IMG/VR virus record: IMGVR_UViG_3300043579_000184 | Coordinates: 35,315-99,314 of that record | Length of the DNA: 64,000 nucleotides | DNA from: a virus | Strand: one strand, 5' to 3' | In this document: positions 1-64,000 of the stretch, in pieces | How the letters are laid out: each line of letters opens with the position of its first letter | Numbering within the stretch: the stretch's first letter is position 1 | The notes under the pieces: model-generated | What the model was told of the DNA's origin: nothing | Seen by the model: only the letters and a program-made list of their open reading frames with translations | Databases searched by the model: none | Made by a program: the position numbers and the translations under genes

Positions 1-197
1 GGCGCGGAGACCTTGGCCCAGAGGGCCTCGAAGCCGAAGTAGACCGCCGAGTTCACCGTCAGGTTCATCAGGCCCAGCGAGGCGGCCATCTTGAGGCTCC
101 CGGTCATCGCGTAGCCGACCGAGGCGGTGGTGGCCAGCGAAATCACCCGGTAGGCCAGCGTCTTGGTCAGCGTTCTGGTGGCGGCGGTTCTTCCCAT
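1..197 (-). CDS. DUF2061-like small membrane protein (runs off window start)
   Basis: Manual translation MGRTAATRTLTKTLAYRVISLATTASVGYAMTGSLKMAASLG...YFGFEALW resembles the DUF2061 pattern; lies just downstream of the conserved minus-strand promoter at 222-248. Confidence 0.55.
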   Translation of the reverse strand, partial: MGRTAATRTLTKTLAYRVISLATTASVGYAMTGSLKMAASLGLMNLTVNSAVYFGFEALWAKVSA

Positions 198-221
198 CTC
201 GTCCCTCCCGACACACCTATT

Positions 222-248
222 CTCCCACAGGTGGGCTCATGTGTCAAG
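222..248 (-). promoter_or_regulatory. conserved early-type promoter with CCAC-NN-GTGG dyad
   Basis: Reverse complement reads TTGACAcatgaGCCCACCTGTGGgagaat. Confidence 0.75.
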
Positions 249-417
249 AGGCGAGCGGGTCAGCCGTTACTCGACAGCAGGTCGGCCGGTCAACCGCAGG
301 ATGACCGCGCGGGCCTCGTCCTTCGTCATTCCGCCCATGATGCGCGCCCCGATGTCGTGGTACTTCAGTGTTTGCCGCGCGACCTTGAGTTGATGCCGTT
401 CCGGCACGCTCAGTTTC

Positions 418-717
418 TTAGCCAACGAACACCCCCGGTCCAATCTCCTCGCCCGGCAGGGGCACGGCGGCGAGCGCGGCGTCGATGACCTCGCGCGGCA
501 CAGCGACCACCGTGGCCCCGAGAAACTTGTTCAGGTGCATGAAGTAGGCCCCGTTCGGCTTGTGGACCGAGAGCCAGCCCGCGCCGGTGGCCGGGTCGAA
601 CTCCGCGATCCGGTGGTCGGATTGGATGATGACGCTGCTGGTGGCGGAGTTGCGCGGATACACCGTCCACTCGACGGCCTTCCGCATGGTCCCGAGTTTC
701 GCTGTCACGCTTCGCAC
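418..717 (-). CDS. hypothetical protein
   Basis: 99 aa ORF with GTG start and GGAGG SD; GC3-rich. Confidence 0.6.
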   Translation of the reverse strand: MRSVTAKLGTMRKAVEWTVYPRNSATSSVIIQSDHRIAEFDPATGAGWLSVHKPNGAYFMHLNKFLGATVVAVPREVIDAALAAVPLPGEEIGPGVFVG

Positions 718-943
718 TGCTGGCCTCCCTGCTGGAAAGTGGGGGAGCGGTGCCGGACTGACCGATTCGCGTGCCGCTCCCGAAGCCCGGGCGTTCTCCC
801 GGCTGTCCTTCTCATCTCAACCCGAGTCTCAGGTCCGGGGCGTCCTCACGCTTCCCGGCTCGGTGGCCCCCCCTTCTCGGGGCTGGTGGGGGGCGGTCCC
901 GTCTGGCGGGAGAGTCCTGTTCGCCGCTCCCTCCCGCACCTCT

Positions 944-972
944 ATAGTCCCACAGGTGGGCTTAAATGTCAA
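944..972 (-). promoter_or_regulatory. conserved early-type promoter
   Basis: Reverse complement TTGACAtttaaGCCCACCTGTGGGACTAT, 17 bp spacer. Confidence 0.75.
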
Positions 973-1319
973 GGGGCCGTGGGGGCAAACTCGACGCCGA
1001 AGATGCACGCCCAGCGCTCGCGGCCGGTGCGATGGGTGTTTTGCTTGACCCACCACGCGGGCGGCGCGTCGAGCGCGACGTGGATCCCGAGCCAGCCGCT
1101 CTCGGTGAAGTAGCCCATGACCGTCCCGGCCCCGAGCCCGTTCATCGTCACCCGGATGCGCGTGCCGCGCGGAGGCGGCGGGCCGGGGCTCGACCATAGC
1201 GCCACGTCCCCGTAGTTGGTGGTGTTGCCCTCCTCGTCGCGGATGGGCGCGGTATGCGCCGGGGCCCGCATCAGGTAGTAGGCGTTCGGCACGGTGGTCT
1301 CAGGGGTCTTGGTGTTCAT
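969..1319 (-). CDS. hypothetical protein
   Basis: Likely start MNTKTPETTV at 1319 (GGAG SD, overlaps stop of upstream gene). Confidence 0.6.
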   Translation of the reverse strand: MNTKTPETTVPNAYYLMRAPAHTAPIRDEEGNTTNYGDVALWSSPGPPPPRGTRIRVTMNGLGAGTVMGYFTESGWLGIHVALDAPPAWWVKQNTHRTGRERWACIFGVEFAPTAP

Positions 1320-1597
1320 GCGGCGGGCTCCTCGTTGATGAAGGCCGAGTTGGCGGGGATGGTGACCGCGTCGGCGGGCAGGACCGTTGTCGTCCGTGTG
1401 AAGCCGAAGCGAGTCGTCCGGTTGCGTGGGCCGGTCCGGCGGCTGACCAGCGTCCCTGTGGGCTTGGTCACCTTGCTGAACCAGCTCTCGCGGGTCGTCC
1501 CGGTGCCGGTCGTGAAGGTCACCAGCATCCGCTTCTCGGTCACGCGGGTGACGGTGCCTGTGTAGAGCGAGCCGTTGAACATCACTGTCGCTGTCAC
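1316..1597 (-). CDS. hypothetical protein
   Basis: GGAGG SD; first gene after the minus-strand promoter at 1614-1642. Confidence 0.6.
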   Translation of the reverse strand: MTATVMFNGSLYTGTVTRVTEKRMLVTFTTGTGTTRESWFSKVTKPTGTLVSRRTGPRNRTTRFGFTRTTTVLPADAVTIPANSAFINEEPAA

Positions 1598-1613
1598 TGC
1601 TTACCTCCACAGA

Positions 1614-1687
1614 CATAATACCACAGGTGGGCCCAGACGCAAAGCTACACGGGCCGATTTGACACTTGAGCCCACCTGTGGTAGTAT
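1614..1687. promoter_or_regulatory. back-to-back divergent pair of conserved promoters
   Basis: Minus: TTGCGT-ctgg-GCCCACCTGTGG-TATTAT (1642 to 1614); plus: TTGACA 1659-1664, GCCCACCTGTGG 1670-1681, TAGTAT 1682-1687. Confidence 0.8.
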
Positions 1688-1709
1688 GATAGTGGAAAGG
1701 ACGGTGCTG

Positions 1710-2012
1710 ATGCGAGTAGTTGTCAAGTTCGAGTTCAGCGAGGCCACGCTCCGGACGATTCGAGCGGCCTACGGGAAGGGCGGGGTGGCGACCCGGAAGG
1801 AGTCGTCGCTCTTCGTCAACCGGGCGGTGGCAGCGGCGATACTGGCCGCGCCGGAACCCAAGGCCAAGCGGGCCGCCAAGGCAGAGGTGACGCCGCCTCC
1901 GCCGCCCCCGGCGGTCTGCTCGTGCGGGGACGGCCCGATGTGCGCGACGTGCCGCGCCAAGCGGGACCGGATCCTCAGTGGCAAGCCCGCCAAGGCGTGG
2001 AGGTCCGCATGA
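1710..2012 (+). CDS. hypothetical protein, C-terminal Cys cluster
   Basis: ATG 1710 after the promoter; CSC...CATC near the C-terminus. Confidence 0.55.
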   Translation: MRVVVKFEFSEATLRTIRAAYGKGGVATRKESSLFVNRAVAAAILAAPEPKAKRAAKAEVTPPPPPPAVCSCGDGPMCATCRAKRDRILSGKPAKAWRSA

Positions 2013-2653
2013 CCCCGAAGGTCACCATCGAGAACGAGACGCGCTGGCCCACCCGGATGCTCCTGCCCTTCGTGCGGCGGATCGCCCGTGAGGAGTTTCC
2101 CGGCACCACCGTGGCGAACACGCGCCGGGGCGTCGTGGTCCGGGTGGTCTACAACCGGGCAGGCAAGACCTTCAACTACTGCACCGGCTACGCCCACTAC
2201 AACAGCAGCCGGTGTCTGGTGCGGGTGCCCTTCCCGCACCCGGGCAAGGTCTTCCCGGTCATCGACTTTTGCCACGTGGTCGGCCACGAGTTTGGCCACT
2301 GCCGGGGCCTGAAGCACAAGGACATGGGCTGGCAACACGGCTGGAGCTGCCGCCGGGGCACCTACTCGGGCGAGCACTACGCATGGGCCAAGGCCCTGCC
2401 GGTGCCGGTCCTCCCCGTGAAGGTGACACTGACAACGGCTGACAAGCGACTTGCGAAGCTCAAGACCGCTGAGAAAGCCGTGCTGACATGGGCTCGCAAA
2501 CACAAGTTGGCAACGACCAAGCTGAAGCTCTGGACCAAGAAGGCGAGAGCCCTTGCCAAGTTGGTCGGCGGGACGCCAGCCGAGACGGCCGAGCCGCTGG
2601 CCGAAGCGGCGTGTGGAGTTGACACATTAAGCCCGCCCGTGGTATCGTCCTGA
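2009..2653 (+). CDS. putative zinc metallopeptidase (metzincin motif)
   Basis: HEFGHCRGLKH = HExxHxxGxxH; ATGA overlap with upstream gene. Confidence 0.6.
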   Translation: MTPKVTIENETRWPTRMLLPFVRRIAREEFPGTTVANTRRGVVVRVVYNRAGKTFNYCTGYAHYNSSRCLVRVPFPHPGKVFPVIDFCHVVGHEFGHCRGLKHKDMGWQHGWSCRRGTYSGEHYAWAKALPVPVLPVKVTLTTADKRLAKLKTAEKAVLTWARKHKLATTKLKLWTKKARALAKLVGGTPAETAEPLAEAACGVDTLSPPVVSS

Positions 2654-2654
2654 C

Positions 2655-4082
2655 ATGGCTGACGAACCTGAGGACGTAACTGCACTGGACCCGGTCCTAG
2701 CGGCTGAGGTTGATGCTGCACTTGCGAAGGATCCTCCTAAGTACTCGCATCCGACCAAGCCGGTCCGATTCGAGGACAAGGCGGCGGGATTCACCGGCGA
2801 GGCCACGACGCTCAAGACGTTCCGGCCGGGCACGATGGACCTGATGCAGGCGCTGCGGATCCGGATGAAGCAGCTCAAGGAGCACACCCGGTTGGAGCTG
2901 GAGGCCCAGTGGGAGGGTTTCAACGACCGGGCGATTAAGATTCTCGCCACGCGAGAGGACGAGGCCCGCGAGTTCGTCTACATGCCGCAGACCGTTGAGG
3001 ACGAGGACGAGCTGATCGAGATGCTGCAGACACAACTCGCGGATGTTGAGAATGCGCTGATCTCTGAGCAGTACTCCCACTCCTCGGCGCACGTCGTTGC
3101 GCTGGAGCAGAAGCTCCTCGCCGTCCGGGTGAACGGGGCCTTTCAGGCCGCGTACCCCGGCAGCGATGGCGCGCTCCAGCAAGCGACCGTCGATACTCTG
3201 AAGGTGGCGAAGTCGTACTGCTGGTCCCCGAACTGTGTCGAGGCTGTGGCCGCCTCGGCCGACCGGCTGGTCGATGAGGCGATGCCTGCCGAGCTGCCGC
3301 TGGGCGAGGTCACCGTACCAGCGGCCAGCGGGTGGTACTGGTTCGAGAAACCACTGCCCATCAAGACGACGACTTCAGGCGAAGCGGCGGTGGCGCTGCT
3401 CTGGCGGCGAGAGCTGCGTGACGGTCACCTCGCCGACGCGCTGCCGCACGAGCAGGCGCTCTACGGCAAGCGGACGGTGTCCTACACGTGGTTCAGCGTC
3501 TTCATTCTGGAGTCGATCACCCTTAACGGCCGCAAGATCCTCGCGCCGTCGCCGACTCTGGCGTGGACGTGGGTCGATACCGTGCCGCTCGGCAAGCTCC
3601 GGGCGAACATGGTGCAACGCTTCACCGACATCGACCGGCTACCGGCGGGCACTGGGGTCTCGGCGTTGGGGCCCGAGGCGTGTGCGGACGCGGCGCTGTG
3701 GTTCTCACGGTTCTGGATGTCGGCCGCGACGTGGCTCGACTCACGAGTGACCGCCAGCGGCAAGCCGCGCCCGTCCCTGCTGGGGCGGATGACGACGAAG
3801 CTCCCGCGCCAGCAGGGCCGCCAACTGCAGCGGCAGTTCCTGCTGAAAGAGTTCCCGACGGTCGAGGTGGTCTACCTGCGTCGGACCGAGCCGCGCGAGC
3901 CGCTCAGCAACAAGCCACAGCTCAAGGAGCACGACTACTGCTGGTACGTCGAGGCGTTCCCGAGGCGGCAGTGGTTCCCGAGCTTGGGGCGACACGAGCT
4001 GATCATGGTCACCGATCACGTCAGAGGTCCAAAAGACAAGCCGCTGAAGCACGCGCGTCGTGTGTATGCAGTGAGCCGGTAG
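2655..4082 (+). CDS. hypothetical protein (475 aa)
   Basis: Long ORF; promoter copy at 2619-2648 directly upstream; no recognisable family. Confidence 0.75.
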   Translation: MADEPEDVTALDPVLAAEVDAALAKDPPKYSHPTKPVRFEDKAAGFTGEATTLKTFRPGTMDLMQALRIRMKQLKEHTRLELEAQWEGFNDRAIKILATREDEAREFVYMPQTVEDEDELIEMLQTQLADVENALISEQYSHSSAHVVALEQKLLAVRVNGAFQAAYPGSDGALQQATVDTLKVAKSYCWSPNCVEAVAASADRLVDEAMPAELPLGEVTVPAASGWYWFEKPLPIKTTTSGEAAVALLWRRELRDGHLADALPHEQALYGKRTVSYTWFSVFILESITLNGRKILAPSPTLAWTWVDTVPLGKLRANMVQRFTDIDRLPAGTGVSALGPEACADAALWFSRFWMSAATWLDSRVTASGKPRPSLLGRMTTKLPRQQGRQLQRQFLLKEFPTVEVVYLRRTEPREPLSNKPQLKEHDYCWYVEAFPRRQWFPSLGRHELIMVTDHVRGPKDKPLKHARRVYAVSR

Positions 4083-4294
4083 GAGGGACGATGGAGACGT
4101 TTCGCGAGTGCGTAGACCAATACCTGCAGGCGGAGGGGCAACCTTCGACGGCTGCGTTGATGATGGTGGCCGAGCTGCGGCGAGCCCTGCTTGAGACGGC
4201 TGCCACCCAGCTCGATGTGGACGAGCGCGTCCGTCTGCAGAACCTTGCCGCAGTTCTGCCGCAGTGGTAAGGCCACCTGTGGTAACATAATCGT

Positions 4295-4969
4295 ATGGCA
4301 CAGCGACTGCGACCGGGGATGACCCGAGACCCCTACGACTGCTGCGGCAAGGCCGCTGAGAAGTCGTACGGCCGCCAGAAGGGCAAGATTTGCGAGGAAT
4401 GCGCCGGGCTCATCACCGACGGCAAGGTGGCCCGCGCCACGCTGGCGGAGCAGAGCCTTGCGGTCTACCAGTGGACCAGCGCGGACTACGGCTGGCCCCG
4501 GTTCTACAAGACCGACGTGCGTTTCCCGCACACGCTGCAGCACGGCAACTTGCACGACGAGCTGGCGAAAGCGTTCTGGGCGCTAGTGAACCGGGTCGCG
4601 GTGGACGCGCCCGCCGACACGCCGCGCCACGCGCCGACCTACACGATGCGGAAGCGGTGGAGCGGCGGCAAGGAGCTGGAGCGCAGCTACGACCCGTGGC
4701 CGAAAGTCCTGAGCGCGGAGGGGACCAACCGGGACTCGTGGAGCTTCGAGAAGCTGGTGCTCCTGTCTCCGGCGACTCGTGAGGCGCTCGACCTGCTGCA
4801 CCAGACCATCGGGGTGGCGCTCGCCGGGGTCTACCTGCAGGGGAAGGAGGAGGGCGGCTCGGTGCTGCACCAGCTCGCCTCCGGGACGCTGTCCCTGCAG
4901 GACTTCGATGACGCGCTGTTGACCTCGGAGCAGCGGGCCGCCGCCCAGAAGGCGCGACGTGGCTACTGA
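4295..4969 (+). CDS. hypothetical protein
   Basis: 224 aa ORF; promoter-dyad copy at 4272-4291. Confidence 0.7.
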   Translation: MAQRLRPGMTRDPYDCCGKAAEKSYGRQKGKICEECAGLITDGKVARATLAEQSLAVYQWTSADYGWPRFYKTDVRFPHTLQHGNLHDELAKAFWALVNRVAVDAPADTPRHAPTYTMRKRWSGGKELERSYDPWPKVLSAEGTNRDSWSFEKLVLLSPATREALDLLHQTIGVALAGVYLQGKEEGGSVLHQLASGTLSLQDFDDALLTSEQRAAAQKARRGY

Positions 4970-5294
4970 CGACTACGCCCGCTATCGTGGGAAGTGCCGG
5001 GAGCTGTCGGAGGCGGCGGTCGCCGCCGACCCGACGCTGACGCTGGTCCGGGGGCACTATTTCTGCCCGGTCTGGGGCGTGCAGGCGCACTGGTGGACCC
5101 GCCGCCCTGACGGCACGGTGTTCGACCCGACGGCGGCGCAGTTCCCTTCCAAGGGCACCGGCGAGTACATCGAGTTCGACGGCTTCCACGAGTGCGAGCA
5201 GTGCGGCAAGCGGGTCCGTGAGGAGGACGCCGTTATCGACCCGCCCCACCTGTTCTGTTCCAGCACCTGCTACGGCCGGTGCGTACTGGGTTGA
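4959..5294 (+). CDS. small Cys/His-rich phage protein, possible papain/transglutaminase-like fold
   Basis: GKC...AHWW...VFDPTA pattern (C-H-D) plus CEQC...CSSTC. Confidence 0.4.
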   Translation: MATDDYARYRGKCRELSEAAVAADPTLTLVRGHYFCPVWGVQAHWWTRRPDGTVFDPTAAQFPSKGTGEYIEFDGFHECEQCGKRVREEDAVIDPPHLFCSSTCYGRCVLG

Positions 5295-5336
5295 CTTCTG
5301 GGCCCACCTGTGGCATCATGATGGTGGAGGGAAGCG

Positions 5337-5960
5337 ATGGCAGTCAGGATTCTCAAAACCGCCCCGGACGGCCCCCCGGTCCCCGGCTGGCCGGACGTGA
5401 AGGGCACCTTCGAGGTGAGCTTCGAGGGCGCGGTGCTCGCCACTGGCGAGCGCAACTACCGCGACGACTCGGACTTCTACGCCACGGTCTGGAACGAGAC
5501 GACCGGCACGGTCCACAATGTGGACTACGGCACGACTCGCGGCTGGACCTACGCCAACAGCGCCTCGGTGGACGCGACCCCCGAGGTGCGCGAGAAGGCG
5601 GCGGCCTTCTTCGCCGCGCGGAACCTCGAAGCCAGAATCGCCAAGGCCACGGCGGAGGCCGCGACCCCCGCGAAGGGCAAGCTGGTGACGGTGGTCAAGG
5701 GCCGGAAGGTGCCGAAGGGCACGACCGGCGTGGTCATCTGGGTCGGCGAGGGCCGCTACTTCGGGCCGACGCCCCGCTACAAGTCGAGCGCATGGAGCAC
5801 CAAGGGTGCGCTCCGGGTGGGGGTCAAGGACGCGGAGGGCACGGTCCACTGGACGGCCGCCAGCAACGTCGCGGTCGTCAGCCCGGCTGAGCCCGATGTC
5901 GAAGAGCTGACGCGGCTGGCCAACGCGACCGGCCGCTCCTACGCGGGGTTGGCCGCGTGA
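5337..5960 (+). CDS. hypothetical phage protein
   Basis: Promoter copy 5291-5319, GGAGGG SD, 207 aa GC3-rich ORF. Confidence 0.75.
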   Translation: MAVRILKTAPDGPPVPGWPDVKGTFEVSFEGAVLATGERNYRDDSDFYATVWNETTGTVHNVDYGTTRGWTYANSASVDATPEVREKAAAFFAARNLEARIAKATAEAATPAKGKLVTVVKGRKVPKGTTGVVIWVGEGRYFGPTPRYKSSAWSTKGALRVGVKDAEGTVHWTAASNVAVVSPAEPDVEELTRLANATGRSYAGLAA

Positions 5961-7818
5961 GCCTGACCGGCGACCGTAACCTCTCGCGTTGCCCACGCTG
6001 CGGCGCGGTGTTCGAGAACCACAACGAGCGGTTCACGGCGTGCCCGAAGCACCGAACACCAAAGTTGGACGGGTCCGGCAGGGTGATGTGCAGCCTCCCG
6101 GGCTGCCCGTTCCGGTCGGTCCCCGGGAAGCCGAAAGGCGGTCTCTGCCCGTACCATTGGGCCGCCGACCGATGGGGGAAGGCATGGGCCGACAACTGTT
6201 ACCCGAACTACACCGAGGAGTCGGCGCTCGCGTATAACAGGGCCGAGGTGCCCCATGGCCCGACCGATCCGCCTGTATAAACACGTGTTCGTCCGGGGCT
6301 CGCTGCTCAAGGACCATCCCGAGAAGCTGGAGTTCGTCCGCTCGGGCAACACGCCCTGCCGGGCGAAGGCAGCGGCGTTTGTCGCGCTGGAGACCCACCT
6401 GAAGCAGGCGCACGACGCGCGCACCGGCTGGTGGCTGGCCGCGCAGGTTGACGTGACCCATCTGGCTGTGGTAAGGTAAGGCCAATGGAGGTCTTAATGT
6501 CCGACTCTGCCGACGAGTACTCCGTACTCGACTGGTTAGCCGTCAGCGAGTGGCTCGATGCGCTGCGGTCCAAGGGCGGGATCTCCCGGGAGGGGCTCAT
6601 GGATGTCCAGCTAGGTGAGGACGACCTCGTCGCCGTGATCGGCGCGCGAGTCAGTAACGTCGGCGAGGAGCTATGGAATAACCCGAGGTGCGTGTTCCTG
6701 CAGGGAGACGTGGTGGTCTCGCGAGGGCTCCCGGTCAACACGCGAGCCGTGGTCTTCACACGGTTCCTCGGCCACACGGCATTCAAGGTCATCATGGACC
6801 AAGTCCGCCGACGCAAGCTGGCGGTGTACCCCATGCAGGGGACGGGCCAGCTCAAGCGAACACTTGCCACCTTACTTGCCCCCGTGCCTGTCCCCGTGCT
6901 GCCGATGACTGACCACAGCGCCGGTCGTGTGCTTCCCGAGTTCTCGCCACCCGAGACCCGAGAACCCGAGACCCTTCCAGTACCCGAACCCCAGACCTGC
7001 ACCTGCGATGCGGTGGAGCCGCCCGGCGGGTGGCAAGGCGCGGTGCCGCTGCCGTGTCCCGTTCACGAGATCCGAGAACCCGAGGACGACATGGCGAAGA
7101 CGGTGCAGCGTGGGGACGTGACCGCATGGGTACGCGACCAGTACACCCCGGGGATGAAGTTTGCCGACATCATCCGGCTGGCGACTCGCGAGAAGGTGCC
7201 GTTCAAGTCCAGCTCGATCTCGGCGGCGTTCTACACGATCAAGCGAGAGGTCGGTGTGGCTGCGAAGCCTGCGAAGCCCGCGCCGCCGCCCGCCGAGACT
7301 CTCGACCAGCGCGCCGTTGCTATCGCGCGAGACATCGTGGCGGTGCAGGCGGTCCCGGTCCCACCCCCGGCCCCGCCGGTGCCCGCGCCGAACGGCGACG
7401 AGCTGGTGCGGCTGGTGGATGAGGTGATGGCCGGGCTGGCGCTGGTCCGTGAGGCCGCCGTCCGCATGGCCGCCGACCGCGAGAAGATGGCGAAGATTCT
7501 GGAGCTGGCCCAGCAGCTTGGAGTGAGCTAATGCAACGCGCCGCGACCCGCTTGCCGCCCCCGGACGACCCGCAGATCCGCACGCTCGACGTGCACGTCA
7601 AGGGCGACCGGGGCCACCTGATCGGCCGGGCCTCGGTCCCGGCGGAGCTGCTGCTCGACTTCGAGGCCGCATGGCAGGCGTTTCACGCCAAGCACCCGCA
7701 CTACACGCTGGAGCAGTTCCTGCGCTACGTGCTCATCAAGGGGACCATCATCGCGGTCCGCCGGGTGGTGTTCAACACGATCCCGGAGCCGACGCTCTTC
7801 TTCAAGGGGACGGATTGA
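5957..7818 (+). CDS. cluster of hypothetical genes (5957-6280 Cys-rich, 6255-6479, 6485-7531, 7531-7818)
   Basis: Closely packed or overlapping ORFs with phage-like codon usage. Confidence 0.55.
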
Positions 7819-7914
7819 CATCCGGCGGGGACACCCGCATACTCAGGGTTTTTCCGAGGGGTTAATGCCGGATTCCGGGCTCATCTGTCACCGGGCTCAC
7901 GCGGGAGGTCTGTA

Positions 7915-8469
7915 ATGGAGTTTGAACACCTGCGGCCGGTGATTATCGCGGCCCTCCTGCGGTTCGGCAAAGGCCGGGTGCGGACCGATGACCTTGAGGA
8001 CTTGGAGCAGGAAGTCCTGCTCCGCCTCGTCCGGGCCACCCAATCCCCCACGGCGGCCTACAACCCGGCGCGCGGCGCGCTGACCACCTACGTGTATCTC
8101 GTCACCCGCAGCGTGTTGTACAACGCCTTCGCGAAGAACAGCCGCGACCCGAGCAACCACGCGCTCCGGCTGGAGGTCACCGCGACCGGGGCCCCGCTGG
8201 CCATCGCGGCCGAGAACATCTGCTCCCTGCGGGATGACCGCATCGAGACCCGGCTGGCCGCCGCCGATGTGCTGGCCAAGCTCCGGGCGGTCGCCGACGC
8301 GACCAGCGACAACGCGCGCCTGCTGGCGCGCTACGTCGAAACGTGCGAACAGCTCACGGGCGAGGCGACGGAGTACCGGGTGGCCCGGGCGATGGGCGTG
8401 CCGGTGCGACTGGTCCAGCAGGTCCGCCAGCAAGCCCGCGCCCTGCTGGCTACGCTCGGGGCCGCGTGA
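7915..8469 (+). CDS. phage RNA polymerase sigma-70-family factor (ECF/group IV size)
   Basis: Region-2-like DDLEDLEQEVLLRL...YNPARGALTTYVY and region-4 HTH-like EYRVARAMGVPVRLVQQV; GGAGG SD. Confidence 0.75.
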   Translation: MEFEHLRPVIIAALLRFGKGRVRTDDLEDLEQEVLLRLVRATQSPTAAYNPARGALTTYVYLVTRSVLYNAFAKNSRDPSNHALRLEVTATGAPLAIAAENICSLRDDRIETRLAAADVLAKLRAVADATSDNARLLARYVETCEQLTGEATEYRVARAMGVPVRLVQQVRQQARALLATLGAA

Positions 8470-8672
8470 CGTGGCCGCCGGGGCCCGCCCGCATCCCGAA
8501 CGCCAGCGGAAGGGACCGCTGAAGCAGATCAAGCGGTTGATCCGCCGCGCCATCGGCGGCGGCTACAATCAGGCGCTCGTGGAGCTGGAATGCGGGCACA
8601 TCGTCAAGACCAACTCGAAGCGCCGGGCCCGGTGCGACCGGTGTGACCCTGACCCCAAGCTGACCGACGACG

Positions 8673-9377
8673 GTGCGTGAACTGACCACCGTTCTGCACG
8701 ACTTCAACCCGGGGGGGTTGGTTGCGCCTGCGCTCGCGCCCGCCCCGGCGCAGGGCAGCTACGCGGCCCTGCCGATGGTCCCGGAGTTCCGGGCCTGCAC
8801 GGCGTGCACGGCCCGAGCGGAAGCCCGGCAGGTGGTGGTTGGGGTCGGCCCGGTCGATGCGGTCGGCATGGTCATCGGCCAGAACCCCGGCCACGAGGAA
8901 GACCTCGCCGGGGTGCCGTTCATCGGCGCGGGCGGGGAGCTGCTGGACGAGTGGCTCACCCGACTCGGCTTGGACCGGAACAAGCTCGTCATTACGAACG
9001 CCTGCAAGTGCCACACCCTGAATAACCGCGTGCCCCGGACCCTTGAGCTGAAGACCTGCTACGCGCAGACGGTCTCGAAAGAACTGGAGGCGCTCACCCG
9101 GCTCCAAGTCCTGTTCCCGGTTGGCAAACCGGCGGTGTCCGTGCTGCTGGGGAAGGCCGCGCCCCCGATGACCCCCTTGATGGCGCACTACTTCCTCGTC
9201 CGGGCCACCGGGCCGGGGGTGGTGCGTGACTTCCACGTCTTCCCGCTCCCGCACCCGGCGTTTCTCCTGCGGGCCCGCCATCTCAGTGCCCTGATGCTGA
9301 CGGTCCTCTCGCATGTCCGCCGGACGTTGGAACAGTCGCTGCCGGAGGCATATGCCCAGATGCAGAAAGTCAGGTGA
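8673..9377 (+). CDS. udg: uracil-DNA glycosylase family 4
   Basis: CTAC Fe-S cysteines, IGQNPGHEEDLAGVPFIGAGGELL, ITNACKC, HPAFLLR. Confidence 0.85.
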   Translation: MRELTTVLHDFNPGGLVAPALAPAPAQGSYAALPMVPEFRACTACTARAEARQVVVGVGPVDAVGMVIGQNPGHEEDLAGVPFIGAGGELLDEWLTRLGLDRNKLVITNACKCHTLNNRVPRTLELKTCYAQTVSKELEALTRLQVLFPVGKPAVSVLLGKAAPPMTPLMAHYFLVRATGPGVVRDFHVFPLPHPAFLLRARHLSALMLTVLSHVRRTLEQSLPEAYAQMQKVR

Positions 9378-9380
9378 CCG

Positions 9381-10049
9381 ATGAAACTCAGTACCGCCGA
9401 GATCACCGAGGTCTACGAAGAGATTGGCCAGATGCGGGTCCAGTTGGACCCCAACCCGAACCGGGGCCTACAGTACGTCAAGGAGCGGCTGACCCTGTGC
9501 CGCGCCATGCAGGACCGGCTGGGGGAGCTGCTCCTGCTGTGCAGCCGGGCGTATAGCGACGTGCTGACCGAGGAGCTGTCGGTCAAGACCGACAAGCAGC
9601 TCAACCCGCCGCCGCCCGACACCACCATCGTCGCGCAGCGGCTCGCTCGGATCGCCGCCGACAAGGAAGAGCACGCCACGCTGGTGAAGATGCTGAAGCT
9701 CCAGCACACCTTGCTTGGCCGCACCTCGCAGGACATCCGGCTGCTGGCGGACCTCACCAAGGAGCAGATCAAGCTCGGCGAGATCGACCCGCACGAAGCC
9801 GGGCTGGTGGAGCATGTCCCGCCGGAAGACCTGTCGCCGGTCCCGCACGTCCCGCCGGTGGACTCATCTGCGGATCAATCCTCGACTTTGGGGCCGCCCT
9901 CGGCTATAATCGAGTCCATGAACACGGTCGTGGCCCTCCCGCAGTTTCCGGGCCCGGACCTGCCGGTGATGACCACCGAGCCGGTCACCAACTACGAGGA
10001 ACTGTTTGGAGCATTGAATGGTAAGCACAGCAACGGTGAGCATTCCTGA
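9381..10049 (+). CDS. hypothetical coiled-coil protein
   Basis: 222 aa helical ORF. Confidence 0.6.
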   Translation: MKLSTAEITEVYEEIGQMRVQLDPNPNRGLQYVKERLTLCRAMQDRLGELLLLCSRAYSDVLTEELSVKTDKQLNPPPPDTTIVAQRLARIAADKEEHATLVKMLKLQHTLLGRTSQDIRLLADLTKEQIKLGEIDPHEAGLVEHVPPEDLSPVPHVPPVDSSADQSSTLGPPSAIIESMNTVVALPQFPGPDLPVMTTEPVTNYEELFGALNGKHSNGEHS

Positions 10050-10545
10050 CCCGGTCGAGCCGGTCAGCGAGGCCGCGCGGCGCGACCGGGTCTACAAAGC
10101 CGTGGCGGACCACGTCAGTGAGCTGGTGGACGCCCGGGTCCGCGACGTGGTCGAGCGCCAGATGGCCAGCCTCGCAGCGGCCCCGGAGGGGGAGCCCGTA
10201 CCGGACGTGCGGGTGACGCTGGACCTGCCGACCGGCAAGGCGATTCTGGCGGGCATTACCGAGATCATCTTCACGGCGGCGCTCCGGGAGGGCTACTTCC
10301 GCTTCCCGGACGGCTACGGGAGCTTCCGGGTGCAGCGGCTGACGGCGAACCCGCGCCCCAAGCGCCTGCCCACCGGGGTGACGGTCAAGATGCCGACCAA
10401 CCGGGTGAAGTTCAAGTACGAGGATGGCGCGGCGGTCCGCGAAGCCTTGGGCCTGTCGAAGAAGACCAACTACGTGCGCCGGTACGACCGGGAGAGCCGC
10501 CTGTCGGAGCACACGAAGGAACTGCTGACAAATCGGGAGGCATAG
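10018..10545 (+). CDS. HU/IHF-like DNA-binding protein
   Basis: C-terminal ...GYFRFPDGYGSFRVQ...PRPKRLPTGVTVKMP...VKFKY matches the HU arm architecture. Confidence 0.6.
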   Translation: MVSTATVSIPDPVEPVSEAARRDRVYKAVADHVSELVDARVRDVVERQMASLAAAPEGEPVPDVRVTLDLPTGKAILAGITEIIFTAALREGYFRFPDGYGSFRVQRLTANPRPKRLPTGVTVKMPTNRVKFKYEDGAAVREALGLSKKTNYVRRYDRESRLSEHTKELLTNREA

Positions 10546-10551
10546 CCTCCC
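10535..10551. terminator. hairpin at end of HU-like gene
   Basis: GGGAGGC-ATA-GCCTCCC inverted repeat, no strong U tract. Confidence 0.35.
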
Positions 10552-10641
10552 GGTTCGCTGTATAACGCTCTGTACGTCGTCGCATCGCACACAGAAACAG
10601 ACACAGCCACGCACAGCCAAGCCAAGAAACAGAGGTCTTCC

Positions 10642-11451
10642 ATGAGCGAGTTCAACCCGACGGAAAGTCAGGGGCTGACAACGCAGTCCCAGCAGCCGCG
10701 CCAGCCGCAGATCCGCCAGATCGCCCCCAACATCGAGCAGACCGACTTCTCCGACGAGTCGGTGAAGAAGTACGAGTTCGAGTTGTACTCGGGGAAGAGC
10801 AACCAGACCGACCGCATCTACATCCCGTGGACCGGCGGGGTGATGAAGACCCGGACGCACTTCGTGGAGCGCGGCACGACCAAGTTCTCGATCATCTGCC
10901 GCAGTCAGTACGTCCGCCGCCCGGATGGCAGCGGGGAAGACCTCGTGCAGGAGGGGGCCTGCTGCAAGGTGCTGGGCAGCTCCGCGCCGCGCTTTGCGGT
11001 CCTCATCGTCCAGTACGCCACCGACCGGACCGGGCAGGTCACGTTGCCCTTCACGTACTTCCGGAAGTTGTGGAAGTTCGGCTCGGACAAGTACCAGCAG
11101 ATCCGCAACATCGGCCGGGACTTCCCGCTGGAGCAGCATGACCTGAGCGTCTTCTGCCAGCCGGATGGGGAGACCTACCAGAAGCTGCAGATCGGGGCCA
11201 AGCCGGACTGCTACGTGCAGCACCCCAAGTTCCCGGAGAACGAGCGCAAGTCGATTCAGGATTGGGCCCACGCCAGCTTCAACAAGCTGCAGCGGGAGAT
11301 GGGGCGGACCTACCCGAACGACACCGAGCTGATGAAGGATCTGCAGCAGGCGGGCGTGCTGACGGCGGCGGGCCCGGCCCCGCAGATGGTGTCCGACACG
11401 CCGGTCGCCAACTTCGAGGACGTGATCTCGACGGGCGTCGTCCAGAAGTAG
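10642..11451 (+). CDS. single-stranded DNA-binding protein (T4 gp32-like)
   Basis: DRI..., H-F...C...CC metal ligands, RFAVLIVQY...KLWKFG; near recA. Confidence 0.55.
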   Translation: MSEFNPTESQGLTTQSQQPRQPQIRQIAPNIEQTDFSDESVKKYEFELYSGKSNQTDRIYIPWTGGVMKTRTHFVERGTTKFSIICRSQYVRRPDGSGEDLVQEGACCKVLGSSAPRFAVLIVQYATDRTGQVTLPFTYFRKLWKFGSDKYQQIRNIGRDFPLEQHDLSVFCQPDGETYQKLQIGAKPDCYVQHPKFPENERKSIQDWAHASFNKLQREMGRTYPNDTELMKDLQQAGVLTAAGPAPQMVSDTPVANFEDVISTGVVQK

Positions 11452-11628
11452 CCACCTCATCCCCTTCAGGGATCCCGACCTCCAGAGGAGGTCGCCCTGC
11501 GCGGTGCACCGTGTCGCTGAGATCAAAACAGCGGAGGGGTCCAGTCTCCGGCCCCCGTGTGTGTCCATCCCACCGGGGCGTAAGAACCGTGTGGCCCCCG
11601 AGCGGTGGAGATTTCGGGGGCTCTTCCT

Positions 11629-12120
11629 ATGACGCTCACCTGCCCGACCCATTCCGGCTACCGGTGCGGCCGACCCCCGAAGACCGACTGTATAACCTGC
11701 TGGGCGGCCTACGGCCGTCGCCGGGCGCTCGATGACGGTCTCAAGAGCCGGGGGAAGGCGAAGGGCGGCGGGCAGTCGAGCAAAAAGAAAGGCCGGGAGG
11801 CGGTCCTGCTCGTGGTGGCGACCCTCCGCCATGCGCTGGGGCTGGAAGAGGGCGACGTGTTCGTCAAAGCCACCTCGCAGGGCGGCTGCGATGTGCATCT
11901 GAGCCCGGCGGCGCTCCGGAAGTTTCCGTTCTCGGTCGAGGTCAAAAATCAAGAGTCGCTGAACATCTGGGCGGCCTTGCGGCAGGCGGAGCTGAACGCG
12001 GTGCCCGGTCGCCCGGCGATTCTGTTCTTCAAGCGGGCGGGCAGCCCCCTGTTTGTCGCCCTGATGGTTCCTGATTTCATGAGGTTGCTGTGTCCCGAGC
12101 CGACGCCCACAAGTACCTGA
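11629..12120 (+). CDS. Holliday junction resolvase, PD-(D/E)XK (Hjc-like)
   Basis: SKKKGRE...GGCDVHL...FSVEVKNQESLNIWAALRQAE. Confidence 0.7.
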   Translation: MTLTCPTHSGYRCGRPPKTDCITCWAAYGRRRALDDGLKSRGKAKGGGQSSKKKGREAVLLVVATLRHALGLEEGDVFVKATSQGGCDVHLSPAALRKFPFSVEVKNQESLNIWAALRQAELNAVPGRPAILFFKRAGSPLFVALMVPDFMRLLCPEPTPTST

Positions 12121-13133
12121 AGAAACTCATGCCGAACGCGATTCCGGTGGCCGGGGAAGCCCCGCCACCCATCGAGTTCATCAGTACGGGCAGTGTTGCG
12201 GTGAACTACGTCGCCGGGGGCGGGTTCCCGCGCGGGAAGATCGCGGAAGTCTTCGGCGCGGAGTCGAGCGGCAAGACCACCCTGTGCATCACCGCCTGTG
12301 CGCGGGCGCAGCAGGCCGGGCTCTACCCGGTCTACGTGGACATCGAGCGCGGGCTCGACCCGGCGTTCGCCACGAAGATCGGCTTCGACTTCATGGACCC
12401 GGAGAAGGGGTGGTATCTCAAACCGGACACGGCGGAGGAAGTGCTGGAGATCATCGAGACGATGTCCACCGATGGCAAGGCCGACCTCATCGTGGTGGAC
12501 AGCATTCCGGCGATGGTGCCGAAGGCGACCTTCACCGGCAAGATTTCGGAGATCGGGCAGCTCGGGTTCATCGGCCGCATCCTGTCGGCGGCGCTGCCCC
12601 GGGTGACCAAGACGATTGAGAACACGCAGACCGCGCTGGTCTTCACCAACCAGCTCCGCGCCAATATCCAGACCGACCAGTGGGCTTCGCGCAGCGCGCC
12701 GAAGGAGAAGACGGCGGGTGGCTACGCGCTGAAGTACTTCTCCAGCCTGCGGCTGGAGCTGAAACAACTGAAGAAAAACGCCAAGGTGGTCGAGCAGCCC
12801 AGCCCCCTCGATGCCGAGAAGAAAGACATCCTGCCGGTGGCCAGCCGTCACAGCGTGACCGCCTTCAAAAACAAGGTCTCGACCCCGTACCGCAGCACCG
12901 AGTTCTACATCCGCTACGACCCGTTCAACAACCTCTGGGGGATTGACGACCTGCAGGCGATTCTGGATATTGCGGTCGGCAAGGGGATGATTGAGGCGAG
13001 GGGCGGGGGCAACTACTGGTATACTGTCGGGAAAGAACCGCCGGTGAAGCTCAAGGGCGAGGACAACCTCTACAACTGGTTCGCCGCGCACCCGGAGCAG
13101 ACGGCGGCTCTGAAGGCGGCGCTACAGGTATGA
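12090..13133 (+). CDS. recA: RecA/UvsX recombinase
   Basis: GGGFPRGKIAEVFGAESSGKTT (Walker A), LIVVDSIPAM (Walker B), FTNQLR, GGYALKYFSSLRL, KNKV. Confidence 0.95.
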   Translation: MSRADAHKYLKKLMPNAIPVAGEAPPPIEFISTGSVAVNYVAGGGFPRGKIAEVFGAESSGKTTLCITACARAQQAGLYPVYVDIERGLDPAFATKIGFDFMDPEKGWYLKPDTAEEVLEIIETMSTDGKADLIVVDSIPAMVPKATFTGKISEIGQLGFIGRILSAALPRVTKTIENTQTALVFTNQLRANIQTDQWASRSAPKEKTAGGYALKYFSSLRLELKQLKKNAKVVEQPSPLDAEKKDILPVASRHSVTAFKNKVSTPYRSTEFYIRYDPFNNLWGIDDLQAILDIAVGKGMIEARGGGNYWYTVGKEPPVKLKGEDNLYNWFAAHPEQTAALKAALQV

Positions 13134-13647
13134 CCGACATAGTGTTCACATCGTACCGGAAGAAGCAACTGGCAGAACTGCGTCCCTATGTGCCGGGAGA
13201 GCCGATGGACGGCATCTCGGTGGCTGCGGTGGACACGGCGAACGGGTCGCCTCAAGAGGGCGACATGATCGCCCGGAACCCGGTCAACCATCAGGACCAG
13301 TGGCTGGTGGCGAAGCAGTACTTTGCTGACAATTTCGAGCCCGTCGAGTCATGACCCTCGCGGAAGCGGTCAAGGCCGGGCACAAGCGGGTCCGGCAGCC
13401 GCACTGGGCATTCGCGGAAGACTACCTGCTGATCGACATCTACGTCGAGGAGGGCGGGATGGTGCTCTGTGGGCCGTGGGCCAAGCTCTACTCGCCGACG
13501 CAGCTTGCCGTCGCCGGGATGGAGCGGCCGCAGATGCTCCTGATGGTGGGGGATACGACCCGGACGTGGGAGCCCTACACGGGGTCACCGGCCCCTGACG
13601 AGGCCCCGAGCAAGGATGAGCGCGCGAGGGGGCCGTTCGATGACTGA
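13130..13647 (+). CDS. two small conserved-looking phage proteins (13130-13354, 13351-13647)
   Basis: ATGA-coupled ORFs. Confidence 0.55.
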
Positions 13648-14077
13648 GGCGCAAACGACCGCGCTGCTGTACCACTGTCGGCTGGCGACGGAGACCATTC
13701 ACCCTCGGTTTCGCTACCGGCTGGGCCGCTACGGTATTCTCCTGACGGTCAACAGCGGGTACGAGTGACTGGAGGCTGGGTTCGGCGGGCCCGTGTGGCA
13801 CGCCTCAGTCTCGTGTCAGATACGTGGTTACCCGCTGGGGCGGTTGTGGGCGGTCGCCGAGGACATCTTGTCGGGCGTCGGGGACGCGCGGCTGGGTGAG
13901 TGGCGGGAGACCGGGACGCTCGCCGTGCACCTGCGGCGGCGGCTGACACTGATGGAGGCCATCGGGATTCCTGTGGTGGACGTGCGCGGCACGGATGAAG
14001 GGTGGCTGCGGCGCGCGGCGATCCGGCCGTTCCTGCCGCCGCAGTTCGCGCACGTGCCGGATGAGCAACTGGTATGA
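13640..14077 (+). pseudogene. hypothetical gene interrupted by an in-frame TGA at 13766-13768
   Basis: MTEAQ...LTVNSGYE[TGA]LEAGFGGPVWHASVS continues in the same frame into ORF 13793-14077. Confidence 0.45.
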
Positions 14078-14778
14078 GCGACTTCGACTTCCTTATCAAA
14101 GCGTCGGTGACCTCCGCGATTGCGCGGCCGCGCACCTTCCTGAACATCGTGCTCGACAAGTCCAGCTCGATGGGGAAGGTGCGGGAGGCGACCATCGACG
14201 CCTACAACGCCTTCCTCGACGGCCAGCGGACGGACCGGGTCGATGAGCTGTTCGTCACCCTGACGCAGTTCAGCGACCGCGAGCAGATCGAAGTGTCCTA
14301 CCGGGTGAAGCCCATCGCGGAGGTGCGCCCGCTCACGCAGGCGACCTACATCCCGGACGGCATGACGGCGCTCTACGACGGGGTGGTCCGGACCCTCGCC
14401 GCGATGGACCGCGAAGTCGGCCCGCAGGCGCGGGTGCTCACGGTGGTGCTGACCGACGGCAACGACAACAGCAGCCGCGAGGTCGAGCACGCCGGTGAGC
14501 TGGCGGCGATCATCCGCGAGTACGAGCGGCGGGGGAACTGGACCTTCGTCCTGTTGGCAGCGGATCTCAATGCGTACAAGGCCGGGGCGTCGATGGGGTT
14601 CCGGCCGGGCAACGTGCAGTCCTACGCGGCCGCGCATGTCGGCGAGGCGCTGGCGACCGTGGCGCGCGGGGTGACGGCCTACCGGCACGGCGACCAGATG
14701 CAGACCGGGGAGTTCTTCACCGCGCGCAAGTTCCGGCGGACCCAGTGGGTGCAGGACGAAGTCCCCTCGACCGGCTGA
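14074..14778 (+). CDS. von Willebrand factor A domain protein
   Basis: MIDAS IVLDKSSSM, GMTALYDG, VVLTDGNDNSSRE. Confidence 0.85.
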   Translation: MSDFDFLIKASVTSAIARPRTFLNIVLDKSSSMGKVREATIDAYNAFLDGQRTDRVDELFVTLTQFSDREQIEVSYRVKPIAEVRPLTQATYIPDGMTALYDGVVRTLAAMDREVGPQARVLTVVLTDGNDNSSREVEHAGELAAIIREYERRGNWTFVLLAADLNAYKAGASMGFRPGNVQSYAAAHVGEALATVARGVTAYRHGDQMQTGEFFTARKFRRTQWVQDEVPSTG

Positions 14779-14958
14779 TCGACGCGGTCGTGCGCTGTGC
14801 CTGTTGCGGCGCGGGGTTGGGGCAGTGCTCCTGTGCCCGTACCGATCACGTGTGGTGCGGGAGCTGTCACCGGTGCGTCTGGCACTGTGAGGCGACCCCG
14901 GCGTGTGACCGCTGGTGGCGGAAGCTGGCGGCGGACTTGAAGCGCGCGGAAGACGACA

Positions 14959-15995
14959 TTGGCGGAGGATCCTGACAAAGCCCTGCACACGGTCCGCTCG
15001 CTGATTCAGCGGACGGTGGCCACGACGCCTCGGCCCGAGGGCGAGTCGGCGGCGTACCGGGCGTGTGCCCTGATTCGCAAGCACGGCCTCGAAGTGGTGG
15101 ATCCCAGTGAGATCGATGAGATCCTCCGCGAGAACGAGGAGCTGAAGCAGAAGGTGCTGCAGCTTGAAGCGGGCCTGACCGCTGACGATCTCGTGGCGAT
15201 GACCCGGGCGGCGCAGGCGCTCGGCGCGCAGGTGGCGCAGGCGGCCAACACGGCGCACGTGGCGGCCAGTGCGGCGGTGAGCCCGCCGATGCGCGACCCG
15301 GCCACGATCCGCTCGAAGTACCGGGGCCATTGCAAACACTGCGGCAAGACCTACCACCCGGATGACTACATCCTGTGGCGGAAGAACGTCGGCACGTGGT
15401 GTGAGTACCCGGCGACCTGTTACGACCAGTGGCTGGCGGCGCGGTCGGCGCTGCAGAACTTTGCAGCGGCGGTGTTCCCGTGAGTGGGACCGTGGTGCCC
15501 GGCTTCGTGCCGACGCCGCCGACGCCGCCTCCGCCGCCGAGGTCGCTGGTGGACGCGGAGGCCGCGTACCGAGTCGTGATTGCGGGGAGTGGCGGTCACT
15601 GCCCCTGCTGCCATCGTTGGGGCAAGATCATGAAGCGCCGGGTCAACGAGACGATGGCGAAGGCGCTCATGTGGATGTACAAGCATCACCATCTGAGTTG
15701 GGTCAACATGCCGACGGTGGCCCCCCGGTGGGCCATTCGCAACCGTGAGTACACCCGGTTGAACTACTGGGGCTTGGTCGAACTGCAGCCGAATGTTGAC
15801 GACCCGTCGAAGCGCACAACGGGCGTCTGGCGAGTCACGTCACACGGCGAACAGTGGCTGCAGGGGTCGGTGCGGATCGCGCAGGCGGTGTTGGTGTTTG
15901 ACGATCAGGTGATCGACCAGATGCCCGAAACGATAGCCGTGGCGGACTGTTTCGGGGTGCATTTTGACTACGCCGCGCTGATGGCGGGTCTGTGA
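14959..15995 (+). CDS. two hypothetical proteins (14959-15483, 15480-15995), each with CxxC motifs
   Basis: CKHC and CPCC motifs; GTGA overlap. Confidence 0.55.
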
Positions 15996-16016
15996 CGCGC
16001 GCTGTATAACCTGCCA

Positions 16017-17210
16017 ATGGTCATCACCGTCAAGGACTTCCAAGCGATTGGCCACGCCGCACTGGTGGCCGAGGGCCTCACCGTCATCGTCGGCCCGTCC
16101 GACCGGGGCAAGAGCGCGCTGCTCCGGGCGGTGGAGGCCGGACTCTTCAACCGCACCGGGGACGGGTTTGTCCGGGTCGGGCGGACGGCCGCCCGCGTGC
16201 AGCTCGTGCTCGACGGCGGCGCGCGCCACGACATCGCGTGGGAGAAGGGCGGCGGGGTCAACCGCTTTCTGGTGGATGGGGTGGAGTACGGGCGTGTCGG
16301 CCGGGACGCGCCGCCCATCCTCCGGGAGCTGGGGTTTCGGGACGAGCTGATCGGCGCGCGGGTCATTGACGACGGGACGACGCTCGGCGGCGCGCTCATG
16401 CGCCCGCAGGTGGCCCGCCAGTTCGACGGGCCGTTCCTGCTCGACCAGAGCGGGAGCTTTGTCAACGAGACCATGGTCAAGCTGTCCCGGCTGGGGGTGC
16501 TGCAGCGGGCGAACCGGGCGTGCTCCAGCGACCTGCGGGGGGCCAAGCAGCGGCTGGGCGCGCAGCAGGAGCTGGCCCTGACCTACCGGGCGGCGGCAGA
16601 CAAACTGCAGCCCGTCGTCGCTCTGCGGGCCCGGGTCGAGACGCTCGCCCAGATGGCGGTCGATGTCGAGGCGGCTGAGACGAAACTGGCGGCGCTCAAA
16701 ACGCTGGTGGCCCAACGTGCAACGATCCGGCCGCTGGCTGAGACGATTCTGCCGGTTCGTGAACCGATGGAGCCGACGATCCGGCGTGGGCTGGTGACGG
16801 CGACCCTGCGGGCGTATGTGACCCAGCGGGCCGCTGCGTGGTCGTCGTTCGCGGTGGACCTGCCACCGGCGGCAACCCGGCCGGAGAAGCGCTGGTGGAA
16901 GCGGGGGGAGTCACTCGGTTTGCTCGCGCCCCTGTTGGCGGACAGGCGGCGTGTGCTCGCGAGAACCGGTGTGCTCCCCCCGCCGCGTGCACTCGACCCG
17001 GCGGTCCGCGAGCGGGGCCGGTTGTACCCGACGCTGTGGGCGCTCACGGTGAACCGGCGCAGTCTGGTTGGGTTGGCCGCTGCCATGGAGGCGCAGGTGG
17101 CCCAGTGGACGACGGCGTGTGTCGAGTCGGATATGGCGCTGACGGCCCTTAAGCGTGAGCTGAAGGTCTGCCCGATGTGCGACAGACCCTTCGCGGCGGT
17201 GTTCGCATGA
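16017..17210 (+). CDS. sbcC: Rad50/SbcC (gp46-like) ATPase, N-terminal half ending at the zinc hook
   Basis: VKDFQAI...GLTVIVGPSDRGKSALLRAV (Walker A), VARQFD Q-loop, coiled coil, terminal CPMC; no signature or Walker B. Confidence 0.8.
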   Translation: MVITVKDFQAIGHAALVAEGLTVIVGPSDRGKSALLRAVEAGLFNRTGDGFVRVGRTAARVQLVLDGGARHDIAWEKGGGVNRFLVDGVEYGRVGRDAPPILRELGFRDELIGARVIDDGTTLGGALMRPQVARQFDGPFLLDQSGSFVNETMVKLSRLGVLQRANRACSSDLRGAKQRLGAQQELALTYRAAADKLQPVVALRARVETLAQMAVDVEAAETKLAALKTLVAQRATIRPLAETILPVREPMEPTIRRGLVTATLRAYVTQRAAAWSSFAVDLPPAATRPEKRWWKRGESLGLLAPLLADRRRVLARTGVLPPPRALDPAVRERGRLYPTLWALTVNRRSLVGLAAAMEAQVAQWTTACVESDMALTALKRELKVCPMCDRPFAAVFA

Positions 17211-17928
17211 GCATGACCCAAAACGAGCTGAGACTCTTCGACGAGCTGCGGCACCTGATCGCCGCCCTCGACCGGCACCTCAGCCGGGTGCAGGAGCAGG
17301 TCACCACGCTGGCGCACGAGGTGAACGAGCTGAAGCGGAAGCTGCCACCGCTGGACTTGCGGGGGAAGCAGTGAGGCTCGCGCTTGTATAACCTTCCAGT
17401 ACGATGCCCAAAGACGCCTCGCCGTGGCTGATCGCCGAGCGGGCCCGGTGCCGGGCGGAGGGTCTGCGCTACGCCAAGCAGCAGATCGAAGCGCTCGGTG
17501 TCCGGGAGGCGTTGGAGGCGATTGACGCGCGGATCGCCTACTACGAGGGCGTGATGGCAGACCCGAAGCCGACCGGGATTCCGGGCGAGTGACGTGGGGA
17601 TGTGGTGGTACTGCCGCCGGTGCTGGCATGACTGGCTGGTGCATTACACGACCGGGCAGATGACCTGCCCGAAGTGCGGCTCGATAGATATTCGGAAAGC
17701 GAGACGTGACGACTGATGCCCGCTGACGAGACGATCCCGCCTGCCTATACCGTGGTCGAAGAGACGCCCGGGTGCGCGACGTGTGGCCATGGGCGGACGT
17801 GGGCGGTGATCGGCCCCGGCGGCGTGGCCGAGAGCATCTCCTACGTGGACGAGGAAGACGCGGCGTCGGCCGCCGACGCGCTGAACGAAGCGTTCGCGTT
17901 CGGCCGGGACAGCGCGAAGAAGCCATGA
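17207..17928 (+). CDS. small hypothetical genes (17207-17374, 17404-17592, 17716-17928)
   Basis: Short GC3-rich ORFs between sbcC-N and sbcD. Confidence 0.5.
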
Positions 17929-18869
17929 TCCTTGTCCACCTGAACGACACGCACCTGCACCACAAGAACCCGGTCAGCCGGACTGACACGTTCAACGACG
18001 AGGTCTTTCTGGTGCTCGGGCAGGTGGCGCGCATTGCCCGGCACGTCAAGGCCGACGCCATCTGTCACGCGGGCGACTGGTTCCACAAGGCCAGCCGGGT
18101 GCCATGGCCGCCGCTGGTGCAGCTCCTCATGTGGGCGTCGGACCTGATGCGGGACGGCATCCGTGTCCTGACCATCCCCGGGAACCACGATCTGGAGCAG
18201 GACCGCTACGATTCGCTGAGCGGGCTGCCGATTGGTGCGCTCTTCGAGTCGGGCCTGTTCTACAACGTCTCCGGGCTGCCGTCGCACGGCGGGCGGATCT
18301 ACGGCGTGCCGTGGCCGCTGGCGGCGCAGCCGCTGGAGAAGTGGCCTGTGATCCCCGAGACCGCGCAGGTGGTGATGGCACACTGTTTCGCCACCCCGGA
18401 GGGCCAGCCGCGCTGGGGCCAGCACTGCCAGCGCTACGACGAGCTGGCCGCGTTCGCCCCGCACGTGCGCGTGTGGCACTTCGGGCACGACCACACCGAC
18501 CACGGGGTCTGGTCCGCGACCAATGGGGCGAAGTTCATCAACCTCGGGGCGGCGGCGCGCGGCGTGTTGGACTACGACACGCTGACCCGGCAGGTCAAGG
18601 TCGCGGTCAGCCGGGTGGACGGCTTCAAGGCGGAAGTGCAGCAGATCGCGCTCAAGCTCCGGCCGGTCAGCGAGGTCTTCGACCTCGACCTGCGGGAGCA
18701 GAAGCAGCGCGAGTCGGCCGAGATCGCGCAGTTCGTCCAGCAGCTCCACGGCGCGCTGCCCAGCCTGCTGACGGTGGACTACCTCGCCCTGCTGGACGGG
18801 CTCGGGCTGGAGCAGTCGGTGCGCTCGATGGTCGATGCGTATATCGCACGGTCGGAGGAAACCGTCTGA
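17925..18869 (+). CDS. sbcD: Mre11/SbcD (gp47-like) metallophosphoesterase
   Basis: LNDTH, AGDWFH, PGNHD, MAH, FGHDH motifs. Confidence 0.85.
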   Translation: MILVHLNDTHLHHKNPVSRTDTFNDEVFLVLGQVARIARHVKADAICHAGDWFHKASRVPWPPLVQLLMWASDLMRDGIRVLTIPGNHDLEQDRYDSLSGLPIGALFESGLFYNVSGLPSHGGRIYGVPWPLAAQPLEKWPVIPETAQVVMAHCFATPEGQPRWGQHCQRYDELAAFAPHVRVWHFGHDHTDHGVWSATNGAKFINLGAAARGVLDYDTLTRQVKVAVSRVDGFKAEVQQIALKLRPVSEVFDLDLREQKQRESAEIAQFVQQLHGALPSLLTVDYLALLDGLGLEQSVRSMVDAYIARSEETV

Positions 18870-19068
18870 GGAGGATGCCGATGGAGACAGGGTGGTACCG
18901 TCTGACCAGTGGTGAAGCGGTCTACGTGGTGGGAGAGCATGGCGACGAAGTACTGGTCTCCAATCGCGGGGGCCTCAAGACTTCGCTGGTCAGCAAGCAG
19001 GCGGTGGCGTTCAAACTTGATGAGTTTCCCCGGGAAGTGGCGGGTGATCAGCGCCCGCGAGGCCGCGC

Positions 19069-19896
19069 ATGAACGTCGGTCTGGTGTGGCCGTTGAGCCC
19101 CACGGAGTTCCCGCCCCCGGACTTTCTCCGGCACGTGCGCGAGCAGACGCTGGCGACCCATCTGCGCTTCGATCTGGACTACCGGCGCACCGATGCCGAG
19201 GCGCTGGTGGACGCGGTGCGCGGGGCCGGGTTCATCCCGCTCCCCATCCTCAACTGGCCGTGGAGCGAGGGGCACCAGCCAGACCTCGGCCGCTACTGCA
19301 CGGCGGCGGTGGGGCTGGTGGGGCGTTCGGCGCTGGACGAGATCGAGATCCTCAACGAGCCGCGCATTATGGGCGGGCTGGACGGCACCCGCTACGGATC
19401 GCTAGCACGTGCCGCGTGCACGTGGGTCCGGTCCATGCGCCGGGCGGTCCGTATCCTGCTCGCCGGGGACTACCTGCAACCAGACCGTGCCGGGCCGCAG
19501 ATCCGGCGCGACTGGATCGATGATGTGCGCGCGGTGGTGCCCGACGATCTCTACGACGTGGTGGCGCTGCACACCTACCGTGAGCCCGCGCCGCCCGAGA
19601 CCACGCGCTACGAGAGTCGGCAGCGGGAGTGGCACGCCATCGTCAAGCCCCTGCCTGCGAACGTGCCCACACAGGTGACTGAAGTCGGGTGGAACCTGCA
19701 CGGGGTCAGCCTGCAGGAGCAGGGGGACTACATCGGCCGCGAGCTGGTCATCAACCGTGACCTCGGCATCGGGGCCACGTATCTCTTCGCGCCGATCCCG
19801 GGCAACAGCGAGAGTGACTTCGGCTTGTTCGAGCATGACTGGACGCCGCGCCCGTCGGCGCTGGCGATCCGGGCGTTTCAGCTCGGCGCGGTCTAG
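19069..19896 (+). CDS. clan GH-A glycoside hydrolase-like TIM barrel
   Basis: EILNEP acid/base motif, ALHTY, QVTEVGW nucleophile motif, DFGLF. Confidence 0.65.
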   Translation: MNVGLVWPLSPTEFPPPDFLRHVREQTLATHLRFDLDYRRTDAEALVDAVRGAGFIPLPILNWPWSEGHQPDLGRYCTAAVGLVGRSALDEIEILNEPRIMGGLDGTRYGSLARAACTWVRSMRRAVRILLAGDYLQPDRAGPQIRRDWIDDVRAVVPDDLYDVVALHTYREPAPPETTRYESRQREWHAIVKPLPANVPTQVTEVGWNLHGVSLQEQGDYIGRELVINRDLGIGATYLFAPIPGNSESDFGLFEHDWTPRPSALAIRAFQLGAV

Positions 19897-20377
19897 GGAG
19901 CGATGGTGACGCTGAACGTCACGCCTGAAGAGTACGCCTACATTCAAACGGCGGCGCTCGACGCCGTTGATTTGAACGGCCAATTCTGTGAGGCAGAGTT
20001 CATCCGGTTCATGTGGATACGCTTCGGTATCAGTGCCGGTCGGTATGAAGTCGTGGTGCGGACCGACGTGCCCTCGATTCCGTGGCTGACCAAGGGTGTG
20101 CACCGGTTCGGTCCAGACCGTGACGCATGGGGAGGCAGGGTCAGCCTATGACGCATACCCGGCAGATGGCGGACAGCGAAGGGGACTTCGGGCAGTGGAC
20201 GCTTGTAGAACGACCTTGTCACCATGTGGTCGCGGTGAGTGGTCTCGTGTGTGGGCATCCCGTGGAGCGACGGGTCTGGGAGTCCAGTGACGGAGCCTAC
20301 GAAGACTACCAGTTCCGCTGCGTCGGCGGCGGGCATGTCTGGTGGGTTGATGGCATCGACAGTTGAGGGAGGGTAGC

Positions 20378-20782
20378 GTGGCGCGACAGGTGCTCGTTCT
20401 CGAAGAAATCGTGGCCATTCTGCAGGCGGTCGGGATTCCGGACGGCCCCATCGACAAATTCAAGGAACACGCCGCGCGGATCATCGGCTCCAAGAACGAG
20501 CAGGGCACCGACGCGCTGACCATCAGCTCGGGGTTCGGTCAGAAGTCGCAGGTCGGCTTTGTGGACCTGACGGTGAACGACACGCGGATCCAGATGCCCA
20601 TCGAGAAGGCGCGGGAGGTCGGCATCATGCTCCTGAACGCGGCGGAGGCGGCGGCCAGCGACCAGATGTTCGTCACCCTGCTGCAGAAGTCCGGGCTCGA
20701 CAACCCGGAGACGGTCGGCGGCGTGCTGCTGGAGCTGCGGGAGATCCGGCAGGGGACCAAGGGTATTTCGTGGCCGTCCTGA
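20378..20782 (+). CDS. hypothetical protein
   Basis: GTG start after GGAGGG SD. Confidence 0.55.
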   Translation: MARQVLVLEEIVAILQAVGIPDGPIDKFKEHAARIIGSKNEQGTDALTISSGFGQKSQVGFVDLTVNDTRIQMPIEKAREVGIMLLNAAEAAASDQMFVTLLQKSGLDNPETVGGVLLELREIRQGTKGISWPS

Positions 20783-20802
20783 CCGCCGCTGTATAACCCG
20801 AC

Positions 20803-20976
20803 ATGGTGCGGCTGGTGTACGTCCGCCCCCTCACGGACAAGCAAGGGGTCGCCCTTGGCTTCCCGCCCGAGACGTGGCGCGGCAAGTGGTTCTGGTTTTG
20901 GTACTGGAGTCCGTCGTGGGCGGTCTGGGCGCGCTGGGTGCGGCGGCGGGTGACTCGTCGGTTCCGGAGGGCGTAG
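20803..20976 (+). CDS. Trp/Arg-rich 57 aa peptide (not in the ORF track)
   Basis: ATG 5 nt after TATAAC; WRGKWFWFWYWSPSWAVWARWVRRR; stop abuts the next ATG at 20977. Confidence 0.5.
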   Translation: MVRLVYVRPLTDKQGVALGFPPETWRGKWFWFWYWSPSWAVWARWVRRRVTRRFRRA

Positions 20977-21252
20977 ATGGCAGTGGCGAAGCAGGACACG
21001 GCAGGGCAGCTTCAGGCGCTCAAGGACAAGGCGGCGCAGGCGGACCGCGAGCGCGCGGCCGCCGAGGCGCGGGTGGCCGAGGCGAAGCGGCGGCTCAAGG
21101 AAATTGACGACCAGATTCTGGCGCTCGGGGTGAAGCCCGAGGAGGCCGAGGCGCGGGTCACCCAGCTCGAAGCGGAGCTGGCCACCGACATCGCGGCGCT
21201 CGACACGGCGCTCGACGCGGAGCTGGCGGCCTACCGGGCGCTGGGCGGGTAG
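20977..21252 (+). CDS. short coiled-coil protein (possible Rad50 coiled-coil fragment)
   Basis: Continuous heptad-like A/E/L-rich sequence close to the sbcC C-half. Confidence 0.55.
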   Translation: MAVAKQDTAGQLQALKDKAAQADRERAAAEARVAEAKRRLKEIDDQILALGVKPEEAEARVTQLEAELATDIAALDTALDAELAAYRALGG

Positions 21253-21469
21253 CCATGGACGATACCGACTCCCCGTTCGACCCGAACCAGCCGGTCATCC
21301 CGGTGGTAGTAGACCTGACCGCCCAGCCCGGCGACGTGCGCTATGCGTGCCTGAAGTGCGGGTGGTCCGTGACGCTCAAGCCGGAGGGCGAAGCGCTGTG
21401 GACCCGGCACAGCGCGGTGATCCCGACGTGCCGCCGGGACAAGGTGCTCCTGATCCGCACGGTGGTTTT

Positions 21470-22087
21470 GTGAACCGGCGCGTCGAGCAGCTCCAGCGCG
21501 GGGTCGATGCGCTCTATGGCCGCTGGCAGGCTGCCGACGAGCAGGCCAGCACGGCGGATGCAGCGATCCCGCCGATGGCCGAGCAGGTCCGGCTCCTTAC
21601 CCTCAGCGAAGCGGCGCTCACTGCTCTACTGGGGAAAGTGAGCGAGGAGAGCCTGCGCTCGGTCGAGGGCACCGTGACCTACGGGCTGCGGGTGGTCTTC
21701 GATGACCATCCGCTGACGTTCCGCTTCAAGGCTACTACTGCGAGGGGCGGGCAGGTGCTGGAGCCCCTGCTGATCTACGCGGGCGTCGAGCAGCCGATTC
21801 TGGACGCCTTCGGCGGCGGCCCGGCGCAGGTGGTCGCCTTCCTGCTGCGGCTGCTGGTCTGCCACCGGCTCGGGCTCTACCCGCTCATTCTGCTGGACGA
21901 GAGCTTTAGCATGGTCAGCGCGCAGTACGTGCCGAATGTGGCGAAGCTCCTGCGGGAGTTATCGGAGCAGATGCAGTTCACGTTCATCTTGGTGACGCAT
22001 CAGCCGAGTTTTACCGAGCACGCCACTCACGCCTATGAAGTCAGCGAGACTTCCGACGGCGCGACGTTTGTGGAGCGGCAGCCATGA
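21470..22087 (+). CDS. sbcC: Rad50/SbcC C-terminal half (ABC signature, Walker B, H-loop)
   Basis: DAFGGGPAQVV signature-like motif, LILLDESFSMVS Walker B/D-loop, FILVTHQ H-loop. Confidence 0.8.
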   Translation: MNRRVEQLQRGVDALYGRWQAADEQASTADAAIPPMAEQVRLLTLSEAALTALLGKVSEESLRSVEGTVTYGLRVVFDDHPLTFRFKATTARGGQVLEPLLIYAGVEQPILDAFGGGPAQVVAFLLRLLVCHRLGLYPLILLDESFSMVSAQYVPNVAKLLRELSEQMQFTFILVTHQPSFTEHATHAYEVSETSDGATFVERQP

Positions 22088-22259
22088 AGATCGTCCACAT
22101 TCTCAAAGCGGGGCAGGCCCTGTGCGGGCTGGACGGCACGCCGGACCAGTGGCCCGCGAATCACTACTGGGTCGATGAGTACCACGTCAAGGACGCTACC
22201 TGTGAGGGTTGTCTGGCCAGCGTCCCGAAGCTCAAAGCCGCGCATATCCGGGGGCGGCG

Positions 22260-22979
22260 GTGATCGCATGGCTGGACGAGTTCGTCAGTGACTGCGCCAC
22301 CCGGCTGGCGCAGCTCCCACCGACGCACGCGGTCCGCACCTATCTGGCAGGCCGGGCTGTGTCCCCGGCGTATCAGGCGAGCTACCGGGTCGGCTGGCTG
22401 GAAGTGCCCACCGCGCAGCACGCGACCCCGGCGTTCTGGACGTGGCTGCAGCGCTACGGCTGGGAGAGCTATGTCTTCCCACTCACCGACCCATGGGGCG
22501 CGGTGACCGGGGTCGTGCTGCGGAGCCTGCCCGAGAAGCGCTACCAGAACTACATTGCCTACCCGAAAGACCTGTGCCCGCCGTGCTTCGGGCTGCACAC
22601 CGCCCTGCCGGTGATGTTCCAGACCCAGCAGGTGGTCTTGGTGGAGGGCGTGTTCGACTACTTCGCGGTGCGCCCGTTCACCCCGGCGGTGCTGGCGCAG
22701 CTCACCAGCATCCCGTCGCTCCTGTTGCGGCGTCTGCTGGCGCGCTACGTGACCAAGGTGGTGGCGCTGGCGGACATGGACCTGACCGGGCGGCGCGCGG
22801 CCTACCGGCTGGCGGGCGTGCCGGTGCCGGTCGAGTATCGGGATCCGAAGGACCGGGGGCTGCGGCGGCTGGACCCGCCACCGTTCCATGTGGTCGTGCC
22901 TGCGTACTCCGCGCATGACCCGTCGTCGCTCTGGGCGGAAGGTAAGGTAGACGAACTACAACGGCTCGTTCGGTTGTGA
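22260..22979 (+). CDS. dnaG: DnaG-type primase catalytic/Toprim core lacking an N-terminal zinc-binding domain
   Basis: YLAGR, VFPL.D..G.V.G...R, KRYQNY, VVLVEGVFD, LADMDLTG. Confidence 0.75.
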   Translation: MIAWLDEFVSDCATRLAQLPPTHAVRTYLAGRAVSPAYQASYRVGWLEVPTAQHATPAFWTWLQRYGWESYVFPLTDPWGAVTGVVLRSLPEKRYQNYIAYPKDLCPPCFGLHTALPVMFQTQQVVLVEGVFDYFAVRPFTPAVLAQLTSIPSLLLRRLLARYVTKVVALADMDLTGRRAAYRLAGVPVPVEYRDPKDRGLRRLDPPPFHVVVPAYSAHDPSSLWAEGKVDELQRLVRL

Positions 22980-22989
22980 GGGGAGCATC

Positions 22990-23193
22990 GTGATGAACGG
23001 AAGAATCGCGCGTCTGGTGGTGGAGAAGGGGTTCGGGTTCGTGCGGGGGGATGACGATAGTGTCGAGCGGTTCTTCCATCGCTCGGCGGTCGTGGGCCAG
23101 CCCTTCGAGTTGCTACAGGAAGGGCAGCCGGTCGTGTTCGAGGAGGAACAGAGCGCCAAGGGGCCACGGGCGCGACGGGTGGAAGTCGCCTGA
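22990..23193 (+). CDS. cspA: cold-shock domain protein
   Basis: KGFGFV (RNP1), FFHRSAV (RNP2), LQEGQPVVFE, KGPRA. Confidence 0.9.
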   Translation: MMNGRIARLVVEKGFGFVRGDDDSVERFFHRSAVVGQPFELLQEGQPVVFEEEQSAKGPRARRVEVA

Positions 23194-23386
23194 GCGAGTG
23201 GCTGGTGGACGAGTGGCGGCTGCTCGATTGGGTGCTGATCGCGGCGTGCTGCTGGTTTTCCTACCGGCTCTACCGGCTGGAAAGAAAATAGTTGACAGTA
23301 ATACCGACCCGTGGCATTATGAGGTTGTCGATGGCGCTGGCCTGCACTCAAGCAAGCAGCGACTAGGCGACAGGAGCCTCACCCTC

Positions 23387-24478
23387 ATGAAACAGGGACG
23401 TTCGTTACAGGACATCGCGGCCGAGCTGGAACGCCAGACGAAGAGCCGTGCCGACTACATCGCGCCGCAGGGCGCGCTCGACGCCAAGGTGCTCGACGGG
23501 GAGATTGTCCTCGACGGGCTGAACGGCGACCCCAAGCGGATCTCGCCCTACGCCCACAAGCAGTTCGCGGATCACCTCGCTATCCCGGCGCGCTACTACG
23601 ACCGGATGCGGACCGAGCAGCCGACTCTGCTGGCCGCCAACCTGAACACGTGGCTCAAGGCCCAGCCCGAAGAGAAGCGGATGCTCCGCACGCTCGACGG
23701 CCGGGTGCGCGGGTTCCTCTCCCCGAAGTTTCGGCCGCTCGACAACTTCGACCTCGCCAACGCGGTGCTGCCCACCTTGCTCGAACGGAAGGTGCAGATT
23801 GTCAGCGCGGAGCTGACCGAGACGCGCCTCTACATCAAGGGCATCCTGCCGGAGCTGTCCGACGAACTGCCGGAGGGCATGGCGTGGGGGCACGGGCACG
23901 GGATGGTCGGACGCGACGGACGGCTCGTGGCGGCCATCGTCATCAGCAACAGCGAGGTCGGCGCGGGCACGCTCCGGGTCGAGCCCTCGGTGTTCACCAC
24001 GTGGTGCACCAACTTGGCCATCATGGCCGCTGCCGCGATGAAGAAGTATCACATCGGGCGCGCATGGGAAGCCGACGAAGACCTGAGCATCTACCGGGAC
24101 GCGACTCGTGCGGCCGATGACCGGGCGTTCTTCATGAAGGTGGTCGATGTCACGAAGTCGGCCTTCGAGTTGGACACCTTCAAGGCGGCGGTCGCCTCCA
24201 TCCGCGAAGCGGGGAAGAACGACATCAAGTCCACCGAGCTGCCGAAGGTGGTGGATCTGGCGGTCAAGCAGTTGGCCCTGCCGGAAGCCACGAGCGGCGG
24301 CATCCTGAGCATCCTCGCCCGGAACGGTGACCTGACGCAGTGGGGGCTGTCGAGCGCGATTACGCAGCTCGCCAACGACTACGCCGATTACGAAGGGGCC
24401 ACCGAGCTGGAGCGGGCTGGCGGGAAGATTCTCGCCCTGCCGCCGAAGGCATGGGCCGCGATTGCGGAGGCCGCCTAA
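23387..24478 (+). CDS. DUF932-family protein
   Basis: MLRTLDGRVRGFLSPKFRPLDN, ISNSEVGAG, WCTNLAI; promoter copy 23292-23320. Confidence 0.75.
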   Translation: MKQGRSLQDIAAELERQTKSRADYIAPQGALDAKVLDGEIVLDGLNGDPKRISPYAHKQFADHLAIPARYYDRMRTEQPTLLAANLNTWLKAQPEEKRMLRTLDGRVRGFLSPKFRPLDNFDLANAVLPTLLERKVQIVSAELTETRLYIKGILPELSDELPEGMAWGHGHGMVGRDGRLVAAIVISNSEVGAGTLRVEPSVFTTWCTNLAIMAAAAMKKYHIGRAWEADEDLSIYRDATRAADDRAFFMKVVDVTKSAFELDTFKAAVASIREAGKNDIKSTELPKVVDLAVKQLALPEATSGGILSILARNGDLTQWGLSSAITQLANDYADYEGATELERAGGKILALPPKAWAAIAEAA

Positions 24479-24583
24479 GGTCTCCGTATGCAGAGCCGGT
24501 CTGATCAGCCGGAAAGGACTGACGGTCGGGGGATGGGGAGCCGCAAGGCGATGAACCGCTCTCAGCCGGGGAACCAGTCTCAC

Positions 24584-24611
24584 GGGGGCCTCCGAGGCCC
24601 CCTTCTTCTTT
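24584..24611 (+). terminator. intrinsic terminator
   Basis: GGGGGCCT-CCG-AGGCCCCC followed by TTCTTCTTT. Confidence 0.75.
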
Positions 24612-24627
24612 AGTAGGGAGGCACAAT

Positions 24628-25080
24628 GTGACGATCATCGCACGCGCCGAGGCCATCGCCCGAAGCGCGCACACGGGACAAGTAGACAAGGCGGGGGCGG
24701 ACTACATCAAGCACGTCGAGCGGGTGGTCGGCCGGGTCGCGTCTGAGGACGCCAAAGCGGTGGCATGGCTGCACGATGTCATCGAGGACACGTCGATGAC
24801 AGCGGATGACCTGCGCGCAGCGGGCATCCCGGAGCCGGTGCTGGAAGCGGTCGAGCTGCTGACGCGGCCGAAGGCGGACCCGGAGTACAGCTACGCCGAG
24901 TACATCGACGCGCTCTGGGAGTCCGGGAACCTGCTGGCCCTCGAAGTCAAGGTGGCCGACCTCGAAGACCACTTGACTGAACTGAATCAGGATGTCGCGG
25001 CGAGCCTGCCGCCCAAGCTCAGACCCCGGTACGAGAAGGCGCTGGCGAAGCTGAGCCCGGCGCTGGTGTTCCGGACATGA
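24628..25080 (+). CDS. HD-domain (p)ppGpp hydrolase (SpoT/Mesh1-like small alarmone hydrolase)
   Basis: AHTGQVDKAGADYIKH, AWLHDVIEDT, VKVADLEDH. Confidence 0.8.
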   Translation: MTIIARAEAIARSAHTGQVDKAGADYIKHVERVVGRVASEDAKAVAWLHDVIEDTSMTADDLRAAGIPEPVLEAVELLTRPKADPEYSYAEYIDALWESGNLLALEVKVADLEDHLTELNQDVAASLPPKLRPRYEKALAKLSPALVFRT

Positions 25081-25924
25081 GCGGTACACCAGAACCCGGC
25101 CGCGAGGTCTACTACACCTACGGGAACCAAGGCGAGGTCGAGCTGCCCGCGCACGCCCGGCTGCGGATCTACCTGCCGGGGACCGGATCGTCTCACCAGC
25201 GGTGGGTCGAGATCGCCGCGACCGACGAGGGCGGGGTCGAGCTGCGCGGGGCGGGCGCGCTGGTGACGGTCCTGAACGCCAGCAACGCCATGCGGGTAGA
25301 CATCGCCGACCGCTACGAGCGCCGGGAGGACTCGTCCAAGCGGGACTTGGCGGAGGGGGTCTTCGACCGGCTGGCGGCGACCGGGGCCACCTTTGACGAT
25401 ATGTGCGAGCTGGCGCGCGAGCTGAAGCTGCCCGAGTCGGAGCGCTTTCGCAAGGTCAACGACTGGGTCAAGACGGTCGCCAAGACGCTGGCGCGGCGGC
25501 TGGCGAAGTGATCCGGGAAGTGCTGACCGAGACGGCGCTCACCGTGGCCTGTGTCTGCGCCCTGCTGGCGATGGTCTTCCGCTGGGTGCTGTGATGCAGC
25601 AGGTCATTCGCTACGCGCACATGGGCACGCTGACGCTCGGTGACCCGCCGAAGACGCAGACGATTCGGTTCGCGCACGGCGGGACGATGGAGGTGGCTCG
25701 TGAGTGCGTTCTTGCTGATGTGGGTGATCTACCACGGCATGAAGGACCGGCCCGGCCCGTACACGGTGCGGCGCTGGGAGGTCGGTCCCGGTGTGTTGGT
25801 GGCGACCGGTGACGCCCGGGACGCGCTGACGCTGGCGGAGGCCCGCGCGCTGGTGCCCGAGGATACGGTGTGCCTGCCCCGCCACCCGGACGACGATCCG
25901 GTTATTGTGGAGGCGTGGGTGTAA
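25077..25924 (+). CDS. hypothetical genes (25077-25511 and small downstream ORFs)
   Basis: ATGA-coupled ORFs. Confidence 0.45.
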
Positions 25925-26082
25925 GGGATGTCCGGTTCCTCGTGGCCGTCCTGATCTGCCTCGCCACCCTGATGTGGGGCTACGTAGGCTGTCTGGTCGC
26001 GCACACCCATCCGCCGCCCCCTATAAACCGCTTCCCTTGACATCTAAGCCCACCTGCGGTATCATACTGCTGGAGGGTAGAG

Positions 26083-26912
26083 ATGGCAGCGAAGCTGATG
26101 TACGACACGAAGAGCTGCGGACGCTGCGGCGGGTCCGGGCACTACAGCTACTGCTCGATGTACGGGACGACCTGCTTCGGGTGCCGGGGCCGGAAGACGG
26201 TCCTGAGCCGCGCCGGGTCCAAGGCGGCAGCGGCCATCGCCGAGTTCATCACGGCCAACTTCTCGGTGCCGGTCGAAGCGCTAGTGGTCGGTGACAGAAT
26301 CTCGGTGGACGGGGTGGCCCGGACCATCGAGAGCATCACGACGACGGGCGGCTCGCGCTACGGGGTCGGCACGGACGCCGACGGCAACACCATCTGGGAA
26401 GACTATGTGGACCTGACCTTTACCAAGGCGGTGCCGTCACCGTTCGGGGCCTACCGCAGCCACGGCTACTGCAAAGGTATGAAGCTGACCAAGGCGGTCA
26501 GCGGCGCGAACTGGGACCGGGTGGTCGCCTTCGCCCGAACTATCAAGAAGGGGGTCACGGTGGTCGAACCGGCCGCCGTGGCGGTATGAAGGACATTGAC
26601 CGCGCTCACTTGCGAAAGCTCCGGGCCCTGCCGGTTGAGGGCCTGCCGCCGGTCGAGACGCGGCCGCGCTGCCTCTTCTGCTGCAAGCGGCTGAAGCCGG
26701 TGGTCCGCAACGTCTGGAGCAAGATGGACCTGACCGGGCCGCTGCGCCACGGTGAGTACCCGGAAGTCGTCCGGCGCGTCTTCGAGGGCTACAAGGGCTA
26801 CGGGCGGCTCGACCGAAACGAGGGGATGTTCTGCACCATGGGCTGTGCCTACCGCTTCGCCCGCGCCGCCGTCCGGGCAGGCTGGCGGCTCCACAAACCC
26901 AGACCCGCCTAA
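26083..26912 (+). CDS. two early-type hypothetical proteins with Cys motifs (26083-26589, 26586-26912)
   Basis: CGRCGGSG...CFGC and CLFC motifs; promoter copy 26037-26065. Confidence 0.6.
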
Positions 26913-26961
26913 ACCGCTGCGCCAGTAATCCATCGGTGCTCCGCTCCTGTGAGGAGCCCCG

Positions 26962-28767
26962 ATGGCGCAATTCCCGCCCCCAGACCACAAGAAGCTCGTT
27001 GAACGGGTCAACAGTCAGTACCCGGACCTGCTCCGCACCAACACCAAGGAAGCCTGCAACGAGTTCCTGATGCGGGTGGCGCGCGAGCCGGAGATGGTGG
27101 CGGAGAAGTGGGGCCTGCTCTCCAAGCCCGGGGTCGGCAGCCCGGTCCCGGCTGGGTTTACCTACCCGCAGTCCTACCTCGATACGCTCCCGCCCGGCTA
27201 CGACAAAAACGGCCAGAAGGTCGGCGTCGATGTCCTCGCGCTCCCGGACGGCAACCGGGTGGACATCATCAACGGCAGCGACAACCATCCGGCCCCCGGC
27301 GGGCCCGCGTGGAACCCGGTTGCCGAGTACAGCGAGAGCGGCGTCCATCAGTGGCGCAGCACCGATGTCTACGTGGACGTGCGCGGCTGGCCGATCTTCA
27401 ACAGCCAGAGCGGGCCGGTGGCCGCGCGCATCGCCCGCCTCGGGTGTAGCTGGTTCCCCGCCATCCGCGCGTGGAAGGACTGGCCGGAGCGGGCGGACCA
27501 GAACCTCGACTGGATCGAGCGCGAGCTGAACCCGGACTACTACCGGGTGTTCTGCGACCTCAACGGCGAGCCGCACCTGAAGGACGGGCAGGAGGACTTC
27601 TGGTCCATGGCCGGGTGTGACATCACCGACCCGAACTGGACGAGCGACTTCCACCGGATGTTCGACAAGTTCATCGCGCGCAAGAAGAAGCTCTGGCTCA
27701 CCTTGTACGGCAGCGTCACCCACGCGGCGACCGCCGACCAGCAGCGGCGCAACAACGACACCTTCGTCCGGGCGATGGCCGGGCGCTGGGCGTTTTGCGA
27801 GCTGGTCTCGGTGGCCAACGAGTACAACGTGAACGGCTGGACCGACGCGCTGGTGCAGGCCGTGGGGAGTGACCTGCGGACGAAGGTGCCTGCCGAGACG
27901 ATCATCACGCTCAGCACCCCGGCGCTGGCGCACGGGACCAGCGCGGCGCACGAGGCGACCAACGAGGAGATGGCGGAGTCGGCCCGGCGGCTGTACGGGA
28001 AGGCGGACCATTCCGGCGCGACCTTCATCACGGTCCACATCTGCCGCGACCGCGCGTCGAAGTGGTCGCACCCGGCGGCGTTCAACGGCATCAAGACGGC
28101 GGATGGCTGGACGCCGGGCCTGCCCTACGGGAACGGCGAGCCGCCCGGACCCGGCGCGAGTGCCGGAGGCGACATCGCCGACCCGGTCGTGCTGCTCGGG
28201 GACTATCAGGAGACGAGCGAGGCGGGCTGGCCGCGCTACACCCAGCACCATGCGTGGGGCGTCTTCAACGGCGAGCTGCCAGACCAGTACAAGCGCTCGT
28301 ACGATGTCCTGAACATCTGGGAGCATGACAACATGCTCGCGATCAGCAACGCCATGCGGGACTACCGCGCGGCTACGCCGAGCGCGCCGCCCGCGCCGAC
28401 GACCCGCTACCAGTTGTTCGCGAACGACCTGCTCCTGCCGGATGAGCAGCTCGTGGCCGCCGGGAAGACCTGTCAGGCGAAGTACGACAAGAACGACGGG
28501 AACTTCGTGCTCTACACCGCCGAGGGCGTGGCGGTCTGGGACGCGAAGACGGCAGGCTCCACGCCCGGGAACGTGAAGATGAACCCGGACGGGAACCTCG
28601 TCATCTACGACGCGGCGGGCGTGCCCGGCTGGGCCTCGCACACCGACGGGAACCCGGGGGCCATGCTGCAGTTGAACGACGACCTGACCCTCGTCATCTA
28701 CGCGGATCCCCACGGCCCGACGCCGGGCACGGCGCTGTGGAGCAGCGCAGGCGGGCTGGTGAGTTAA
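26962..28767 (+). CDS. multidomain protein: unknown N-domain, GH-A-like barrel, C-terminal bulb-type (B-type) lectin domain
   Basis: SVANEY and NGEP barrel motifs; repeats QAKYDKNDGNFVLY, KMNPDGNLVIY, QLNDDLTLVIY with W.S.T, typical of B-lectin. Confidence 0.65.
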   Translation: MAQFPPPDHKKLVERVNSQYPDLLRTNTKEACNEFLMRVAREPEMVAEKWGLLSKPGVGSPVPAGFTYPQSYLDTLPPGYDKNGQKVGVDVLALPDGNRVDIINGSDNHPAPGGPAWNPVAEYSESGVHQWRSTDVYVDVRGWPIFNSQSGPVAARIARLGCSWFPAIRAWKDWPERADQNLDWIERELNPDYYRVFCDLNGEPHLKDGQEDFWSMAGCDITDPNWTSDFHRMFDKFIARKKKLWLTLYGSVTHAATADQQRRNNDTFVRAMAGRWAFCELVSVANEYNVNGWTDALVQAVGSDLRTKVPAETIITLSTPALAHGTSAAHEATNEEMAESARRLYGKADHSGATFITVHICRDRASKWSHPAAFNGIKTADGWTPGLPYGNGEPPGPGASAGGDIADPVVLLGDYQETSEAGWPRYTQHHAWGVFNGELPDQYKRSYDVLNIWEHDNMLAISNAMRDYRAATPSAPPAPTTRYQLFANDLLLPDEQLVAAGKTCQAKYDKNDGNFVLYTAEGVAVWDAKTAGSTPGNVKMNPDGNLVIYDAAGVPGWASHTDGNPGAMLQLNDDLTLVIYADPHGPTPGTALWSSAGGLVS

Positions 28768-28871
28768 TCCGGACTGTCGGTATCAGGCCGCTCCACAACC
28801 TGTAGGGTATTGGTAGAGACTTGAGGCCACCTATTGCGTTGTTTCGCCGGTCTGGCGTATAACTGACCTCC

Positions 28872-29333
28872 GTGCCTTTCCAATGGGCGGTGCTGCAGCT
28901 TCGCGAGCCCGGCGAAGCCCTGCCGGTGGCCGACCTCGAACGCGACTTACTGGCCCGCTCGCCTCAGACCGTCATGCGGTTTCCGGCGATTCGCGCGGGC
29001 CTGCTGGACCGTGACAACCCGCTCAGCGCGTACGTCTTCGTGAAGCATCCGACGGCCAGCCTATCGCTGGAGGCCAGCCAGTATGCGGCGCGCTACCTGC
29101 GTGTGCCGGGCACGTCCCGCCTGCAGGTGGTGACCGAGGCCGAGCTGAAGCAGATGGCCGTGCCGCCTGCGCTGCCGCCGACCGGGACACTGGTCCGGGT
29201 GATTGCCGGAGACTGGTCCGACATGGAAGGCATCGTCGTCGCCCAGAACTGCACCAAGGTCGCCGTGCTGCTGGAGCTGTGGAGCAAGCGCGCGGTCATC
29301 GAACTGCCCCCCTCCGAACTTCGAGTGGTATGA
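28872..29333 (+). CDS. NusG/RfaH-like transcription elongation factor (NGN + KOW)
   Basis: WAVL...AYVFV NGN-like part; GTLVRVIAGDWSDMEGIV KOW motif; upstream TTGCGT-N18-TATAAC. Confidence 0.7.
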   Translation: MPFQWAVLQLREPGEALPVADLERDLLARSPQTVMRFPAIRAGLLDRDNPLSAYVFVKHPTASLSLEASQYAARYLRVPGTSRLQVVTEAELKQMAVPPALPPTGTLVRVIAGDWSDMEGIVVAQNCTKVAVLLELWSKRAVIELPPSELRVV

Positions 29334-30013
29334 GCACACACTTCCTGCTGAGCTTGAGCGACGTGAATCTCGACCGGAGCCAGTTCCGCGAGATGGAGAC
29401 GCTGCACCGGGAGCCGGACTGGCGCTTCGCGGCGAAGTTTCTCGACCGGGTCCGTCTCTTACTGGACCGGGTGCCCCCGGTCGAGCGCGACGTGGTCGAG
29501 CTGTACTACTGGGGCAACAAGAAGCAGGACGTGATCGGGCGGATGCTGGGCCTGTCCCAGCAGGCAGTCAGCCATCGGCTGCACTCGGCCTACCGGCGGA
29601 TCATCTTCATGCTCCAGCAGCAGGAGGTCGCCCCGGCCCAGATGCACGCCGACCTGACGCTGCTCATCCCGAACCCCTTCACCGTCCGGGTGCTCTGTGA
29701 CTTCGCCACCACCAGTAGCCAGACCGTGACCGCCCAGCGACTGGGCGTGCCGCAGCAGCGGATCTGCTGGCACCTGAACGCGGGCCTCAAGGTGCTACGG
29801 GAGTCGCAGGAGCTGGACGCCGTCTTCTACGTGACCTACTTCGAGGATCTGCGGCGGCACCGGAACATCCTGCGCGAGGTGCTGGCCGGGCGGCGGAAGA
29901 AACAGGTGACCGATGGAGAGACCGACCGCTACGCCCACTACGCCCGAGGACCGGCCCGAAGTTATTGTGGCGGCGGAGGCGGAGCTGGAGCGGGTCAAGA
30001 TTGCGATTCTTGA
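29330..30013 (+). CDS. sigma-70 region-4-like HTH transcription regulator
   Basis: LDRVPPVERDVVELYY...QDVIGRMLGLSQQAVSHRL and a second HTH SQTVTAQRLGVPQQRI. Confidence 0.65.
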   Translation: MSTHFLLSLSDVNLDRSQFREMETLHREPDWRFAAKFLDRVRLLLDRVPPVERDVVELYYWGNKKQDVIGRMLGLSQQAVSHRLHSAYRRIIFMLQQQEVAPAQMHADLTLLIPNPFTVRVLCDFATTSSQTVTAQRLGVPQQRICWHLNAGLKVLRESQELDAVFYVTYFEDLRRHRNILREVLAGRRKKQVTDGETDRYAHYARGPARSYCGGGGGAGAGQDCDS

Positions 30014-30353
30014 GAAGAACCGCGAGCTGCTGAAGTGTGACGAGGTCGAGCTGCCGCGCGTAGCGCGCGAGCTACAGCGGCTCCGGGTGGCGCTCATCAC
30101 CCTCAACGAGCTGATCACCAACGTCTCCGACCCCACGGCCAAGCAGGAGATCAGCCTGCTCTCGAAGATGCTGACCGGACGGCTGGAGTCGGGCGAAGGC
30201 GAAGCCGAGGAGGCGCTGGAGGTGGACGCGGCCAAGGCGCGGCTGGCCACACAGGGCATCGACCCGGCCTCGGCCGACAACATGGCGCGCGGCCTCCGGG
30301 CCCTGCAGGCGGTGATGCTCAACCGTGGAACCCGAAGCCCCGATCCGTCCTAG
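29913..30353 (+). CDS. putative terminase small subunit
   Basis: Helical 146 aa protein directly upstream of TerL; positional inference only. Confidence 0.35.
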   Translation: MERPTATPTTPEDRPEVIVAAEAELERVKIAILEKNRELLKCDEVELPRVARELQRLRVALITLNELITNVSDPTAKQEISLLSKMLTGRLESGEGEAEEALEVDAAKARLATQGIDPASADNMARGLRALQAVMLNRGTRSPDPS

Positions 30354-31209
30354 CGCCGTCGCCGAGGCGGGCGCGTTCCGGCAGGAGCTGGCCGAGAATT
30401 TCTTCGCCTACGACGAGATCCGCACCATGCCTGCGGCGGATCAGGAGGCGCTGTTCCAGTTGCTGGCGCGGATTCAGGAGGGCGACACCAGCCTCCTCCG
30501 GGACATCTACACGCTGGTCTACGACGAAGTGCCGGTGGACATGGAGCAGTTCGTCCTCGGCCACCGCTTCCTGAACCTGCGCCACCGCATCAATCAGGAG
30601 AAGCTGGACATCCTGATTCAGTTCAGTCACCCGTCGGTCCGCAAGCTGTGGTGCGCGGCGGGGTCGGGCGGCGGCAAGAGCTTCATGGTGTCGGTGGTGC
30701 AGGCGTGGATGGTCTACCAGCTCCTGTGCCTGAAGCGGCCGGACCTGTTCTACATGCTGGGCCCGGGCTCCAAGATCGCCACCGTCAACCTGAGCGTGGG
30801 CAAGGACCAAGCGAAGGACGTGGTCTTCGGCGAGTTCGTCGGCCGCATCAAGGCGTGCCGCTGGTTTATCGGCAAGTTCGAGCCGCAGACCGGCCGGGTG
30901 CTCTTCCCCAAGAACGTCTTCGCCCTGTCGGGGGGCTCGGCGGCGACCAGCTACTACGGCTACCACACGATCATGGGCTCGCTCGACGAGGCGAGCTTCA
31001 TGATCGACCGGCAGGATCGCTCCGTGGCGGAGGAGTTGACCGAGGCGCTGGTCAAGTCGCTTTCGACCCGCTTCCCGAACGCCTACAAGCTGATGGTCAT
31101 CAGCACCCTGCGCTCGGACGATGATTTCCTCTACACCAACATCCAGCGGATCCGCGAGGAAGGCACCGAGGTGCTGACCCGGCACGACCCCTACGCCCCG
31201 CCGAGCTAG
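30325..31209 (+). CDS. terL: terminase large subunit, N-terminal ATPase part
   Basis: AGSGGGKS Walker A, NLSVGKDQA, IMGSLDEAS Walker B, VIST coupling motif; ends about 30 aa later. Confidence 0.85.
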   Translation: MEPEAPIRPSAVAEAGAFRQELAENFFAYDEIRTMPAADQEALFQLLARIQEGDTSLLRDIYTLVYDEVPVDMEQFVLGHRFLNLRHRINQEKLDILIQFSHPSVRKLWCAAGSGGGKSFMVSVVQAWMVYQLLCLKRPDLFYMLGPGSKIATVNLSVGKDQAKDVVFGEFVGRIKACRWFIGKFEPQTGRVLFPKNVFALSGGSAATSYYGYHTIMGSLDEASFMIDRQDRSVAEELTEALVKSLSTRFPNAYKLMVISTLRSDDDFLYTNIQRIREEGTEVLTRHDPYAPPS

Positions 31210-31250
31210 CTGTTTGTAGTTGGCGTGTGGATCGTGCTGTACGAGGCGCG

Positions 31251-32204
31251 ATGCCGGTCCTAGTCTCCAACTCGAACGGCGAAGACAGTTCCCCCGCGCA
31301 CCTGCGGGAGTTCAACCACTGTCACAACCCGACCGGCCCGGGGGGCGGGGAGTTCTGCTCGGCCCCGGATGCCGGGAGCGGCGGGGGCAGGGCGGGCAAG
31401 GGGTCGGCGGTCGCGCTGATGCAGCAGGCGCTGATCGGGGTGAAGGAGAACCCCCCGCGCCACCGGGTGCACCTGCCGTACGCCCTCGACCCGGGCATGA
31501 ACGCCCGCATGCAGGCGCACAGCGACGACCCGAAGGTGCAGTTCGCGTACATGCAGAAAAACTACCCGCGCGTGGTGCGGGCGGCCGAGGCGCTGGTCGC
31601 GAGTGTGGCCCCAGCGCACGCGGAGCTGCAACGGGGGCTGACACAGGTGGCGCAGCGGCTCGGGTTTCAGATGCACCACAACCCCGAGGACGAGGCGGCG
31701 CTCGCCGACGACAACGACTACGTGTTTATCGGACCGCTCAAGTCCGTGTCGCGCGTGACGACCAAGTCCGCGAAGAAGGGCGGCGATGTCGGGGAGGTGC
31801 GGGACATTCTGCGCGGCACGGTGGCCATGCAGGATCTGAACGACTTCCCGGCGACGTTGCACCGCCTCTCCGAGATCGGGGAGATCCTGCACGTCGATGA
31901 CCGGATGAGCAAGCCCACCCCGGGGGGCTACCGGGACTATCAGGTCATCCTCAAGCTGAAGACCTCCGGGCAACTGGTCGAGATGCTGATCCTGCCCAAG
32001 CCGATGCTCGCCGCGAAAAAGCACGGGCACGCCCCCTACGAGGAGGAACGGGCCCTCCCCACCGGGCACCCGCGTAAGGCCCAACTGAACCAGTTCATGC
32101 ACGACCTGTATAACGGAGCATGGATGCGATCACGTGGTACGCGGCAGGCCCTCGCCGTGCTGGGGTCGCTGGCGCTGGCGCTGGCTCCGGTGGTCCACAA
32201 ATGA
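31251..32204 (+). CDS. leader-family protein 1 with RelA/SpoT-like nucleotidyltransferase domain
   Basis: Leader HLREFNHCHNPTGPGGGEFC; KSVSRVTTK, VRDILRG, GGYRDYQV, VEM motifs. Confidence 0.7.
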   Translation: MPVLVSNSNGEDSSPAHLREFNHCHNPTGPGGGEFCSAPDAGSGGGRAGKGSAVALMQQALIGVKENPPRHRVHLPYALDPGMNARMQAHSDDPKVQFAYMQKNYPRVVRAAEALVASVAPAHAELQRGLTQVAQRLGFQMHHNPEDEAALADDNDYVFIGPLKSVSRVTTKSAKKGGDVGEVRDILRGTVAMQDLNDFPATLHRLSEIGEILHVDDRMSKPTPGGYRDYQVILKLKTSGQLVEMLILPKPMLAAKKHGHAPYEEERALPTGHPRKAQLNQFMHDLYNGAWMRSRGTRQALAVLGSLALALAPVVHK

Positions 32205-32425
32205 CGACGCGCTTTTTCTCGGATGAAGGGGACATCCTCCGGGCGCGGGCCGCAGGCCGGGACGCCCCGCTCGACAAGTACTACGTCACGCACGGGTGGG
32301 TACCGCACGGGCTGAGGGTGGGAGACATCGAGTTCCCCTCGGTGCTCGACGCGGAGACGGCGGCCCGGAAGATCCGGGCCATGGGGGTCTCGGCGACGGC
32401 GGCCGCCAAGGCGGTGCAGGGATGA
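32201..32425 (+). CDS. small protein translationally coupled to leader protein 1
   Basis: ATGA overlaps at both ends. Confidence 0.55.
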   Translation: MTTRFFSDEGDILRARAAGRDAPLDKYYVTHGWVPHGLRVGDIEFPSVLDAETAARKIRAMGVSATAAAKAVQG

Positions 32426-33414
32426 TCCGACTCGTGCCCAACTCGAACGGCGAAGACAACAGCCTGCCGGGCACCCGCGCCTTCGCCCTGCTGGACGAGT
32501 ACAACCACTGCCACAACCCGGAAGGCGCGGCGGGCGGCCAGTTCTGCGCGACCGAGGGAGGCGGGGCCAAGGGCCCGGCGAAGGTCAAGGGCCCGAACGC
32601 GGCCCCCGGCGGCACGCCCGGCCAGCCGAGACCCATTCCGGGGACGGCCGCCGAGGTCACGGAGGCGGTCAAGAAGGCCAAGCCGATTCAGGTCAAGACC
32701 GTGGAGGAAGCGGTCGCGCTGGTCCTGCAGGGCAAGGCGGTCGAGGTCGAGAACGAGGCGGCGGTCGCGACCCTGCTCGACAAGCTCGGGGCGATGGTGC
32801 AGGACGCCTTGGACAAGGGGGAGGACGCGCCCGACTACGACCTGTGCAACGTCTCGGTGAAGGGGACCAACCTGTTCTGTACCGAGCGGCTGCGGACCAA
32901 GGAGCACCCTGAGGGGATCGTGCGGATCCTGATGCCGCAGTTCACGGGTCCGGCCCGGCCGGGCAGCCCGGCGGACCAGTTGCCCCGGTCCGTGCACCAA
33001 GGGCAGGTGACCGACCGGGTCGATGGGGCGCTGGCGTTTGTGGACTTCCTCGAAGCCCAAGGCATCGAGGTTGGCGACCGCGAAGATGTCCCGGCGGCGA
33101 GCCTGAAGGCGACCCAGTCGCAGCTCATTGGTCCCAAAGTCGCGGAGATGGTGCTGAAGGGCGGGTCGGAGGGACAGGGCTCCGGCGAACCGGCGTTCAT
33201 CAGCTCGGACGGCTATGTGCTCGACGGCCACCATCGCTGGGCCGCCAACGTGTGGCGGGACTTGCAGCAGCGACGGAAGGCCGCCGGGCAGGTCACGATG
33301 CCGGTCTACCGGATCAACCTGCCGATCAGCAAGCTGTACCATATCGCGGTGGCGTGGACGGACGAGTTCGGGATTCTGCCTGCTGCAGGCGGGCCGAAGA
33401 AGAAAAAGAAGTAG
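32422..33414 (+). CDS. leader-family protein 2 with ParB/Srx-like domain
   Basis: Leader LLDEYNHCHNPEGAAGGQFC; LKATQSQL...FISSDGYVLDGHHRWAA. Confidence 0.7.
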   Translation: MIRLVPNSNGEDNSLPGTRAFALLDEYNHCHNPEGAAGGQFCATEGGGAKGPAKVKGPNAAPGGTPGQPRPIPGTAAEVTEAVKKAKPIQVKTVEEAVALVLQGKAVEVENEAAVATLLDKLGAMVQDALDKGEDAPDYDLCNVSVKGTNLFCTERLRTKEHPEGIVRILMPQFTGPARPGSPADQLPRSVHQGQVTDRVDGALAFVDFLEAQGIEVGDREDVPAASLKATQSQLIGPKVAEMVLKGGSEGQGSGEPAFISSDGYVLDGHHRWAANVWRDLQQRRKAAGQVTMPVYRINLPISKLYHIAVAWTDEFGILPAAGGPKKKKK

Positions 33415-33447
33415 AGATTATCCCGCCTGTGGTGCTAACCTACTGCC

Positions 33448-33822
33448 ATGCCGAGCTTCCTCGTCCCGCTGCACGAACACAACGACTGCCACACCCCGGC
33501 GGGCTCGTCGGCGGGCGGCCAGTTCTGCGGCACGGGCGGCGGCAAGGGTAAGGGCAAGGGCAAGGCGGCCGACGACCCGGACCGCGAGGGGTTCGAGTTC
33601 GTCATGCGGGACGCCAGCCGCCGAGGGGCCTCCCAGCGGGACATCCAGCAGATGGACGCCGGGAACCTCAATTTCCGGGTCCGGTTGCGCGGCTACCCGA
33701 CGATCATCCCGGTCGCGCGGGTAGCGAGCGGGATGTTCCGGCTCCCGGACGACGACACCGACTACACGATGGATCAGGCGCGGGAGAAGGCGGTCGCCCG
33801 CATCCGGAAGGCCCATGCCTGA
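33448..33822 (+). CDS. leader-family protein 3, unknown cargo
   Basis: MPSFLVPLHEHNDCHTPAGSSAGGQFC. Confidence 0.75.
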   Translation: MPSFLVPLHEHNDCHTPAGSSAGGQFCGTGGGKGKGKGKAADDPDREGFEFVMRDASRRGASQRDIQQMDAGNLNFRVRLRGYPTIIPVARVASGMFRLPDDDTDYTMDQAREKAVARIRKAHA

Positions 33823-34042
33823 CAGCGGCGACAGCCGTCTCCGCGTGCTGGAAGAGCAGGTTATCGAGCTGCAGGGCCACCTGCAGGCGGTGCGCGCCGC
33901 GCGCACCACGGCCGAGCAGGCGCTGGCCCTCGTGCGGGACACGCTCGCGCGGGAAGTAGACGAGACCTACGCGAACGGCCGGGGCGAGTACCGGGCCGGG
34001 CTGGAACGCGCCATGGTCCTCATCGACCGGCAGCTCGCCTGA
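33815..34042 (+). CDS. small coiled-coil protein
   Basis: Overlaps the stop of leader protein 3. Confidence 0.5.
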   Translation: MPDSGDSRLRVLEEQVIELQGHLQAVRAARTTAEQALALVRDTLAREVDETYANGRGEYRAGLERAMVLIDRQLA

Positions 34043-34148
34043 AGCTCCTCGCACCCCAGTCGGTGCCCCCTTTGTCACCGCTGGAATGTGTGTCCACCTG
34101 TGTGGCCCCCGAGCAGCGGAGATCATCGGGGGCGCGTCTGGAGGCGGC

Positions 34149-34292
34149 ATGAACCTGCTCGTGGTGCTGATCATTCTGTTGCTGCTGTTCGGGGGCGGCG
34201 GGTTCTACGTTGGCGGCCCGCGCGTGGGCGGCAGCCTCGGCGGGGTCATCCTGATCATCCTGCTCATCCTGCTGCTGACCGGCCGACTGTAG
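34149..34292 (+). CDS. DUF3309-like small membrane protein
   Basis: MNLLVVLIILLLLFGGGGFY...GGSLGGVILIILLILLLTGRL. Confidence 0.7.
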   Translation: MNLLVVLIILLLLFGGGGFYVGGPRVGGSLGGVILIILLILLLTGRL

Positions 34293-34892
34293 ATGATGCC
34301 GAGCTTCCTGCGCCCCCTGCACGAGGGCAACGACTGCCATAACCCGGCCGGGCCGGGGGGCGGACAGTTCTGCTCTGATGCCGGGGCTGCGCCAGTGAGC
34401 TGTGGCCCGGCGGGGCAGTGCTTCGCCAACGTCAACCGGTGGAACGCCCGACACGGCGAGAAGACCGACCGGGTGGTCCACGGGCAGGTCACCAACGTCG
34501 AGGGGAAGCGCTTCGCGCACGCATGGGTCGAGCGCGCAGACGGCACGGTGGTGGACCCGACGGCCGGGGTGACGATGCCCAAGCAGAAGTTCTACGACCT
34601 GATGGACGCCAGCGCCGAGGCGTCCTACACCAGCACCGACGCGGTCCGCCACCAGATCCGGGCGATGCACCACGGGCCGTGGACAGCAGCGGACCTTGGC
34701 CCCCGCAGCCGGACGATTGCCGACACCCTGCCGGGCATCCGCGCCCGCTCGAAAGCGGCCGTGAAGACGATGGTCACCTCCTACGGACTGACGCTGAAGA
34801 AGGCCACGCGCGACGACGACGGCTCGTGGATCGTCACCGTCGAGGGGGACCGCTCGGACATCGAGCACCTGTCGCGGGACACGGAGGGCTGA
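34293..34892 (+). CDS. leader-family protein 4 with papain/transglutaminase-like domain
   Basis: MPSFLRPLHEGNDCHNPAGPGGGQFC; GQCFAN...FAHAWVE...VVDPT (C-H-D). Confidence 0.65.
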   Translation: MMPSFLRPLHEGNDCHNPAGPGGGQFCSDAGAAPVSCGPAGQCFANVNRWNARHGEKTDRVVHGQVTNVEGKRFAHAWVERADGTVVDPTAGVTMPKQKFYDLMDASAEASYTSTDAVRHQIRAMHHGPWTAADLGPRSRTIADTLPGIRARSKAAVKTMVTSYGLTLKKATRDDDGSWIVTVEGDRSDIEHLSRDTEG

Positions 34893-35821
34893 TGCCCTGC
34901 TTCCTCGTCCCGCTCCATGAGAGCAACGACTGTCACAACCCCGGCGGCAGCCCGGCAGGCGGCGAGTTCTGCTCAGACACCGGGAGCGGCGGCGGCCGTG
35001 CGGCGGAGATCGAAGCGCGGATGCGGGCAGGCGCGAACCTGACCCCGCACGAGCGGGAGCACGCCCCGGCGCTGGCCAAGGCCGAAGCGGAGATCGAGGC
35101 GCTGCTGGCGGCGGGCGGCGACACCCTGACGCGGCACTTCGTCAACGGGGAGTGGACCGCCGAGCGCCGCGCGCTGCACGCGCAGATCCTCGAACGGTAC
35201 TTCCGGGAGGCGGGCGACCTGCCAACCGGGCTGGCTGAGCCGACCGCGATCATCCTTGCGGGCCTGCCGGGGGCCGGGAAGAGCACGGCGACCAAGAAGT
35301 GGCTGGACACCTCACAGGCCATCGTGGCCGAGGCCGACAAGCTCAAGGCGCTACTGCCGGAGTACACCGGCTCGAACGCGCCGATTGTCCAGCGGGAGTC
35401 CTCGTATCTGGCCAATCTGGTGGTCGAGATCGCCATGCGGCGGCGGATGAACGTCGTGGTAGACGGGACGATGCGCGAGCTGGGCACCGAGGACGCGGGG
35501 GTGCTGGACGGGGCCTTCGGGAAGCTCGTGGCCCTGCACGAGGCAGGCTTCCGGACCGAAGTGGTGCTGGTCGATGTGACGACGAACCAGTCCATCCAGC
35601 GGGTCATCGAGCGATTCCTCCGGGACGGGCGCTACGTGCCGCCCAGTGCCATCCGGAAGTCGGTGACCGCCGACGGGACGCCGACGCCGACGGCGACCTT
35701 CGACATCGTGAAGGACGCGCGGCGGCGCGGGGTGCATCTGGTGGATGCGTGGTCGCACTACGACGGGTGGACCGGCACGCGGAAGGGGGGGCGGGGGCAG
35801 CACCGCCTGACGAAGTCATGA
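34892..35821 (+). CDS. leader-family protein 5 with zeta-toxin-like P-loop kinase
   Basis: MPCFLVPLHESNDCHNPGGSPAGGEFC; ILAGLPGAGKST, ADKLK, VVDGTM, RF..DGRYVP. Confidence 0.8.
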   Translation: MPCFLVPLHESNDCHNPGGSPAGGEFCSDTGSGGGRAAEIEARMRAGANLTPHEREHAPALAKAEAEIEALLAAGGDTLTRHFVNGEWTAERRALHAQILERYFREAGDLPTGLAEPTAIILAGLPGAGKSTATKKWLDTSQAIVAEADKLKALLPEYTGSNAPIVQRESSYLANLVVEIAMRRRMNVVVDGTMRELGTEDAGVLDGAFGKLVALHEAGFRTEVVLVDVTTNQSIQRVIERFLRDGRYVPPSAIRKSVTADGTPTPTATFDIVKDARRRGVHLVDAWSHYDGWTGTRKGGRGQHRLTKS

Positions 35822-35985
35822 CGAAGAAGACCCCGCCCAAGACGAAGCCGCCGACGGTGGCCGAGGTGACCATGGCCGACCTGTCTGACACCGGGGTGCC
35901 GGATACGCCAAAGACTCGTGCGGGGAGCGCGGAAACGGTACAGGCGGTCCTCGCCCGGCTGGGGAAGAAGAAGACGCCGCACTGA
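35818..35985 (+). CDS. small protein coupled to leader protein 5
   Basis: ATGA overlap; MTKKTPPKTKPP... Confidence 0.45.
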   Translation: MTKKTPPKTKPPTVAEVTMADLSDTGVPDTPKTRAGSAETVQAVLARLGKKKTPH

Positions 35986-35986
35986 C

Positions 35987-36694
35987 ATGCCCTGCTTCCT
36001 CGTGCCGCTGTACGAGTACAACCACTGTCACAACCCGGACGGGGCGGGTGGGGGCCAGTTCTGTTCGACGGTGACGCGCGTGGGGATTACCAGTGCCCGG
36101 CCAGCGGGGGCTCCAGACGCCCGTACGTCCCGGACGGTGTACCGAGACATGCACGCCGTGGCAGACCAGCTACGCGCGCTGCCGGGGGTCCGACGGGTCT
36201 CCGCCACGCCCGGTGTCGGCGCGTGGCAGGGGGGCCGGGAGTCGTCATGGATCGTGGCCTATCAGGGGAATGGGGAGGCGCGGCGGCTCTTGGCACGGGT
36301 CGGAGCCCAGTTCAATCAGGACGCGGTGCTGCTGATGCACGGGTGCCGGGGATCGACGTGTGACCCGGCGGTGGAGTTTCATTTCGACAAGCCGGTGAAC
36401 AGCCCCCTGATGGACGACATCGGCCAGCTACTGGGGTCCGAAGGGCTTGGCGGCTGGACGTGGGGGAAGCGGGCGGGGAAAACGGTGCTGCGGATGGTCA
36501 GTGTTCCGGCGTGGGGCGGGCGGCGCGACCTGCATCTCTCAGTGACCGCACGGCTCTCGACCATTCTGGCGGGGGTCGGGTTGACCCATCGGCGGCGGGT
36601 CAAGTCCGTTCGGACCGAAGTCATCGAGCGAGGCGATTACGCGCATGAATTGGGGACCAAATCTAAGCCCACCCGTGGTAGCATAGTAGCATGA
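35987..36694 (+). CDS. leader-family protein 6, unknown cargo
   Basis: MPCFLVPLYEYNHCHNPDGAGGGQFC. Confidence 0.75.
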   Translation: MPCFLVPLYEYNHCHNPDGAGGGQFCSTVTRVGITSARPAGAPDARTSRTVYRDMHAVADQLRALPGVRRVSATPGVGAWQGGRESSWIVAYQGNGEARRLLARVGAQFNQDAVLLMHGCRGSTCDPAVEFHFDKPVNSPLMDDIGQLLGSEGLGGWTWGKRAGKTVLRMVSVPAWGGRRDLHLSVTARLSTILAGVGLTHRRRVKSVRTEVIERGDYAHELGTKSKPTRGSIVA

Positions 36695-37116
36695 AACGCG
36701 AACATTTACAGCAGACGTATCAACGGGACGAGGCCGCGCAGCAGCGGGCCCTCGCGGCACTCCGCACGCGACTAGCGTCGGGACAGACGGGTCATCCCGA
36801 CCCCTTGGCCGACGCGCCGGAGGGGCCGGACCTGCCCGAGGCGGAGGACGAGGTTGTCGCAGAGATTCGGCCGAAATAACGAGCCCACCTGTGGTATCAT
36901 AATAGCGGAGGTGAGCTGATGGCTGCTGATATTCGCGTGTCGGGTGGGGGGTCGGTCTACCTGTTTACTCCGCTGTCAGAGGCCGGACGCTCGGCGCTGA
37001 CCGAGACGGTGGCGTCTGAGCCGTGGCAATGGTTGGGCGGGTCACTGGCGGTCGAGCACCGGTTCGCCGGAGACCTTGCGGAGGCCCTGCGGGCTGACGG
37101 GCTCGTGGTGGTCTGA
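36691..37116 (+). CDS. two small genes (36691-36879, 36919-37116), each preceded by a promoter-dyad copy
   Basis: GCCCACCCGTGG-TAGCAT at 36667 and GCCCACCTGTGG-TATCAT at 36883. Confidence 0.55.
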
Positions 37117-37154
37117 ACCGGAAGCTGAGAGCTTTGTAGGCCGTCTACTATAGG

Positions 37155-38072
37155 ATGCCCTGCTTCCTCGTCCCGCTGCACGAGTCGAACGACTGCCACC
37201 TGCCCGGCGGCAACCCGGAGGGGGGACAGTTCTGCGGCACCGGCGGCTGGGCAGCGGGCGGCGGCCGCACCAAGAGCCGCCGGGCGACGACCAGCGGGAT
37301 GCACCCGGCGACCGACAAGGAACGCCGCAAGCTCGTGATTCCTCCGGCCTACACCGACGTGATGGTCAGCGACGACCCGAAGGCCGAGCTGCGCGCCACG
37401 GCGGTGAGCCCGGCGACCGGCAACACGGCGTACTTCTACGCGCCGGGCTACAAGCAGCGGCAGCAGAAGGCGAAGTGGGACCGGATCGTCCGCGTGCAGA
37501 ACGGGGTCGAGCGCCTGAGCGCGCGGGTAGACAAGGCGCTCAGCAAACCGAGGGGCGCGGCCTACCACACGGCGATGACCGTGCGGCTGATCATGCAGAC
37601 CGGGATGCGAAACGGCACCGAGCCCGACGGCGAGACCTTCGGCGCGTCGAGCCTGCGGATGGAGCACGTCACCGTCGAGGGGGATGCCGTGCGGTTCCGC
37701 TTCCCCGGCAAGGGGGGCTTGGAGCACGACCTGACGGTGCACGACCCAGTGCTCGCCCGCTACGCCACGACCCGGCGGGGCCGGGAGACGCTGTTCCCCC
37801 ATACAGGGGCCGACACGCTGTCCTACCTCAAGACCGTCGGCGGCGACATCAAGGTGCACGACCTGCGGACGTGGTACGCCACGGTCTACGCGGACCATCT
37901 GGTCACCGAGGTGGTCACGCGCGGGCTGCAGCCCAAGACGAAGAAGGAGCAGAAGGCGCTCATGAAGCAGGTCTCGACCACGGTGTCGCAGCGGCTGGGG
38001 AACACGCCGGGCGTCACGCTCAAGACCTATATTCACCCGAGAATCTGGCACCAGATCGGATGGAGCGAGTGA
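37155..38072 (+). CDS. leader-family protein 7 with DNA topoisomerase IB domain
   Basis: MPCFLVPLHESNDCHLPGGNPEGGQFC; IPPAY, GMRNG, FPGKGG, HDLRT, LGNT, KTYIHP catalytic set. Confidence 0.85.
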   Translation: MPCFLVPLHESNDCHLPGGNPEGGQFCGTGGWAAGGGRTKSRRATTSGMHPATDKERRKLVIPPAYTDVMVSDDPKAELRATAVSPATGNTAYFYAPGYKQRQQKAKWDRIVRVQNGVERLSARVDKALSKPRGAAYHTAMTVRLIMQTGMRNGTEPDGETFGASSLRMEHVTVEGDAVRFRFPGKGGLEHDLTVHDPVLARYATTRRGRETLFPHTGADTLSYLKTVGGDIKVHDLRTWYATVYADHLVTEVVTRGLQPKTKKEQKALMKQVSTTVSQRLGNTPGVTLKTYIHPRIWHQIGWSE

Positions 38073-46544: not shown

Positions 46545-47353
46545 TGCCTGCCTTCCTTGTGCCGCTGCACGAGTACAACAAGTGCCACAACCCTGAAGGC
46601 AAAGGGGGCGGCCAGTTCTGCTCGGACGACGCTGATCTTGCCGAGCCCGGCCCGGACGACTACCAGCAGGGCTACCCGCCCGCGCAGGCGGCCGCCATGG
46701 CGTCGGCCCGTAGCGCCCTGATGCGGGCCTCGTTCGAGAGCGACGAGGTCCGGGAGACCATGTCGGTGGTCAACGGCAAGGGCGTTTACGTCGGCGAGAT
46801 GCTCACCGGCGACGGGACCAGCATCAACATTCCGGACGCGCTCTGGAAGGTCTGGATTGACAAGGGCCCGGTGGTCACCGCTCACACGCATCCGGGGTCG
46901 AGCACCTTCAGCTTTGACGACTTCCGCCTGCACAATAAGGTGAACGCGGCCGCGCAGGGCGGGGTCTTGTTCAACCCGCTGGCGGTGGACGCCATGCAAG
47001 TCTTCGGGGAGGACGGCTCGTGGTACGAGATCAAATTCACGCGGGTGCTGCCCCACCCGGAGCTGACCTCGATGGAGAAGAGCTTCGACCGCAAGCGCGA
47101 GCTGGTCGCCCGGTTGGCCGAGACCAAGACGACCGCATGGGCCAAGGCGCAGCCGTGGTGGACCGACCGGCCGGAGAAGACGTGGGATCTGATGACGGAG
47201 CTGGAGCACATTCGCCATGCCGCCAAAAAAGCCGGAGTCCTCGACGCCCTCCAAGCCCACCACTCGCGCCTCTTCCGCGACCACGCGAAAGACATCTGGA
47301 AAGGGCTCGCCGCGCAGTACGGGTTCGAGTACCGCTACCACCTCGCGGATTGA
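46544..47353 (+). CDS. leader-family protein 10 with JAB/MPN-like metallo-domain
   Basis: GTG-PAFLVPLHEYNKCHNPEGKGGGQFC; E...HTHPGSSTFSFDD. Confidence 0.7.
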   Translation: MPAFLVPLHEYNKCHNPEGKGGGQFCSDDADLAEPGPDDYQQGYPPAQAAAMASARSALMRASFESDEVRETMSVVNGKGVYVGEMLTGDGTSINIPDALWKVWIDKGPVVTAHTHPGSSTFSFDDFRLHNKVNAAAQGGVLFNPLAVDAMQVFGEDGSWYEIKFTRVLPHPELTSMEKSFDRKRELVARLAETKTTAWAKAQPWWTDRPEKTWDLMTELEHIRHAAKKAGVLDALQAHHSRLFRDHAKDIWKGLAAQYGFEYRYHLAD

Positions 47354-47389
47354 CGACCGGCCGATGCAGCCACGCTACGGGGAGAAGTA

Positions 47390-48340
47390 GTGCCGACCCA
47401 GCGCGAGGAGCAGGAGCAGCAGGCCCGCCTCCATGCCGAGACGCTGGAGACGCGCCGAGCCCCTGAGCCCCTGTCGGCCGGGGCGCTGGTCGCGCTGGAG
47501 GCGCTGGAGCAGTACACCCGGGGCTCGCTGGCCGACCTCGATGAGTGGCACAAGGCGATGTTCGCCGCCTACAAGGAGGACTTGGCCGCGTACTTCCGCC
47601 GGTACGCCCAGCCGGGCCGGGTGCGTGACCCCGACACCCTGCCGCCGGACGTGTGGGCCATCGCGGCCGTGCAGGACCGGGTGTCCGGCGATCTGGCGAC
47701 GAGCTTCGCCGAGCTGAGCGAGGCGCTCTACCTCGAAGACACCGACGCTATGGAGGAGTGGCTGGACGACGCGCTGGTCGAGGGCTCGCAGCGGGAGCTG
47801 TGGTTGCTGGCACTGGGCGGGATCGATATTGACGAGTACCGGGACGCTCTGCCGGAGGAGGCCGAGGACCGCTCGCTGCTGCTCCTGACCCTCGGGGTGC
47901 TCGGGGCGAGCTGGCTGGCCCGGCGCGCGAGCTGGCGGGACGACGTGACCCAGAAGGTGACGCGGTGGACCGAGGCCAGCATCGTCGGCGGCCGCACGCT
48001 GGACGAGACCTTGGCCGGGTTCGACCGCATCACCGACACCTTCACCGGCCGGGTGAAGGGGCTGGTCGAGAACGAGATGGTCCGGGCGTTCGATGCTGGG
48101 GGCGGGCTCGCGCTGGAAGCGGTGGCGCAGGACCACGATCTCACCGAGGTCTGGGTCACCCGCGCCGACGTGCTTGTGTGCGGCATTTGTGCCCCGCGCC
48201 ATATGAAGGTCACGCCGCTCCAGCCGATCACCGACAGCCATCCCGGCTGCCGGTGCCGGAAGGTGCCGGTCCCGGCCGACTTCGTGTACACCGACGTGGC
48301 CTACGACGACCTGTTCGACAGTGCCTTTGGAGACGAGTGA
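47390..48340 (+). CDS. MuF / SPP1 gp7-like minor head protein
   Basis: C-terminal WVT...VCGIC...HPGCRC motif, position after portal. Confidence 0.75.
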   Translation: MPTQREEQEQQARLHAETLETRRAPEPLSAGALVALEALEQYTRGSLADLDEWHKAMFAAYKEDLAAYFRRYAQPGRVRDPDTLPPDVWAIAAVQDRVSGDLATSFAELSEALYLEDTDAMEEWLDDALVEGSQRELWLLALGGIDIDEYRDALPEEAEDRSLLLLTLGVLGASWLARRASWRDDVTQKVTRWTEASIVGGRTLDETLAGFDRITDTFTGRVKGLVENEMVRAFDAGGGLALEAVAQDHDLTEVWVTRADVLVCGICAPRHMKVTPLQPITDSHPGCRCRKVPVPADFVYTDVAYDDLFDSAFGDE

Positions 48341-49144
48341 TGCAGCTCCCGACCCCGGACTCGGCCCAGCTCCCTCTGCCGGATGCGATCACCCGGGAAG
48401 CCTTCCCGCCGTCAACCGGGAAGGGCCCGCCGCCGAAGAAGAAGGGCAAGCCGCCGGTCGAAGACGAGGAGGCCGCCCCGGCCAAGGCCAAGAAGCGGGC
48501 GGGCTTCCCGTCCAAGAAGGCCACGGAGCCCCCCATCGACTACGACGAGGCCCCGCCCGAGGCCGAGGAGGACGAGGAGGACGTGGAGTACGACGAGGCC
48601 CCGGAAGGTGACCCGGCCGACGCCAAGCTGCACGCCGACGAGGAAGAGGCCCCGCCCAAGAAGAAGGGCAAGGGCAAAGGGAAGAAGGTCGTGGTGACCA
48701 TCGCGACCGAGGCGCACGGCGAGATCCACTCGGCCAAGGCGCACCGCTGTGTGGACGAGGTGGGAGCCAAGGGTGGGGTCGATGAGCCGTGGGCGGTCTG
48801 CACCGCGTCCATCGGCAAGGCCGGGGTCTACGCCAAGGGCCACGGGGGCAGCGCCAGTCCGAAACGGAAGGTGCGCGAGACCGACCGGGCGATGGACGCC
48901 TACGTCGAGGCACTGGTGGAGGCGATCCGTGCCCGTTGAGTCCCCCTTCGACTTCTTCGTCCAGCAGCAGAACAGGAAAATGGTCGAGCTGCTCGAACAG
49001 AACCGGGAAGTCAGCCGGTTCTTCATGGCGATCCTCGACCATCTGGTGGCGCACGCCACGGCCACCGGCACCAGCTTCCGTGACCTCCGGATTGAAGACC
49101 CCCACGTGACGGCGGACGGCTACATCCGGGCGCGGGTGAAGTAA
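48340..49144 (+). CDS. two head-region hypothetical proteins (48340-48939 acidic/basic low-complexity, 48929-49144)
   Basis: Coupled ORFs between MuF and the protease. Confidence 0.55.
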
Positions 49145-49184
49145 CCCCGCCGTCAGTAGTGCGTTTGTAAGCTGCAGAAAGCGT

Positions 49185-50639
49185 ATGGCGCGAGCCGGTC
49201 GTCCCCTCTCGGTCTTCACGTCCCTGCAGGAGTCGGGCGCGGCCCGGTCCACGGCGGGGGCGCAGGGTCGGCGGGTGTACCGGGGGGTGACCATCATCAA
49301 GTCCGGGCTCGGGAACCGGCGAGATCGGAACTACTACCCGGCCGAGACGCTGGAGAAGGCGGTCACGGAAGGGAAGTTCACGAACCTGAAGGCGTACGCG
49401 GACCATCAGGACACGATCTCGGAGGAAGTCCAGCCGGAACGCACGATTCGGGACATGGTCGGGGTCTACCGGGGCGAGCGCTGGCACAAGGAGAGCGGGG
49501 GCGGCCGGGTCATTGCCGACCTGCACCTGTTCCGCAGCTCGAAGTGGCTCAGCGACACGATTGACGACCTCATCGACCTCGGGCAGGCCAGCAACATCGG
49601 GCTGTCCATCAACGGCCGGGGCCAGACCGTCGAGAAGCAGATGCAGCTCGAAGAGGCCACGGCCCCGGTCAATGTCAACTGGGTCGAAGCGTTCACGACG
49701 CTGCGGTCGGCGGATGTGGTCACCGAGGCGGGGGCAGGCGGCGGCTTTCAGGAACTGCTGGAGTCGGCGAAGGGCACGGCACACAGGGAGAACACGATGA
49801 AGCGGCTCACCGAAGCGCAGAAGACTGCCATCAAGGCGGCTGTGGACGCCAACGACCCCGAGAAGCTGCAGGCCGTACTGGCCGAATGCGGGTGCATGGC
49901 AACCCCGGCCAAGGAAGCCAAGGGGACCAAGGCCAAGCCCACCAAGGCGGCCCCCCCGGCGGCGGTGGCCGACGAGGAGGACGAGGCCGACGAGGCGGAG
50001 GCCGACGACGCGGCGTTGGATGACGCCGTCGAGGAAGCCAAGCGGAAGGCCGAGACCGACGCCGAGCCTGCGGAGGAGGTCGCCGAAGCCGACGACACCG
50101 ACGAGGTGGACGACGACGAGGACGACGAGGACGACGACGCCGAGGAGACCGACGAGGTCGAGGAGGCCATGGGGCATCTGCCCGGCGGCGCGGGGAAATT
50201 CATCAAGGGCTCGACCCCGAGCGGGCCGGGCAAGGCCACCACGCCTGCCAAGCAGCGCGGCAAGGGCAAGCGGAAGCGTGAAGCTGACGCGCCCGCGCCC
50301 CTCACCGCCCGGGAGCACAAGCTCTTGGAGCAGAATGCACGACTGTCAGCCCAGCTTCGCGTCCGCACGACGGCTGACCGGGCCCGCAATCTCCTTCGCG
50401 AATCCTCGATTCCCGAAAAGATGCGGCCTGAGATCCTCCCCCTGATGATCGGGAAGAGCGAGGACGAGATGCGGAAGGTGATCCGCTATCACGAGCGGTT
50501 CATTCAGACCGCCATTGCCGAGGCAAGCGGTTACTCGACCGAAGTCGAGGGCGCGGGTTCCCGGTTCCGCGAGAGCGCAGGGGGCGGAGACGCCAGTGCG
50601 GTCGATGCGGCGCTGAACGGCCTGCCGCTGAAGAGCTAG
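49185..50639 (+). CDS. prohead protease fused to acidic scaffolding domain
   Basis: RNYYPAETL, YADH, IGLSING, D.VTE.GAGG protease motifs; D/E/A-rich C-terminal half. Confidence 0.8.
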   Translation: MARAGRPLSVFTSLQESGAARSTAGAQGRRVYRGVTIIKSGLGNRRDRNYYPAETLEKAVTEGKFTNLKAYADHQDTISEEVQPERTIRDMVGVYRGERWHKESGGGRVIADLHLFRSSKWLSDTIDDLIDLGQASNIGLSINGRGQTVEKQMQLEEATAPVNVNWVEAFTTLRSADVVTEAGAGGGFQELLESAKGTAHRENTMKRLTEAQKTAIKAAVDANDPEKLQAVLAECGCMATPAKEAKGTKAKPTKAAPPAAVADEEDEADEAEADDAALDDAVEEAKRKAETDAEPAEEVAEADDTDEVDDDEDDEDDDAEETDEVEEAMGHLPGGAGKFIKGSTPSGPGKATTPAKQRGKGKRKREADAPAPLTAREHKLLEQNARLSAQLRVRTTADRARNLLRESSIPEKMRPEILPLMIGKSEDEMRKVIRYHERFIQTAIAEASGYSTEVEGAGSRFRESAGGGDASAVDAALNGLPLKS

Positions 50640-50706
50640 GTTCGTCAACCCCATGTTTGGCTGGGTGCCTGCCGTCCTGCGGGACGGGAGACCAGCGAGG
50701 TGACCC

Positions 50707-51198
50707 ATGGCTGTTCGAGAAGCACGCAACGCGATTCTCATCGAGGACAAGTCGGGCCGGGTATCGCAGGTCGCGATTGACCCGACCGAAACCGTCTATC
50801 AGGGCGACCTGATGAAGTGGGACGCGGCCAACCACCGCGCCACCAAGATGACGGCGGCCGCCGACGCGGCGACCTTCCTCGGGGTGAGTGACCACACCAA
50901 CCCGCAGTACACCGCCGGAACGCTGACGGCGAACTACACGAAGGCGTACACCAACATCGTCCAGTCGGCGCTCGTGCGGATGATCGCGGGCAAGGCGGAG
51001 ACGCTGCACGGCTTCGGGCTGCTGGAGATGGTGACCGACGCGCAGCACGTGCAGGGCACGGCGACGGCGGCCAACGTCATCGGGGTGGTGGATCCGGGCT
51101 GGGCGACGGTGGCCGGAAAGACCGTGGCCATCGGCGATGAGATCAAGCTCTGGCTGAAGGTGCCGAAGAATCTCGCGGCCTTCGGCGGCACGCAGTAG
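50707..51198 (+). CDS. capsid decoration/cement protein
   Basis: 163 aa between scaffold and MCP; TVYQGDLM, FLGV patterns. Confidence 0.55.
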   Translation: MAVREARNAILIEDKSGRVSQVAIDPTETVYQGDLMKWDAANHRATKMTAAADAATFLGVSDHTNPQYTAGTLTANYTKAYTNIVQSALVRMIAGKAETLHGFGLLEMVTDAQHVQGTATAANVIGVVDPGWATVAGKTVAIGDEIKLWLKVPKNLAAFGGTQ

Positions 51199-51251
51199 CG
51201 CGTTCACCGTTTCTTCTCGGGCGCACTTTCCACAGGTAGGGAGAACCACCC

Positions 51252-52280
51252 ATGTTGTCCAAGCGGGTCGAGATGGTGCTGCGTGAGGCAGCCAACCGGA
51301 TCGACTTCCTGTCGCCGGACCTGTCGTTCCGTCGGCTGCGTGAAGCGGCCGAGCGGATCGCGGACCTGCACGAGACCAACTCGGTGACCACCTTTGGGTG
51401 GTTGCTGCGCTCGGCCGTGCAGGAGTTCGCCAACGACATCTACCAGAACATCGCCGTCATCTACCCGAACTTCGTCACCGAGATCCGCAGCAACCGCCGC
51501 AGCGAGATTTACGGCGGGCTCTACCGGGGCGAGATGCCCCGGCTGACGGACGCCGGTGAGAAGTTTCAGGACAGCACGTTCAAGGGCTTCGAGCGCGAAC
51601 TGATCAACTACAAGTTCGGCCGCTTGGAGAGCTTCGAGCGCGAGCTGTTTGACGACGACCAGACCGGGCAGGTGCGTGCCCGGGCCGGGAACATGGGGGA
51701 GAACTTCCGCCTGATGGAGGAAATCTACGTCATCAAGCGGCTGTTCGGCGCGGCCAGCTCCGAAGAGGGCGTGGACGTTCCGGCTTCGACCTATCCGGGT
51801 GGCCCCTTCACTATCGCCATCGGCAACCGTCCGGCCACCTACGTGCGGGTGGACGCCACCGCGCTGGAAGCGGCGCACGTCGCCGCGCGCAGCATCGTGG
51901 ACCCCATCGGCCGCAAGTTCCTCTACGTGCCGACCACCCTGCTGGTCAGTCCCATTGACGAGTTCACGGTGATGCGGATCATCAACTCGCCGATCATGCC
52001 CAACACGGCCGCCAGCGCGACCGCCATGCTGGTGAATCCACTGCAGGGCCGCTACGCCGTCTTCTCGACGCCGTATGTGCGGAGCAAGGCGTGGATGCTC
52101 GGTGACTTCAAGAAGGGCTTCGTCTTCCAGCGGCGCGATCCGTTGGAAATCATTCAGGAAGCCCCGAACACCGGCATGGGGTTCGAGCAGGAAATCTATG
52201 CGTTCCGGGGCCGCGAGCGCTTCGAGGCGGACTGGATCGAGCCGCGCTTCGCCTATCTGGGTAACGACGGCAGCGTCTAA
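51252..52280 (+). CDS. major capsid protein (Mu gpT-like, HK97 fold)
   Basis: INYKFGRL....RELFDDDQTG, PTTLLVSP, WMLGDFKKGFVFQRR, FRGRERF..DWIEPRF; GGAG SD. Confidence 0.85.
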   Translation: MLSKRVEMVLREAANRIDFLSPDLSFRRLREAAERIADLHETNSVTTFGWLLRSAVQEFANDIYQNIAVIYPNFVTEIRSNRRSEIYGGLYRGEMPRLTDAGEKFQDSTFKGFERELINYKFGRLESFERELFDDDQTGQVRARAGNMGENFRLMEEIYVIKRLFGAASSEEGVDVPASTYPGGPFTIAIGNRPATYVRVDATALEAAHVAARSIVDPIGRKFLYVPTTLLVSPIDEFTVMRIINSPIMPNTAASATAMLVNPLQGRYAVFSTPYVRSKAWMLGDFKKGFVFQRRDPLEIIQEAPNTGMGFEQEIYAFRGRERFEADWIEPRFAYLGNDGSV

Positions 52281-52305
52281 GCGGCTGTCACGAGCTGGGT
52301 GCAGT

Positions 52306-52340
52306 CAACAGGCGGCGGGTACCCCACCTGCCGCCTGTTG
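52306..52340. terminator. GC-rich hairpin between converging MCP and minus-strand gene
   Basis: CAACAGGCGGCGGG ... CCTGCCGCCTGTTG, about 14 bp stem. Confidence 0.65.
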
Positions 52341-52351
52341 CTGCGTACCGG

Positions 52352-52825
52352 CTACCAGCGAATGCGGGCCTTTACGCCCACCACACCGGGGGCGAGCTGC
52401 GGGCTGATCTTCACCTTCTGCAGGCCGATGAACATGAGGAGCGCCCCGGCTCCCATCGCCGCATAGGTATAGGGCCGGACTTCCGGCATGGCGGCGAGGT
52501 CACCGCATTCCCCGCGCGTGATGTCGAGCGAGCTGCCGTACTGGAGGTCGTTGTCGATGCAGTAGGCCCGGCCGTTGTAAAGGTAGTTGTCGCCGTCCTG
52601 CTGGGCGAACGAGTCGGCCCAGATGAGCGCGCCACCGCCCAACAGCAAGATACCGGTGAGGGCAAGGATCGGGCTCCGGCGCTTGTGTGTCGGCGGCGGC
52701 TCGTCCAGCATCTGCCGGGCGAGTGCGCCGGTTTCCTCAGCGGTCTGGCCATAGGTGACGGTCTGGGCGAACACCGGCAGCGGAGACAGGGTCAACAGGA
52801 GTAGAATCGCAGTCAGTTTCTTCAT
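52352..52825 (-). CDS. secreted/membrane protein
   Basis: Signal peptide MKKLTAILLLLTLSPLPVFA plus two hydrophobic segments; promoter-dyad copy at 52831-52848. Confidence 0.6.
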   Translation of the reverse strand: MKKLTAILLLLTLSPLPVFAQTVTYGQTAEETGALARQMLDEPPPTHKRRSPILALTGILLLGGGALIWADSFAQQDGDNYLYNGRAYCIDNDLQYGSSLDITRGECGDLAAMPEVRPYTYAAMGAGALLMFIGLQKVKISPQLAPGVVGVKARIRW

Positions 52826-52866
52826 GGACCTATGATACCACAGGTCGCCTCAACCAAGGAGCCACG

Positions 52867-53070
52867 ATGACACCCGAATCGACCCCGACCCCGCCGACCA
52901 CGCCTCCGCCGACCACGCCGCCGACTGAGCCGCCGCCGGGGGGCACGACGCCCCCGGTCAATCCGCAGCCCGATCAGGACTTGCCGGGCCGCAAGGACGA
53001 CCGGCAGGAACGCCGGGAAGAGCGCCGGGACGAACCCAAGCCGTCGCCGCAGCCCACGCCGAAGAAGTAG
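52867..53070 (+). CDS. Pro/Thr-rich small protein
   Basis: AAGGAG SD; TPTPPTTPPP low complexity. Confidence 0.45.
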   Translation: MTPESTPTPPTTPPPTTPPTEPPPGGTTPPVNPQPDQDLPGRKDDRQERREERRDEPKPSPQPTPKK

Positions 53071-53075
53071 TCCTG

Positions 53076-53118
53076 TTCCACGGCTGAGTGTTCCACGTGG
53101 AAACACTCAGCCGTGGAA
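53076..53118. repeat. 43 bp near-perfect palindrome with a parS-like core
   Basis: TTCCACGGCTGAGTGTT-CCACGTGGA-AACACTCAGCCGTGGAA; core GTTCCACGTGGAAA. Confidence 0.8.
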
Positions 53119-53274
53119 TCGTTTGTGTCCCGTTCTAGGCAGGATGCTGCTGCCCGGCTTGTTCGTGATCGTCGGGCTGATTCTGCTGGTGTGCTGGGGC
53201 TGGCGGGGGATGCGGAAGTAAGACAGACGGCGCGGTCGAGTTAGAGTAAGATGCCCGCCGTGAGGAGGTCGGAC

Positions 53275-54057
53275 ATGCGAACAAGCCTTGGAGCAGTGGT
53301 CGTTGCCGTCGTGCTGCTGGGGGCGTCTCCGGTACGGGCGGCCCCAATTTCGATCTTTACGGTCGCCGGGGCCAACACCTACGAGAACACCGAGAACAAC
53401 CCCTGCGTTTTCTTCGGACCGGGTCAGAGCGGCTGCAACAAGAATCCTGACGGCTGGTCCACCGTGGGCGACACGGGCGGCGGCGACCCGTTCAACCCCA
53501 ATCCGCTGGTCAACACGTACGGCGATGCCCCCGGTGAGCTGGCGCTGTTTCGCGACAACGTGGGAGCGAACTTCCTGCTCGGCCTCGACATCAACGACAC
53601 CTCGACGGCGCAGATTCTGAGCGACACCACCATCAACTTCTTCAACTTTGCTGGCGTGAACATCGGCAGCTACACGTTCGCGGGCCCGCTCGCCGTGCCG
53701 AACAGCAATAACGGCGAAGGCTTCGCGGATTACGTCCTGTCGGCGGGCTGTGGGCCGCCCGGCGCAGTGGGCAGCGGCAACACCGCGACCTGCACGAACT
53801 ACACCCCGTTCAGCGCGCCCTCGGGGACGCGCTCGATTACCTTCACCTTTGGCATCACGGGCTTCAACGATGGGCCGGACCGGCTCTTCCTGATCGGGTT
53901 GGGCGGGTCGTTCCCGCCAGATGACGATCCGCCGGATGACGATCCGCCCGATGACGACCCGCCGCCGACACCGGTGCCGGAACCCGCGTCGATGCTGCTG
54001 CTGGGCACCGGCCTGCTGGCCGTGGCGCGCGCCGCGCGCCGCCGAAACGCGCCCTAG
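53275..54057 (+). CDS. PEP-CTERM sorting-domain surface protein
   Basis: GAGGAGG SD, signal peptide, 3x DDDPP repeat, C-terminal VPEPASMLLLGTGLLAVARAARRR. Confidence 0.9.
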   Translation: MRTSLGAVVVAVVLLGASPVRAAPISIFTVAGANTYENTENNPCVFFGPGQSGCNKNPDGWSTVGDTGGGDPFNPNPLVNTYGDAPGELALFRDNVGANFLLGLDINDTSTAQILSDTTINFFNFAGVNIGSYTFAGPLAVPNSNNGEGFADYVLSAGCGPPGAVGSGNTATCTNYTPFSAPSGTRSITFTFGITGFNDGPDRLFLIGLGGSFPPDDDPPDDDPPDDDPPPTPVPEPASMLLLGTGLLAVARAARRRNAP

Positions 54058-54088
54058 TTCGGAAGGGTAGGGCGTGTGTGGGTGGCCG

Positions 54089-54597
54089 CTACGTCCCGGC
54101 GGCCACCCGCCGTCCTCGCGGCGGCCAGTCGGGCAGGCTGGGATGGTCGAGCACGGTCGGCGGCCGTCCGGTCTCACCCCCCTTGAAGGCGTCCCCGGTC
54201 ACGTGGTCCCAGACCGCCGCGTTGAAGGCTTGCCACGCCGTGCGGAGATATACCAGATCCTCGTGGCGCACGTCATCGTAGGCGCTCGACCGTTCCATGA
54301 CGTTCGCCATGGCGTCGTCCAGCGTGATGAAGGCAGCGCGGGCCCGTTTGACCTGATCGCGGGTCATGCGGTCTCCGCCGGAATCTTGCCGAGCCGCTTC
54401 CACTCCGCGACACACACCGGGTGGCAGATGGTGATGTCGGCGGGCGGGTCGTGTTCGCGAGCGTAAGCGACAAACTCCGCCACTTCCTTCACCGTCAGGG
54501 ACCGGAAGAGCCAGTCGGTCGAGACGTAGGCGGTCTCGTCGTTGAAGAACGTGTCGTTGAAGAACGTGTCGGCGCTGTCGTCAGGTCGGTTGGCCAT
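54089..54597 (-). CDS. two small hypothetical genes (54089-54367, 54364-54597)
   Basis: Coupled ORFs downstream of DUF2958. Confidence 0.5.
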
Positions 54598-54599
54598 GG

Positions 54600-54899
54600 T
54601 CACGCCGCCTTTCTGAGCTTGCTGAGCGGGGTCGGGAGGAACCAGCGGTCGCGCTCGATGCCGAGACCCCGGACCTTGAGGGACGCCAGCTCGCGCAGCG
54701 AGAAGTAGCCCAGCTCGGTCTCGTGGCCGATGACCAGCCCGAAGAAGCGGTCCACCGAATCGAACTCGACACCGTACCAAGTCCACGAACTCGCAGGGTG
54801 GAAGAACTTCACCACCGCTATGGGGTCCGCGACGTTCTCAGTGGCCCCAAGGGGCGGCAGCTTTGCTCGCAGGGCTTTCGTTAACAGTTTCGTTGCCAT
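54600..54899 (-). CDS. DUF2958-family protein
   Basis: AVVKFFHPASSWTWY..E...RFFGLVIGHETELGYFSLREL...IERD; promoter copy 54918-54947. Confidence 0.8.
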   Translation of the reverse strand: MATKLLTKALRAKLPPLGATENVADPIAVVKFFHPASSWTWYGVEFDSVDRFFGLVIGHETELGYFSLRELASLKVRGLGIERDRWFLPTPLSKLRKAA

Positions 54900-54943
54900 C
54901 CGGCTTACCTCCACCACCATGATGCCACAGGTGGGCCCAGAAG

Positions 54944-55423
54944 TCAAGATTTTGTGAACCTGCCGTGCAGGCGCGGCTGGTTCCGGTGCGCCCCGATATA
55001 CCGGCCCTGCGCCTTCCGTTTCGCAGTGTGCAGGCGCATGTGGGGACCGCGCTCCATCGGCTCAAGGTTGTCTGGGGAGTCGTCATCACGCACGTCGTTT
55101 TTGTGGTGAGCAATCTCGTCGGGTTGCAGGAGCCGCCCGAGCGTGGCTTCGAGCACGAGGTCGGCCCGCTTGGTGTAGCCCTGCTTGTTTGCTCGATGGT
55201 GGCCCGGCTGCAGCACGTAGACGTAGCCCTGCGAGCGCATCGTCCCGCCGGTCCAGAACCTGCTGTTCGGGCCGCGCATCCATTCCCACGACTCGGCGGC
55301 GCGCGTGCGCGCGATCAGCCGGTTCCGACAGGGGGCCGGGAGATTACAGGTTGTGCGCTCCAGCGGGCTACGGAAGCGGTCGCGAGTGACGACCGCGCCG
55401 CAGACACAGCAGGTTCGGGTCAC
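54944..55423 (-). CDS. HNH homing endonuclease
   Basis: GYVYV..PGH, LGRLLQPDEIAHHKNDVRDDDSPDNL; N-terminal CCVC. Confidence 0.75.
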   Translation of the reverse strand: MTRTCCVCGAVVTRDRFRSPLERTTCNLPAPCRNRLIARTRAAESWEWMRGPNSRFWTGGTMRSQGYVYVLQPGHHRANKQGYTKRADLVLEATLGRLLQPDEIAHHKNDVRDDDSPDNLEPMERGPHMRLHTAKRKAQGRYIGAHRNQPRLHGRFTKS

Positions 55424-55935
55424 GCCGCAGCGAGCCCGGTGTGCAGCGCCGTGGCCAAGTCCGCAGGTGTCGTGCCGGTGCGGATGTGAGAATCCTTCCA
55501 GAGGCTGAAGCCCCAGCCGTGGGTGCCGGTCCCCAGCAGGTAGCCCGTGTCACCGATGGGCATCAGCGCGCTGCTTCGCATCCCGAGCGCGCGAGCACTG
55601 ACTTCGCGCTCGTGGGCGGCCAGCTCGCTGGCGGCGGCATCGAGCACCGGCGCGTAGCGCGCCTTGATGGCCTCCTCGGCCTCGACCGAGTAGCCGACGC
55701 TGACGTAGCGGTTGCAGCCGCTGAGAATCTCGCCGCTCGCGTGGCAGCGGTCGATGCGTTCGTGGGCGCTGGCGATGTCCTTGGCCCAGCCGAAGGGCAC
55801 GTCCGGGTTCTTGAGGCTCACCCGGATGGCTGAGCCCATCGAGAAGGACTCGGAGCGGACCGAGATGTCTCGGCTGGTCCAGCCCTTGGCTTTGTAGGCC
55901 GCGCGAATCGCGGCGGCGCGTGCGGTCGTGGTCAT
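55420..55935 (-). CDS. early protein, possibly LPD29-like
   Basis: ISVRSESFSMGSAIRV...GEILSGCNRYVSV; promoter copy 55951-55981. Confidence 0.45.
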   Translation of the reverse strand: MTTTARAAAIRAAYKAKGWTSRDISVRSESFSMGSAIRVSLKNPDVPFGWAKDIASAHERIDRCHASGEILSGCNRYVSVGYSVEAEEAIKARYAPVLDAAASELAAHEREVSARALGMRSSALMPIGDTGYLLGTGTHGWGFSLWKDSHIRTGTTPADLATALHTGLAAA

Positions 55936-56008
55936 CCTTTCCTCCACCATCATGATGCCACAGGTGGGCCCATGCTGTCAAGCCCGGTGTGTGATTTACC
56001 GGTAGCGC

Positions 56009-58879
56009 ATGGAGTACATGCCGCCCAATCAGCCGCCCAAGGCCCGCCTGACCGGGCAGACCCCCGTGCAGTTCCCCAGCCCCATCCGGGTCGATGGGTC
56101 GAAGTCGCGCGACCCGGGCGACGGGACCATCGCGCGCTGGGAGGTCTACTGGCCCGACGGGCATATCTCCTCGGGGACCGGGCATCCCGGCGTGGTCGAG
56201 CGCCTGACCCCGGCAGGCACCTACGACATCACGCTCGTCGTCTACGACAACCAGCAGCTCACCGGCACCGACACCTGCACCATCGTCGTGCTAGCGGACG
56301 AGACCGCGCCCGAGCCGCCGCAGGACTGCGTGCTCTCGGACTGGCTCCTGACCGCCGTGGGGCCGTGGAGCCCCTGCGTGGACGGCCAGCAGACGCGCGA
56401 CGAGGTCTGGGCCCGCACCATCCTCGTGCCGCCCGCGCACGGGGGCGCGGCCTGTGGCCCCCTGCAGGAGACCCGGACGGTCACTCAGCCCTGCGAGGTG
56501 CCGGTCCCGAGTCCGCCCGGGACATGGCCGTCGTTTGCGGCGACCTACGTGCTGGAGCCCATCAAGAAGGACGGTGCGCCGAACAACGTCGAGAACACCG
56601 ACCCATGGTGGATTCACATGCACCTGCCGGACGACTCGGTCACGCTGCGTCTGCTGGCGTGGTCCGAGCACGTCAACATCCCGAACCGGCTCGATATTCC
56701 GCTGACCTCGCTCCCGCCCGGGTACTCGCTGCGCTACGTGCTGCGCGGGATCCCGGTCACGGACTGGCTGCTGATTCCTAACGCGCTCGACGTGACCCTG
56801 ACCTACGCCCAGATCGCGGCCACCGGGCTGACCACCGGCATTCACGACCTCAGTCTGGAGGTCGAGCCCGCCGACACCCTGTTCCAGCCGAACCCGACCC
56901 TGCTGCACCTGCACGTGCACCACTCGACGCCCAATCCCACGGTGCCGTCGCTGGCCCGCGATGACGACGGCACCGAAGCTGTCGGCGGCCGCAACCGCTC
57001 CAGCGCGGTCAACATGGCGCGGATGGGGCCGGGCGCGATCTACCTCAACGTCAAGGACCGGAAGTTTGTGGGCTACCCGATCAGTCCGGTGAGCGGGGCA
57101 TGGACGCCGAACGTCCCGCCCTACGAGCAGGTCGGGCTCTACAACGACGAGATGGGCCCGCACTCGAACCTGTTCATGCCGCACCCGATGTGGTGGCAGG
57201 AACCGGACGGCTCCCCGTCCGAGAAGATGAAGTTCGTGCGCTGCCTGCCACCCAAATTCGGCGGCGAAGATGCGCGCGGCCTGTATGACAACACGGGCAA
57301 CGGCGGCAGCCCCGGCACCGCCTTCGGCTACGGCGGCCACCGTACGTTCCCCTTCAAGGACGGCCCGCGCGGGGTGGGCTGGTGCAGCGCGTATGTCACC
57401 GGGCAGATCGACAGCCACGGCGGCTTCGCCTTCGTGGAAGCGGGCGGCCCGCTGCGCTACATGGCGGCCGACGGCACGCTGATTACCGTCGCCGGGTGGC
57501 GGGTGCATCCCGACAAGGATCCCGTCTGGATTCTCAAGCCGTGGACCACCATCACGCAGAACATGGTGCTGGAAGGGAAGTGGCTCTCCGGCCAGTACGC
57601 GAACCAGAGCGGCTTCCGCCTGCCGCTCGACGTGGCAATCGACCCCAAGAACGAGAACATCTGGTACGTCGTCGGCTTCCATGACCACTGTGTCTGGAAG
57701 GTGGTCATCACGGACCGGATCCTCTGGGACGCGACCGTCTCGGTCTTCGCCGGAGACCCCGGCCACACGTGGGGCCACGCCGACGGCTTCGGCACCGCCG
57801 CCCGCTTCAAGGGGCCCAGCTCGCTGGTCTTCGACCCGCTGAGTGACGCGCTCTACGTCGCTGATCAGGACAACGACAGCATCCGCAAGATCACCCGCGC
57901 CGGAGAGGTCACCACCCTCCTCGGGGCCCCGGGCATGGCCGCGCGCTTGGAAGCCGCCGGGGCCACCGACATGCGCGCCGAGTACATGTACGACGACCAG
58001 CGCCACTCCTACGACCGGATGCAGAACCGGGCGCTCAGTCAGTTCGTCACCGCGCCCGGCGGCCAGCCCGACCTCTACATGCCTTACGCCCTGCGGGTCG
58101 ATTCCAAGGGGCATCTGATCCTGATGGAGGCGGGGTATGGCGCGATCCGCCGTCTGCACATGCAGGACGGCGTGCCCACGGGGCAGGCGGACCTGCTGAC
58201 CTCGTTTGTCAACTGGGCCGGGGGGCAGGGCATCATCTGCACGAAGTTCGCCCCGAACAACCGCTCGTGGATGTGGATGGACTGCGACCGCTGGGGCAAG
58301 ACCGGGCCGAAGGACGGCATCTTCTGGTGCAATGTCACCGGCTCCTTCGTGGACGGCGAGCTGGGGGAGATTCGCTTCAACGAGCAGATCGCATGGTGTC
58401 CCGGCGAGGGCGGCCCGATGCGCTGGGTGTTCGGGCACGACGACGCCCGGCATCCGGACGGCTGGGGCCCGCGCGAGCACACCGACGGCCCGCACTACCC
58501 GTGGATGGTGACGGTCGATCCCAACGGGGGGCTGTGGACCAGCGGGGCGGGCGAGCACGGGCTCTGCCGTCTGCGGCCCGGGCGGCCGGACGACCCGATT
58601 CCGACCAACGAGGATCTGTACTACTACGGGAAGTATCTGTGGTGGCGGCTGCAGGACTGGGCCACCCTGCAGGACTTCTCGGCGGGCACCCCGGCTCCGG
58701 CGCTCAAGTACGGCTGGGGCGCGCACAACTATCTGGGGATGCCGGATATGTGGGGGTTCCGGGACGCGACCGATCAGGAGATCATCGACCAGTTCATCCC
58801 GGCCTCGGTGCAGGCGTCACCGACGCATCTGGCCTACCTGTTGAATTTCCTGCGCTGGAACGCCGGGGTCGGTCCCTAG
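56009..58879 (+). CDS. 956 aa protein with PKD-like, TSP1/spondin-like and NHL-repeat segments
   Basis: DGSKSRDPGDGTIARWEV...GTYDITLVVYD (PKD); DCVLSDW..WSPC..GQQTR...GGAACGPL (TSP1); HADGFGTAARFKGPSSL..LYVADQDNDSIRKI (NHL). Confidence 0.7.
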   Translation: MEYMPPNQPPKARLTGQTPVQFPSPIRVDGSKSRDPGDGTIARWEVYWPDGHISSGTGHPGVVERLTPAGTYDITLVVYDNQQLTGTDTCTIVVLADETAPEPPQDCVLSDWLLTAVGPWSPCVDGQQTRDEVWARTILVPPAHGGAACGPLQETRTVTQPCEVPVPSPPGTWPSFAATYVLEPIKKDGAPNNVENTDPWWIHMHLPDDSVTLRLLAWSEHVNIPNRLDIPLTSLPPGYSLRYVLRGIPVTDWLLIPNALDVTLTYAQIAATGLTTGIHDLSLEVEPADTLFQPNPTLLHLHVHHSTPNPTVPSLARDDDGTEAVGGRNRSSAVNMARMGPGAIYLNVKDRKFVGYPISPVSGAWTPNVPPYEQVGLYNDEMGPHSNLFMPHPMWWQEPDGSPSEKMKFVRCLPPKFGGEDARGLYDNTGNGGSPGTAFGYGGHRTFPFKDGPRGVGWCSAYVTGQIDSHGGFAFVEAGGPLRYMAADGTLITVAGWRVHPDKDPVWILKPWTTITQNMVLEGKWLSGQYANQSGFRLPLDVAIDPKNENIWYVVGFHDHCVWKVVITDRILWDATVSVFAGDPGHTWGHADGFGTAARFKGPSSLVFDPLSDALYVADQDNDSIRKITRAGEVTTLLGAPGMAARLEAAGATDMRAEYMYDDQRHSYDRMQNRALSQFVTAPGGQPDLYMPYALRVDSKGHLILMEAGYGAIRRLHMQDGVPTGQADLLTSFVNWAGGQGIICTKFAPNNRSWMWMDCDRWGKTGPKDGIFWCNVTGSFVDGELGEIRFNEQIAWCPGEGGPMRWVFGHDDARHPDGWGPREHTDGPHYPWMVTVDPNGGLWTSGAGEHGLCRLRPGRPDDPIPTNEDLYYYGKYLWWRLQDWATLQDFSAGTPAPALKYGWGAHNYLGMPDMWGFRDATDQEIIDQFIPASVQASPTHLAYLLNFLRWNAGVGP

Positions 58880-60934
58880 ACGGTGAAGCCGCCCGCGCGG
58901 GTCCAGACGGTCACGTCCCACGCGCTGACCCATGGCTCGTAGTTGTCGTGCGTGTAGAGGTCATCGAAGGTGTCCGCCCCGTCGAAGCCGCCCGCGACGT
59001 AGATTTTGTCCACCTCGGGGTGCGTGGCCAGCACCGTGGTCACCAGCTCACGAATCTCGGCGACCCGGCCGTTCCAATACAGCGCCTCGGCCTCCGGGCG
59101 GGGCCCGCATTGGCCGGTCGGACCGGCGGTGCAGAGCCACGTGCCGCGCGAGCGGATCCATGGGTTGCTGGCTTTGGCCTCAGTGCGGGCCTCGCCGCGC
59201 GCCTCCTTCACCTTCGCCAATAGGGCTGCTGCGGTCACCATCATGCTGTTCCTTTCAGGACCGCGAGGACCGCTGCGGCCATCGGCGGCTCCAGATTCCG
59301 TAGGTTGATGTCCACCTTGCAGTCGAAGATCCTGACCGACGAGACCCCTATCGGCAGGCGGGTGTCCGGGCCGTCTTCGGGCTCCGGCCCGCCGAGCAGC
59401 TCGTGCTCAATGGTCGAGTCGTAGGCCGCTCGGGCCCGGTCGAGGCGATTGGTCTCCCGCGCCGCGACGACCTTGCCGTACTCGGTCACCAGCCGGGCGC
59501 GCAGGGTGGCGGCGTTGATGTCGCCGTCAGCCGTGACCCGGTAGCGTCCCGCGTGCCGCGACCGGCGGCCGTAGCCTATCGACGGTGAGAACGTCACCGT
59601 GCCGAAGATGTTGGCGGGGTTCGGGGTGACCACGGTGTAGATGCTGGCGAAGTCGAAGCTCCCGACGACCAGCCCGTCCTTGGCGACTTCGAGTGCCCGG
59701 CCGTCCCACTTCTCGCGCGTCAGGAACCCGGCTTTATGGACGGCCGCTATCACCTTCGCCTTGACCGCTGCCATCGCTTCGTTTCGTGTCATCACTTGGC
59801 CTCCAGTGCCGTCTTCGCCGTCTCCGCCGTCCATTCGGTCACGTCCGTCACGACGCCCACCGCCGTGCCGAAGTGCCCGACGCCCCAGTTGCCGCCCGCC
59901 GCCTTGTGGTCGAGCCACAGCTTCCAGCGCTCGGCGTTCAGCCGGTAGAGCAGACCGTAGTCCGTGACGTAGCGCACGCCGCGCTTGGGCTTCACTGCTT
60001 CGCTGGCCGGGACCATCCGCTTCCGTCGAACCGTTGCCATCGCTTCCTCCACCGCTATTGTGCCACAGGTGGGCTTAACTGTCAAGGCTTCGCCCATCCC
60101 CGTGCGACCCAATCGGCGTACATGGCGGCGGCCTCGGCCTCCTTGGCGGTCAGCGGGACCAGCCCGGCCATCTTCAGCAGCCCCCGGACCCCGATGGACC
60201 CGGCGACCCGGTCGCTTGCGACGACCTTCCCGGAGCCGTCCTTGACAAAGCCGTAGTAGGTCCAGCCGTAGTTCGCGCCGCGCGGTTTGTACGGGATGCG
60301 GACCCGCTTGTCTTTCTCGACCCCGACGTGGAACAGGCGGCCGTCGGCCATGACGACGCGGGCGTACTTGTTCCCGAAGGGCGTCACGCGCCACGGCCCG
60401 TCCTTGGTGTCGGGGCCGCTCGGGCGGGGCGGGTCGATGGTGTAGAGCGTCATGCGCTGGCCGCTTCCTCGGCCTCTTCGGCGGCCCGCTCGGCGGCCTC
60501 CTCGGCCTCCTCGCGCCGCAGGTGCTCCTCGTGGCAGTCCTCGCAGCGGAATTTCTCGCCCGGCGCGCTGTCGGCCTCCGCCGTGCAGAGCCACTCCGGC
60601 CAGCCGTCCCGGTTGTCGATGATGGCGGCGCTGCAGGCCATCCGAATCTTGCAGTCCGCGCAGGCGTGAAAGTGTCGGCGGCGTCTCATGCCTTCCTCCC
60701 GGCCCGCAGGGTCACGGCGTGCTCGGTGAAGGTGCCGCTCGCCTTGACCACCCGCTTGTGCCGGACCGTCCAGCGCAGCTCGTGGAACGTGGCCAGCTCG
60801 GTGACCCGGTCGAAGTCCGCGTCGTTGGTGACCCCGAGGTAGACCGGCCGATGGGGCTTCGCGTTGACCCACGCGGGGCTGACCCCGTAGGCGGCCATGT
60901 CGGCGAAGAACCCGGTGAACCCTGTTGCTGCCAT
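58876..60934 (-). CDS. cluster of small early-type genes (58876-59244, 59241-59792, 59792-60040, 60082-60453, 60450-60689, 60686-60934)
   Basis: Coupled ORFs; promoter copies at 60055-60085 and 60951-60980. Confidence 0.55.
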
Positions 60935-61006
60935 CCCATACCTCCACTGCCATAATACCGCAGGTGGGCTTAGGTGTCAAGCCTATTATGTCCACCGGTG
61001 GGCTCA

Positions 61007-61245
61007 AGCAGGGAACAAACCGGGTCCGCTATCCGTCTAACAGATCAGGAGGGGGGAACGGGGAACCGAAGGGGTCGCCCCCCGAGAGGGAAACCGGGCC
61101 GCGTGTGACGGACTGAACGAAACCTCCTGACGCGGGGTGGGAACGGAAGGCGGGTCGCCCCTGCTGACCGGGTCCGAAGTCGCCGGGACGCCGGAGAGAC
61201 CAAAGACCGAAGGAAGCCTCGAAGACCGCGCCGAAAGGCGCGGTC
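61007..61245 (+). ncRNA. candidate structured RNA, purine/GGA-rich
   Basis: Helices 61007-13/61159-65, 61045-52/61123-30, crossing 61032-37/61107-12; GACCGCGCC-GAAA-GGCGCGGTC and CCC-GAGA-GGG GNRA hairpins; no plausible CDS. Confidence 0.45.
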
Positions 61246-61258
61246 GGTGTGTACGGGG

Positions 61259-61937
61259 CTAGTTCTGTTCGGCTTGCCGGATGATCCGGGCCTGCTTGAC
61301 GAACTGCCGGGCCATGGCCAAGACCTCGGTCTGCTCGGGCGACAGCTCCTCCATGTCATCCGGCCGGGCGATCCGCAGGCCGAGCCCGGGGGTGAACACC
61401 AAGATGGTGCCGCAGCCGATGCACAGGGTCACGTCGCCGGGCTTGGGCGTGGCGGGGCCACCGATCAGCGCATCCACCCGGTCCAGCAGCTTCTGGCACC
61501 GGGGACAGGCCGCCGAGGGCGTCTTGGTGCCCTTGAAGGACCGGAACGGCGTCACCGGCGGTCCCCGTGCTTCCCGCTATCGTAGAGGTGTTCCTTCATC
61601 CACGCCTCGGACATCCGATCCGACGGTTCCACCCAGCGTCTCCGGGCCAGTGACTGGCCCCACCACGCGAACACGACTGCCACGAGGAGCCCGGTCAACA
61701 CGACCGCCATGGTTAGCCCTCCCAGTTGACCTCGGCCTCAGCGGCTGCCTCGTAGGCACCCGGCAGGATGGCGATGGGCGCGAGCCCGCGCTTGATGCGT
61801 TCCGGGTTGGCCTTGTCCACGCAGGCTTTGCAGATGGGCTCCCGGCTCCCTCTGACCCGGACCGAGGGTACCAGATTCGGGTGGAAGCTGAACGGCTCCC
61901 TGCACCCGATACACGTTCCTAAGACACTCACAAACAT
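61259..61937 (-). CDS. small Cys-motif genes (61259-61555, 61713-61937)
   Basis: CPRC...CIGC and CIGC...CKAC; promoter-dyad copy 61968-61986. Confidence 0.5.
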
Positions 61938-62044
61938 CGCGTTACCTCACCTTTCTTCCTCCACCTGTATAATACCACAGGTGGGGGCAACTAGCGAGGG
62001 AAACTCACTCTGTTTGTGCCCCGGTCAGGTAGGGGGGCGCTCTC

Positions 62045-62443
62045 ATGGCAGGCACCAGTGTCGTTCGCCTCGTATTGCTGATCTTCGCGCTCGTCTGCTT
62101 CGCGCTCGCGGCGTGGATGCCCACCGCGCCGTACTACGCGCGGCTGGTCGCGGCCGGGCTGGGCTTTCTCTCCGCGTCGATGGTCCCGTGGCCGGTGTAA
62201 TCTCCCCTGCAGGGGAGGTGTCTGATGAAAGTTCCATGCACGTCGTGCGGCCAGCCGTTCGAGGCCAAGGGGCAGGTCACCCTGTCACACCCGCCGCGTT
62301 GCCCGGCGTGTCAGGCGCGGCCGGTCAGTGAGGTGACCGTGCAGGACGCGAAGTCGCTGGACGTGGCGATCCACGAGCAGGTGTCGTTTGATGACCGCGA
62401 GACCGAGGACCAGAAGCTGAAGGAGCGGGAGGTCCGAGGCTGA
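62045..62443 (+). CDS. two-TM small membrane protein (62045-62200) and zinc-ribbon protein (62225-62443)
   Basis: Two hydrophobic segments; CTSC...CPAC. Confidence 0.5.
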
Positions 62444-63129
62444 TGCAGCTCAAACGCCGGGTCATGGACCCTCGCCTGCTGGACGAGATTTCCGAGGCGC
62501 TGGCCTTCAACCTGCCGACCGACACCGTCGATGGGCAGGGCACCACGGTGATGTACCGCTTCGTGCCGCAGTACATCTTCAACTACTACCCGAAGGGGCT
62601 GCGCGAGCGCATCCATGGCCCGCACAGCCGCGCGCTGGTGGGGGTGACCCGGTTCTACCCGCGCTGTCAGCCGCCGGTGGTGGTGGACTTCGAGCCGCCC
62701 TACCCGGACCCATGGTTCCGCGAGCAGAAGCTGCAGTTCTTCCTCGAACAGGGCATCGCCTACGTGCCGATCACCCTGAAGGACGTGCTCTCGACCGAGG
62801 CGTTTGTCGAGCGGGTCGAGGCGGCCCGGCGCATGGCTGCCGCCGGGCGGCAAGAGGCGATGGACCTGCAGCAGATGGCGGCGGTCGGTACCGACGTGGA
62901 AGCGTGGCTGCAGACGCCGGAAGTCGTCGCCTCCATCGACACCGAGACGGTCGAGGTGCTGCGCCGGGAGACCGAAGCGAGTGGCAAGCCGCTGTTCGGG
63001 GTCGCCCGCAGCAATCGCCTCGCCACCATCAAGAGCCGGATCATCAAGAAACTACGAGAGGACATGCGCCGTGGCCGAGTTGTGGACCCCCTCGACCGCC
63101 CTCGTGAGCCTGCGTCGGCGGCTCAGTGA
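62443..63129 (+). CDS. hypothetical protein, possible degenerate PD-(D/E)XK/DUF559-like nuclease fold
   Basis: VVVDF...K..FF..QGIAYV pattern is only weakly suggestive. Confidence 0.4.
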   Translation: MQLKRRVMDPRLLDEISEALAFNLPTDTVDGQGTTVMYRFVPQYIFNYYPKGLRERIHGPHSRALVGVTRFYPRCQPPVVVDFEPPYPDPWFREQKLQFFLEQGIAYVPITLKDVLSTEAFVERVEAARRMAAAGRQEAMDLQQMAAVGTDVEAWLQTPEVVASIDTETVEVLRRETEASGKPLFGVARSNRLATIKSRIIKKLREDMRRGRVVDPLDRPREPASAAQ

Positions 63130-63709
63130 CGCGGCCGACGACAAGTACGTCCACCAGATGGAGGTGGACCCGGAACCCGACGGCATCCAGACGACCTTTG
63201 CGGTCCCGGACAGCCGTCTGGTCCCGGACACGCTGGAGGTGACCCTCGACGGGGTCACCATCGTCCCGGACGACATCGACCTCAACGCGGGGCGCTTTAC
63301 CCTGTCGGCCCCGGACTCCAACCAGAAGCTGCGGGCGAGCTACTACTTCCGGTGGTTCACCGATGACGAGCTGGCCGACTTCCTCGGGCAGTCGTGCCAG
63401 TTGCTCGGTGGCTACGACGGCGTCGAGGACGAGTCGCTCCCGGCCGGGCTACGCCCGGCGGTCTTGGGCTTCGGCTGCTACTACGCCTACATGAAGAAGG
63501 CGGCCGAGTCGGCCGAGAGCGTGTCGGCCAGCGCCGGGGGCTTCTCGACCGACACCAACCGGCAGAACCCGAACTGGCTGGCGATGGCCAACACCGCATG
63601 GGCCAACGCCGAGCGCGAGCGCGGGGCCTTCGCCGAGCCGATTGGCGAGCAGAAGCCCGCCATGGCGTTTGTCGCCTACCGGCTGCACCGTTACGTGCCG
63701 AGGACGTGA
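63071..63709 (+). CDS. head-to-tail adaptor/neck protein
   Basis: LRRRLSD, DG..TTF, YYFRWFTDDELADFL; position after the capsid module. Confidence 0.6.
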   Translation: MAELWTPSTALVSLRRRLSDAADDKYVHQMEVDPEPDGIQTTFAVPDSRLVPDTLEVTLDGVTIVPDDIDLNAGRFTLSAPDSNQKLRASYYFRWFTDDELADFLGQSCQLLGGYDGVEDESLPAGLRPAVLGFGCYYAYMKKAAESAESVSASAGGFSTDTNRQNPNWLAMANTAWANAERERGAFAEPIGEQKPAMAFVAYRLHRYVPRT

Positions 63710-64000
63710 TGTATCGGTTCGGTAGTGTCATCCCGCGCGCCCACGTCAAGCGGGAGATCCGCGCGCTCATCCGCAGCTTCCCCAACAAGGTGGCGATCCT
63801 CGTGCGCCGCCCGCGACAGGTCTTCTCTGACATGGGTGAGCAGCGGGAGACCGAGTACGACGTGGTCTATGAGGGCGAGGCGCTCATCCGGGCAGGGACC
63901 GGGACGGCCGAAGGCTACGGGCTCGGCACCGTCGAGAACCTGTCGCTGGTGGGGCTCATCAACGGCGTGGTGAACATCCGGCAGGCCGACATCGTGAGCG
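63709..64000 (+). CDS. probable head-closure protein (truncated by window end)
   Basis: ATG overlapping TGA of the adaptor; beta-rich composition; positional inference. Confidence 0.4.
   Translation, partial: MYRFGSVIPRAHVKREIRALIRSFPNKVAILVRRPRQVFSDMGEQRETEYDVVYEGEALIRAGTGTAEGYGLGTVENLSLVGLINGVVNIRQADIVS

Follow-up and report, generated by a model that had tools for sequence, protein, structure and literature searches.

Phages T4 and T5 carry many strong early promoters of the host type per genome, with extra conserved positions that include the TG of an extended -10 element; this extra conservation lies chiefly in AT-rich upstream (UP-like) sequence and in TG, and we know of no fixed GC-rich 10-mer in the spacers of these promoters. 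In phage lambda, a Q-binding element lies in the PR' spacer, with one such site per genome. The elements closest to those described here are the promoter cassettes of T4-like phages known as PeSLs (promoter-early stem-loops), found in the T4-type phages RB49/phi1, PST and nt-1 (Arbiol et al. 2010, PMC2839356; Comeau et al. 2014, PMC4122927), and the stoperators of mycobacteriophage L5. Stoperators and operators occur in the cluster A mycobacteriophages; the site of L5 gp71 is 5'-GGTGGMTGTCAAG (PMC3029335).

Copies and anatomy of the promoter cassettes

The source phage (G000) is an uncultivated soil phage with a complete genome of 129,940 bp (~130 kb) in an IMG/VR record, of which bases 35315–99314 form the 64-kb stretch analysed here (the window). 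An earlier note had listed about 21 copies of a sigma70 promoter in the window. Each of these proved to be a genuine copy (18 strong, 2 degenerate at 2631 and 23303 on the plus strand, and 1 partial tandem at 60992 on the minus strand), and a genome-wide scan yielded 27 strong copies and about 5 weak or partial ones, with about 2 copies predicted by chance. In the window, CCACNNGTGG had 14 matches (2.4 expected; maximum of 7 in 100 shuffles), including a coding site at 57763 that is unrelated to the promoter family, and the 18-mer GCCCACCYGYGGTANNAT had 22 matches with up to 3 mismatches (1.9 expected; shuffle maximum 6). A -35 box is recognisable in 14 of the 20 full window copies, close to the 15 or so given previously. 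As the note had also stated for almost all of its copies, the strong copies, here without exception, are intergenic and point into small hypothetical genes, their orientation matching that of the downstream gene in 27/27 cases; no Pfam family was assigned to 19 of the 20 genes immediately downstream, and the remaining one encodes a DUF2958 protein. Sequence and comparative evidence support a single genome-wide class of sigma70-type promoters located before small genes, including islands in the structural region. Since some copies are nearly identical over about 46 nt (genome position 20275 and window positions 5302 and 54919; ~96%, first codons included), the uniformity of the family stems in part from duplication or gene conversion.

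As read from the DNA, each copy is a compact expression cassette consisting of TTGACA, a 17-bp spacer, TATNAT and one of two outputs. The -35 and -10 boxes are consensus-like and spaced by 17±1 bp, A-11 and T-7 are invariant (26/26 copies), and near-random columns (-29/-28, within the -10 box, and -5 to -3) are interleaved with invariant ones. The copies are predicted host-type sigma70 promoters; TTGACA-17-TATNAT with invariant A-11/T-7 and a TG extension marks recognition by a primary sigma factor. TTGACA often includes the TGA with which the upstream gene ends. In the SD class, TGGAGG (the ribosome-binding site) lies exactly 5 nt downstream of the -10 box. In the leaderless class, ATG lies exactly 6 nt past the -10 box in 5 of the 8 SD-less copies (a placement with a chance of ~3e-9 by our own estimate), and a sixth, weak copy has GTG. 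The ORFs opened by these ATGs are 56–475 aa long with a GC3 of 0.74–0.92, and the leaderless layout recurs in a relative of the L066 lineage (see below). The sites in the window are as follows.

208..247 (core 219-236), minus strand: strong promoter cassette, SD class
933..972 (core 944-961), minus strand: strong promoter cassette, no start codon nearby downstream
1604..1643 (core 1615), minus strand: strong promoter cassette, SD class, weak -35 box, divergent from the 1670 copy
1659..1698 (core 1670-1687), plus strand: strong promoter cassette, SD class
2619..2657 (core 2631), plus strand: degenerate copy (block GCCCGCC, -10 TATCGT), leaderless, ATG at 6 nt, 475-aa ORF
4260..4297 (core 4271), plus strand: strong promoter cassette, leaderless, no -35 box, 224-aa ORF
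5291..5330 (core 5302), plus strand: strong promoter cassette, SD class, at the head of the ECF-like sigma operon
7815..7843, plus strand: sigma70-type promoter without the block, before the sigma gene, conserved in the L066 lineage (a natural control)
23292..23320 (core 23303), plus strand: sigma70-type promoter, degenerate block TACCGACC, CGTGG-CATTAT intact; its orthologue in the L066 lineage is a block-poor promoter
26037..26076 (core 26048), plus strand: strong promoter cassette, SD class, heading the RfaH-like and sigma-r4/Cro-like operon
36656..36693 (core 36667), plus strand: strong promoter cassette, leaderless, no -35 box, 62-aa ORF
36872..36911 (core 36883), plus strand: strong promoter cassette, SD class, no -35 box
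38520..38559 (core 38531), plus strand: promoter cassette, SD class, -10 box flanked by the arms CCACCTGC/GCAGGTGG of a perfect 8-bp inverted repeat
39172..39211 (core 39183), plus strand: strong promoter cassette, SD class, TGA stop of the upstream gene within TTGACA
43377..43405 (core 43388), plus strand: promoter copy without SD, leader of ~110 nt, then TerL-C, portal and capsid genes
52823..52860 (core 52832), minus strand: strong promoter cassette, leaderless, variant block GGCGACC, 157-aa ORF
54908..54947 (core 54919), minus strand: strong promoter cassette, SD class, before the DUF2958 gene
55941..55981 (core 55952), minus strand: strong promoter cassette, SD class, 18-bp spacer
60046..60085 (core 60057), minus strand: strong promoter cassette, SD class
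60941..60980 (core 60952), minus strand: strong promoter cassette, SD class
60985..61006 (at 60992), minus strand: partial tandem copy (block and CCACCGGTGG, -10-like box 1 nt off)
61958..61997 (core 61969), minus strand: promoter cassette, no -35 box, -10 box flanked by the arms CCACCTGT/ACAGGTGG of a perfect 8-bp inverted repeat

A conserved block in the spacer

The segment truly in want of an explanation is the 10-base TRRGCCCACC at -27 to -18, the register of which is fixed to the -10 box; 23 of 25 CCCACCNGYGG sites directly adjoin such a box. The block is conserved as TGAGCCCACCYGTGG in two diverged relatives, L065 (85% aa identity in the portal) and the L066 lineage (67%), in which the flanks are unrelated. 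In the L066 lineage its distance from the -35 box is 1 nt longer, with the distance to the -10 box unchanged. Since invariant columns alternate with near-random ones and the block persists in relatives with unrelated flanks, it is, on this comparative evidence, under selection and not merely recent, which bears out the earlier claim of a constrained spacer. Two block-less sigma70-type promoters, one before the sigma gene and one before the phrog_1362 gene, are conserved between the source phage and the L066 lineage, suggesting that the block is dispensable for polymerase recognition. The block was not found as a general bacterial promoter feature in a scan of 185,579 species genomes, which gave 8 single hits; the 5 hit genomes checked have 1–2 block copies apiece. 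Most likely, the block is a binding site for a trans-acting factor.

The best explanation, with a probability of about 0.55, is that cassettes read by host sigma70 carry a lineage-specific block bound by one trans-acting protein that would control the whole class. Each cassette would be a self-contained unit for the host primary (sigma70-type) RNA polymerase, with TTGACA at -35, a 17-bp spacer with TGYGG (-17 to -13) in the role of an extended -10 element, TATNAT (-12 to -7) and a transcription start about 7 nt downstream of the -10 box. In about 20 copies the start would be at or adjoin GGAGG, so that the mRNA opens with the ribosome-binding site and the start codon follows 5–9 nt on; in 5 copies it would be the A of ATG, giving a leaderless mRNA. 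This anatomy and start position, like the trade-offs between elements and the conservation in relatives, can be read from the sequence itself. The cassettes head clusters of small hypothetical genes, and most likely constitute an early class, since two of them head operons carrying the phage's own transcription proteins. The block, lying between both sigma contact points, would be bound by a single protein, probably phage-encoded, and in the simplest version this protein would act as a repressor to bring early transcription to an end; what we infer is when the class is expressed, that there is such a factor and what it is, and which way it acts. Neither an integrase nor a repressor was found in the genome, and since it has no integrase, lytic early shut-off fits better than a lysogeny repressor.

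It is possible, though not likely, that the cassettes are PeSL-like, the -10 box being flanked by an inverted repeat, (C)CACCTG(Y) ... (R)CAGGTG(G), of which the block forms the 5' arm. Read-through transcripts would then fold, partly mask the SD or the start codon and attenuate or insulate the downstream gene, transcripts from the cassette's own promoter would lack the 5' arm, and the repeats might double as recombination points. The block is complementary to the GGTGG preceding the SD, making a stem-loop role possible: i) a fold that pairs CCACC with GGUGG and leaves the -10 box in the loop is obtained for about 18 of 27 copies (mean z -1.2), ii) two copies (38531 and 61969) have perfect 8-bp arms differing by a compensating pair, iii) variant blocks match variant downstream words (CCAGC/GCTGG twice, GACCT/AGGTC once), and iv) pairing is better between the two arms of one copy than between arms drawn from different copies (permutation p = 0.005). 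The PeSLs of T4-like phages share the layout of stop codon, -35, -10, stem-loop, SD and ATG before ORFans (PMC2839356). However, most stems have 4–5 bp, with loops of 8–14 nt and no U tract, the energies range from -4 to -18 kcal/mol, stems of at least 7 bp are no commoner than in permuted controls, and the TRRGC portion of the block is unpaired; GGTGG also overlaps the SD, so its conservation may be translational only. The junctions of both indels relative to a close, 96%-identical variant fall outside the cassettes, in other repeats, leaving the previously suggested role as recombination points without direct support.

Rather less probable is that there is no trans-acting factor and that the 45-nt cassette is an optimised strong promoter and ribosome-binding unit spread by duplication or gene conversion, its block being retained for spacer shape or for contacts favoured by the host polymerase. 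The three near-identical copies mentioned above are in line with this, as are the ability of sigma70 itself, through R451, to sense the spacer sequence near -18 (PMC3130263) and the relative G007, in which this architecture recurs with another, related word in the spacer (TTSAGGCSTC). However, conservation is position-specific, with near-random columns among the invariant ones, the block is kept where flanks are unrelated, the same genome has conserved block-less promoters, and the block does not recur in the promoters of any scanned bacterial genome.

The dyad and the candidate regulators

The earlier note had described a fixed CCAC-NN-GTGG dyad abutting the -10 box and read by a dimeric factor. 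The dyad is perfect in only 13 of the 21 window copies, and its right arm reads GCGG in 8/27 genome copies; in these, C at -15 has no compensating change in CCAC, the partner A being invariant, which argues against the dyad as a recognised unit. The right arm, TGYGG, appears better explained as an extended -10 element, since TG trades off against the quality of the -35 box (Fisher one-sided p = 0.034): T at -15 (TG) is kept in 8/8 copies lacking a -35 box, the copies with C at -15 (CG) all have a perfect TTGACA and a TAT[CT]AT -10 box (8/8), and TG is present in every copy with C at -12. Promoter elements that compensate one another are the expectation for sigma70 promoters. It is thus improbable that a symmetric dimer adjoining the -10 box uses the palindrome as its operator: perfect copies are well over chance, but the arms have just 4 bp, the right one covaries with the quality of -35 and -12, which is how an extended -10 element would behave, conservation continues for another 5 nt on the left but not on the right, and the L066-lineage copy 26367 has CTGTGG but GTTTACC replacing GCCCACC. 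With the dyad, the dimeric nature of the factor also loses its support, TRRGCCCACC having no mirror image.

As possible readers, the note had named an HTH protein at about 29330 and a sigma factor at 7915. Both are genuine, but no tie of either to the block was found. The genes concerned are as follows.

7915..8469, plus strand: ECF-like sigma factor of the phage (184 aa), a candidate for directing the following stage of transcription and not for the block motif
28872..29333, plus strand: 153-aa protein with a weak RfaH/UpxY (NusG-like) profile match, candidate transcription factor
29279..30013, plus strand: protein of 244 aa, HTH of sigma region 4 plus a weak Cro-like HTH, speculative candidate block reader

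No other DNA-binding Pfam family except a zinc ribbon was found in 69 further window proteins and 30 other scanned proteins. The sigma-r4/Cro-like protein is also present in G006, a more distant relative without the block, which has about 10 repeated cassettes of its own (ECF-type, GGAAC-N17-CGTC, with a separate upstream palindrome). Four genes that come first behind motif promoters in the source phage have G006 homologues that come first behind the ECF-type cassette, which argues that the regulon is real, and the G006 sigma homologue (31% identity in region 2) lies directly downstream of one such cassette. There is very little likelihood that the block belongs to a phage-specific, middle/late promoter read by polymerase with the 184-aa or the 244-aa phage protein: both are encoded by the phage, and the G006 sigma sits behind a cassette of the kind that precedes orthologues of the motif-driven genes, but the boxes and TG bear the primary-sigma signature whereas the G006 cassettes are classic ECF type, the sigma gene has its own block-less promoter, which argues against autoregulation, and motif promoters stand ahead of both regulator genes, and must therefore first be fired by something else.

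Comparison with known systems

The present family has in common with the T4 and T5 early promoters the extra conserved positions beyond the hexamers, including TG. As for the lambda Q element, the phage has a weak RfaH/NusG-like gene and one motif promoter with a long leader before late genes, but there are about 27 sites as against one in lambda, and neither a Q homologue nor an evident pause element was found in this phage.

Like the stoperators, the block is an asymmetric short site that is intergenic and in one orientation relative to transcription, in numbers comparable to their 24–34 copies per genome, and would have one phage protein as its reader. The reverse complement of the L5 site, CTTGACAKCCACC, reads TTGACA followed by CCACC, and the element here is CTTGACA-N5-GCCCACC; with its 5-nt gap, this resemblance may be coincidence. 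The L5 sites, however, lie mostly outside promoters and block elongation in the prophage, whereas 23/25 sites here form part of a promoter, with constant spacing to the -10 box, in a genome with no integrase or repressor found.

The likeness to PeSLs is broader. Both are repeated intergenic cassettes, by the dozens in PeSL phages, that combine a stop codon, near-consensus sigma70 boxes, an inverted repeat lying between the two or spanning the -10 box, an SD and a start codon; both stand mainly before small ORFan genes, including islands inside conserved modules; and in both cases a relative has a second promoter class on the same plan (the Mot-box PmSLs of nt-1 and the ECF-type cassettes of G006). 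In contrast to PeSLs, whose stems vary in sequence and position (five subclasses), the present cassettes have a fixed 10-nt sequence in a fixed register, weak stems with no evident terminator function, no AT-rich tract upstream of the -35 box, indel junctions outside the cassettes in both cases seen and a leaderless output class, and they occur in an unrelated phage of 67% GC with a lambda-type portal (PF05136) and a major capsid protein of family PF25209 (Phage_capsid_4).

A probable promoter cassette repeated across the phage genome

The phage genome (IMG/VR record of 129,940 bp, 67% GC, rated 100% complete) contains 27 strong, 3 weak and 2 partial copies of a cassette consisting of TTGACA, a 17-bp spacer with a conserved 10-mer (the block, TRRGCCCACC), TGYGG, TATNAT, and either a Shine-Dalgarno sequence (SD) or a leaderless ATG. 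Beside the -10 box, the block-bearing word reads TGAGCCCACC. The first and last ORFs of the record match neighbouring stretches of a single region in a relative, so it would seem to be complete and circularly permuted. In the window (bases 35315-99314 of the record; coordinates prefixed w), the palindrome CCACNNGTGG occurs 14 times versus 2.4 expected, and the 18-mer core with up to 3 mismatches 22 times versus 1.9 expected. The 21 sites listed in the earlier note were all real: 18 strong, 2 degenerate (w2631, w23303) and 1 a partial tandem copy (w60992). By k-mer enrichment, the motif is the sole strongly enriched intergenic word in the genome, and a second one, e.g. a late promoter, was not found. 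All strong copies are intergenic and have the same direction as the next gene; they do point into hypothetical genes, as previously claimed, with 19 of 20 first downstream genes lacking a Pfam family.

Consensus of the cassette from a gapless alignment of 26 copies
-35 box: C-TTGACA at -35 to -30
Spacer start: N-N at -29 and -28
Block: T-R-R-G-C-C-C-A-C-C at -27 to -18
Extended -10: T-G-Y-G-G at -17 to -13
-10 box: T-A-T-N-A-T at -12 to -7
3' of the -10 box: R-N-N-N-N, then T-G-G-A-G-G

Invariant columns are interspersed with near-random ones at -29/-28, -5 to -3 and positions three and four of the -10 box. In 19 of 27 copies the -35 box agrees with TTGACA at 5 or more of its 6 positions, all 26 aligned copies have A-11 and T-7, and the upstream gene's TGA stop codon falls within TTGACA in at least 9. 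The sigma70-type promoter class proposed earlier is thus borne out, with TTGACA and TANNNT 17±1 bp apart, A-11 and T-7 conserved and a TG extension present. The copies are very probably host-type promoters and likely form one co-regulated class.

In about 20 copies, TGGAGG lies exactly 5 nt past the -10 box and a start codon 5–9 nt further; transcription starting at the usual distance would begin at T(-1)G(+1), so that the mRNA would begin with the SD. Five SD-less copies (genome 12208, w2631, w4271, w36667 and w52832) have an ATG exactly 6 nt past the -10 box, and the ORF that each opens is high in GC3. GTG takes this place in a sixth, weak copy, and a copy beside the portal region of the lineage represented by the relative L066 also has the leaderless layout. 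We estimate the chance of an ATG at the exact offset in 5 of 8 SD-less copies at about 3e-9. A putative start about 7 nt past the -10 box agrees, indirectly, with these ATGs (5 copies and 1 in the relative) and with the fixed -10-to-SD register, the ATG offset being the best evidence available from sequence that transcription would start where a sigma70 promoter predicts.

The motif promoters at w5302 and w26048 head operons with, respectively, the gene for an ECF-like sigma factor (w7915-8469) and a pair of adjoining genes:

w28872-29333 (+): weak RfaH/UpxY (NusG-like KOW) matches
w29279-30013 (+): sigma region 4 helix-turn-helix (HTH) plus a weak Cro-like HTH (sigma-r4/Cro-like)

These regulator genes fit an early promoter class producing regulators of later stages. 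The gene pair is kept in the L066 lineage and in the more distant relative G006, and may be a phage transcription module. No sequence relative of the sigma-r4/Cro-like protein was found among solved structures.

Three regions with cassette or cassette-like sequences are of note:

genome 26420 (window -8894, outside the window): intergenic gap with a block copy, GCCCACCAGCGG, followed by GTTATT and another, degenerate block, AAGCCCGCCTGTGA; resembles a decayed or tandem cassette
w43377-43620 (+): motif promoter (w43388) without SD and an approximately 110-nt leader, before the portal and capsid genes; a terminator-like hairpin with TTTCTCT (w43584-43606) lies just within the predicted TerL-C ORF
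w23060-24478 (+): 472-aa ORF whose homologues align only from about residue 100; a promoter-like element (w23292-23320) sits inside this long version, and the ORF probably starts at about w23387, giving 363 aa

The leader after w43388 folds no better than shuffled sequence (z = -0.04); the arrangement is reminiscent of lambda PR'/tR' late control.

The spacer block

The block is at least as well conserved as the -35 box and is kept in copies without one. It is never found by itself: of 25 CCCACCNGYGG sites, 23 directly adjoin a -10 box. It is also kept in relatives with unrelated flanks. L065 (portal 85% identical in amino acids) has 2–3 copies, and the L066 lineage (portal 67%) has 4 in the 50 of 95.5 kb covered, in the form TTGAGCCC[AG]CCYGTGG-NANNAT. 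In the latter, the -35 box is 1 nt further off and the block-to--10 distance is unchanged, so the block is anchored to the -10 box. The block was absent from the parts available of relatives with portal identity of 62% or less, and from the 14.6-kb structural region of L105 (portal 70%). Another relative, G007, has the same architecture with a related spacer word, TTSAGGCSTC; its repeated words GAACGACTGCCAC and CAGTTCTGCTC, considered as regulatory candidates, are coding (the N-D-C-H "leader" of cargo proteins).

Two sigma70-type promoters common to this genome and the L066 lineage lack the block:

w7815: in front of the sigma gene
w23292: in front of the phrog_1362 gene

Polymerase recognition thus appears not to require the block. 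Among 185,579 bacterial and archaeal species, scanned with one genome each, there were 8 single block matches; the genomes behind 5 of these have 1–2 sites each, and in none of the five is the block a general promoter feature. A literature search with the block sequence returned only unrelated primer sequences. Taken together, the anchoring, the survival across lineages, the block-less promoters and the genome scan favour a regulatory add-on that is specific to the lineage and would be read by a trans-acting factor, and we give the block as a putative protein-binding site a probability of roughly 0.55. A fixed 10-mer in about 25 promoters of one genome would mark a single control point for most of the small genes of this large phage. 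If it is read by a factor, about 27 transcription units would be switched by one protein, and the cassette would be a compact, portable part with promoter, operator and ribosome-binding site in 45 bp, in SD and leaderless versions.

Alternatively, the block could be one arm of a stem-loop. It is complementary to GGTGG or AGGTG 3' of the -10 box, same-copy arms pair better than arms from different copies (permutation p = 0.005), and each of three kinds of variant block has a matching variant partner. Two copies have perfect 8-bp arms, about 18 of 27 fold as RNA with the -10 box in the loop (mean z -1.2), and the layout is that of the PeSL cassettes of T4-like phages (PMC2839356, PMC4122927). 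However, most stems are short (4–5 bp) with no U tract, GGTGG overlaps the SD, the T-R-R-G-C portion of the block has no partner, and two indels relative to a 96%-identical variant have their junctions in other repeats. We therefore rank the stem-loop second and consider it unlikely. Somewhat less probable still is intrinsic promoter optimisation combined with concerted evolution; some cassettes are near-identical over 46 nt, so duplication adds to their uniformity but leaves the column-specific pattern and the cross-lineage conservation unexplained.

The earlier note had read CCAC-NN-GTGG as the operator of a symmetric dimer, which overlaps with the protein-site reading. The arms are only 4 bp, and position -15 is T in 19 and C in 8 of the 27 copies, always with the partner A of CCAC unchanged; the palindrome therefore shows no compensation. 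TG is found at -15/-14 in 19 of 27 copies. Position -15 varies with the promoter elements: it is T in 8 of 8 copies lacking a -35 box, a C there goes with a perfect TTGACA and a TAT[CT]AT -10 box in all 8 cases, and C at -12 is always accompanied by TG (Fisher one-sided p = 0.034 for the trade-off). TG would thus be able to replace the -35 box, in line with the known trade-off between this box and the extended -10 element. A CYGTGG plus -10 box module is also present without the block at w6448 and at 26367 of R066, an L066-lineage record. The covariation and the block-free modules suggest that the right arm is an extended -10 element and the palindrome a by-product of two adjoining modules. 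In operators of the lambda/434 type the half-sites are conserved together, whereas here the conserved block lies on one side only, and we regard a symmetric operator as improbable. Hardly probable at all is that a promoter for the phage sigma explains the block.

Promoter classes in a relative, gene content and host

G006 (IMGVR_UViG_3300015371_000004, loci L088-L093), a 116-kb relative with a portal about 49% identical, is without the motif and carries about 10 copies of another cassette (e.g. at 14497-14602, 51854-52120, 69545, 73993, 77314 and 79262 of G006): a TTACA-N4-TGTAA palindrome, GGAACYTTTT, N, ACGTCTAAATA, NGTGGAGG and ATG, with GTGGAGG between ACGTCTAAATA and the ATG. By its sequence, this would be a promoter of the classic ECF-sigma type, with a separate palindrome upstream. 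Positive autoregulation is a hallmark of ECF sigmas, and one such cassette directly precedes the sigma gene of G006 itself (L091:9031-9528:-), whose product is homologous to the sigma factor of our phage (31% identity in region 2, E = 7e-7). Four genes standing first behind the motif in our phage have G006 homologues standing first behind the ECF-type cassette, suggesting that the same gene set is under different promoter classes in the two phages. This apparent swap supports both the promoter function and the regulon idea, and the pair offers a clear natural example of phage regulon rewiring.

A bolder and rather doubtful reading goes further: the block may be no repressor site but the docking site of a phage factor which joins or re-programmes the host polymerase at every cassette, like lambda Q, RfaH or a sigma appropriator, and the phage group may swap control of its whole small-early-gene set between host sigma70 plus block (here) and an autoregulated phage ECF sigma plus upstream palindrome (G006). 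If so, the control logic of a whole regulon would be swapped at the cassette level.

Our phage has a single ECF-type site:

w61012-61040 (+): GGAAC-N18-CGTCTAA, then AGGAGG and G-rich sequence without an evident ORF

The site, with the motif promoters at w60952 and w60992 diverging from it, may be a target of the phage's own sigma, since its -10 word is common with the G006 cassettes.

The genome encodes portal, protease and capsid proteins, a RecA/UvsX-like recombinase and Mre11/Rad50-like proteins, besides the ECF-like sigma, the sigma-r4/Cro-like protein and the weakly RfaH/NusG-like protein. No integrase (PF00589, PF00239) was found in the genome, and neither tRNAs nor Rfam family matches in the window. 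Two other genes, one in this phage and one in a relative, are worth noting:

w53275-54057 (+): 260-aa protein with a C-terminal PEP-CTERM sorting signal (VPEP, hydrophobic helix, RRRN; TIGR02595 match above cut-off)
L067 2458-4978 (-), in a relative's 193.5-kb ENA contig: feoA and feoB, for ferrous iron transport, on the strand opposite to the portal gene and some kb upstream of it; they may be auxiliary metabolic genes or a prophage edge

A phage-encoded exosortase substrate is unusual. PEP-CTERM signals imply a diderm host with exosortase, and the tail of the w53275-54057 product points to such a host, overturning a guess at an actinobacterial one. A Chloroflexota lead (4 of the 8 genomes matching the motif) was dropped since these have only 1–2 copies per genome. 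The feoB gene of the relative's contig and the sigma gave nothing usable on host taxonomy, and the phrog_1362 protein, matching distant phages of many hosts, is uninformative.

Near-identical DNA was found in soil, sediment and freshwater-sediment metagenomes of many studies; no isolated relative came up when phage records were searched for near-identity to the first 20 kb, or in a protein search with the capsid. Short exact pieces occur in four wastewater "RNA-Seq cDNA" runs, as contigs from which starts, strand and RNA nature are unreadable. In practice, the motif can help to annotate transcription units and gene starts of this uncultivated group from soil, sediment and wastewater metagenomes.

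Comparison with known phage elements

The stoperators of cluster A phages are, like the present motif, numerous, asymmetric, intergenic and in one orientation. However, they are mostly promoter-independent and act on elongation, whereas 23 of 25 block sites here adjoin a -10 box; they also have a cognate immunity repressor in a temperate phage, whereas our phage has no integrase, and the only repressor-like HTH detected in the proteins of the window is that of the sigma-r4/Cro-like one.

In the PeSLs of T4-like phages, the stem-loop serves to attenuate read-through transcription, and genes are shuffled through the repeats (PMC2839356, PMC4122927). A strong sigma70-like promoter combined with SD and start codon, and repeated before ORFans, is found here too. 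As to a stable stem-loop terminator or attenuator, the stems here are mostly 4–5 bp (8 bp in two copies), with no U tract, a mean z of -1.2 and better pairing between same-copy arms (permutation p = 0.005). The upstream flanks differ from those of PeSLs, being GC-rich coding ends with almost no information in the columns upstream of -35. Nor do the junctions of the two indels available for comparison fall in the elements. The 96%-identical variant L069 (IMGVR_UViG_3300011441_000037) lacks two segments:

w36067-37154: deletion joining two copies of a repeated N-terminal "leader" coding sequence, with loss of two motif promoters
w39229-39387: deletion joining a 10-nt GTGAGCGAGA repeat at two gene starts, with loss of a 60-aa Cys-rich gene

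Both events have junctions in other repeats and give no direct support to the suggestion that the motif copies serve as recombination points. The two promoter classes of our phage and G006 parallel the PeSL/PmSL pair of phage nt-1 (PMC4122927), and the motif is a new variation on a known type of phage regulatory cassette.
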